Assembly (NCBI GenBank): GCA_963677765.1
Contig: OY782392.1
Span: 570,001 to 602,000, forward strand
DNA length: 32,000 nucleotides
Source: Candidatus Saccharimonadota bacterium
Lineage (GTDB): Bacteria; Patescibacteriota; Gracilibacteria; BD1-5; UBA6164
Reading direction: 5' to 3'
Position 1 is the stretch's first letter. Every line of letters starts with the position of its first letter. The notes below the pieces were generated by a model. That model saw nothing but the letters and a program-made list of their open reading frames with translations, was not told the DNA's origin and searched no databases. The position numbers and the translations under genes are program-made. Below are positions 1-32,000 of this stretch, in pieces.

Positions 1-3000
1 GATGAATTAGTTAAGAATTGATTATCAAGAAATATTGCAGTACCTACTACTTATTATTATGAAGATGGTGATGAAAAAAGTACTTATACTAATTATTTGT
101 TTTGAAATAAATGAACTAATTTAGTTTCAGCTGAACAATGTAGTATTTATAGATGAAGTTTAGATAATTGATGAACACTTGTAGAGGCTAATAGAGGTTT
201 AAATATTAATAATATACAAGTTGATCAATGAGTTTTAGATTGATTGCCAATTAGTTGAACTCAAAAGGCTCAATGTTATTCAAGAGTACAAAGTTGAACA
301 GCAATGAATTGAATAAATTGAATGAATACTCCATTTAATTTGGATCAAGATGCTTCTGCTGATTGAGAGCTTAAATTAAAAAACTCTAATTATAAAGGTT
401 CTATAACACCATTGTTTGATATGGGTTGAGCCAAAGCTATAGATGATGAATCAAAAACAAATAATCCTTTTTATTGTATAGATAATAACTATTTATTATC
501 AAATAAAGAAGAATATCTTTCAGAATTTTGGTGAGATTCAAGTTCTTGGGCTACTACTTATAAATTGGGTCAATATACATCAAATGTTGCATGATATTTT
601 TGATGAATGCAATCATGGTCATGTAATAGTACAAATAATGCAATAAATAAGGTTTATAGTTTTACAGATACATTTGATCAAAATTATATTAATTTTGATT
701 TTTGATTTTGTGAAGATAATAAAATATATTTAGATTGAGTTTTAGTTAAGTCATGAAGATATGAACAACTAACTTTTACTAATGATTATGATTATACTAG
801 TGAGGTTTTTGATGAAGATTTATGAGAAAATGTTTTTTTAACTACTACATTTTCATGAGATACTTATGAGTGTGATGGTTATTATATTACTGATCCAGAC
901 TGAAATGTTGTTGATAATTCATTATCATTACGGGAAATAAACACTTATAGATATAAATCTATACCATCTTATATAATGCATAAATCTCCTGAGCCAGAAG
1001 ATTTAACTACTCAATTGGATGTTAAAGTTACACCTAGTTTACCAGTTGATAAAGATAGATATATAGATTTCATTGCAGCTAATGGTTCTTATCAAAAAAT
1101 AAAATACCCATATTTATATAGATTAGAAATTGATGATAAATCAGATTTAAGTATAGAAAAAGTTTCTGAAGCTTTAGATGAAGTTTTAGATGAAAAATCA
1201 TATGAGATTAATCAAATTATACAAGAATCAATACCTAATTCATGATGAAGTACTTCTAATAATAATTCGACTTGAGAGACATGAAGTATAGCTGATTTTT
1301 TCTCGAGTTTATGAGATGTTTTTGATTGAAGTGTTGATAATCCATGAGAATATACTTCTTGATTAACAAATAATTCAAAGTTTATTGATAATCCAGAAAT
1401 TTATGAATTATTAAAAACATGAACTTATCCTCAGGCTAATTTTGATTTAAAACAATATTTAAAATCAAAATGAACTACTACATTAGAATTATGAGGTGAA
1501 TCAAAAACACTTAGTTATTATGATGTTTTAGTATTTGCTATATATTGGAATAATTTAAATTCAGTATCTGCAAAATATTGATTTGTTTTTGAAAATTATT
1601 TATCAGATCAAAATTTATGATGAGAAGAATATTTTTTACCAAAAAATAAATCTCAATATGAAATAGCTTATTTATGAGCTCCTGGATCAGTAACAGATAT
1701 GTATATATGACTAGATCCTGAATCTAAATGAGAAAATCCTTATTCAGATATTATTTGAAATAATCAAGATATATCAACTAAAATACTTTGATTAAATGTT
1801 TGAACTTCTAATTCTTATGATGAATGATTGTTTAAATGTGCTCCACCTGAATGAGTTCCTATTTGGGAATGGATTCCAGCAGTTATGTGTCGGTTATGAG
1901 AAATGTTACCTCCTACAATAAAAATTTCTGATTGAGCATGTTGACCTAGCCTTTTATCAAATGAAGAAAAAGAAGAGTTAGAACAATGTAATTGAGATGT
2001 AAATAAAAATTGAGTTAATGATTGTTTAGAAACTAAATTATCTTCTTGAAATATAGTTTTAGAATCAGATAGTAGTAAATATAATTATAATAAAAATATT
2101 TCATTAAAAGCCTCTATAAAGAGTGAAGATTGAAATGTTTTAACATATTTATGAGCAACTGATATAAAATTTGAATTATTAAAAGTTGAAGCATCAGTTT
2201 CTAGTGAAGAATCTATAGATTCTTGATCTAAAGAGATTATATTTGATTCAAGTTCTTCAACAAAGTCGGATTATTCTTTACTAGAAGGTTATTTATCTTT
2301 TGAACCTCTTACTATTAAGTCTAGTGCTTGAGTTTCAAATCATATGTTGACTACTAAGAATAGAGATTTAAATATTTATTTAAAAGCTAGTATTAATATT
2401 TATGATTCAGAATGAAATTTAAATATTTCAAAAGAGTCTGAAGAGTTAGAAATAAAAGTTAGATGAGATAGATTATTTAATTCTAGTTATAAATTAGATA
2501 ATTCTTCTTGAAATCTTGATATTATAAGTTGAAGTAATTTTGTTAAAGCAAATAGTAATTCAAATATATATTTATTTGATGGTAACATAAATTCAATTGA
2601 ATCAATTAAAAATCTTATTAATAATAATTCTACTTCGCAAGAAAAACTTGCTATAAAATTAGAAAATTTTGATAGATGATGAAATCCAATAAGTATAGCT
2701 TATCCTGTTAATATTATTTTATCTAAAGATTGAGAAACTATAGAAGAAAGAGAGTTAAATGCATCAAATATTTGATCTTTTGCTGAACTTTTTTCACTGA
2801 CTGAGTCATGAGAATATAAATTAGTAATAATTGATTCTAATTGATCTTCAACAAATAGAAATATTGATGTTACAGCTTGAAATCCTTCTAAAATAGATTT
2901 AGAACTTTCTACCACAATTATGGAAATTTGATGAAATGTTTCTACTAATTTCCTTACTATTTTAGATGAATATGATAATCCTGTATCATGAAATTTTTAT

Positions 3001-6000
3001 GATTTAAGATTTAATATTGATTGAAATTGAGTTGTTTTTAATGATAGTAACTCTAAAGATTTTTTAACTACAACTTATGAATGATATAAAATATTTAGGT
3101 TAAAATCTACAAGTAATAAATGAAAAAATACAATTAATGTTGCTTTATTAGATAACGATTGAAATTTTATAATTTCAGAATCAAAAGACTTAGATGTTTT
3201 AGATTGAATAAATATAAATATAAAAAGTTTAACATGAGATTTTAATGTATGATGAGAAGAAAATACTCTTCAAATTGAATTAAGGGATTGAAATTGAAAT
3301 ATTATAAAAAACTTTAATTCAAGAGTTTATCTTATTGTTGATCCAATGTATCTTGATATAGATAAACCTTATTTTGAAATAAATGCTTGAGTTTGATTAG
3401 CTAATTTTAAAACAAAAACTTTAGCGTGACAAGATATTCCTATTGAAATACAAGTAGAAGGACTTTCTACTATTGTAAATGATAGTATTACTATATTACC
3501 AGATAATGCTATTAAAATGGATTTGGTTCTTTCTAAGTCTAGAATGGAAGCTAATCCAGATATTAACTCTAATGTTAGTGTTGAGTTAAAAGATAAATAT
3601 AATAATTTAGTATTTACTGATAATTCAACTATCACAGAAATTGAAATACTACCTGAATATTCTCATATTTTGAGTTCAGATAAGGATAGTCAAGTTGTTT
3701 CTAATGGTAAGTCTATTTTTAAAATATATGGTACTGTTAATCCTTGAGTATGATATTTTAAAATATCTACCAATCCTTCACTTACACAAAATAGTTTTAC
3801 AGTAGAAGATGAAAATTGACAAATTACAATTAATTGAGTTGGTGAAAATGCTTGAAAAATAGAGACTTTTTATGTTTGGAATAAAGATAAAATTTCAAAT
3901 AAATTTTATAATTCAATATATACTACTCTTTTGGGTTCAAATTATTGAGATATTGATACAAAGGATTACTTAGCATGATCAATAATTTTTGATAAAAATA
4001 GTAAATGATTGGCCGTTACTTCTTTGATTAATAATCCTTTTTCATATGATGATACTTTTGGATTTTTTAATAATGGAGCTTTTATAAAGAAATATTCTGA
4101 TTCTGATTTATCACAATACATATCTTCAAATATATCTTTTGATAAATGAAATTTATTTGTAACATTGTTTAATAATTCTTTGAATACTTATATATGAAGG
4201 GTTCAATATAACTTGTGAGATGACTTTGATTTTGATACTTGTGATAAATTAACTAATTGTTGAACTTGAAATAAAACTAAATTATTTTGAGTTAATACTA
4301 ATGAAAACTTTAAATTTTATACAAGTAAAAATAGTCTTGTTTTACAAAATAATGTTTGAAAAAGCTTATTAGAAGTTAATGAAAATTGAACAATAGAAAG
4401 AAAAGGTTTATTGACTTTTGATTTATGAGAATCTAATAGTTCTGGATTAATAATAGATATAAAACAATGAGATACTAAAATTGCATCTTTATTTTATAAT
4501 TTTGTCTGAGCAGATATAGATATTTCTAGAGATGAAACTTCTTTTAGTGCTAAAAAAGATATTTCAAAAAACTCTATACTTATTTATTTAAATTCTTCAC
4601 AATATTGAAGTTATAAAAACTGAAATAATGACTCTTATGAAGTTAATATTTTTTATAATGATCCTTTTGCATCAGATAATGTATTAAATAATTTTTCAAA
4701 ATGAAATAATTATTCTTATGAAAATTTTGAAAATAAATGATGATTATGATGGTATGAATGAAATAAAACATTGTTATCATTTTCTTCATGAGAATCAGTT
4801 TGAGAATCTTTAAAAAATTATGCAAGTTTTTCTAGTATTAATTTATGAGACCCTGTTGTTAGTCTTAAAAAAATTAGAAAGAAATTTAATAATTCTGAAG
4901 AATATAAACAATTTGATTCTACTATATGAAAAGTTTTAAATAATGATGGAGATATTAGAGATTATAGATTATTAGATTATAATTCTGATTTAAGAGATGA
5001 TATTATATTAATTAAAAATGATTGATATATACAATTATTAGAAAATATTGATACAGAAAGTAATTATTTGGATAAGTGAAATCTTGCTAATATAGTTGAC
5101 TTAAAATCTACAGAACTATTAAAAACTTGAGATTTTACATGAGATTGATTTTTTGATATTTTCTTTGTAGGTGATGATTGACAACCTTATATGCTTAATA
5201 ATATAAGCAAAGATTTTTCTAGATTATCATTATACAATAAATTTAGATTAGATTGATCTATAATTAGAGCTGAGGTTTTTGATATGGATAATGATGGAAT
5301 AGATGATATTATTACTCTTGATGATGCTTGAGAAATAAATATTTTTTACTGATCTTGACCTAGTGCTAATCCAAATTTTACTAAACTTACAGTTAGTGAT
5401 GATTATTGAATTAAAATAAGTTCTGATGAAAGAAGTGATTCGGCTTATGTTTATTTTGATTGATTATATCAATTAGATTCTTGATTAGATAATACTGATA
5501 GAATATCAGAAAATGAAGCATATTTGAATGATTTAGTTAATCAAATCAATTCACAAAGTGAAACTGATATGCAAGAAAAAATAGATTATGATCTTATTAA
5601 TAGTATAATTTATGAACAAATAGCTTATAATAAGCCTGATAATTTAGTTGATTCAGTATCTTTAGATGATTTATCTAACTTGCCAAATTCTATAGATCAA
5701 ACTACTTTTATAAGGTCAGAGTATTCTAATTCAGCTTGAGTTGAAATTAAAAAAATATACACTGATAGAAATTGATGATTTTTAGCTTCATGAGATATAG
5801 TTGATATTGAAATTAATATAAGAAATAACTCTTTATCAACAATTGAAAATATTGCATATATAGAAGATGTATTAGAATATTTTACTTTAGATACATCATC
5901 TATCCAAAATAGTAAAGATTTAGAAATAAAAACACCTAGTGTTTATGATTTTATGATTGATGAGTTTTCTTTATCAAGTAATGAAACTTTAACTATAAAT

Positions 6001-9000
6001 TATTCAGTAGAAACAAAAGCTTTAAAATACTGACATATTCAAGTATGACTTTTTGAAGATTGAGAAGCTTGAGATGATTTATTTTGAGATATTTTATTAA
6101 AAGATAATGAAGAAAACTGTTGATTAGAGTTAGAGATTTTTAGATCTACTTCAGTAAGAACTTACCAAAAAGGTATAAAAGAGCCTATTTGTGATGATGA
6201 GATACCAGAAGAATTAAGCCAAAATTGAGTTGATGAAAACAATAATTGAATACCTGATTATATAGAAGAATTAACTTGAAGTACTCAGGCATTACAAGAT
6301 TATTCAGAAGAAACATTAAATGATATGTTTCTTGATAGTGATTGAGACTGATTGCCTGATGAAGAAGATTTGTTTAATTGATGATGAACTATTTCTATTG
6401 ACTTATGAAGTTTATGAGATGATATAGAAAATTGATTAGAATCAGTTGAAAACTTGATCAACTGAATGAGTTGTTGATTTAATAATTGAGCATGTTTTGC
6501 AAGTCCATTAAACTGGGCTCCACTTGCTCCTTGAGGAGATCCAACTTTTAATTGAATGATGATATGAGATTGACTTAATATAGATGAAGGTTTACCTATA
6601 TTTTCAGCTATAACATGGACACCTATTTATGTTCCTGCTTGTGTTCCAATACCTACTGTTTGGCCTATGTCTTCATCTGCTATATGGTCTGCTTGTTCAT
6701 CATGACCAGCATGAATGGATTGAGCTTGAGGTTCTCTATGAGTTTATTCTCCTACAAATACTTTTAGACTTTTTGTTACTCCTACACTAACATGATGAAT
6801 TTGAGTTGCTGCTTGTTTTTGAGCTCCCCCTATAGTTGCTTGATACTCAAACATGCCTTGAATTTCACCATTATTTCCAGGATGAAACTGTATAGTAGTA
6901 GCTAAGCCTTTAATATGATGTAGTAATGATTGATCTGATTGAAACCCTGCTTCTATGTGACAAGTTATAAATTGATGAAGTTTTTGATTTATAAACTGAA
7001 ATTGTAGTGTTGATGATTCTTGAAATTTATCTGTTGATAATTGATATGTTGATAATTACTATGATCATTTAGTTAATTGAACTAATTATGAGTGATTAAG
7101 TTCTGCAAATGAAGCAATTTCTGATCATTCTACAGCTTGAAATTGACCGCTTTTTGCTATAGCTTGAACTTGAAATGAAATATCTGTTACTGTTGATCCA
7201 AATAGTAAATCTGTAGACTTTTCTGATATAACTGAATTAGTTCAAAAAAGAATTCAAGCTTTTCCTTGATTTCTTATGAATTGGGTTACAAGACAAATAG
7301 AAGAAATAGTTACTAAATTAACTGATTTTCCGACTATTTTTGTAATATTACCTGATTTTTCTTGAATTTTTGATACTGACCTTACATGGGAAGAAAATAG
7401 AAAAATGTGGTTTGAAAATTCTTGAAATAAAAATAGAGCTGAATCTATGAATTGAGTTACTTTAGATTCAGATATAACTAAGTGAATTAATACTGATAAT
7501 ATTGAAAATGAAAAATTAAGGAATGCTTCTGAAAGTATAAACAGTGCAAGTTCAACTTTGAATGAAGAATTTAAAAAGGTTGATTCTTGAATTAAAGAAG
7601 CCTATGAATTTATTGGTAGTTTACCTTTGGTAAAAATAGAACAAGAACCAGTAGATATTCAAGTTCCTTGGATTTCTGTAACAGAAATAGATAAAACTAT
7701 TTTAACACGGGAAAAAACAATAGAATCTCGGAGAACAGAAATTAGTAATTTTTCTGATTCTTGGACTTATTGAGCTACATGTGATGAATGAGATCAAGAA
7801 TGTTTAGATAAAAATGCTGCTTATGAAAAGATTATAGTTGACGCAAATGCTTTAGTTTCATCATTAGAAGCTAATTTAGATGCTATAAATGACTACAAAG
7901 AAATTCCAGAAAAAATAAATAAACTTATTACAAAAAAGGAAGAATATTTAGAACAAATATTATGTAATATTGAAACTATTTCTGAAATTTTGGGATGACG
8001 GATAGGTAAAAACTGAGAAAGATTTAAAGCTTGGGTTGAATTATATGTTTTAATAAAAGCTATTTTGAAATCTTGGCAATTATTAATCGATGTATTTGTT
8101 GATTATGAAGAAGAGTGTAAAGAATGTAAAAATGAAAGACAAGATTTACTAGGTTCACAATTCGAATTAATTAGTATGGTTGTTCCAGATATACCTGTTA
8201 TTCAATTTCCAAAATGGCCTGATATTATTATTGATTTACATAATATAAGGGCATGAATGACAGTATTATTACCAGAATTTAATATATCAACTAAGCCTAT
8301 ATTATTACCAGAATTACCAAATCTTTATTTACCAGAATCTCCAAGTGTAAATATTAGTCTGCCAAGTTTACCAGTAATTCCTACTTTAGAAATACCAGAA
8401 TTACCTGACTTACCAAGCTTGCCAACAGTAGAGTTGCCTGATTTACCACCACCACCAACACTACCAAAAATGTTTGCACAATTAGAAGCTATACTTGATG
8501 TATTGAAACTGATAACTAAAGCTATGTGTATATTAAAATCTTCACCATTCCATCCAGAATGGAGGGCTTGAGATCAAATTGCTTTCTTAACAGAAAGAAA
8601 CTGATATCTACCTACTGATTTTCTTAATATATCAATGCCACAATTCTCATTTCCATTTATTGATGCAATAAAAGTTACAACATATGTTAATTTAGAATTT
8701 GAAACAGAATTTATTGTTGAACTTGCTAGACAAGTTGCAATGCCTATAAATAGTTTTACTTCAGATTTCACTAATTTGTTTAATATTAGTACTAATGATT
8801 TAGATTTCAGAGGTTATACTCCTAGTCAAATTGATATTGAAATTTGAACTGATGGTTGAGCTGATACTAATATATGATTAAATGAATCAAATAATTCTAT
8901 TTCTGAATTAGTTACATTTATTCTTACTAAAAATATATTATTAGGTAATGATTATATTAAAGATAATAAAGATGTTACAGTTACTAATTTAGAATTTAAA

Positions 9001-11733
9001 CAACTTATTTCAGAAAACTTATCTTCTGATAAATTTACTTCTGATCCAAGATTTGATGAATTAAGAGAACTTTGGAATAATGTAAATAATTATTCTTATT
9101 CTTGAGAAAATAAACTAATAGATGAGTTACAAAAAAATAATTTTGAAAAATTTGAAACTTTAAAAGATATTGTTAATACAGAAATTATTAAAAATAAATC
9201 ATTTAAAGAAGATTTTAATGATATTATTAATAAGAAAACAATAAAAACTTCTTTATATAGTGATACTCAAGTTGAAAACTATAATAATATGTTGGATACT
9301 TATAATAAGAAGTTTTATGATACTGCTATGAGTTTAGTTTCTTATGATTCAGTAAATGATAAAAATAAACAAGATATTATTAGATCATGAGAAAAATTAA
9401 TCACACAAGTTAATACTGCATTATCTTCTTATACTTCTTGAATTAAAAATACAAATAATTTAATTGCAGCAAATACTACTACTTCAGATAACCAATCTTA
9501 TACTTGAAACAATTATCTTAATAGTGCTGAAAATTCATGTTCTTCTTGAAATAGTAATTCAGATTATTCTTATGTTTATGAATGAATATATATAATAGAA
9601 GATGATAAATCATATAGATTATTTGATTATCTTAGTGAGTTAAGATGAGATGAAGAAGTTGTTATTACTGATAGTGAAAAAGATAGTGATGAAGATTTAT
9701 TATACTTATCTAATGGTACATTATATTTAAAAAATAATTTAGATATAATTGATGAAAATGATGGAAGTAAATCAAATCCATTATTTGTAAGTAAAAATGA
9801 TAATAAATTTTTAAATGATAGTAACTTTATTTCTTCAGTAAATAATGTTAGAGAAAGAAGTGTTTGATCATGAGTTATTAATTTATGATTTACTGGGGTT
9901 CCAGGTATATATAATTATAGATTTAGCTTTTATACTTTAGTTGATAGATTTTTAAATGAAGATAATACTTCATATACACCTATTTTTAGAAAAAAATCTA
10001 TTGTTGATTCTTTTGCTTGAGTAAATGAAGTAACTTTTGTAGAAGAAAATGATAATTATATTATTAGTAAAAATGTTGTTTCTATTGATAATTTATGAGA
10101 TTTAAGATGAGTTAAAATTGAAACAGACGAATTAAAAAATATAACTAATGATATAATAGCAGGTAAGGTAATAGTTTTATCTAACCAAACTAAAGTATAT
10201 TCTTGAGATTCTACAGCTGTAATAAGTTATCTTGATGATAATAATGACTTAAAAAATGTTGTTATATCAAAAAATAGAAATATGGAAGTAAAAGGGTCAA
10301 TGAAAGTTGTTTCTATAACTTGAAATGCATATGTAAAAACTTGAAATGATCTAATACTTGAATGAACTGATATTTTATCATTAAAATGACTACCTCTTTT
10401 TGAATGAACTAAAATATCATATATAGGTAATGATTACGAAGTAAGAGATAATACTTATATTGATTTAAAATATTATGATGGCTCTGAGTTACCAATTTGA
10501 TTTACAAAAATTTCAGATTGGTCATATAATGATTTATGAAATATTTCTACTAATTATCTTCTTTCTATAAGTAGAAATAATGATTATTATTATTGAGTAA
10601 TAAATTGATTTAAAGATTGATTAATATCTACTAGCTCAAAACAAATACTATTATCACCACAAATTCGTGCTGATAATAGTATTCCAGAAATTAATTTTTC
10701 ATCTATAAGAATTCCTGTATATCAACAAATGGATATAAATTTAACAAATAGTATTTATGATAATAATTGAGTAGCTCAAGTTTATATCGATTTTGATTTA
10801 GATATTGATAGTTCATGAGATTGAGATCCAAGAAATGACAATGATAGTTCATCTATGGATACTTTAGATATTTATAGAAATTCTGATTTAGATTTTGTTT
10901 TAAAATTATGAACTTTCAAAGAGTTATATGACAAAGAAATTTGAATAATTGCAATTGATGATAATTGAAACGAGGCTTTTCAAAAAGTAAAATTTGAAGT
11001 ATATAGCCCTATACCAAAAATTGTTAATTATGAAGATAACAATATAATTTGAAATATAAATGAAAATTTAAATCAAGAACCTATCTCTCTATATAGATAT
11101 AGATGATGAGTTATATCTAAACTTACATGAGATGAAAATTGAAATATAGTTTATACACAAGATTGAGAATATAATTTTTGATTAACTGAAAATACTACTT
11201 GAAAAGTAAATATATTTAGTGATTGAGTTGTAATTGCAGAGATTAATGAAAATACTGGTTTAATTAACTTGAATGATTCAAGTTATAATATTGATGTTTT
11301 AGAGTCTAATAATATAAATAACGATACTGTTTATCCAAAAATGGTTTTAAATAAATCTTGAGAAGAATTATTTTATCAAACTATAAAGGTTAAATCATGA
11401 ACTAAAGTTAATATTGTTACTGATTTTTCTGGTATAGAAGAAAATGGTATTTATGTACAATTTTTAGATAAAGTTAATTATAATTTTAATTTAATACCTG
11501 AAAATGCTAGTTATAACTGAGGGGATATGATGATTTATAGATTAAATGATTCTAATAACAGTCCTTTATTTATAATATTTAAAGATTGAAGAATAAATAC
11601 TTTAAATAACAACTATAGCTTAAAATATGATAGTTTTAATGACTATATAGTTATAAAATTATTTGATAATAATTTTAATAGAGAAGTAGCCAGTGTTCTT
11701 TATAAGGTTGATAGTGACTTTATAATAAAATAA
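1..11733 (+). CDS. Giant secreted/surface mosaic protein, 5'-partial (at least 3,910 codons in window), putative adhesin
   Basis: Read codon by codon, frame 1 has no TAA or TAG from nt 1 to the TAA at 11731-11733. The standard-code ORF-track fragments at 976, 3517, 5524, 8065, 8257 and 8635 all lie in this frame and are separated only by TGA. The ORF contains Ig-like repeats, FG-GAP-like repeats (GDFTGDGFFDIFFVGDDG; VFDMDNDGIDDIITLDDAGEINIFYG), DxDxDG-type motifs (DSDGDGLPDEEDLF) and a proline-rich LPxLP block. A strong hairpin follows the stop. Confidence 0.8.
2040..3790 (+). other. Array of Ig-like (Big_1/invasin-like) beta-sandwich repeats inside the giant CDS
   Basis: The translation shows recurring ~90-100-aa modules with the pattern D-x-(D/Y)-(G/N)-N-x-(V/I), then T..G.....(L/I)...., for example TILDEYDNPVSGNFYDLRFNIDGNGVVF...KGKNTINVALLDNDGNFII and VSVELKDKYNNLVFTDNSTITEIEIL...SNGKSIFKIYGTVNPGVGYFKI. 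This is pattern recognition only, with no HMM run. Confidence 0.45.
5128..5352 (+). other. FG-GAP / VCBS-like (integrin-alpha-type) repeats inside the giant CDS
   Basis: The peptides K-T-G-D-F-T-G-D-G-F-F-D-I-F-F-V-G-D-D-G-Q-P-Y-M-L-N-N and V-F-D-M-D-N-D-G-I-D-D-I-I-T-L-D-D-A-G-E-I-N-I-F-Y-G match the D-x-(N/D)-x-D-G-x-x-D-hydrophobic consensus. Several of the Gly residues are TGA-encoded. Confidence 0.6.
8257..8475 (+). repeat. Proline-rich (L/I)P-x-LP peptide repeat block inside the giant CDS
   Basis: The translation reads LLPEFNISTKPILLPELPNLYLPESPSVNISLPSLPVIPTLEIPELPDLPSLPTVELPDLPPPPTLP. This is visible directly in the ORF-track peptide at 8257. Confidence 0.75.
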
Positions 11734-11763
11734 AAAAAGAAAGCTTTTATGCTTTCTTTTTTT
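11732..11763. terminator. Bidirectional rho-independent terminator between convergent genes
   Basis: A 13-bp perfect stem aaaaaaagaaagc / gctttcttttttt has the 6-nt loop ttttat. A-run and T-run flanks allow use on both strands. It starts 1 nt into the giant gene's TAA and overlaps the stop of the minus-strand gene. Confidence 0.8.
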
Positions 11764-12115
11764 ATTTATTATAATATATAGTTATATATTTTGATCTATA
11801 GTATATATTTTGTAGTAAATTATATTTTTTTCTATCATTAAAATTTAAAAAAGATTTCTCTTTATATTTTATTAATGATTTTTCCAATCTTTCTTCAAGT
11901 TTGTTTAATTTAACTATATCTTTTTTATATCTAGCATCCATAAAGTAGTTATCTAGTGCTTTGTTTACTGCTTTTCAATAATCTTCTTCTACTTGAGTTG
12001 TAGTTATAGCCATTTGTTTAAAAACTTTTATTTCATCATTATTAGCATATGAATAATTTATAAAGTTAAAAGTTATTCATAATAAAACTATAGAACTTAT
12101 TAATATTTTTTTCAT
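11762..12115 (-). CDS. Small secreted hypothetical protein (117 aa)
   Basis: The reverse-strand ATG is at 12115-12113 and the TAA at 11764-11762, giving 354 nt. The translation is MKKILISSIVLLGITFNFINYSYANNDEIKVFKQMAITTTQVEEDYGKAV..., with a signal-peptide-like N-terminus and 2 in-frame TGA codons. Confidence 0.6.
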
Positions 12116-12192
12116 AATAATTATTATTAATATTTAATTACTTATTTAATATACATAAAATAATTAATATGTCAATATATTTTATATTAAAT

Positions 12193-12221
12193 AAAAAAAG
12201 AGTTAATTTAACTCTTTTTTT
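12193..12221 (-). terminator. Rho-independent terminator downstream of the 741-aa gene
   Basis: A 12-bp stem aaaaaaagagtt / aactcttttttt has the 5-nt loop aattt. It lies 6 nt past the stop at 12227-12229. Confidence 0.7.
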
Positions 12222-12226
12222 TATTT

Positions 12227-14452
12227 TTAATAATCGTAATAATAATCATCGTAATAATAATAATTATTTTCTTTTATTCAAAAAGCTTCTTTATAATCTA
12301 TAAAATTAGAAGGTTCTTTTATTTTTTCTTTATTTTCAATAGTTTTAGAATTGTTTTCTATTTCTATATTAAGCATTTTAGAATTTCATTTTAATATTTC
12401 AAATAATACTGATATCTTGTTTATATTATCTGTTTTATAAAAATCTATATTAAAATTAGCATCGATTTTATTATTTTTTCCTTCTATATTTGATCAGCTT
12501 AATATTGCTAAATTATCTGATAATTTTTCTGACAATGATATATTATTGTTTAATTTTAGATGGTTTTTAGAAAAATCTCCACTTGTTGTAATTTCTATAT
12601 CTTTTTCTTTATTTTTTCAGAAAATATCTAGCTTAGAGTTTATTTTTTTATTTACTATTTTGAAATCAAGATCATATACTTTAGAGAAATCGTCATCATA
12701 TATATATTCCCATGTACTATAATCATAACTTCATTTTTTTATTTCTAAACTAGATTCCAAATTCATATTATTTAACATGAATTGATTATCTAAACTAGCA
12801 TTAGATTTTAGTATAAAGTTACTATAATCATCTTTGTAAATAACATCTAAAGATAAATTCTTTTTGTCTAAATATATATTTCATAACAAGTTTTCTTTAG
12901 AACTTTCTATTTCTTTATTTGAAAAATCTATTTTTAAACTATTAAAACTATTATTGTAATCCGTAGTTCAATTTATATCTCAAGAAAATATATATTTATC
13001 ACCATATTCCCATGTATCATAATTATATCATTTTTGAACAAAGTAAAAGCTTCATTCAATTTTTTTATTTTCTAATTTTAATTTAGCATAATTTTTATCT
13101 ACTGAAAAATTAAAATCAATATTAGAAAACTTATTATTATCATCTAGTTTAGAATTAAATATAAGTATTCAGTTATCATATTCATTTATTTCTAAATTAA
13201 GTTTTTCATTTGCTATATAATCAAGACTAATATCTCAATAATAATCTTTATAAGAATAATTAAATTTTAGTATTTTAGAATTATTAAAACTAAGTTCTCA
13301 TTTATTATATACAAAATTATCAGATTTTCATTCAAATCATATACTTGTAGAATTGTTTTCTATTATCATATAGAATTCTCAGTTTTCACTTAAATCACTA
13401 AGTAAATCTTCATATTGAGAGTTACTACATTCTTTTCAATTAAATGGATCAAATTTATTTGATATTTCTTTTAGAGTATCACAAGCATATTTACTAGGCT
13501 TTACATAATATTTATTTCATGATTTTTTATATGCTTCTAGCATAGGTTTATTAAGATATCTGTTTATATCACTTTTTATATTATCTATTTCTAGATTGTT
13601 TAATAGATTCATTACTTCTTGAGATTCCTCATCACTATATTTTATGTATTTATTTTCTTTTGCCAATTCTTTTAATTTATCTATGTATTCTTCATAATAC
13701 TCTAGGTCTTCATTTGATATTAAATCTAATTCTTTTAACATTATATATATTTCTCAATCTTTAGAAATCATATCCAATATAGTTTCAAGTTTGAAATTTA
13801 TATCTTCTCAGTCTATATTTCAATTTATTTTAGTTGAAATATCTCATTTTATACTAGAATCAAAATTATAATTTTTTGCTTCATAGTTATTAAATCAGAA
13901 ATCAAAATCTAAGTTTCATAATTCTTCTTGATTGAAGCTTCATTTTATATTAAAATTACCTGTTTCTTTTATGTTGTTAGTTTTTTCAAACTCTGATACC
14001 AATTTATCTATAAAATCATTGCTAGAGTTGGCTATATTGTTTTGTAATTTTAATATTTCAGAGTTAACTATTTCTTTGTCTTCTACTGTTATATTTGATT
14101 CAAATATTTCAGCAGTTTTTGATTCTTCTAATGCTAATAAAGCAATATTAACTTTTGAATATAAATATATAAGTGTATTTTTTATTTCATTATTATTTAT
14201 TTCATCTATATTAATTTTTTCTAAATTATTTTTTACAGTTTTTAATTTAGAATAATTGTCTTTTAGTCAATCTATTAATGAATCGATAGTTTTTATATAT
14301 TTTTTTCATTTGATTGATTTATTTAATTCTCATTTAGAAATTATAATTTCTTTAGTATAAGAATTTTTTTCGTCATAAGCATATATATTAGAAAAAGATA
14401 GTATATTTATACTAAAAATAAAAACCAATATATAGCTAACAATTTTTTTCAT
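12227..14452 (-). CDS. Secreted hypothetical repeat protein (741 aa) with a Tyr/Asp-rich C-terminal tail
   Basis: The reverse-strand ATG is at 14452-14450 and the TAA at 12229-12227, giving 2226 nt (742 codons including stop). The N-terminus MKKIVSYILVFIFSINILSFSNIYAYDEK looks like a signal peptide. Two ~100-aa modules share Y-(D/S)-T-W-E-Y, seen on the + strand as tattcccatgta near 12705 and 13005. The protein ends ...ENNYYYYDDYYYDY. The standard-code ORF 13517..13741 (-) is an in-frame fragment of it. Confidence 0.7.
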
Positions 14453-14484
14453 AAAAAAAGGGGTTATAAATATATTATACCCCC
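14453..14484 (-). terminator. GC-clamped hairpin plus U-tract between the Wzy_C-like gene and the 741-aa gene
   Basis: On the minus strand the element reads GGGG(G)TATAA-TATAT-TTATA(A)CCCC followed by TTTTTTT and then directly the ATG. It has a 9-bp stem with one bulge and the only G/C cluster in the spacer. Confidence 0.55.
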
Positions 14485-14489
14485 TTATT

Positions 14490-15734
14490 TTATTTTTTTG
14501 CTATCAATAATCAAATCAAAAGAAATGTTAGTATTGACAAATATGTTGTTTCAAATGTATGTAAAAATATATTCATAACTATTATTGCTGATAATACTCA
14601 AAAATATATTTTAGAAACTCAATATAATCTTACTAATGTAATTCACAAAATTGATAAAAATGTTATGAAGAATATTATTCATCATTCTGTTAATACTTGT
14701 ATAAACCAACTTTCAGGAATATAGTATTGTTCATCTTCTTTTGTTAATTTTTCAGGATAGATATTTCTATAAGCAGGTCATGATTCAGCTAGTCATGCTC
14801 ATAGTGGTTTTTCTTTGAATCTATCTATTCAAATTTCCATTCTATCAAAATGTCATGTTGTAGATGATGTTCTAAATATTATATTTTTTAACTGATCTTG
14901 AAAAATAAAACTAAATGCTCATATTGTTATTATAAAAAATATTGATATATGAATTAAATATTTTTTTAATTTTCTATATATAAATTTGAAATTTAATAAT
15001 ATAAGTATTCATACTGAAGTTCATATTCATAAAATAGCACTTCTAGAATAAGTTAATACAACTAACCATAGAAAAAATAACATAGTAGCTACAACATAAA
15101 ACTCCCATTTTTTCTTTTGTAAGTATAAAAAAGTTCAAGAGAATAGTATCAAAAAGTATGCCATTGCACTTGGACCATCAAATATTCACTGAAACCTTCT
15201 TATTCAAGAGTTTTCTAATCAATGGTATATAGGAACTCATCATTGATACACCCAGTTACTTATGTAGTCAATATATCAAAACTCCATTAAAAACTCTTCT
15301 TTTAATCTAAATTTAATTAAAAAACTAAACAATAAAGCTCCAGCTCATGAATATAGGAAAGTTTTAATTATATCTATTGTTTTTATTTTTAGAAATTGTT
15401 CTCAGTGTTTATATATCAATAAAACAATTAGGAACATAAAATCATATCTTCAACCATATATTATACTGTTTAATCATAATCAATTATATATGGTTATTCA
15501 TACTCAATATATTATATAGAAAAATACTAGATAATCTAAAATTTCGAACTTTGGAAATTTTTTAGCTTTGATGAATTCATAAATTAAACTGAAAAAAATT
15601 ATTACTAATAATCATTCTTTAAATATAAATCATATTTTATCTATTCAAGTTAGGTGATTTAGATATACTGATAAAAAAACATAAAAAGGTAAAACTATTA
15701 CTGCAAACCTTGTAAGTATAGTAAATAAGTTCAT
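14490..15734 (-). CDS. O-antigen ligase / Wzy_C-family polytopic membrane protein (414 aa); possible O-oligosaccharyltransferase or surface-polymer ligase
   Basis: The reverse-strand ATG is at 15734-15732 and the TAA at 14492-14490, giving 1245 nt. The translation has many hydrophobic helices plus the family hallmarks ...RRFQGIFDGPSAMAYFL..., ...LTYSRSAILG..., ...TTGHFDRMEIGIDRFKEKPLGAGLAESGPAY... and ...IPESWFIQVLTEGGI.... Confidence 0.75.
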
Positions 15735-15775
15735 TATTATTTAAAAATAAATTAAAATATAAATTAATAATAAAT

Positions 15776-15808
15776 AAAACAATAAAAAAGTAAATTTTTT
15801 ATTGTTTT
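15776..15808 (-). terminator. AT-rich hairpin overlapping the GT4 stop codon (putative terminator)
   Basis: A 14-bp perfect stem aaaacaataaaaaa / ttttttattgtttt has a 5-nt loop. The stem contains only one G:C pair, so its stability is modest. Confidence 0.45.
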
Positions 15809-16929
15809 ATTATGTTTTTTATAAAATTTATATGATTTTCTTCATCAAATTTTTCTGCTTGTTTTATACAGTATTCTTTTTTATACAATCAATTTATATT
15901 ATTCGAATGAAATATTTTGAATTTTTCTATAAAATCTTTTCATTCTTTATCTTCAAAAAAGTATCAAGTTTTTCATGAGATAACAGTTTCTTTTAGTCAT
16001 CATCAATTATATGCAAATACAGGTTTTCAAGCAGCCATTACTTCTATAGGAACTATTCAAAAATCTTCTTCTCAAGGAAAAACTAGTCATAGAGAACTTT
16101 GTACTAAAGATACTAATTCATCATCATATTTTGCTCATAAAAATTCAATATTTTTATTTTTTACTAATTTTTTTAGTTCTGCTTCATAATCTCATTTTCA
16201 TATTATTAATAATTTTTCATTTAGATGATTAAATCAATTAATGGCAATATCAATTTTTTTGAATTCTGTTAATGCAGATATTATAATATAATAATTTCAG
16301 TATTTATTTTCTTTTTTTATTTCTTTTTGAAATCTTTTAATTTCTACAGGTGGGTATAATAATTCTGAGTCTTTTCTATAGTATTTTTTTATTCTGGATC
16401 TAGTATTATTACTATTAGCTAAACTTGTATCCACTCTATTACTTGCAATATAATCCCATTTTCTATTTTCAAATAAAATTTTATTTATAATAGGTTTTAG
16501 AATATATTTTTTAAATCAATTATTTAATCATAGATCATTTTTATATTCATTAGTCCAGTCCCATAGATATCTAGCTGGTGAATGGTAGTAGACAATAAAC
16601 TTTGTTTCTGGTTTTGTTATTGCTCAGTGTGCAAATCATGAACTAGAGCATAATACAATATCATATTTTGAAAAATCAAGACTTTCTACACTTTTTGACA
16701 TAAATGGAAGACAAAATCTTTGTTTTTTAGTTAGTTTATATATTTTTTGAGTTTTTAAATTAAATACTTGTTTGTCTATTTTTTCTCTTTTAAATATTTT
16801 TCCTACTTTTTCTTCATCATATATCAATGTAAATAAGTCAGTATCAGGGAAAGCTTTTAACCAGTTTTCTACTACTTTTTCTGCTCATCATAGTTTTATA
16901 AGCATTTCATGTAATATAGCTATTTTCAT
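15799..16929 (-). CDS. Glycosyltransferase family 4 (GT-B fold, 376 aa)
   Basis: The reverse-strand ATG is at 16929-16927 and the TAA at 15801-15799, giving 1131 nt. The N-terminus MKIAILHEMLIKLGGAEKVVENW is typical of GT4. The C-terminal E-x7-E region reads [33 protein letters not shown], with several Gly residues TGA-encoded. The standard-code ORF 16636..16827 (-) is an in-frame fragment. Confidence 0.85.
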
Positions 16930-16986
16930 CTTTTTCTCTTTATTATATTTTTTAATGTTTTTTAAATAATAATTATTTTTTGAAAA

Positions 16987-17013
16987 AAATGAATTTTTTG
17001 TTAAAATTCATTT
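16987..17013. promoter_or_regulatory. Perfect 11-bp inverted repeat in the divergent GT4/pilin intergenic region
   Basis: The repeat aaatgaatttt-ttgtt-aaaattcattt ends 23 nt upstream of the first pilin ATG at 17037. Confidence 0.35.
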
Positions 17014-17036
17014 AAACTAGTATTTAAATAAATTTT

Positions 17037-17459
17037 ATGAAAAAACTTATTAATTATTTTTTTATAACTATATTGTTACTTTTTTCTTTCTCTTTTGTTA
17101 ATATAACACATGCAGAGATAAGAGATTGATGTGAAACTTGAGGATGCTTGGATGAACCAAATTTTGAAATAAATGTATGAAGTATTACTCCAGGTATTGT
17201 TTCTCCTTCAAATGCACAAAGTTTAGAGCAAAGAGCTAATTGGATTTTATGAACTATTATACAAAATCTAATGGTAGCACTATGAGTTCTTTCTGTTTTA
17301 ATAATGACTATTTGAGCTTGATATATTATATTAAATAATTGACAAGATGAATTATTAAGTAAATGAAAATCTATTTTTATGGCATGAATATATGCTATGG
17401 TTATAGCTTTAACTTCTTATTACTTAATAGCAATAGTTAGATATATGTTATATGCTTAA
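17037..17459 (+). CDS. VirB2/TrbC-like T4SS-pilin-family protein, paralog 1 (140 aa)
   Basis: The translation is MKKLINYFFITILLLFSFSFVNITHAEIRDGCETGGC...ANWILGTIIQNLMVALGVLSVLIMTIGAGYIILNNGQDELLSKGKSIFMAGIYAMVIALTSYYLIAIV. The architecture is a signal peptide, a Cys pair, TM1, a short charged loop and TM2. The ATG is at 17037 and the TAA at 17457-17459. Confidence 0.65.
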
Positions 17460-17469
17460 AAAAATAATT

Positions 17470-17856
17470 ATGTTTAGTAAAATATCCTTAGTAATATTAT
17501 CTTATTTTTTATTGTTTAATAGTTCAGTATTTGCTTCGTCAGCTCCAACTGTTAATTGTGCTTGACTTCCATGATGTAAGGATAATTCTATAGTAAATCC
17601 TTCATCGGCATCACAATTAAACAATAATATTTGATTGAGCTTTATTGATAGTATAGTATCAAACTTGATACAATTTGTTGCTGTATTTGCTGTATTTGCA
17701 CTAATAATTAGTTGATTTATGTATTTACTTTCTTCATGAGATGAGGAGAAAACAAAAAAAGCAAAAAAATGGATTATTTGGTCTTTGGTTGCAGTTTTAT
17801 TATCTATTTCAGCATGGTCAATAATAAACTACTTAAATAGTATTCAAATTTGATAA
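17470..17856 (+). CDS. VirB2/TrbC-like T4SS-pilin-family protein, paralog 2 (128 aa)
   Basis: The translation is MFSKISLVILSYFLLFNSSVFASSAPTVNCAGLPGC...LIQFVAVFAVFALIISGFMYLLSSGDEEKTKKAKKWIIWSLVAVLLSISAWSIINYL. The loop S-S-G-D-x-x-K-x-K-K-A-K between two TM helices is the signature I recognise from CPR and Gram-positive T4SS pilins. Confidence 0.7.
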
Positions 17857-17873
17857 AATTTAATAAAATAAAA

Positions 17874-18260
17874 ATGAAAAAAATATATTATATAATTTTA
17901 TTTCTTGTATTTACTTGAAATAATTATGTTTTTTGAAACAACACTGATGGAAGTATTAATATCAAAGATAAATTGATAAATTCTACTAATTCTAATTTTG
18001 CTTGATGAAAGTTAAATGATGATAATTGATTATTATCATTATGAGCATTATTTGCTTGGTTAAAAACTGAGCTTATGGCAATTGTTTCAGTTGTAGCTAT
18101 AGCTATATTTATTTATATAGGTATTAAAATGGCTACTGCTAGATGAAATCCAGAAGAATTCAAGAAAGCTTGGCTTCATTTTGTTTATGCTATAATATGA
18201 ATATTTGTTGTTTTCATGGCTTATTGAGCTGTTACTCTTATTTCAAACTTAAATTTATAA
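17874..18260 (+). CDS. VirB2/TrbC-like T4SS-pilin-family protein, paralog 3 (128 aa)
   Basis: The translation is MKKIYYIILFLVFTGNNYVFG...LMAIVSVVAIAIFIYIGIKMATARGNPEEFKKAWLHFVYAIIGIFVVFMAYGAVTLI. It has the same signal/TM/charged-loop/TM topology but no Cys pair. Confidence 0.6.
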
Positions 18261-18269
18261 TAAAATATA

Positions 18270-18674
18270 ATGAAAAAAATAATTTTAATATTTGTTTTAA
18301 TTTTTTCTTTATTTATATCAGTTAATGTATATTGATCTTGTAGTTATAATGAATGATCATCTATATCTTCAAATCTTAATGATTGTTTATCTTGAACTAA
18401 ACTTGTTAATATTACTGATTGAAATGCTAAAATTTCTGATTGATTCTGAAATTATATAAAAAAATGGACAAATAATATAGCTTTATATTTGTGAGTATTT
18501 GCTGTTTTTGCGATAGTATTTGGTTCTATTATGCTTACTATTAGTGCTTGAGAAGATGAAAAAATAAGTAAAGCAAAAAATATAATAAAGTGGTGAATTT
18601 TAGGTTTTTTAGCTGTAATATCTGCTTCTTTTATTATAAATCTAATAATTAGAATAGTTTATAATTTATGATAA
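18270..18674 (+). CDS. VirB2/TrbC-like T4SS-pilin-family protein, paralog 4 (134 aa)
   Basis: The translation is MKKIILIFVLIFSLFISVNVYGSCSYNEGSSISSNLNDC...IALYLGVFAVFAIVFGSIMLTISAGEDEKISKAKNIIKWGILGFLAVISASFIINLI. The TAA at 18672-18674 overlaps the next ATG as TAATG. Confidence 0.65.
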
Positions 18675-19558
18675 TGTTTAAAAAAAATAAAATATTTTTA
18701 TTTATATTTTTAACAGTTTTTTTTAGTTTTTTGGTTTTTATAACAAAAAACTATTTTTTTTGATGATTTAATAATTATGAAATAGAATATATTGAACAAA
18801 ATTATATTGATCCAACTATTATAAATGATTTAAATAATGAAAAAATAATAGATGCTAGTTTTGTAGATTTAGATAAAAAAATAGAAGAAAAAATTTTATC
18901 TAATTTAAATTCAGCATCTAAAATAGATTATTCATTTATTCCTCAGTCTTTTTTAGATGAAGAAAAAGCATTTCATCATTATGAAAATTATGATTTATTT
19001 TTAAATCTAGATAACTTTTATTCAAGTATAAAAAATCTAGATGTGATTTTTTATAAAAATAAATGAGTTGTTAGGTGAAATATGAAAAATAAAACTATTA
19101 GACTTTACTGATTAAATGAACTTTCTTATTGAGAGGTTTTATCAGTTTGAATACATGAATTCTCTCATTATTTGGATTTATATATTTTAGACAATAGTAA
19201 ATGAACAGATATTAGTAATGATTTTTATAATATATCTTGGGAGTCAACAAAAGTTTTAAAGGCTTGACTTAGTCAAGTTGATTTTGTTTCATGATATTCT
19301 ATGACAAATAAATATGAAGATTTTGCAGAAAGTTTTACCTATTATGTTTTACATAATGATGACTTTTATACTAAAGCTAAGAAATCAGATTTTTTAATGG
19401 ATAAATATAACTTTTTTAAAAATAATATTTTTAAAAATTGAGAATTTATTACAAATGATTTTAAAAAAACATCTAAAATAGAGGATTATTATCGGGATGT
19501 AACAAAAATAGATTTTTATTTAGAAAATTTTTTGCAGTATTTAAAAAAATGAATATAA
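18674..19558 (+). CDS. Membrane-anchored HExxH zinc metallopeptidase-like protein (294 aa)
   Basis: The ATG at 18674 overlaps the pilin-4 stop. The N-terminal TM segment is MFKKNKIFLFIFLTVFFSFLVFI. The motif SVGIHEFSHYLD (HExxH) is followed ~50 aa later by NKYEDFAESFTYYV. This recalls the HEFGH...EFFAEAF arrangement of anthrax lethal-factor-like (M34-type) zincins. The TAA is at 19556-19558. Confidence 0.6.
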
Positions 19559-19825
19559 TCAGCTCACCAAAACAAAAGTAACTTTCTTTTTTATAGGAAA
19601 AAGTGCTTTTATCTATAAAAATAGTTCAAAAGTAATCAAACATTATCACGTTTATATTTTGCCCATTTTAAAAACGGGTAATTATTTTATTGCCTAAAAT
19701 AGATATTATTAATTTTTTCTATTATTTTAATTAAGCTAGGTATTTTATCAATATATAAAATTGTTTGTAAAACTATTTAAATTATTTTTATATGATATAT
19801 TTATAATATATAATTTAATTTTTAA

Positions 19826-21787
19826 ATGAAAGACTTTTTAGACGAATTAGATCAAGAAATTGATTCTCTTCAAAATATCAATCCAAATGACGACATAATA
19901 GATAAACATATAGTTTTAAATGAATGATTAGATTGAACAACAGAAAATATTGAAGATTCAAAAAAAAATATTAATAAAAATAAAAAAGTTATTAATACAA
20001 AAAAACAAAAAAATAAAAATGATGAGTCAAAAGAAATAAGATGAAAGTTTATATCTAAATTTCCTGAAACAAAATTTTATTTACCAGCTTTAAGAGAAGG
20101 TTATACTAGATTTATACCTATTGGTTGAAATAATGAAACTTGAGCAAAAAATATGTGAATGGTTCAATATTGAGATGATATAGTTTTAATAGATTGTTGA
20201 GTTCAATTTGCTGATGCAGATATGTTATGAGTTAACTACTCTATACCTGATGTTTCTTTTTTAACTAAATATAAAAAAAATATAAAAGGTTTCTTAATAA
20301 CTCATGCTCATTTAGATCATATATGATCTTTAAAACATGTTTACCCAGCATTGGGTTGTCCTCCTTTATATGGTACTAGGTTTACTTTAGGTTTAGTAAG
20401 AAAACAACTTGAAGAAGCTTGAGTATTGAGTCATGCTACTTTAATTGAAGTAGATGCTTGAAGTAAAGAAATGATTAAAATAGGTCAATTTAAAGTTGAA
20501 TTTTTTAGAGTAAATCATTCTGTACCTGATTGTGCTTGAGTATATATAGAATCTCCTTGAGCAACAAAAATTGTTCATACTTGAGATTTTAAAATAGATT
20601 TTACTCCTGCTATAGATGAACCTGCAGATTTAGATAGAATTAGTGAGATTTGAGAAAGATGAATATCTTTACTTATGTCAGATTCTACTGGTTCTATAAG
20701 AAAAGGTTTTTCTATGAGTGAAAAAAATGTATGAGAAGAATTAGAAAAAATTGTTTCAAATCATCATAAAGGTAGATTGATTATTGCAACATTTTCATCT
20801 TGGATATCTAGAGTTCAACAATTAATAAATATTGCTGAAAAATATGATAAAACTATATTTTTAAGTGGTAGATCTATGGTTGAAAATGTAGCTATAGCAA
20901 AAGAACTAGGTTATTTAAATATAAAACCTGGTATTGTTAGAAAAATGACTCCTAAAAATACCGACTGAGTATTACCTCACAAACAAATTATAATAACTAC
21001 ATGAAGTCAATGAGAACAATTTTCAGCACTAGCTAGAATGAGTGAAGGAAAACATAATTCTGTAGAAATAATTAAATGAGATACTGTAGTTTTTTCTTCT
21101 TCTGTAGTTCCTGGTAACGAAAAATCAGTTATTTGAATAATAAATAAATTAATTAGACTTTGAGCTAATGTAATAACAAAAGATGATTGAGAAGTTCATA
21201 CATGATGACATGCTTTTCAAGAAGAACAAAAAATAATGATAAATCTTATCAAGGCTAAATATTTTATGCCAGTATTTTGAGATTTATATTTTAGACACTT
21301 ACATAAAAATACTGCCATATGATTATGAATGAAAGAAAATAATGTTTTAATGTTAGATAATTGAAATATTGTTGATTTTGCTCCAAATAATTGAAATGTA
21401 TTTAAGTCAAAAATAAAAGTTCCTATTCAAGAAATAATTATTGATGGTAACTGAATGTGACTTGCTACTAGTCATGTTATCAAAGCTAGAGAAAAAATGA
21501 TGAATTCTTGAGTTTTAGTTCTTATGTTTAAAGTTGATAAAAAAACAAAAGCAATTTTATGACATATAAAACTTGAAACAAGAGGTCTTGTTTATCTAGA
21601 TGAAGTAAGGTATGTACATAGATTGATAATAAAAAAATCAAGAGAGATATATGAAAATACTATAAAAGATGTTCCAGATATGGAAGAAAAAGACTTATTG
21701 AAAATTCTAAAAACTGATTTAGAAAAATTCTTATTACAAAAAATAGATAGAGAACCAATGATTATTCCAATGATAACAGAAGTTTAA
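19826..21787 (+). CDS. rnj: Ribonuclease J (metallo-beta-lactamase / beta-CASP RNase, 653 aa) with a Lys/Asn-rich N-terminal extension
   Basis: The translation contains ITHAHLDHIG (20303-20326), FRVNHSVPDCAGVYIESPGATKIVHTGDFKIDFTP, LMSDSTGS and HTGGHAFQEEQK. The standard-code ORF 20777..20968 is an in-frame fragment. The TAA at 21785-21787 is followed by a strong terminator. Confidence 0.9.
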
Positions 21788-21800
21788 AAAACTATTTTAC

Positions 21801-21837
21801 AAAAGACAAAAACTACTTATTATGTTTTTGTCTTTTT
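21801..21837 (+). terminator. Rho-independent terminator after rnj
   Basis: A 13-bp perfect stem aaaagacaaaaac / gtttttgtctttt has a 10-nt loop and a trailing T-run. Confidence 0.8.
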
Positions 21838-21856
21838 ATTATATAAATTAGTTATA

Positions 21857-22918
21857 ATGAAAAATATTAAAACACTTTTAATTGTTATGTTTTTGTCTTT
21901 ATTTCTTAGTTCTTGTTTAGGTACTCAAAATGAAGATATAAATAAAGCAAAAGAAGAATTATTATGAGAAAATAATTCAAATATTAGTTTAGTTAATGAT
22001 GATTTTGAAGAAACTAGCTTTTCAGGTTCTTTTTTGGATAACAAAGAAAAATATGAAGCTGCGGAAAATACTGAAGTTATAAAAGAAAAATATAGTGTAG
22101 AGTATTTAACTGATGCAAGATTTATAAGTTTGGATTCTTTAGAGTGAAAAGACTTACTTTCTTTAAAGGTTGAATTTACTTGAAAAACTTTGGTTGATAA
22201 TGTGGATAAAATAATAGTTAATTATTCAAATAGTGAATCAGAGTTCCCAGATGATAGATATACATTACAAACTTTTAATCCGGGTGACTCTAATTTTAAA
22301 TATAGAGCATTTGATGATTTCAAAACATTAGATTATTGAGTAAATAAATATTTGATAGAAGCTTATGTTTGAAAAGAGGTTTCAAAATTAGAGGTTATAT
22401 TAAATGTATTTAAAAATGAAGAAGACTATATTGTAAAATCAGAGTCTGAATGAGATTCTACAATTTCTTCTATAGAAAAGCTAAGTATAGATTATTTACC
22501 AGAATCTTCAGAGTATTGAAATCCTAAAGAAATCGGAAATGGTATTTATACTTATTCAGATATCAAATGATTAGAAATTAAAAATATATGAAATATTTGA
22601 TTGGAGCTTGATTCAGACAGTGTTACTAATTTTTTAATTGAAAACAACACAGGATGGTTTTATTGGAATACACTTCGTCCTATATTGTGAGATAATTGAG
22701 TTTCTTTTTATGTTATAAGGTTAGATTGAGAAAATTATTTATATGAAAAACATTATTATTTAGAAAATTGAATTTATTGAGTTGTGTCTTTAGAAAAATG
22801 AACATGAGTTGATTATAAAAATTTAAATGATAAGAATAATGAGTTAGGAGAAAAAAATGATAATTTTACTATAACAAATATAACTGATAAACTTTTTATA
22901 ACTATTTTAAATAATTAA
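21857..22918 (+). CDS. Hypothetical lipoprotein (353 aa)
   Basis: The N-terminus MKNIKTLLIVMFLSLFLSSCLGTQNED has a signal peptide with the lipobox L-S-S-C. The frame is open to the TAA at 22916-22918 with TGA read as sense. Confidence 0.65.
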
Positions 22919-22933
22919 TTTTTAACGAAAATA

Positions 22934-23632
22934 ATGAGAGTACTATTAAAAATATCTTGAGAAGCTTTAGCTTGATGAAATTCTGGTTGATTAGATTATG
23001 TTATGCTAGATGAGGTTTGTGAAACTGTTAAATGATTAATCGATAAAAAAATTGAAGTTTGAATAGTTGTTTGAGCTTGAAATTTTATCAGAGGGGCAGA
23101 AATAGAAAAAATAAATATAGACAGATGTAATGCTGATAATATGGGTATGTTGGCTATAAATATTAATACTATAGCATTAGCTGACGTATTATCTAGAAAA
23201 TGAATTCAAGTAAAGACGGTTAATTCTTTTGCTATTGACTGAGTAGCTGAAAGATTTAATAAGCCAAAAGCATTAAAAGGTTTATCTAAGTGAAAAGTAG
23301 TTATATTTTGAGGATGAACTTGAAATCCATATTTTACTACTGATACTGCATGAGTTCTTAGAGCTCTCGAAATTGAAGCTGATATGATGATAAAAGCAAC
23401 AAAGGTAGATGGAGTTTATACTAAAGACCCTATAAAATATAACGATGCTGAATTTATAAAAAATGCTACTTATGATGAAATAATTACTAAAAATCTAAGA
23501 GTTATGGATTCAACAGCTATAGCTTTAGCAAAAGATAATAATTTAATATTAAAAGTGGTAAGTTTATACGATGAATGAGCTATATTAAAAGCAATTCTTT
23601 GAAAAGATGAAGGTACTACTATTAGTTCTTAA
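22934..23632 (+). CDS. pyrH: UMP kinase (232 aa)
   Basis: The translation contains MRVLLKISGEALAGGNSGGLDY...IEVGIVVGAGNFIRGAE...ADNMGMLAININ...[40 protein letters not shown]. The conserved Gly residues are TGA-encoded. The standard-code ORF 23384..23578 is an in-frame fragment. Confidence 0.92.
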
Positions 23633-23639
23633 AAAAGTT

Positions 23640-23667
23640 TTGACAATTTGTTAAAATTTAATATTAT
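23640..23667 (+). promoter_or_regulatory. Sigma-70-like promoter candidate upstream of rpmH-rnpA-yidC
   Basis: TTGACA (23640-23645), a 16-nt spacer and TATTAT (23662-23667) lie ~85 nt upstream of the rpmH ATG. Such motifs arise by chance in AT-rich DNA. Confidence 0.4.
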
Positions 23668-23752
23668 CTAGTTCAATTTTTAAAAGATTATATACACCCT
23701 TTTAGAAATTTATAAAAATAAATTTATTTATTAGTATATAAAAATAATCAAA

Positions 23753-23995
23753 ATGTTAGGAAAATTAAAAAAAAGAAAAAGACTTAGAGTCCACGGATTT
23801 TTAAAAAGAAGTTCAACAGACTCAGGTAGAAATGTTTTAAAAAACAGAAGAAGAAAAGGAAGACACCAATTAGCAGTTTCTTATCCAAAAAGATTTCAAG
23901 AAATTAATGGTAAAGCTAAAATGCATATAGTTGCTTGAGGTACTGCAAGAAAATCATCTTTTGATGGTAAAGGAAACTATGTAAAAAGAAAATAA
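23753..23995 (+). CDS. rpmH: Ribosomal protein L34 with an unusual C-terminal extension (80 aa under code 25)
   Basis: The sequence [42 protein letters not shown] matches the whole canonical L34. The frame then continues [20 protein letters not shown](TGA 23936-23938)[18 protein letters not shown] to the TAA at 23993-23995. Confidence 0.85.
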
Positions 23996-24020
23996 TTTTA
24001 GTTTTTAAGTATTTTTTCAG

Positions 24021-24362
24021 GTGATATCTAAAAAATTTAGATTAACTGAAAGGCAAACAAAAAAGGTTTTACAAAAGTGAAAACCTTTTTTTTCTTATTG
24101 AATAGTTTTAAACCATATTAGAAATAATCTAGGTTATAATAGATTTTCAATAGTTATTTGAGCCAAATCAGTTAATAATAATGTGTGAAGAAATTTCTTT
24201 AGAAGAAGGTTTTTTAACTTTGTTCAAACAAATAATGTTTTTGTTTGATGAAGTGATTATGTTTTTGTTATAAAAAAACAAACAAAACTTGATAAAAATG
24301 ATAAGAAAAGTATATTCTCTTTTGATAAAGATTTAGATTTTTTATTAAATAAAGTAAAATAA
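24021..24362 (+). CDS. rnpA: RNase P protein component (113 aa), GTG start
   Basis: GTG at 24021 is the first plausible start after the in-frame TAA at 24006-24008. The translation is (M)ISKKFRLTERQTKKVLQKGKPFFSYGIVLNHIRNNLGYNRFSIVIGAKSVNNNVGRNFFRRRFFNFV..., with an RNR-type basic motif. The gene sits in the conserved position between rpmH and yidC, and its TAA overlaps the yidC ATG. Confidence 0.7.
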
Positions 24363-25528
24363 TGAAAAAAATATTAGATATTTTATTGATAGCAGTTTTA
24401 ACGATTTTATTGTTTAATCTGTTAGCATGAGATAATGAAAAAAAATTAAATGATACATTAAATATTTCATTTGTTGAAAACAGTTATACTATACCTGCAT
24501 CTGTATGAGTAAATATTAATAATCAAACATCAACTGGAGTAATATTAAATACTTGTAATGATATTAATTTACTATATTCATGAAACAAATTAACTTTTGA
24601 TGAATCTTTTTGTAAAGATATAGAAGTAAAATCATGAGAAAATTATTTGCTTGATTATAAAGATTATTATTCTAAATTTGAAAATGTATGAGAATATACT
24701 TTAAATGCTAAAGTTTGAGAAAAAGAGTATTTTGATCAATTTGAATTAGATAATAAATGAACTATAAAAAAAATATTTATTTATCTTTTCTATGCTCCAA
24801 TTTATAATTTAGTTATATTTTTAATAGAATTATTTAATTGAGTATTTGGTTGGGCTATAGTTTGAGTTACAGTTATATTGAGAATCTTGTTACTTTGGCC
24901 TCAACATAAAATGATGTTAAGTCAAAGAAAGTTACAATCAATTCAACCTAAAATTAAAAAAATTCAAGAAGAATTTAAGTGAAATCAACAAATGATAGGT
25001 ATGAAAATGATGGAATTATATAAAAAAGAAAATGTAAATCCAGTATGATCATGTGGTTTTTTACTTATTCAAATGCCTATATTATTGGTAATATATTATA
25101 TAATTATATGAATACAAAACCCATCTAATATATATTATTTATACGGTTTTCATGATTTATTTACTTTATCTGAAATAAACTTTAGTTTTTATTGATTAAA
25201 TTTATTACAAAATTGATGAATTCAAGGTTTAATTTTAGCTTTAATTGTTGCATTAATACAATTTATACAAATAAAATTATCTCTTATTAATAAATCAAAT
25301 GATGATAAAAAATCATGAGTAGTTTTAGAAAAAAAATCATGAGATGATAAATATAGTAGTATGATGCCTGATCCTGATATGATAAATAAATTTATGTTAT
25401 ATTGAATGCCTGTAATGGTTTGAATATTTACATATAGCTTATTTGCTGCAGTTTGAATATATTGGTGAATTTCTACATTGTTTATGTTATTTCAACAATT
25501 AATTGTTAATAAAATAATTAAAAAGTAA
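24362..25528 (+). CDS. yidC: Membrane protein insertase YidC/Oxa1 family (388 aa)
   Basis: The translation is MKKILDILLIAVLTILLFNLLA...GWAIVGVTVILRILLLWPQHKMMLSQRKLQSIQPKIKKIQEEFKGNQQMIGMKMMELYKKENVNPVGSCGFLLIQMPILLVIYY.... The TAA is at 25526-25528. Confidence 0.85.
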
Positions 25529-25534
25529 AGTTGA

Positions 25535-25570
25535 CTAATAACAATATCTTTGCACTTATTAGAGTTTTTT
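25535..25570 (+). terminator. Weak hairpin plus T-run after yidC (possible terminator)
   Basis: A 7-bp stem ctaataa / ttattag has a 14-nt loop and is followed by agtttttt. Confidence 0.3.
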
Positions 25571-25605
25571 ATATTATATATACATTATATGTTAATTTTT
25601 TAATT

Positions 25606-26283
25606 ATGTTTAAAAAGTCTTTGGCATTATTTATGGTATTATGATTAACTTCAACTAATCTTTTATATTCTTATGATCAAGAAGTTGAATGTTCTTCAGA
25701 TTCAGTTTTCTCTGAATATTCATGTACTCAATGTTTTGATGGTTGAGAAAAATCAGAATGAGCGTATATAAGCTTATTAAGTGATGATTGGGAAAATATT
25801 TCTGGTGTTTCAAAAGTTTTATATACTGAACAACAAAAAATGCCAATAATGCATAACTTAAGTAGTAATGCTTCTTGGTCTCAAACTCCTTCTTCGGAAG
25901 ATTTTTGGAGTTATACTGAAGATTTTGAAAACCTATATTCAGAAGAACAATTATGATATGTTTTACAACCAGGTCAAAGTGTAAAATGGTTAGAATCTAA
26001 TTTATCTTATGCTTATTCTTTGGATACTAATACAGCTTCAAAATGAGAAAATATCTGACTATTAGTTTATTCTATATTAAGTCATAATATATTAGATTCA
26101 GGAGAAGTTTCTATGAATAGTGAGGCTCATAATGAATGTGTTTTGTATAAATCATGAGATGAAAATGATGTTACTCCAACTGTACCACAAACTTTACCTC
26201 AAACAGGTCCTGCTGAATTTTTATTATTATTAATATTAGCAATGATATTAGGTTTTTGAATAATAAGATTTAGAAATAGTTAA
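25606..26283 (+). CDS. LPXTG-type (LPQTG) sortase-anchored surface protein (225 aa)
   Basis: The signal peptide is MFKKSLALFMVLGLTSTNLLYS. The C-terminus is TLPQTGPAEFLLLLILAMILGFGIIRFRNS, that is LPQTG (26194-26208), a hydrophobic helix and a basic tail. The TAA is at 26281-26283. Confidence 0.75.
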
Positions 26284-26311
26284 AAAATAGAGTTTTAAAA
26301 CTCTATTTTTT
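26282..26311 (+). terminator. Rho-independent terminator after the LPQTG gene
   Basis: The palindrome aaaaaatagag-ttttaaaa-ctctatttttt is followed by a T-run. Confidence 0.75.
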
Positions 26312-26427
26312 TTGTTTATATTGTTTTTATTAATATATATAAAACTTAATTGTCAAGTTGCTTTTTTGTAAATCCATTTATAAATATGATATTATTAATT
26401 TGTATTTAAATTTTAATAAAAATAATT

Positions 26428-29400
26428 ATGTTTAACTCATTGACACAAATTATATCATTTTATAAATTAATGATAAAATCACAAGTTATGTGAGAATCTA
26501 CTTGATGAGCATGAAGTGAAATAAATAGTCAACTTACAGAAAAAAATAAAGAACAGTACTTAAATGATAATAAAGATTTAATTATCTCTTATTTAGAATG
26601 ACTAGATTCAGATGATGATAATCTTTTGGAGTTTTCTGATTTTTCAGATAATGATAATGATTTATTATCAATTGGTAGAATTATTAGAGCGTTATGAATG
26701 GATACTATAAAATTGCAAGATGGTATTAATATATCTGAAGTAGTTTCTAAAATAAAAAATTTTACATTAGAAGTAAAAGAAGTAACTGATAAATCTACAA
26801 GTCAAAGAGTTGAACTATCTAATGAAGTTGAATCAAATTTATCTTTAGATAATAGATTTTCAAGTTTATCTGAGTTAGATTTATTTAATATAAGAATGGC
26901 TTTCGATAGACCAGTAGATAAGACTTCTTATGATTTTGATAGAAAAGGTGTACAAAGAGCACTTAATAATATGGGATATGATATATCTTATACAAATAGA
27001 AAAGGAGAATTAGTAACTTGAGAAAATGCTATTGATTGAGATTTAGGTTCTGCATATACTAGAGCATTAAAACAATTACAATCTGATCTTTGAATAGCTC
27101 AAACTTGAGTATTAGATCAAACTACAGTTGATTCTTTTCAATCTAGAATCCAACCTCTAATATATAGAGCTGAGCAAAATAATGAATCTTCTAGTGAATC
27201 AAATACAGAAGTATCTCAAAAAGATCAAAGAGATAGAACTATAGAAGAAAATGACTCTAGTTTAAAAATTACATTTTGAGTTGGTAAAACAGATTTTGAA
27301 TGATTAAAAGAAAATATTAATACTCAATCATTTGAATCATTAGCTAAAAGATTATCTTTTGAAGAATTATCAAACTTATACAATAGTCTTATTTCAATAT
27401 CTAGAAAAAATAATTTAAATGAAAGAACTTGAGAATTTAATTTTACTCCTTTCAATATTAGAGAACTTAGAGTTGAACTAGAAAAATATTGATATGAAGC
27501 TGATTGAGTTTTTTGATGAATTGAAATGTGATCACTTTTACAATTAGTAGAAAATATTTATCAAACACAAGAAAAGTTTAATAGTTGAGTAGATTTTAGA
27601 GATAGATTAGCTGTATTATTAGATTATAATGGTGATTGATTTGTTGATAATGAAGTTAGATTTTATACTAAAGAAAAACAATTTTTAGAAGCAATTCAAT
27701 GAGAATCTAATTTTGAAAACTTACTAAAAAATTTATGATATTCTTCAATTACTGAATTTAATAATTCTTTTAATAATAACTATTATTCTGCTAGAGCTGA
27801 ATTTAAAACTAGATTAGCTTCTGTATTATCAGTAGAAGAAGTTTTAAATCCAGGAGCTATGTTAAATAATCCTAGTGCATTAAGAGAATTTAGAGATTCT
27901 AGAGAAAATATATCTAATATTGAATCAGAAGTATCAGAAGTAATAGAAACTCATGAAAAAACAAAAAATTTAGATCCTTTATTAAAGTCTCAAATTAAAT
28001 TACAAGCTGTATGAGCTGTTGTATGATCAGCTACTTGATTATGAGCATCATTTGATGTAAAAGAAGCTACTAATAGCTTAATTGATTCTGCATGATTTGG
28101 TATATTTAATTGAGTTCCATGAATAGGTATTTGAAAAAATATATATAGAACAGAAAATGGTTGATTTAGAGTAGATGCTTGACTTGTAAATTTAATACCA
28201 GTTTTAGGTGCCTCATGAGATTTAACTCAGTGAGAAATTGATGAATTTAAATCATTATTTCCAAATGAATTTTCATGAGATTCTCAAATATCACTATGAG
28301 CAGGTATTTCAACTTTAGGTTGAACTGTTTGAGTTAATTTTAATAATCTAAATGAAAATACTAGATTATGAATAGAAAGAGCTAAAGGACAAATGTCAGA
28401 AGTGTTAGATAAGGTTTTTGAAGATATTCAAGATTGAAAATCATTTGATGAAAGTAATTTTTCTTCTAATGAAAACGATAGAATTGTTTATGAGAGATTA
28501 GCTTGAATGTTAGAAGCTAATTGATGACATACTTCATATTTAAAAGAATGAGCATTAAATAATTATGAAAGAGTTTTATATGAAAATGCAGATTGATTAA
28601 ATTTTAGTTCTTTATGATTTGGTCTTGCTTTTGTTGCAGGATATTTACCTATACCATTAATTTTTGCTTGATGAGAATATCATGATACAGAGTGGTCTAG
28701 TGTAGAAACTTATACTCCAATAGTTGAATCATGAAATTGATATGTTGAGTCATGAATTGAGTGAAATAATGAATTATTAAATAGTTTATCTTCATTTGAA
28801 AATGCTTTTTCTTGGAAAACTCGTTATAATAAAGGATCAGTTGATTTTTTAACAACAACAAATTCTCTTGAAAAAAGATGGGAAGGTTTAAATAGATTAT
28901 CTACTTGAGTTAGAGCTTTAAGAGAATCTAAATTACAAGATTTTTTAGCTTGAATTGATAATAATAATGATAAATGGGTTGTTATTTCAACATTATCTCA
29001 ATATATGAAAAAGGCTAATGATTTTGATAATTGAAATTTATTTTCTTGGAATGAAAAAACATCAGAATTTATAAAAACTGATAGAGAAAGAAGATCATGA
29101 TTTAATGATATGTTTTGATTTAATTTGGATTCTGAAGCAGAAGCTTTATATTCAAAATTGGAATCTAGTACTAACATATGAAAAACTCAACTTATGGGCT
29201 TATGATTTGATGCTACTGCAAGTAAAAATGTTGAAGGAACTACTGTAAAATGAATTGATACACTTTATACTAATTTAAGTATAATGACTGTAGATTGAGA
29301 ACCTTTATTAATCTCTATTACAGATTCTTCAAAAATTGAATCATTTAAACAAACTTTAAATACTTTATCTATAAGTGATGAATTAAAACAAAGTATTATT

Positions 29401-29691
29401 TCATGATTAGAGAACTGAGATATTGAATTAAAATATTATAAAGATCCTGAAGGATTTGATGATAGAATATTATTAACTCAAAAATGAAATTCAGGAACTC
29501 CTCAAATTGATGTTTATCAACCAAACTTTAATACAGTTAATGTATGAATAGGTTTCGCATGAGATAAAAGAGAAAGTGATTGAGGTTCTAATTGATGAGT
29601 AACTTCTACTCCATGAGTTGAATGAGAAGAAGGTCCTGGTACAGGTTGAGGAAATGGTAATCCTTGAAACCAATCAGGATGAAGATGATAA
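26428..29691 (+). CDS. Large hypothetical protein (1,087 aa) with a peptidoglycan-binding (PG_binding_1-like) domain and Gly-rich hydrophobic segments
   Basis: ATG 26428 is the first start after the in-frame TAA at 26407-26409, and the frame is open to the TAA at 29689-29691. Nucleotides 26941-27140 translate to RKGVQRALNNMGYDISYTNRKGELVTGENAIDGDLGSAYTRALKQLQSDLGIAQTGVLDQTTVDSF, which fits the G..V..LQ..L..GY...DG.FG..T..A...FQ...GL..TG pattern. The central segments are LQAVGAVVGSATGLGASF, ISLGAGISTLGGTVGVNF and LGFGLAFVAGYLPIPLIFAGG. The tail is ...GPGTGGGNGNPGNQSGGRG. The standard-code ORF 26698..27021 is an in-frame fragment. Confidence 0.7.
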
Positions 29692-29710
29692 TATATATTA
29701 ATAAAAAAAT

Positions 29711-29902
29711 ATGAAAATTCTAAAAACTTGACTTTTTGTTATTTTATCTATAATTTATTTAACTTGATGTTCAAATACAAATGTAGATGATAATCATAAT
29801 GATGATAATTTATCAAAATATATTGAATTAGAATCCTTTCAAGATTGAGGTGGTAATTGAAACCCTTCTAAGCAAACTTGAGAAAGAATAAATAATAATT
29901 AA
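29711..29902 (+). CDS. Small lipoprotein (63 aa)
   Basis: The translation is MKILKTGLFVILSIIYLTGCSNTNVDDNHNDDNLSKYIELESFQDGGGNGNPSKQTGERINNN. The lipobox L-T-G-C lies at 29759-29770, with its Gly encoded by TGA at 29765-29767. The gene starts 19 nt after the previous stop. Confidence 0.6.
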
Positions 29903-29910
29903 TTTTCTTT

Positions 29911-32000
29911 ATGAAAAAATATATAATTTTTATAGCATTTTTAAGTCTATTTGGTAATAGTATTTCACATGCTTGTGATCAGGTATTTGATTGAGGTTTT
30001 TTAAGATATGATTACTCATATAGGTTTTATGATGACTTTCATAATAATACTAACAGTACTATATACTTTAACAACTATAGTGTTGATTTTATAAACTGAT
30101 CTTTCTTAGATTCAGGTTGATCTTTTTGATGGACAAATAATATTGCAAATAATTGATATCAATTATGATCAAGATCAAGTACTAGGGTATTAGAAACATC
30201 TGCACCAAAATGGAGAATTGATTCAAAACCTTCTTCAAGAACTAATTGAACAAGAAATAGTTATGATTTCGGTATAGAATATACTATTGCATATGACTAT
30301 TCTAATAATTATCCAGATTCAAGTGATGATTATTCTCATAAGGAATGTGTTTATTATAGTGTAACTTGGTGTTGAGATGGTGTATTAGATAGCTCTTATG
30401 AAACTTGTGATTATAATGATCCAAATCAATTATGATGGTGAACAGGAGGTTGTAATACTAGTTGTGAACCTATAAATGATACAACTTCAAGTTCAAGTTC
30501 GTCTAGTTCTTCTAGTTCGTCATCATCTAGTTCGAGTAGTTCATCTTCAAGTTCTAGTTCATCTAGTTCATCATCATCTAGTTCAAGTTCGTCTAGTTCT
30601 TCTAGTTCGTCATCATCTAGTTCGAGTAGTTCATCTTCAAGTTCTAGTTCATCTAGTTCATCATCAAGTTCAAGTAGTTCTTCTAGTTCTTCAGGTTGAT
30701 CAAGCTCTTCAGGTTGAAGTAGTAGCTCATGATGATCAAGCTCTTCAGGATGATCTAGTAGCTCATGATGATGAACTCCAGATACATTTTGTTGAGATTG
30801 ATCAGTTCAAAGACCTAGTAATAATCCTTATTCTTGTGTTACATGATATGATTCTACATGAAATCCTATTAATTGAGAATGTTATGAATATATTTTAGAA
30901 GAATGTGATTATTGATCTTGAACATGGCCTTCTTGGTGTTGAGCTCCATGAACTTCGAGTCAATGTAAAATTACATGAGAATTATCTTTTCCATGAACTG
31001 GTGAATTAATATTTTGACCAGAGGATAATGTTACAATTTGAGATTGAATGAACCCATATTTTACTTATTCTCTTAGTAAACCTTATATTAGAAATAATTC
31101 GTCTTTTGATTACCATTTTGATGAATTATGTGTAGTTAAAAAATCATGAAATACTTTGGATTGAAGTACTACATGTCAATCTATGCCAGATATATTATGA
31201 GCATGACAAACTTATTATTTTACTAATTATCCTATATTAGTTTGAAATACAAGTAGTTTAACAGCATGAACTTATGATGATAATTTGGTAGTTACAACAT
31301 TGAAAAATGATGGTAGATTATATGATGATGCTTTCTTTGCAGCTGAATTATGAGTTAGAGTTTCTAAACCTAGTATAGCTACAACATGATGAGGTACTAG
31401 TTTTCTTAGTTCTACTGATTGAATATCTAATGTAAGTGTTGTTACAAATAATAAATCTAATAGTGATGAAAATAAAAACTTTGTATGATTAGGAGTTTCT
31501 ACATGAGATATTTCTAGTTATTCAGATGAACTTAATGATTCATCTTCTATAGATTTAGTTAAACAAGAATGAGATGACTATAGTATAAAATCAAACTCTA
31601 ATTCTGAGTCTACATGAATTACATTAGCAACTTCTAATAGCTTATCAGATTTTGAAAGTTATAATTGAATAAGTAATGCTTTTGTTTTGAGGGATACAGA
31701 CTTTATAATTAATTCTTCAACTCTATATTGAGAAACTTGAGTAAGAACATATATAATAGAGTGAGGTAATTTGTTTATAAATTGAAATATATTATATCCA
31801 AGTAATATTGCTTTTGTTGTAAAAGGTTGAAATATTATTATAAATAAAGATGTTTCAAGAATAGAATGAACTTATATTACTATAGCTAATTGAAGTGAAG
31901 GTTGAGATATAAAATCAGACTGAATAAAAACAACTAATACTTTAAATGTATTTTGATCATTGTATTGAAATACAAATGATTTAGTAAATAATAGAACTTA
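29911..32000 (+). CDS. Secreted Cys-rich-repeat / poly-Ser surface protein, 3'-partial (at least 696 codons)
   Basis: The signal peptide is MKKYIIFIAFLSLFGNSISHA. The motif WCGDGVLDSSYETCDYNDPNQLGWGTGGCNTSCEP resembles the CGDG...ECD...C cysteine-rich repeat known from Myxococcus. A 69-Ser run (30487-30693) and (S4G2)n follow, then a second FCGDGSVQRP...EECDYG. Later repeats such as GGNLFINGNI and KGGNIIINKDV look beta-helix-like. The frame stays open to the window end. Confidence 0.75.
30491..30666 (+). repeat. Perfect 90-bp tandem duplication (about 1.96 copies) inside the poly-Ser tract
   Basis: Nucleotides 30491-30580 are identical to 30581-30666, at which point the copies diverge. This was verified block by block in 10-nt blocks. 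It also explains the duplicated peptide in the artefactual ORF 30476..30898. Confidence 0.95.

Follow-up and report, generated by a model that had tools for sequence, protein, structure and literature searches.

The 32,000-nucleotide stretch of DNA analysed here (the window) is best read, with a probability of about 0.9, as a 23%-GC segment from the Gracilibacteria in which UGA encodes glycine, UAA serves as the stop and CGG very probably encodes tryptophan, i.e. NCBI table 25 with the addition of CGG = Trp. Glycine at UGA in Gracilibacteria and SR1 is already established, table 25 being the Candidate Division SR1 and Gracilibacteria code (Campbell 2013, Rinke 2013, as cited in PMC8629427). 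The original prediction had assigned the whole window to code 25; its reading of UGA stands, whereas the literal table is probably incomplete, as six CGG codons behave as tryptophan.

Open reading frames and stop codons

Under the standard code (code 11) the whole window, of 23.4% GC, contains only 14 stop-to-stop frames of at least 100 aa, with a combined coverage of 15%, and the longest of these is 140 aa, matching the fragments of 60-140 aa previously described. Reading TGA as sense yields 18 long non-overlapping ORFs, or 20 when rpmH and a small lipoprotein gene are included, which reproduces the count of collinear ORFs first proposed; together they occupy 96.5% of the window and contain 617 in-frame TGA codons and no internal TAA or TAG over approximately 10,300 codons. 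Genes are densely packed in this chromosomal segment, which carries rpmH-rnpA-yidC, pyrH, rnj, cell-envelope genes and a giant surface protein; a phage origin, like pseudogenes, sequencing error and selenocysteine, was dismissed on the basis of codon frequency, gene content and conservation across assemblies. The features are as follows.

1-11733, + strand: giant ORF of at least 3910 aa, cut at its 5' end by the window edge; 242 TGA, 23 TGG, TAA stop
11731-11764: perfect hairpin with A/T flanks, z = -6.2 and -5.7, common to the convergent giant ORF and 11762-12115 ORF
11762-12115, - strand: small ORF with signal-peptide-like N-terminus; 2 TGA, TAA stop
12227-14452, - strand: 741-aa ORF; 28 TGA, TAA stop, hairpin 12193-12221 after the stop; no Pfam match
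14490-15734, - strand: O-antigen ligase/Wzy_C membrane protein; 32 TGA, hairpin 14452-14492 after the stop
15799-16929, - strand: GT4 glycosyltransferase; 22 TGA, Glycos_transf_1 match
17037-17459, 17452-17856, 17874-18260 and 18270-18674, + strand: four tandem small membrane-protein genes, the last three matching T4SS_pilin (Pfam PF18895)
18668-19558, + strand: Peptidase_Mx1-like ORF; 12 TGA, CGG codon at 19493-19495
19826-21787, + strand: RNase J (rnj); 36 TGA, TIGR00649, hairpin 21801-21837 after the stop
21857-22918, + strand: lipoprotein-like ORF with LSSC lipobox; 17 TGA
22934-23632, + strand: UMP kinase (pyrH); 17 TGA, TIGR02075
23753-23995, + strand: ribosomal protein L34 (rpmH), 52.8 bits; 1 TGA; 38-aa C-terminal extension, kept in relatives
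24021-24362, + strand: RNase P protein (rnpA), GTG start; 6 TGA
24362-25528, + strand: membrane insertase (yidC); 21 TGA
25606-26283, + strand: 225-aa ORF with C-terminal membrane anchor; 8 TGA, hairpin terminator 26282-26311
26428-29691, + strand: 1087-aa ORF with PG_binding_1 domain; 75 TGA
29711-29902, + strand: 63-aa lipoprotein; lipobox L-T-G-C, in which G is TGA 29765-29767
29911-32000, + strand: ORF continuing past the 3' end of the window; 58 TGA; long poly-Ser tract with a perfect 90-bp duplication at 30490-30666

TAA closes each of the 19 complete ORFs. Stops of both the TAA and TAG types had been described, and only TAA was borne out, TAG being neither a stop nor found in frame anywhere within the window ORFs. 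Folding of the 60 nt after each stop identified a strong hairpin and T-run directly 3' of six of the 17 stops tested (z from -3.6 to -6.2), the remaining stops lying within operons or overlapping the next gene, and the proposal that the ORF stops sit directly in front of hairpin terminators thus does not hold as a general statement. The hairpin at 11731-11764 is a bidirectional terminator-like site. A scan of the window for G+C-rich terminators, which is uninformative in AT-rich DNA, returned one site against 1.7 expected.

If TGA were instead a genuine stop, as in code 11, the interrupted frames would have to represent pseudogenes, systematic sequencing error, selenocysteine insertion or programmed read-through, a reading with nothing to recommend it except that it is formally possible. 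The balance of 617 in-frame TGA against no TAA or TAG argues against this, as do the catalytic-motif glycines of essential genes that are encoded by TGA, the retention of the pattern in at least 60 independent assemblies, and a codon frequency of 6%, far above selenocysteine levels; we regard the probability of this explanation as negligible.

UGA as a glycine codon

Counting the codons substantiates the by-eye impression that TGA is the most-used glycine codon, as it accounts for 80% of the total (TGA 611, GGT 109, GGA 39, GGG 4, GGC 2). TGG occurs 63 times (0.62%), and reading TGA as glycine gives a composition of 7.5% Gly and 0.62% Trp, compared with 1.5% Gly and 6.6% Trp if TGA is read as tryptophan. 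All of the TGA codons previously singled out (22958, 23072, 23078, 20324, 20582 and 29765) are in frame and in the context described. Those at 20324-20326 and 20582-20584 supply the glycines of the HxHxDHIG and HTGDF motifs of RNase J, the three in pyrH (22958, 23072 and 23078) correspond to Gly in each of the three solved UMP kinases that were aligned, and the GT4 motifs EEDFxIVPIE and AAxKPV were found as claimed, with TGA on the glycines of EEDFG and AAGKP. The giant ORF does contain DxDGDG-type motifs in which TGA takes the G positions, as proposed, although the FG-GAP family assignment itself is weak (FG-GAP_3, 23.1 bits, under the cut-off of 26.9).

Profile comparisons of the alternative translations favoured glycine over tryptophan in all nine Pfam families compared. 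In the comparison that had been suggested for pyrH, rnj, yidC and the GT4 gene, glycine was preferred for each, i.e. 261.9 versus 220.7 bits for pyrH (TIGR02075, cut-off 243.9), 467.1 versus 385.7 for RNase J (TIGR00649, cut-off 400), 135.2 versus 125.9 for yidC (60KD_IMP) and 86.2 versus 52.9 for the GT4 Glycos_transf_1 domain; the N-terminal Glyco_transf_4 model is indifferent to the choice (31.1 for Gly and 31.8 for Trp). For both pyrH and RNase J, the glycine translation alone thus reaches the NCBIfam cut-off. Similarly, rnpA scores 35.3 bits with Gly and 25.7 with Trp (Ribonuclease_P), and the Wzy_C match of 56.5 bits is obtained with Gly and lost with Trp. A tally of the residues found at TGA columns, also proposed at the outset, gave the same answer: in alignments with solved structures from standard-code organisms (PDB), with the TGA positions masked as X, Gly was present in 130 of 225 TGA pairs and Trp in one, and BLOSUM62 sums over these columns were +655 for G, +57 for S and -524 for W. 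Control GGN columns in the PDB alignments paired with Gly in 57 of 87 cases. At 54 of the 80 distinct TGA sites that the PDB homologues cover, one homologue or more has Gly, and at 29 every homologue does. At eight standard-code outgroup loci, window TGA stands opposite GGN in 61% of pairs.

The best 62 RNase J genome matches have 53-84% identity, after which identity falls to 31-36%; their titles name Candidatus Gracilibacteria, 'Peribacteria', the Patescibacteria group or simply a bacterium, and HOT-871 and GN02-872 are among them. On these matches the lineage is NCBI Candidatus Gracilibacteria (BD1-5/GN02; GTDB class JAEDAM01), in keeping with the earlier attribution of such recoding to SR1 and Gracilibacteria. 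In the 62 related loci the partners of window TGA are TGA (44.5%) and GGN (24.7%), with TGG in five of 9,411 pairs, and window TGG is paired with TGG in 77% of cases and with TGA in four of 1,094. UGG therefore remains a tryptophan codon by this exchange test, as first supposed, and is not synonymous with UGA.

These data bear directly on genetic code 4 (table 4), the code of Mycoplasma and several insect endosymbionts, which assigns UGA to tryptophan. The window resembles table 4 systems (Mycoplasmatales, Entomoplasmatales, insect endosymbionts) in that UGA is sense, the genome is AT-rich and small or reduced, and TAA is favoured as the stop. A public protein identical to the RNase J (P0001) has W at all 36 TGA positions, so that at least one pipeline adopted code 4. 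This W is present because pipelines try tables 11 and 4 only, and the CheckM heuristic cannot separate table 4 from 25 (gTranslate preprint 10.64898/2026.05.24.727570). Unlike table 4, however, TGA exchanges freely with GGN and not with TGG, and the single Trp among the PDB pairs, the implied excess of Trp and dearth of Gly, and the failure of the Trp translations to attain the NCBIfam cut-offs make code 4 highly improbable. Taken together, the profile, structural and codon-exchange comparisons support UGA as glycine, and neither stop nor tryptophan.

CGG at tryptophan positions

In-frame CGG is very rare in the window (six of approximately 10,300 codons, or 5.8 per 10,000), CGA and CGC have no uses among the window codons, and AGA makes up 88% of Arg codons. 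Five of the six CGG codons are in the giant ORF. All sites are on the + strand, and their partners in related loci are as follows.

931-933, +: giant ORF codon 311; TGG 4, CGG 1, ATA 2, TCC 1
1891-1893, +: giant ORF codon 631, motif WEWIPAVMC#LGEMLPPTI (# = CGG); CGG 15, TGG 11
7708-7710, +: giant ORF codon 2570; TGG 21, CGG 7, other Arg 0
7729-7731, +: giant ORF codon 2577; TGG 28, CGG 12
7999-8001, +: giant ORF codon 2667, motif ILGG#IGKNGERFK; TGG 29, CGG 14, TAT 1
19493-19495, +: peptidase ORF, motif DYY#DVTKI; 51 related loci, CGG 35, TGG 16, AGA/AGG/CGT 0

Over the 213 aligned pairs at these sites the partners are TGG (51%) and CGG (39%), with other Arg codons and Lys at 0%, whereas window AGA, AGG and CGT codons are paired with Arg in 56%, Lys in 20% and TGG in 0.02% of cases. 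The sequence context of the CGG sites is conserved among relatives, and a 92%-identical relative has TGG opposite the CGG at 7729-7731 (locus L071). In a majority test all six window CGG codons fall at positions where most partners are TGG, as do 106 of 173 CGG codons when related loci are counted together with the window, nearly all of the 106 being in loci with GC below 0.30. CGG lies at Trp positions in relatives whose GC is below 0.30, and at Arg/Lys positions in those with GC of at least 0.36. In loci with GC below 0.30, CGA never occupies a Trp position: 24 codons coincide with Arg/Lys and 22 with variable sites. Non-overlapping longest ORFs were used for the all-against-all CGG/CGA tally because conserved antisense ORFs gave spurious Leu/Phe partners. 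As the CGG sites pair with TGG or CGG and never with another Arg codon, CGG is probably read as tryptophan and not arginine, and the code is probably table 25 with CGG = Trp, an assignment drawn from six window codons and comparison within the clade.

Strict table 25, in which CGG is arginine and the CGG/TGG pattern is an Arg/Trp polymorphism at a few tolerant sites, has in its favour that the clade is documented as using it (PMC8629427; gTranslate preprint 10.64898/2026.05.24.727570) and that GC-richer relatives place CGG at Arg/Lys positions. In addition, at the peptidase site, the only CGG covered by a Pfam model, Peptidase_Mx1 and Peptidase_Mx favour R by 0.4 and 1.8 bits, although the former scores (R 32.2, W 31.8, X 31.3 bits) are non-discriminating. 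Against it, AGA, AGG, CGT and Lys occur in none of the 213 partners, where true Arg codons have Arg or Lys in a combined 76%, and CGG exchanges with TGG within invariant motifs, even between closely similar loci. We therefore consider a purely polymorphic origin of the pattern unlikely, and prefer CGG = Trp.

The window accordingly resembles table 25 in its abundant UGA glycine codons, UGG = Trp, small AT-rich genome, closest relatives and the tRNA(UCA) with Gly identity elements in one of these, and departs from it in the behaviour of CGG and in leaving CGA, CGC and TAG unused. For Absconditabacteria (SR1), Codetta predicts a code in which UGA = Gly and in which CGA as well as CGG = Trp (Shulgina & Eddy 2021, PMC8629427). 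The window shares with that code UGA = Gly, CGG at Trp positions, low GC, very rare CGG and AGA as the main Arg codon, but the organism is on the BD1-5/Gracilibacteria side and not SR1, its window is without CGA, CGA in low-GC relatives is never at Trp positions, and only CGG appears reassigned. CGG = Trp was predicted by Codetta for some Gracilibacteria and mentioned only as a possible extension, and splitting CGA from CGG has been argued to be hard where a tRNA(UCG) reads both codons (Shulgina & Eddy, PMC8629427).

Decoding machinery and implications for the lineage

ARAGORN identified no tRNA genes in the window and, across the window and 115 loci, one tRNA(UCA), in relative L061 (17178-17256), and no tRNA(CCG). 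The L061 sequence has G1:C72, C2:G71, G3:C70, U73 and an encoded CCA, the first four being the identity elements described for tRNA-Gly(UCA) (PMC8629427); the call rests on the ARAGORN cloverleaf and a reading of the sequence, and was not made by Rfam at its gathering threshold. RF2 loss is described as a hallmark of reassigned lineages (gTranslate preprint 10.64898/2026.05.24.727570), and RF2 has been found only in the two 'Gracilibacteria' species that lack tRNA(UCA) (PMC8629427). From relatives and the literature we infer the tRNA and release-factor status of the source genome: a tRNA-Gly with anticodon UCA would decode UGA, release factor 2 would have been lost, and RF1 would terminate at UAA, the sole stop seen. 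Ribosomes would read UGA as glycine, and as the main glycine codon, with UGG as tryptophan.

A context-dependent UGA, mainly glycine but a stop at some gene ends, could be suggested by TGA directly before TAA in 17452-17856, 18270-18674 and 26428-29691, where the terminal TGA may survive from a time when TGA was a stop. Every ORF nevertheless has a TAA at any terminal TGA or within a few codons of it, so that no gene needs TGA termination, and the described distribution of RF2 also speaks against such dual use, which we consider very unlikely.

For annotation, the contig looks empty under code 11, and the common recourse to code 4 makes approximately 6% of residues wrong, including 36 false Trp in RNase J. 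Of the 120 closest public RNase J entries, approximately 108 show W in at least one of these 36 glycine columns, the pattern that code-4 translation would produce. Such entries have damaged catalytic glycine motifs, lipoboxes and Gly-rich loops, and homology searches and structure prediction are therefore poorer across the entire clade. The evidence for CGG = Trp indicates that even table 25 does not fully describe the code of the AT-rich branch, and provides independent codon-level support for a Codetta prediction that has been little pursued since. If this is correct, table-25 annotation mistranslates every CGG in genomes of the lineage, and the division between low-GC and high-GC relatives would mark a reassignment boundary. 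We lean towards a lineage code that is in no NCBI table, with UGA = Gly and CGG = Trp and with CGA either kept as or abandoned from arginine, which, if true, would split the CGA/CGG box in a member of the CPR bacteria.

Reading frames, stop codons and gene content

Under the standard bacterial code (code 11) the window, with a G+C content of 23.4%, contains just 14 stop-to-stop frames of at least 100 aa, the longest being 140 aa, which jointly cover 15% of its length. Reading TGA as sense yields 18 long ORFs without overlap, to which rpmH and a 63-aa lipoprotein gene add two short ones, bringing the total to the 20 of the original prediction, which had counted all as long. Together the 20 ORFs span 96.5% of the window, with TGA in frame 617 times and neither TAA nor TAG internally; each TGA coordinate quoted in that prediction corresponds to an in-frame TGA within the claimed peptide context. 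The region is an ordinary housekeeping and cell-envelope segment of a Gracilibacteria/BD1-5 genome, and includes the following features:

1-11733, +, giant ORF (3910 aa or more), extending past the window edge
17037-18674, +, tandem array of four overlapping genes for small membrane proteins, three of them with T4SS_pilin / TrbC-VirB2 matches
23753-23995, +, rpmH (ribosomal protein L34) with a 38-aa C-terminal extension
30490-30772, +, poly-serine tract of ~90 residues, then (SSSSGG)n, within the ORF 29911-32000

The proposed FG-GAP character of the giant ORF is weakly supported: DxDGDG calcium-type motifs are present, but the sole Pfam signal is a sub-threshold match to FG-GAP_3 (23.1 vs 26.9 bits). 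The protein also carries a proline-rich PxLPxLP stretch and has homologues on 45 metagenome contigs. The rpmH extension matched no Pfam family; over 30 related loci share it with strong conservation. The poly-serine region draws on a mixture of Ser codons. Within it, 90 bp are perfectly duplicated in tandem (30490-30666), and TGA encodes most glycines of its SSSSGG units.

Stops had been expected to be TAA or TAG; TAA terminates every one of the 19 complete ORFs, and TAG occurs neither as a stop nor in frame (~10,300 codons), compared with 646 TAG trinucleotides on the + strand. In three ORFs (stops 17854-17856, 18672-18674 and 29689-29691) TGA is the final sense codon directly 5' of TAA, and these terminal codons may be remnants of stops that were once TGA. 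The further expectation, that stops directly precede hairpin terminators, holds for six of the 17 stops tested (z scores -3.6 to -6.2) and fails for the rest, where the next gene overlaps or abuts. The stops followed by hairpins are:

11733, +, giant ORF, hairpin in common with 11762
11762, -, hairpin in common with 11733
12227, -, post-stop hairpin
14490, -, post-stop hairpin
21787, +, post-stop hairpin
26283, +, post-stop hairpin

The bidirectional hairpin common to the first two (11731-11764) lies between convergent genes and has a stem of 14 perfect base pairs with an A-run on one side and a T-run on the other, a sequence that could terminate transcription in both directions. AT-rich hairpins resembling it follow four other operon ends.

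Assignment of UGA

Codons were counted over 18 ORFs (10,154 codons). TGA (611) accounts for 80% of glycine codons, followed by GGT (109), GGA (39), GGG (4) and GGC (2), confirming the earlier impression, formed by eye, that it is the most-used; TGG occurs 63 times (0.62%). Translation of TGA as Gly gives a composition of 7.5% Gly and 0.6% Trp, and translation as Trp one of 1.5% Gly and 6.6% Trp.

With TGA masked as X, pyrH, RNase J, the GT4 glycosyltransferase and YidC were aligned to solved structures from standard-code organisms. Among 225 TGA-residue pairs the partner was Gly in 130, Ser in 20, Ala in 18 and Trp in one, and the BLOSUM62 scores sum to +655 (Gly), +57 (Ser) and -524 (Trp); the GGN glycines of the window, serving as control, faced Gly at about the same rate (57 of 87). 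The pairs represent 80 distinct TGA sites; at 54 of these one or more homologues have Gly and at 29 all do, and TGA falls on glycines of the RNase J (HxHxDHIG, HTGDF), UMP kinase (KISGEAL, VVGAGN) and GT4 (EEDFG, AAGKP) motifs. The Gly translation also outscored the Trp translation in all nine Pfam families compared, e.g. AA_kinase (108.7 vs 71.0 bits), Glycos_transf_1 (86.2 vs 52.9) and Wzy_C (56.5 vs no match), with an extra GT4 model, Glyco_transf_4, being indifferent (31.1 vs 31.8). Curated NCBIfam cut-offs were passed by the Gly translation only, both for pyrH_bact (261.9 vs 220.7, cut-off 243.9) and for the RNase J family (467.1 vs 385.7, cut-off 400); the code-11 fragments scored 34 and 58 bits.

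The masked RNase J, scanned against GTDB species representatives, gave 62 related loci (53-84% identity), whose titles read Candidatus Gracilibacteria, 'Peribacteria', Patescibacteria group or plain bacterium and which include the oral taxa HOT-871 and GN02-872, and an outgroup of eight standard-code loci (31-36% identity). All window genes were compared with both sets codon by codon. In relatives, window TGA is paired with TGA (44.5%) or GGN (24.7%) and with TGG in only five of 9,411 pairs; window TGG is paired with TGG (77%) and with TGA in four of 1,094; in the outgroup, window TGA faces GGN in 61% of pairs. This exchange with GGN, together with the near-absence of pairing with TGG, makes TGA a synonym of GGN rather than of TGG, and code 4 (UGA as Trp) is thereby excluded. 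We therefore consider UGA to encode glycine in the window (probability approximately 0.98), bearing out a recoding that, as originally noted, was already known.

No tRNA gene was found within the window. A related Gracilibacteria locus, L061 (RNase J 71% identical), contains a tRNA with anticodon UCA (17178-17256, +), which ARAGORN labels 'SeC' and which has no Rfam match at gathering score; its cloverleaf shows the pairs G1:C72, C2:G71 and G3:C70, U73 as discriminator and a CCA that is encoded in the gene, and the three pairs together with U73 are the rule for tRNA-Gly(UCA) (Shulgina & Eddy, PMC8629427). By analogy, such a tRNA-Gly(UCA) would decode UGA in the window's own genome. Loss of RF2 is listed as a hallmark of these reassigned lineages (gTranslate preprint, 10.64898/2026.05.24.727570), and RF2 was found only in the two 'Gracilibacteria' species without tRNA(UCA) (Shulgina & Eddy, PMC8629427); RF2 would thus be expected to have been lost here.

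CGG codons and tryptophan

Arginine codons in the 18 ORFs are nearly all AGA (191), followed by AGG (18), CGG (6) and CGT (3), with CGA and CGC absent in frame from the window's ~10,300 codons. It is odd that CGG, the GC-richest Arg codon, should be commoner than CGT in a 23%-GC genome. At all six in-frame CGG sites the partners in relatives are TGG or CGG, with no case of AGA, AGG, CGT or Lys; partners for the five giant-ORF sites come from 45 metagenome loci.

In-frame CGG codons (+ strand) and their partners
931, giant ORF codon 311: TGG 4, CGG 1
1891, giant ORF codon 631: CGG 15, TGG 11
7708, giant ORF codon 2570: TGG 21, CGG 7
7729, giant ORF codon 2577: TGG 28, CGG 12
7999, giant ORF codon 2667: TGG 29, CGG 14
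19493, peptidase ORF: CGG 35, TGG 16, other Arg codons 0 (related loci)

Pooled over 213 pairs, partners are TGG in 51% and CGG in 39%, with other Arg codons and Lys both at 0%; by comparison, AGA, AGG and CGT codons of the window face Arg (56%), Lys (20%) and TGG (0.02%). Contexts are strongly kept (e.g. WEWIPAVMC[CGG/W]LGEMLPPTI, ILGG[CGG/W]IGKNGERFK), and at codon 2577 the window has CGG where a 92%-identical relative, L071, has TGG. The converse exchange, window TGG for CGG in relatives, is seen in GT4 (YLWDWTNEY), YidC (LLLWPQHK), Wzy and a lipoprotein. Across all loci, CGG lies at Trp positions where GC is below 0.30 and at Arg/Lys positions where it is at least 0.36, and in low-GC loci CGA lies at Arg/Lys or variable positions, never at Trp.

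Because the lone Pfam-covered CGG site does not tell R and W apart, the assignment rests on within-clade comparison, and from these alignments CGG very likely encodes tryptophan. A split of the CGA/CGG box in the AT-rich branch is somewhat favoured; this lineage differs from Absconditabacteria, for which both codons are predicted to be Trp. The code of the AT-rich branch is probably table 25 (UGA as Gly) plus CGG=Trp, in which case table 25 alone mistranslates all six CGG codons.

Public annotation and significance

Standard annotation had been predicted to be blank, which is correct for code 11; in practice the window's RNase J (19826-21787) is already public as an exact code-4 translation, each of its 36 TGA codons being rendered as W. 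Approximately 108 of its 120 closest database relatives likewise have W at glycine columns and ~12 do not, which fits pipelines trying tables 11 and 4 only. The finding is of practical value, as public resources hold mistranslated proteins, and adds modestly to the science through the probable combination of table 25 with CGG=Trp and the possible split of the CGA/CGG box in the AT-rich branch.

Follow-up and report, generated by a model that had tools for sequence, protein, structure and literature searches.

A giant gene at the edge of the window

The window, a 32,000-nt stretch of DNA, begins within a single giant gene on the forward strand, whose 3′ part occupies the first 11,733 nt. The features of this gene are as follows (amino acids are numbered from the window edge).

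1..11733, + strand: 3′ part of the giant gene, 3,910 codons and a TAA stop, code 25 (open frame, TGA = Gly, colinear orthologues)
1..1980, + strand: N-proximal region, aa 1-660, with 9 conserved Cys columns (conservation and occupancy profile)
1996..2031, + strand: putative calcium-loop motif D-x-N-x-N-G-x-x-D (CNGDVNKNGVNDC), in register in 45 of 50 orthologues (motif level)
2050..3789, + strand: diverged ~100-aa Ig-like (invasin/intimin-type) beta-sandwich repeats, aa ~684-1263 (self-comparison and Pfam)
3868..4890, + strand: conserved region, aa ~1290-1630, between the Ig-like array and the FG-GAP repeats, its fold without match
4897..5346, + strand: ~3 FG-GAP/VCBS-type repeats, aa 1633-1782, period ~52 aa (Pfam FG-GAP_3 and self-comparison)
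5698..6105, + strand: possible DUF11/TIGR01451-type beta-sandwich, aa ~1900-2035 (weak matches)
6232..6369, + strand: two putative thrombospondin-type-3-like calcium loops, DENNNGIPDY and DSDGDGLPDEED (motif level)
6448..8790, + strand: family-defining conserved core, aa ~2150-2930 (conservation and cluster matches)
7795..8115, + strand: long predicted helix, aa ~2599-2705 (AlphaFold2; residues 576-683 of orthologue fragment P0001 modelled as one helix)
8266..8475, + strand: Pro/Leu-periodic segment, aa 2756-2825, with 19 Pro and 17 Leu, ending in LPPPP (conservation)
8986..9444, + strand: predicted helical region after the core, aa ~2996-3148 (AlphaFold2 of the tail of orthologue P0022, helices at residues 8-159)
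9568..11730, + strand: C-terminal beta-rich region, aa ~3190-3910, without known domain
10042..10524, + strand: predicted ~160-aa all-beta domain, aa 3348-3508 (AlphaFold2, pLDDT 66-89)
10801..10851, + strand: putative calcium-loop motif DIDSSGDGDPRNDNDSS in the C-terminal region (motif)

Reading frame and genetic code

Read in frame +1, nt 1-11733 are free of TAA and TAG up to the terminal TAA at 11731-11733, leaving 3,910 open codons. These triplets account for 7.7% and 10.6% of codons in the two remaining forward frames of the stretch, which puts the probability of so long an open frame arising by chance at ~10^-136 or less. The ORF holds 242 in-frame TGA codons (6.2%), 47 GGN and 23 TGG, and under the standard code it falls into fragments of ~16 codons. 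The 242 TGA codons mean that the giant frame is an ORF only if TGA is sense, i.e. under genetic code 25 (TGA = Gly). The earlier note had described a single uninterrupted ORF, and this is correct under code 25; the 242 TGA were left unstated there and were implied by the mention of table 25.

The assignment of TGA to Gly is verified by three independent lines of evidence. TGA codons stand at invariant glycines of the UMP kinase, RNase J and GT1 glycosyltransferase encoded in the window. Across the orthologues of the giant gene, TGA and GGN trade off with falling GC content, from 3 TGA and 375 GGN at 58% GC to 297 and 16 at 22%. Opposite the 242 TGA of the giant ORF, distant high-GC orthologues carry Gly in 54.6% of cases (background 8.6%), and Trp is outside the five commonest residues, with Trp being found in 61% of cases opposite the TGG positions.

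The N-terminus lies beyond the window edge, as had been noted, since window residue 2 pairs with residue 412 of a complete orthologue. The missing part comprises ~375-400 residues (~1.1-1.2 kb), which in orthologues hold the signal peptide and the first domain. The closest orthologue (L059) has 4,286 codons, and the full-length protein would measure roughly 4,290-4,300 residues, with the window covering about the 3′ nine-tenths of the gene.

The 242 stops in frame under the standard code, together with public gene calls in relatives that are broken into many small genes, could suggest an artefact, namely a non-coding or mis-assembled stretch, or several genes falsely joined by ignoring TGA stops. 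This reading is refuted, and its probability is negligible. Besides the three lines for TGA = Gly and the vanishing chance of the open frame, high-GC orthologues with only 3-9 TGA keep the same frame of 4,360-4,400 codons, standard-code relatives are called as single genes of 3,870-4,699 aa, and the giant ORF is colinear with 49 orthologues from end to end. This colinearity, and the lack of significant DNA tandem repeats in the ORF, also argue against a chimeric or collapsed assembly.

Conservation and genomic context of the family

The gene belongs to a colinear family of 4,000-4,550 codons with ~45 complete loci at 20-59% GC, and at least 130 GTDB species genomes encode a relative of the protein. 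Well over a hundred Gracilibacteria species share the protein along its whole length, and Peregrinibacteria have more distant versions of it. Alignment occupancy is ~0.95 over the full length among 50 species, and relatives at 23-30% identity are still colinear. The description of the protein as a mosaic therefore has to be replaced by that of one colinear, vertically conserved family, and the module order that the earlier note found unfamiliar appears as the fixed order of a large, undescribed family.

The giant protein is 72.7% identical overall to its closest orthologue. This is comparable to the values for the neighbouring GT1 (75.5%) and Wzy_C (82.6%) proteins and above that for an adjacent secreted 741-aa protein (53.6%). 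It is encoded by a core, apparently single-copy gene of Gracilibacteria. The neighbourhood is partly syntenic in 18-20 loci and includes envelope-related genes for Wzy_C, GT1, T4SS-pilin-like paralogues, an LPXTG protein and a PG_binding_1 protein.

A signal peptide, with basic n-region, hydrophobic h-region and A-x-A-like site, can be recognised at the N-termini of orthologues only, as the window is without the 5′ end of the gene. Apart from it, no convincing TM segment was found, which together with 24 conserved Cys columns in the family fits extracellular disulfides. No match in Pfam, NCBIfam or PDB was found for ~70% of the protein, core included.

Domain architecture

The N-proximal region, which contains two indel-rich variable patches (aa ~251-300 and 401-450), gave no Pfam, NCBIfam or PDB match in six orthologues searched. 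The Ig-like array that follows has clear units at aa 684-820, 952-1049, 1054-1157 and 1160-1263, and its hhalign profile self-comparison yielded probabilities of 96%, 93% and 78%. Invasin_D3 (best E 3.2e-8), Big_1 and Glyco_hydro2_C5 were each matched in 8 of 9 orthologues, Invasin_D3 exceeds the Pfam cutoff in a distant relative, and an S-layer Ig domain was weakly matched in the PDB (E 0.011). In the window copy the scores stay under the cutoffs (Invasin_D3, 23.6 bits; Big_1, 17.9 bits against 34.9). Of the ~1.7 kb of Big_1-type repeats proposed earlier, the ~100-aa units thus stand and strict Big_1 membership does not; the predicted Ig-like assignment holds at fold level.

The conserved region at aa ~1290-1630 found no match in six orthologues, the only recurrent Pfam family, FG-GAP_3, lying downstream. 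FG-GAP repeats had been located in the earlier note at nt ~5128-5352, and FG-GAP_3 is indeed matched in all six orthologues (best E 1.1e-12; L001, 33.8 bits, above the cutoff), with the window copy at aa 1711-1771 reaching 23.1-24.5 bits, just below the cutoff of 26.9. Self-comparison probabilities of these repeats are 96% and 82%, and one of them carries a D-x-D-x-D-G calcium-type loop at aa 1761. Domain profile searches, as suggested in the earlier note, thus detected both FG-GAP and Ig-like homology in orthologues. The possible DUF11-type domain was weakly matched in one of six orthologues (E 0.078) and at the equivalent position of the relative P0078 (21.2 bits against a cutoff of 24.6); two relatives bear the JGI name TIGR01451 repeat protein. 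The Asp-rich calcium-type loops at nt 6232 and 6334, already pointed out from the sequence, are in register in 47 and 32 of 50 orthologues, respectively. Pfam TSP3_bac is present in distant relatives at a different, C-terminal position.

Within the core, a Gly/Pro/Cys-rich segment containing 8 conserved Cys spans aa 2150-2340, and a helical segment with LKSWQ and E-C-x-x-C-x-N-E-R spans aa ~2560-2727; the core also includes FPKWPDI..DLHNIR, a Pro-Leu array and PEWRAGD. Identity over aa 2650-2900 is 70-77% across 50 species. Of the 633 protein clusters hit by the core at E<=1e-3, 340 reach E<=1e-30 and nearly all are giants of 3.7-6.1 kaa, Peregrinibacteria relatives included. No Pfam, NCBIfam or PDB match was found for its ~800 residues, and AlphaFold2 modelled it with low confidence (mean pLDDT 42.5). 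The long helix, predicted where the earlier note saw a coiled-coil-like region, has a pLDDT of 60-85 over aa ~2599-2660 and ~50 beyond in a model of low confidence overall. The Pro/Leu segment had been taken for an LPxLP stalk; across 50 orthologues its prolines and leucines show conservation of 90% or more, and the segment lies within the most conserved block, which argues that it is no floppy linker.

The helices predicted after the core reach a pLDDT of 50-72 only over roughly the first 50 residues, and the P0022 tail model is of low confidence overall despite its well-modelled beta domain. The C-terminal region has no Pfam or PDB match in six orthologues and no FecR or other match in 12, and Foldseek against PDB returned nothing at E<=0.001. 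No TM segment, LPXTG or SLH was found at the C-terminus, in agreement with the earlier note, which recognised no anchor. In distant colinear relatives SLH domains score 52 and 24 bits, above the Pfam cutoff of 20.8, and TSP3_bac repeats occur as well, so that the family can be assigned to the cell wall; one of these relatives is an ‘S-layer homology domain-containing protein’ in the NCBI annotation.

Proposed role of the giant protein

We propose, with a probability of about 55%, that the giant protein is a disulfide- and calcium-stabilised, Sec-exported, lineage-defining fibre or adhesin of the cell envelope that would serve in attachment to other cells. It would be exported via the N-terminal signal peptide known from orthologues and form an elongated surface structure, in which the diverged Ig-like array may act as a rod or spacer, and the FG-GAP repeats and calcium loops may together make an integrin-like module for binding or stiffening. 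The Ig-like and FG-GAP parts, which vary, would point away from the cell. The N-proximal and C-terminal parts, which are more variable, may touch the outside, most probably a host or prey surface. Judging from its conservation, the invariant 800-residue core would not face variable ligands and may have a constant, self-directed job, candidates being oligomerisation, docking into the cell’s own envelope, or a mechanical or membrane-active step. In distant relatives the C-terminal SLH domain probably provides the wall tether, an extension missing in the orthologue group of the window protein. No wall or membrane anchor is recognisable in this group, so that the protein could leave the cell instead of staying on its surface.

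Ig-like repeats, FG-GAP repeats and calcium-loop motifs are hallmarks of adhesins and integrin-like proteins and thus speak for an adhesin. A surface or attachment role, as the earlier note suggested, is plausible and agrees with the literature, where giant proteins from these lineages are discussed as putatively mediating attachment (PMC8080830, PMC4736985). However, three FG-GAP blades alone are insufficient for a seven-bladed propeller, and strong conservation with a non-repetitive, colinear build is unusual for adhesins, which normally evolve fast, so that a structural or machine-like role fits at least as well. The protein might tentatively be regarded, at odds of about one in four, as a structural envelope component (an S-layer, S-layer-associated scaffold or wall-spanning strut) rather than a host-specific adhesin, needed for envelope integrity or cell shape in wall-bearing, single-membrane CPR bacteria. 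Its class-wide conservation, apparent single copy and rates like those of housekeeping membrane enzymes agree with this possibility, as do the SLH domains of distant relatives, the location outside variable islands, beside housekeeping and envelope genes, and the invariant core, which suggests self-assembly. However, the orthologue group of the window protein has no SLH domain, 4,300 aa is far above the typical size of S-layer proteins, binding proteins are the more usual setting for Ig-like, FG-GAP and calcium-loop modules, and the indel-rich patches at aa 251-300 and 401-450 suggest exposed, ligand- or immune-facing surfaces. The structural and adhesin readings are not mutually exclusive.

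A rather improbable reading sees the protein as a weapon or feeding device that an episymbiotic or predatory cell uses on contact. The core, as a new membrane-active, translocation or fusion-like module, would then breach the host envelope, with the Ig-like and FG-GAP parts serving only for its delivery. Such a device would suit the tiny genomes and inferred symbiotic life of Gracilibacteria, and giant surface proteins are found in the related Vampirococcus, which lives as an epibiotic predator (PMC8080830). The core offers Gly/Pro/Cys-rich hydrophobic stretches with borderline TM hydrophobicity in some orthologues, a modelled helix of ~100 residues, amphipathic helices and a rigid Pro-Leu array, and its conservation is far above the need of a ligand-binding surface. 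However, these points derive from composition and a low-confidence model; no lytic enzyme domain and no similarity to a known toxin, pore-former, fusogen, Rhs/Tc or MARTX element was detected, and conserved charged residues in the hydrophobic helices point, on inspection, to amphipathic helices and not to membrane-spanning ones.

Comparison with known giant surface proteins

The giants of Candidatus Vampirococcus lugosii (Absconditabacteria), such as the 4,163-aa ‘hypothetical protein’ VAMP_16_20 (Moreira et al. 2021, PMC8080830), come from a sister code-25 CPR lineage and share a similar size and an inferred surface location and host-attachment role. Integrin, DUF11 and fibronectin-type domains are reported for them, VAMP_16_20 being likened here by description only. 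In contrast to the present family, they are listed one by one, with no conserved orthologous family or core module defined. The large extracellular proteins known from Candidatus Peribacter riflensis and the ‘huge proteins’ in which Peregrinibacteria are enriched belong to the same wider clade; they are very large, exported, partly Cys-rich, proposed to function in attachment and noted as uncharacterised (PMC4736985, PMC11573180). One Peregrinibacteria protein, MBI2464194.1 (4,699 aa), is related to the window protein and colinear with it. Peregrinibacteria relatives differ in the standard code, in a C-terminal SLH and TSP3 extension absent from the window protein, and in their identity of 23-30%.

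Invasin/intimin-type adhesins (Big_1, Invasin_D3) share the tandem ~100-aa Ig-like beta-sandwich domains with a D-x-Y-G-N strand motif, and in both cases the array is likely a rod projecting a binding module. However, the giant protein has neither their LysM/beta-barrel outer-membrane anchor nor a C-type-lectin tip, and the repeats make up only ~14% of it, with the window copy below family cutoffs. FG-GAP repeats with D-x-D-x-D-G calcium loops are shared with the beta-propellers of integrin alpha subunits and with bacterial FG-GAP/VCBS proteins; unlike integrin alpha, the giant protein has ~3 detectable blades rather than seven, lacks a beta-subunit partner and stands in another context.

Giant repetitive adhesins, including MpIBP, SiiE, LapA (RTX), a 7,651-aa adhesin of Mobiluncus and Giant1-5 of Apilactobacillus (PMC5550230, PMC6272769, PMC10619420, PMC12863079), are likewise multi-thousand-residue, calcium-dependent, exported proteins with Ig-like domains that serve in attachment. 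They are dominated by dozens of near-identical tandem repeats, evolve fast in narrow lineages, and use T1SS export or a sortase anchor, whereas the window protein is non-repetitive in DNA, colinear across a class-level clade and built around a unique invariant core.

Reading frame and genetic code

The giant open reading frame runs in frame +1 of the plus strand from nucleotide 1 of the window, without a single TAA or TAG before the TAA at 11731-11733, and comprises the last 3,910 codons of a protein of approximately 4,300 residues. It contains 242 TGA codons (6.2%), 47 GGN codons and 23 TGG codons; because of the in-frame TGA, the frame is open only on condition that TGA is translated. All long ORFs of the window (23% GC) are likewise TGA-rich and GGN-poor. 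A check for overlooked in-frame TAA or TAG codons found none, so that the uninterrupted frame described in the earlier note stands, conditional on code 25. In the remaining forward frames of the same stretch TAA and TAG make up 7.7-10.6% of codons, and from this frequency the probability of a 3,910-codon open frame arising by chance is ∼10^-136 or less.

Three independent tests show that TGA is read as glycine (code 25) and not as tryptophan (code 4). Within the window, TGA encodes invariant glycines of UMP kinase (PyrH; KIS-G-EAL and F-G-G-G-T-G-NPYFTTD), RNase J (HAHLDHI-G) and the GT1 glycosyltransferase. Among orthologs of the giant gene, codon usage shifts from 297 TGA and 16 GGN at 22% GC to 3 TGA and 375 GGN at 58% GC. 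Finally, when the 242 TGA positions were compared with nine distant high-GC orthologs, glycine occupied 54.6% of the aligned cells (background 8.6%) and tryptophan was outside the five commonest residues, while the TGG positions of the giant ORF paired with tryptophan in 61%. No tRNA-Gly(UCA), other tRNA gene or Rfam RNA was found within the 32-kb window.

A colinear family of giant proteins

Using the central 809 residues as a query, we retrieved only five database proteins, each a Gracilibacteria fragment from a contig on which the gene calls are split at TGA. ORFs recomputed with TAA and TAG as the sole stops gave frames of 4,362 and 4,363 codons, and BLASTP aligned their products colinearly to the window protein, starting at its residue 2 (ortholog residue 412) and reaching the common C-terminus. 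The N-terminus thus lies outside the window, as the earlier note had said, with ∼375-400 residues absent. The orthologs start with a signal-peptide-like segment, as do the distant relatives, an assignment made from sequence.

When GTDB was scanned with each species represented by a single genome, relatives of the core, the family-defining conserved block at residues ∼2150-2930, were detected at 130 loci, of which 80 were fetched. Approximately 45 of these 80 possess a complete ORF of 4,000-4,550 codons, with GC content from 20 to 59%. In a MAFFT alignment of 50 sequences the occupancy is ∼0.95 over the whole length; the architecture is thus a single, vertically conserved one, and the term "mosaic" given to the protein at first does not fit. 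The closest relative found, in a Candidatus Gracilibacteria MAG (JASMTS010000012.1), encodes a giant protein with 72.7% overall identity. The window protein shows full-length colinearity with the family and carries the invariant core motifs. The giant ORF contains no significant DNA tandem repeats, which, together with the colinearity, argues against mis-assembly, and an artefactual origin is effectively refuted. This is a very large, real gene translated under code 25 and belonging to a large colinear family.

One contig, CALDZW010000037.1, appears among the loci both as L049 and as L050, once in each orientation but with the same ORF coordinates. The giant gene may therefore lie within an inverted duplication or a palindrome created by assembly.

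Public databases store the family mostly as TGA-split fragments from standard-code gene calling (for example, at related loci L001-L004 and L085). Two database orthologs, P0021 and P0023, are code-4 mistranslations in which tryptophan replaces glycine (W ∼5%, G ∼1%), and were rejected as targets for structure prediction for this reason. Given both kinds of entries, public databases call for caution here: the family is largely missed by routine annotation, to which it is invisible.

Recognizable domains

The FG-GAP_3 family of Pfam (PF13517) matches residues 1711-1771 of the window protein with 23.1-24.5 bits, just under the gathering cutoff of 26.9. The ortholog at locus L001 scores 33.8 bits, above the cutoff, and all six orthologs scanned match (best E-value 1.1e-12). 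The FG-GAP repeats proposed in the earlier note are therefore confirmed via the orthologs, and the segment is judged homologous to FG-GAP_3 by sequence, although the window copy itself is below threshold. Profile self-comparison resolves the region into about three units, or blades, with a period of ∼52 residues (hhalign probabilities 96% and 82%).

Ig-like domains gave no matches in the full-length Pfam scan, and self-BLAST for internal repeats was also negative. Only profile self-comparison, run on residues 660-1320, exposed repeats of ∼100 residues (probabilities 96%, 93% and 78%). When nine orthologs were scanned as short tiles, Invasin_D3 (best E-value 3.2e-8), Big_1 and Glyco_hydro2_C5 each matched in eight. 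The window tile scores 23.6 bits against a cutoff of 33 for Invasin_D3 (PF09134) and 17.9 bits against 34.9 for Big_1 (PF02369); distant relatives exceed the cutoffs, with 41.7 bits for Invasin_D3 (in the distant relative P0078) and 84 bits for Glyco_hydro2_C5. The window protein is thus predicted to contain tandem β-sandwich Ig-like units of ∼90-100 residues: the repeats first read as Big_1-type are present as repeats, with recurrent matches below threshold to the three Ig-like families in eight of nine orthologs, and the Big_1 assignment of the window copy falls short of the cutoff.

Putative calcium-binding motifs of the form D-x-[DN]-x-[DN]-G-x-x-[DNE] occur at residues 666, 1761, 2078 and 2112, in register in 45, 41, 47 and 32 of 50 orthologs, respectively. 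The motif at 1761 is the D-x-D-x-D-G calcium loop of the FG-GAP segment, and those at 2078 and 2112 fall inside nucleotides 6226-6375, where Asp-rich calcium-binding-like motifs had been noticed by eye. Besides the FG-GAP and Ig-like segments, the protein contains conserved calcium-type loops and conserved cysteines. A DUF11-type domain is weakly indicated at residues ∼1900-2035.

Unassigned regions and the conserved core

Approximately 70% of the giant protein has no assigned function. The N-terminal ∼1,000 residues, residues ∼1290-1630, the 800-residue core and the C-terminal ∼1,000 residues gave no sequence match to Pfam, NCBIfam or PDB in the orthologs tested; the negative NCBIfam scans covered the core and the N-terminal region, and PDB profile searches with five regions gave no convincing match. 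FecR, which is found at the equivalent place in a Peregrinibacteria relative, is undetectable in the ortholog group of the window protein.

Conservation is maximal at residues 2650-2900 (70-77% identity to the window sequence, mean over 49 species), with further peaks at residues 2150-2300 and 2400-2450. The invariant core motifs are CGFxxGxC, NWAPLAPG, PGGNCIV, LKSWQ, E-C-x-x-C-x-N-E-R, FPKWPDI..DLHNIR, a Pro-Leu array ending in LPPPP, and PEWRAGD; in the window protein NWAPLAPG, PGGNCIV, LKSWQ, FPKWPDI, LPPPP and PEWRAGD all lie within residues 2171-2858. Since the proline and leucine positions of the array are at least 90% conserved, it is a constrained structural element rather than the "LPxLP stalk" of the earlier note. 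When the core profile was run exhaustively with HMMER against 1.84 billion representative proteins, 633 clusters matched at E≤1e-3, and 340 matched at E≤1e-30; nearly all full-length matches are 3,700-6,066 residues long and carry the core at ∼55-70% of their length.

The AlphaFold2 model of the core, built from the ortholog fragment P0001 and 18 sequences, is unusable (mean pLDDT 42.5, pTM 0.32) except for one helical segment corresponding to window residues ∼2540-2672 (pLDDT 55-85). This segment overlaps a modelled helix of ∼100 residues at ∼2599-2705, which coincides with the proposed coiled-coil-like region within a model of low overall confidence. For the C-terminal 900 residues (tail of the ortholog P0022, seven sequences) the mean pLDDT is 48, with one confident all-β domain equivalent to window residues 3348-3508; a Foldseek search of this model against PDB returned nothing at E≤0.001 and only generic cupin-like matches with TM-scores below 0.3.

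Distant relatives and anchoring to the cell envelope

Over residues ∼320-3880 of the window protein, the distant relatives align colinearly with it at 23-30% identity. P0124 is annotated as an S-layer homology domain-containing protein [Candidatus Peregrinibacteria], and P0078 and P0084 each carry the annotation TIGR01451 (DUF11) repeat protein. In Pfam scans P0124 and P0078 share the module order of the window protein, Ig-like, FG-GAP, DUF11 (weak, P0078 only) and core, and both have SLH matches above the cutoff (52 and 24 bits, respectively, versus 20.8) as well as TSP3_bac repeats. P0105 (3,870 aa, encoded on a contig of 1.93 Mb) matches FG-GAP and SLH. The SLH and TSP3 modules are located in a C-terminal extension past the end of the window protein, and the SLH domains, identified by sequence, place the giant family at the cell wall.

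The window protein, which ends in YKVDSDFIIK, and the C-terminal regions of six orthologs have no SLH match (PF00395). The window protein ends without a hydrophobic tail and lacks the C-terminal sortase signal (LPXTG, hydrophobic segment, basic tail), as it does any transmembrane segment that could serve as an anchor, in agreement with the initial view that the C-terminus lacks a recognizable anchor. The predicted product of the gene at 25522-26283 (plus strand) is a 225-aa secreted protein without Pfam matches, whose C-terminal TLPQTGPAEFLLLLILAMILGFGIIRFRNS is a canonical LPXTG signal for sortase, consisting of LPQTG, a transmembrane segment and RFRNS. The organism therefore uses sortase anchoring, for which the giant protein has no signal.

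Possible roles of the giant protein

Gracilibacteria and their relatives are almost wholly uncultured. We consider it somewhat more probable than otherwise (∼0.55) that the giant protein is an exported cell-envelope fibre or adhesin. It would form an extended surface structure by which the cell attaches to others. The variable regions would face outward, and the invariant core would act in assembly, in docking to the envelope, or in a step that is mechanical or membrane-active; each of these specific functions of the core is proposed with less confidence. Giant adhesins of the RTX/type I secretion type differ in having near-identical tandem repeat arrays, RTX nonapeptides and a type I secretion signal, whereas the DNA of the giant ORF shows no significant tandem repeats and the protein has no HemolysinCabind or RTX match in Pfam.

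A mainly structural, S-layer-like scaffold, which overlaps with the fibre or adhesin explanation, is a less probable reading; the SLH domains of the distant relatives speak for it, and their absence from the orthologs scanned speaks against it. A more far-reaching and rather unlikely proposal is that the family is the central component of an unrecognized host-interaction organelle defining the Gracilibacteria-Peregrinibacteria clade, in which the core, as a new fold, would oligomerize into, or drive, an attachment or feeding structure at the host contact site. This would explain why a single gene takes up ∼1% of the coding capacity of a 1-Mb genome, and why colinearity has been kept across class-level divergence and a change of the genetic code. 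It is improbable that the protein is a weapon that acts on contact through a new, membrane-active core. The family offers a concrete, lineage-wide candidate for studying the cell-host interface.

Giant surface proteins with Ig-like and FG-GAP domains are already known in CPR bacteria as a general kind. Moreira et al. described ten giant membrane proteins (1,392-4,163 aa) with integrin, DUF11 and fibronectin domains in Vampirococcus, the largest being a 4,163-aa 'hypothetical protein', and proposed that they function in host attachment (PMC8080830). Large extracellular proteins, some of them Cys-rich, were reported in Peribacteria by Anantharaman et al. (PMC4736985), and a survey of huge proteins found Peregrinibacteria enriched in uncharacterized ones (PMC11573180). 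The orthologous family, its fixed architecture and its core are defined in none of the papers found in a limited literature search. What appears new is a class-wide, colinear and non-repetitive family of ∼4,300-aa proteins, with SLH present in some lineages and absent in others, so that one odd ORF becomes a defined, alignable protein family with a fixed domain order in well over 100 species. Also new is its 800-residue core, which is conserved like a housekeeping protein, and more so than many of them, and which resists both folding and annotation as a large uncharted sequence block beyond current structure prediction.

Genomic context

The window encodes ordinary cellular proteins (RNase J, PyrH, L34, RnpA and YidC), together with a Wzy_C O-antigen-ligase-like protein, a GT1 glycosyltransferase, a Peptidase_Mx1-like protein and a PG_binding_1 protein, and derives from the chromosome of a CPR bacterium that uses code 25.

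Features of the window other than the giant gene (coordinates, strand, description)
12227-14500, minus: secreted Asn/Lys-rich protein, 741 aa, ending in YYYYDDYYYDY; syntenic in 18 related loci; no Pfam match
14490-17016, minus: Wzy_C (O-antigen-ligase/O-oligosaccharyltransferase-like) and GT1 genes, just downstream of the giant gene
17028-18674, plus: T4SS_pilin-like cluster of four tandem ∼130-aa paralogs, three of the four above the PF18895 cutoff
26410-29691, plus: PG_binding_1 protein, 1,087 aa, with the domain at residues 173-235 and a Gly-rich C-terminus, otherwise unannotated
29899-31998, continuing past the window end, plus: secreted, Cys-rich protein in which a poly-Ser tract of ∼95 residues precedes (SSSSGG)n; no Pfam match

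The order downstream of the giant gene, a convergent gene for the secreted 741-aa protein followed by Wzy_C and GT1, is kept in 18-20 related loci, and in 6-11 of those the T4SS-pilin-like paralogs come next. All four window paralogs carry a signal peptide and, at the C-terminus, a membrane hairpin. In comparison with the closest relative, identity is 75.5% for GT1, 82.6% for Wzy_C and 53.6% for the adjacent secreted protein, so that the giant protein, at 72.7%, resembles the two enzymes in this respect and clearly exceeds the secreted protein. In the closest of the related loci listed Wzy_C and GT1 are 69-83% identical. These two enzymes could conceivably glycosylate either the giant protein or the pilin-like ones. 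Genes similar to serS, smpB and M23 peptidases were seen upstream in close relatives by sequence inspection. Given these housekeeping genes upstream and convergent ones downstream, neither a dedicated operon partner nor a secretion system is apparent. A search for an intrinsic terminator 3' of the giant-gene stop codon was negative. The gene at 29899-31998 contains a perfect DNA repeat (two copies of 90 nt, positions 30490-30666), which is likely a hotspot for length variation or assembly error.

Follow-up and report, generated by a model that had tools for sequence, protein, structure and literature searches.

The cassette described here lies on the forward strand at positions 17037-19558 of a 32,000-nt stretch of DNA, which was analysed as a whole and is referred to as the window. 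It consists of five tightly packed genes under translation table 25. With table 11, coding sequence amounts to about 4% of the window (ORFs of at least 100 aa, fragments only), and ORF calling with TGA as a sense codon raises this to about 100%. In PyrH, 11 of the 17 in-frame TGA codons stand opposite Gly residues of E. coli PyrH and none opposite Trp. Table 25 (UGA = Gly) therefore applies, as had been assumed in an earlier note on this DNA. Gracilibacteria are ultra-small, host-dependent bacteria in which UGA is read as glycine. Gene calling with table 11 misses the whole operon. The features of the locus are listed in Table 1.

Table 1. Genes and features of the cassette and its upstream flank (positions are those of the window)
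Feature	Position	Strand	Remarks
Wzy_C (O-antigen-ligase-like) membrane protein	14490-15734	-	Pfam Wzy_C, 56.5 bits
GT4/GT1 glycosyltransferase	15799-16929	-	Glycos_transf_1, 86.2 bits
Divergent intergenic region	16930..17036	.	between the glycosyltransferase gene (-) and pil1 (+)
pil1, position-1 VirB2-like pilin paralogue	17037..17459	+	140 aa; ORF with 10 in-frame TGA
pil2, position-2 pilin	17452..17856	+	134 aa; 8-nt overlap with pil1
pil3, position-3 pilin	17874..18260	+	128 aa; 17 nt downstream of pil2
pil4, position-4 pilin	18270..18674	+	134 aa; 9 nt downstream of pil3
Peptidase	18668..19558	+	296 aa from ATG 18668; 294 aa from ATG 18674

For pil2, an alternative ATG at 17470 gives a protein of 128 aa and a 10-nt gap after pil1, while a TTG at 17850 is a possible upstream start of pil3. 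The stop codon of pil4 (TAA, 18672-18674) overlaps the peptidase ATG at 18674, and the TAATG junction claimed earlier can be read directly in the sequence. The divergent intergenic region presumably holds the promoter of the operon. It contains a sigma-70-like match (16980-17007), but promoter-like matches in this AT-rich region occur at chance frequency (31 found, 32 expected), so this match is not evidence. The terminator scan also gave matches at chance level, and the 267-nt gap 3' of the peptidase gene folded no better than shuffled sequences (z = -0.9). No RNA genes were found in the window by Rfam and ARAGORN.

According to hydropathy analysis, each of the four small proteins has an N-terminal signal segment and two hydrophobic helices. 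AXA-like sites can be read from the sequences (THA/E, VFA/S, VFG/N and VYG/S), that of pil1 representing a probable signal cleavage at ...THA/EIR. The ectodomain of pil1 carries the Cys pair DGCETGGC and its hairpin loop reads NNGQDELLSKGK. For pil2 the hairpin loop is SSGDEEKTKKAKK, and the protein also contains a C-x-G-L-P-G-C loop, the consensus of which (C.GLPGC) is kept across 62 genomes. Protein pil3 has no Cys; its loop ARGNPEEFKKA is conserved in the orthogroup consensus ArGNpEEFKKa. The loop of pil4 is SAGEDEKISKAKN, and the Cys pair of its ectodomain is conserved. All motifs quoted in the earlier note were found, including DGCETGGC, NCAGLPGC, SCSYNEGSSISSNLNDC, the four charged loops and, in the peptidase, IHEFSHYLD and EDFAESF. 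Unlike type IV pilins, the four proteins have ordinary Sec-type signal peptides and a second TM helix, and the class III signal of T4P/T2SS pilins (G/FTLxE; PilD) was present in none of the four N-termini.

The proteins are paralogous, with similarities well beyond chance. BLASTP linked pil2 to pil4 (3e-15), pil1 to pil4 (2e-10) and pil2 to pil3 (2e-8), pil1 scored 36 bits against an HMM built from pil2-4, and hhalign comparison of the four orthogroup alignments gave probabilities of 89-99.5%, with the pil1 orthogroup reaching 98-99.4% to orthogroups 4 and 2. Pairwise identity within the array is 22-31% and the intergenic gaps range from -8 to +17 nt. The proposal of four paralogous genes of 128-140 aa with a single architecture is thus borne out by BLASTP, HMM, hhalign and hydropathy alike.

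The proposed relation to T4SS pilins stood for three of the four proteins in direct searches: pil2, pil3 and pil4 matched Pfam PF18895 (T4SS_pilin) with 39.0, 37.4 and 33.7 bits (GA 26.6), and pil2 reached 41.8 bits (cut-off 40) on NCBIfam NF045849, 'Mbov_0395 family pilin-like conjugal transfer protein'. It did not stand for pil1, which had no direct Pfam pilin match, or for the TrbC family: pil2 and pil3 scored 23.2 and 24.5 bits on PF04956, both under the GA of 27.9, which places them outside the TrbC model proper. An orthologue of pil4 is named 'pilin' by NCBI, and a word-index search with pil4 returned 11 close orthologues. In an AF2 model, built on an orthologue of pil4 and of low confidence (pLDDT 62), the signal helix (H2-23) and the two long helices (H60-95, H99-136) agree with the hydropathy segments, and a short helix is predicted in the ectodomain as well. 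The best Foldseek match of this model in the PDB had an E value of 3.6 and is uninformative, and the pilin profile gave only chance matches to PDB sequences; these blank fold and profile searches provide no structural confirmation of the VirB2 similarity. On sequence grounds, pil1-pil4 are confirmed as four predicted members of the VirB2-like pilin family, pil1 being joined to the others through profile-profile comparison.

It could be argued that the small proteins are holins, bacteriocin-immunity proteins or other membrane proteins whose Pfam matches arise from hydrophobic composition, since the scores are modest (34-39 bits) and weak matches to unrelated membrane families occur too. However, three paralogues pass the same curated cut-off with matches that span the helix-loop-helix including the charged loop, and an independent pilin-like model of NCBIfam gave a match as well. 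In the search for a better holin or bacteriocin-immunity assignment, an alternative named in the earlier note, none of the five proteins matched PHROG (E up to 0.01) and no such Pfam family was found; moreover, the locus belongs to the core chromosome and is not a phage or bacteriocin locus. We consider this explanation extremely improbable.

The position of each gene in the array is conserved. Among 62 genomes, the best cross-genome match lay at the same array position in 244 of 248 cases, with scores of 86-101 bits for the same position against 5-46 bits between positions. A paralogue resembles the other paralogues of its own genome no more closely than it does those of other genomes. Column identity is 0.59-0.68 in the hairpin and 0.33-0.53 in the more variable ectodomain; positions 2 and 4 have each kept their Cys pair, and the pil1 orthogroup is kept in 67 of 80 loci. 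Judged by these comparisons, pil1-pil4 are four order-fixed orthogroups and old, non-redundant subunits. The term 'diversified cassette' used in the earlier note is therefore misleading.

Antigenic or host-range variation has been raised as an idea for Patescibacteria arrays (PMC12102498), and a recently diversifying array of this kind, as proposed for the VirB2 paralogues of Bartonella and Anaplasma, would fit the low identity within the array and the variability of the ectodomains. It is at odds with the correspondence of position and orthogroup, with a copy number fixed at four and with same-genome paralogues being no closer than cross-genome ones, and we regard variation of this type as very unlikely here. 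The positional orthology led us to reject recent diversification of the array as such. Four subunits that each form their own orthogroup argue for a defined heteromeric assembly over antigenic variation.

In the product of the fifth gene, a TM helix at the N-terminus is followed by a disordered linker and the catalytic domain, and the protein matched Pfam Peptidase_Mx1 (PF15890) with 32.2 bits (GA 25.6). The predicted catalytic residues H163-E164-x-x-H167, D170, Y210 and E217/E221 are invariant in sets of 30 and 40 orthologues. No lipobox Cys is present at the N-terminus, where the TM anchor is found instead. The gene product is thus classified as a membrane-anchored Peptidase_Mx1 zincin, with a predicted place among the gluzincin families of clan MA. 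In a profile alignment of marginal significance (E 0.042), anthrax lethal factor is matched at both the HEFxH...D.Y and the Y-x6-E-x-F-A-E-x-F motif. Pfam ATLF (PF07737) was not significant for the peptidase of the window and is precomputed for some orthologues. The AF2 model, again built on an orthologue (pLDDT 83), had lethal factor 1pwu_B (E 6e-4, TMq 0.34) and PPEP-3 9g3t_B (TMt 0.51) as top Foldseek matches. In motifs and predicted fold the enzyme therefore resembles M34 peptidases (lethal factor/PPEP), in agreement with the TM-anchored, lethal-factor-like HExxH zincin suggested before. The best sequence match in the PDB was 9urd_A (E 0.004), and the top NCBIfam match was TIGR04549 (35.7 bits, below the cut-off of 75). 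No pilin-peptidase fusion was seen among the best 150 of 1149 profile-matching representatives, all of which are at most 395 aa long.

For the comparison of gene neighbourhoods, 81 loci were collected, mostly with one genome per species and a peptidase identity that falls to about 35%. Exactly four pilin-like genes lie directly upstream of the peptidase gene on the same strand in 65 of them, so the neighbourhood conservation that the earlier note had put forward as a check is strong. In most loci the gap between pil4 and the peptidase gene is at most 10 nt or the genes overlap. The same order occurs in lineages with a standard-looking code, of 43-54% GC, in which the peptidase gene has no in-frame TGA. 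Reduced loci were also found, pilin 4 alone standing next to the peptidase in four and adjacent pilins being absent in three (L056, L057 and L064), where the active site of the peptidase is intact. More distant Mx-like homologues do not stand beside pilin arrays. The five-gene operon is conserved across Gracilibacteria and is a lineage-specific variant of the pilin arrays of this radiation.

The Wzy_C gene is found beside the cassette in at least 43 of 80 loci and the glycosyltransferase gene in at least 49 of 80, many loci ending at a contig edge. Both genes are absent at one locus (L088), which has kept the cassette though its outer flanks differ. In the window, rpmH (23753), rnpA (24021) and yidC (24362) follow about 4-5 kb downstream of the cassette, and the orthologous locus lies at 55-75 kb on the 1.34-Mb chromosome CP042461.1. 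A long conserved block runs from a giant protein to YidC, and part of the synteny is due to this block and not to a specific functional link. The same block also encodes several giant surface proteins along with a conserved surface protein of the LPxTG type.

In line with the earlier note, no VirB4-, VirD4- or VirB6-like gene was found in the window, and no VirB4/VirD4-like P-loop ORF was detected within 10 kb of the peptidase gene in about 80 loci. Table S1 of a published survey enters no VirB4 for GCA_004563595.2 (CP042461.1), a complete genome with the four-pilin and peptidase cassette; this entry concerns a single genome and one published HMM scan (PMC12102498). In the same survey about 80% of Patescibacteria assemblies have VirB4, some related JAEDAM01 genomes with a 'Yes' in Table S1 among them; a pilin gene is located near virB4 in 1135 of 1948 assemblies, VirB6 is undetected in Gracilibacteria, and the T4SS parts of Gracilibacteria are dispersed (PMC12102498). 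VirB terms are absent from the supplements of a Gracilibacteria metaproteome paper, and the T4SS is not mentioned in PMC8406219. A genome lacking any T4SS ATPase, which the earlier note had named as a refutation of its reading, is thus seen in part, namely in the published table for CP042461.1. As the cassette stands apart from virB4 and is found in a complete genome for which VirB4 is not listed, the need of these pilins for a T4SS can be tested by phylogenetic profiling.

These observations bear on the possibility that the four proteins act outside any T4SS, forming a VirB4-independent hetero-oligomer such as a pore, a conduit or an anchor for giant proteins, with the peptidase perhaps as an assembly or maturation factor. 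The lack of a T4SS ATPase near the cassette in about 80 genomes and the VirB4-negative entry for CP042461.1 are consistent with it, as are the surrounding genes for a glycosyltransferase, Wzy_C and giant secreted proteins, and a set of four fixed, non-redundant subunits points to a defined complex rather than a homopolymeric pilus. Against this, the family is linked to T4SS elsewhere, VirB4 is widespread in Patescibacteria and the one negative genome rests on the single scan mentioned above; we judge a non-T4SS structure to be unlikely. A related proposal, that the four fixed VirB2-like subunits of Gracilibacteria build a hetero-oligomeric surface filament or conduit without VirB4 for which the peptidase is the dedicated maturation enzyme, would amount to a T4SS-derived but T4SS-independent route. 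We hold it to be quite unlikely; if true, a VirB4-free filament with its own maturation peptidase would represent a new route of pilus biogenesis.

The explanation towards which we lean, with slightly better than even confidence, is that this origin-proximal operon encodes a four-subunit pilus-like or conduit assembly with T4SS parts elsewhere, plus an outward-facing peptidase acting on a surface substrate. The pilins would be exported by Sec and cut by signal peptidase I, and each would be inserted as a hairpin with its ectodomain outside, the Cys pairs being probably disulfide-bonded. The four distinct subunits would then assemble at the cell surface into a single heteromeric structure, pilus-like or a conduit, which would correspond to the essential array of pilins in the T4SS of Saccharibacteria. 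Genes for the ATPase and the channel components would lie elsewhere in the genome. The peptidase is predicted to have a type-II anchor and an outward catalytic domain, acting as a zinc endopeptidase with a lethal-factor/PPEP (M34-like) active site. It may cut an extracellular substrate, the likeliest being the exposed pilin ectodomains (maturation or trimming); since the C-terminal tails of the pilins are only about five residues long, any trimming would be N-terminal. The four ectodomain consensus sequences are largely variable, and no motif that would mark a shared cleavage site was seen in all of them. Alternatively, the substrates may be proteins of the surface or of the host where contact is made, as for PPEP-1 with its adjacently encoded adhesins. 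The tightly linked surface metallopeptidase offers a concrete, testable candidate for the processing step.

The peptidase might also be independent of the pilins, degrading host or environmental proteins for peptide uptake, or releasing or remodelling adhesins of the cell itself like PPEP-1, the shared operon then reflecting only co-expressed surface functions. Mx1 relatives from Bacteroidota go by the name of 'substrate import-associated zinc metallohydrolase lipoproteins' (9urd_A, TIGR04549) and PPEP-3 is among the top fold matches. This idea is also favoured by the intact enzyme without adjacent pilins at L056, L057 and L064, by the distant homologues that are not linked to pilins, by the missing common cleavage motif and by the LPxTG-type and giant surface proteins of the same block. 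On the other hand, the tight coupling to pilin 4 has survived deep divergence, also where the other flanks have changed, and reduced arrays retain the pair of pilin 4 and peptidase. An independent enzyme is possible and carries appreciable weight in our judgement, though it is on the whole doubtful.

Publications of 2023 and 2025 describe tandem arrays of VirB2-like genes in Patescibacteria (PMC12102498; PMC10633639; PMC12857230). These arrays comprise 2-11 genes of about 25% identity in 383 assemblies, 441 arrays having been catalogued, and T4SS genes of Patescibacteria often lie near rpmH/rnpA/dnaA (PMC12102498); the array of S. epibionticum is essential (PMC10633639, PMC12857230). Such pilin arrays set the T4SS of Patescibacteria apart from all other monoderm systems. 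Named examples are the SEML1_0006-0019 cluster of Ca. Southlakia epibionticum and the 'Sec-secreted array' of Nanosynbacter lyticus TM7x. The present array shares with them the PF18895/PF04956-type family, the tandem small proteins with a Sec signal and a two-helix hairpin, the identity of about 25%, the monoderm CPR host and the chromosomal, origin-proximal position near rpmH/rnpA. It differs in being unlinked from virB4 and other T4SS genes, in its four fixed copies with positional orthology across the clade, and in the terminal, translationally coupled M34-like metallopeptidase, for which no mention was found in the literature searched. The earlier statement that the arrangement had not been described is accordingly correct only in part: tandem pilin arrays are published, and what was not found within the literature searched is the peptidase linkage and the fixed four-gene layout.

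A precedent for a pilin with its own protease is given by RP4, where a VirB2-family pilin needs a membrane-associated peptidase of the same system. The TrbC pilin of RP4/IncP has the dedicated maturation peptidase TraF, and VirB2 of the Ti plasmid undergoes cyclisation. TraF is a LepB-like serine peptidase (S26) which trims and cyclises the C-terminus, whereas the enzyme here, a candidate for pilin processing, is a zinc gluzincin. PPEP-1/Zmp1, PPEP-2, PPEP-3 and anthrax lethal factor are members of MEROPS M34, and PPEP genes adjoin the genes of their surface-protein substrates. The peptidase resembles this family in HExxH with the downstream Tyr and Glu in Y-x6-E-x-F-A-E-x-F and in its best fold matches, but belongs to Pfam Peptidase_Mx1 and not ATLF, shows marginal similarity to lethal factor (E 0.04) and is TM-anchored and not secreted; the proteins encoded nearby show no evident Pro-Pro site. 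With the TIGR04549/9urd lipoproteins of Bacteroidota it shares the Pfam family (Peptidase_Mx1/Mx) and the best sequence match to a solved structure, and it differs from them by its TM anchor, the missing lipobox, the monoderm host and a context free of SusC/SusD or TonB. Host-associated bacteria with several divergent VirB2 genes in tandem are likewise known, namely Bartonella (Trw system) and Anaplasma phagocytophilum (T4SS). In those bacteria the arrays lie within or beside a complete T4SS locus and variation among the copies is regarded as serving host range or immune evasion, whereas the four copies described here are ancient and fixed.

The window (GC 20-31%) is about 4% coding under table 11, almost without long open reading frames, and about 100% coding over its whole length when TGA is read as sense, with 1 to 75 in-frame TGA codons per gene (positions 1-32000). 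In an alignment of PyrH to what we take to be the E. coli PyrH sequence, in-frame TGA codons stood at Gly in 11 of 17 cases, including the SGE, GGGN and GTGNP motifs, and at Trp in none (0/17). UGA was therefore assigned to Gly and table 25 was used. Read in this way, region 17037-19558 carries a compact operon of four paralogous VirB2-like pilin genes (pil1-pil4) followed by a peptidase gene. All motifs quoted in an earlier note on this DNA, which had described four pilin genes coupled to an HExxH peptidase from the sequence alone, were found in the window, confirming that observation.

Positions and strands of the cassette genes (read under table 25) and of neighbouring features in the window
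Feature	Position	Strand	Remarks
Giant ORF	1-11733	+	3878 aa or more; continues beyond the 5' edge, with no stop codon before position 97
Wzy_C (O-antigen-ligase-like) membrane protein and GT4 glycosyltransferase	14490-16929	-	divergent from the pilin operon
pil1	17037-17459	+	
pil2	17452-17856	+	
pil3	17874-18260	+	
pil4	18270-18674	+	
Peptidase	18668-19558	+	296 aa
Second possible peptidase ATG	18674	+	shares TAATG with the pil4 stop
Non-coding gap	19559-19825		267 nt, between peptidase and RNase J
Weak hairpin, then T-run	near 19662-19695		in the gap after the peptidase
rpmH-rnpA-yidC cluster	23753-25528	+	downstream of the cassette by roughly 4-5 kb
Small secreted protein	25531-26283	+	
LPQTG motif of the small secreted protein	26194-26208	+	C-terminal; followed by a hydrophobic segment and RFRNS
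PG_binding_1 protein	26428-29691	+	1087 aa; single PG_binding_1 domain, Gly-rich C-terminus
Cys-rich secreted protein	29899-32000	+	continues beyond the 3' edge
69-Ser run of the Cys-rich protein	30487-30693	+	unbroken; followed by GGSSSS repeats

Three of the small proteins exceeded the 26.6-bit cut-off of the Pfam family T4SS_pilin (PF18895), pil2 with 39.0, pil3 with 37.4 and pil4 with 33.7 bits, the matches spanning the helix-loop-helix. Pil2 also scored above the cut-off of NCBIfam NF045849, which describes pilin-like conjugal transfer proteins from mycoplasma ICEs. Matches of the small proteins to the classical TrbC/VirB2 model fell under threshold. No direct family match was found for pil1 in the Pfam search. 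It is a paralogue of the others, based on a BLASTP match to pil4 (2e-10), 36 bits against an HMM built from pil2-4 and a profile-profile probability of 98-99.4% between its orthogroup (orthogroups 1-4 being named after the places in the array) and orthogroups 4 and 2. The proposed T4SS-pilin membership was thereby upheld, for pil1 through paralogy; the alternative of holins found no match in a PHROG search. By hydropathy, and in agreement with an AF2 model (of low confidence) made for an orthologue of pil4, a signal helix is followed by a short ectodomain and then by two long helices. Class III prepilin leaders are absent from pil1-4, whose N-termini are ordinary Sec signal peptides.

Positional orthology was analysed in 62 non-redundant four-gene arrays. 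In 244 of 248 cases the best match in another genome came from the same place in the array, with mean scores of 86-101 bits for the same position versus 5-46 bits across positions, and paralogues within a genome were no nearer each other than paralogues from other genomes. Each orthogroup showed its own signature: the loop GQDELLSKGK in orthogroup 1, C-x-G-L-P-G-C in orthogroup 2, lack of Cys together with the loop ARGNPEEFKK in orthogroup 3, and two Cys about 17 residues from each other in orthogroup 4. Conservation is higher in the hairpin than in the ectodomain. Positional orthology, signatures and hairpin conservation argue that pil1-4 are four distinct parts of a single assembly, none redundant with another. 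They speak against a cassette of recent diversification or antigenic variation, and the 'diversified pilin cassette' proposed earlier has to give way to paralogues that are old and fixed in position.

The fifth protein matched the Pfam family Peptidase_Mx1 with 32.2 bits (cut-off 25.6), and its active site is conserved, H163, E164, H167, D170, Y210, E217 and E221 being invariant among 30-40 orthologues. In the AF2 model made for one orthologue (pLDDT 83), a membrane helix at the N-terminus leads through a disordered linker to a compact catalytic domain. The best PDB fold matches of the model were anthrax lethal factor (1pwu_B, E 6e-4; 4xm6) and the Pro-Pro endopeptidase PPEP-3 (TMt 0.51). In a profile search of PDB sequences, HEFxHxxDxY and YxxTNxxExFAExF aligned to the corresponding lethal-factor segments (E 0.042), and the top match was 9urd, a Bacteroidota Mx1 lipoprotein (E 0.004). 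Judged from this motif alignment and the modelled fold, 'lethal-factor-like zincin', as the earlier note put it, is a fair description of a protein that appears to resemble lethal factor and PPEP-3, the family assigned being Peptidase_Mx1 and M34 applying by likeness only. Basic residues precede the TM helix, so the peptidase is predicted to be N-in, C-out, with its catalytic domain outside the cell. Full-length orthologues number in the hundreds, and those named carry a Gracilibacteria label. An exhaustive search of 1.84 billion representatives with the peptidase profile returned 130 clusters at E <=1e-30 and 1149 at <=1e-3; it is a small, lineage-restricted family.

The cassette is real and strongly conserved, and its synteny is deep. 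Two long contigs, one of them the complete 1.34-Mb chromosome CP042461.1, keep the gene order of the window over about 20 kb; this order runs from a giant protein, two secreted proteins, Wzy_C and a glycosyltransferase through the divergently oriented four pilins and peptidase to RNase J, a lipoprotein, PyrH, L34, RnpA and YidC. Scanning a single genome for each GTDB species gave 80 loci, in which ORFs were called with TGA as sense and searched with a pilin HMM; these 80, three others and the window, minus three loci without a full-length peptidase ORF, made up the 81 loci analysed, with three duplicates. Exactly four pilin-like genes lie directly upstream of the peptidase in 65 of the 81, which bears out the suggested gene neighbourhood, and most of the remaining loci without four pilins end at contig boundaries. 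Pil4 and the peptidase overlap or are separated by at most 10 nt in most loci. The cassette also occurs in lineages of 43-54% GC, where the peptidase gene has no in-frame TGA, and in one locus (L088) it is kept although the outer flanks differ.

Several neighbouring genes deserve mention. The sole Pfam signal of the giant ORF is a sub-threshold FG-GAP repeat, and orthologues of 4161-4284 aa occupy the same place in the relatives L001 and L003. The Wzy_C/GT4 pair is kept beside the pilin operon in many relatives. Wzy_C is the hallmark domain of the pilin O-oligosaccharyltransferases PglL/TfpO and the pilin ectodomains are rich in Ser, Thr and Asn, so that glycosylation of the pilins is a possibility. 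The gap after the peptidase gave no Rfam match and folded no better than shuffles. The rpmH-rnpA-yidC cluster is typical of replication-origin regions; in CP042461.1 the orthologous locus lies at 55-75 kb. LPQTG, hydrophobic segment and RFRNS together form a sortase-type cell-wall sorting signal, and the protein bearing it recurs within this gene block in no fewer than 27 of 80 loci. The PG_binding_1 protein, with a 1288-aa counterpart at the equivalent place in CP042461.1, could conceivably have a cell-wall-associated role, perhaps T4SS-related.

The pilin-peptidase link is clade-specific and strong; it is not absolute, because pilin-less loci, loci with pilin 4 only and unlinked distant homologues exist. 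In a sublineage of three loci (L056, L057, L064) an intact peptidase, active site included, lies beside RNase J; what precedes it is not pilins but a gene for a surface protein about 955 aa long. In a sublineage of four loci (L034, L046, L048, L061) only pilin 4 stands upstream of the peptidase, and another pilin-like gene of 117-132 aa with the loop TAGGKEDNVKKGR lies just downstream of RNase J (13026-13424 in L034). Mx-like homologues at a greater distance (E 1e-10 to 1e-16), among them one labelled Peregrinibacteria and another Altimarinota, do not adjoin pilin arrays. No common cleavage-site motif was seen across the four ectodomain consensus sequences. The main rival explanation is a peptidase that would function independently of the pilins, in a nutritional or PPEP-like role. 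In the distant lineage of L085, a 1097-aa PKD-repeat protein (3592-6885, minus strand) with a weak T4SS_pilin match is encoded two genes upstream of an Mx-like homologue of the peptidase and on the strand opposite to it; it may represent an adhesin fused to a pilin domain.

No VirB4/VirD4-like P-loop ORF was found in the window, as had been noted before, and none of the loci has one within 10 kb on either side of its peptidase gene. VirB4 was found in 2,417 of 3,035 Patescibacteria assemblies, and in Gracilibacteria T4SS parts are scattered and VirB6 was undetected (PMC12102498). Table S1 of that study gives VirB4 as 'No' for GCA_004563595.2, the complete genome bearing the cassette, and as 'Yes' for two other JAEDAM01 genomes (PMC12102498). 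We infer that the four subunits would assemble into a single heteromeric structure, pilus-like or a conduit, on the surface that contacts the host, with T4SS components encoded elsewhere in the genome to serve it. The outward-facing peptidase could work at that surface, its substrates being either the ectodomains of the pilins or proteins of the surface or the host. A further rival reading is that the pilin-like proteins would function without VirB4.

In Patescibacteria, 441 VirB2-like arrays of 2-11 genes each were described in 383 assemblies, with a mean identity of 25% and an origin-proximal location near rpmH and rnpA (PMC12102498), and Ca. Southlakia epibionticum has an array of six pilins that is essential (PMC10633639; PMC12857230). 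The claim that the arrangement is not a described one therefore fails for pilin arrays as such (PMC12102498) and stands for the peptidase link: this pilin-array literature makes no mention of an Mx1 or M34-like peptidase linked to an array, nor of an array built from four fixed orthogroups or an operon particular to Gracilibacteria (PMC12102498, PMC10633639, PMC12857230). The cassette belongs to the same recently described kind as the published Patescibacteria arrays and differs from them in the lack of virB4 linkage, in its four fixed subunits and in its coupled lethal-factor-like metallopeptidase.
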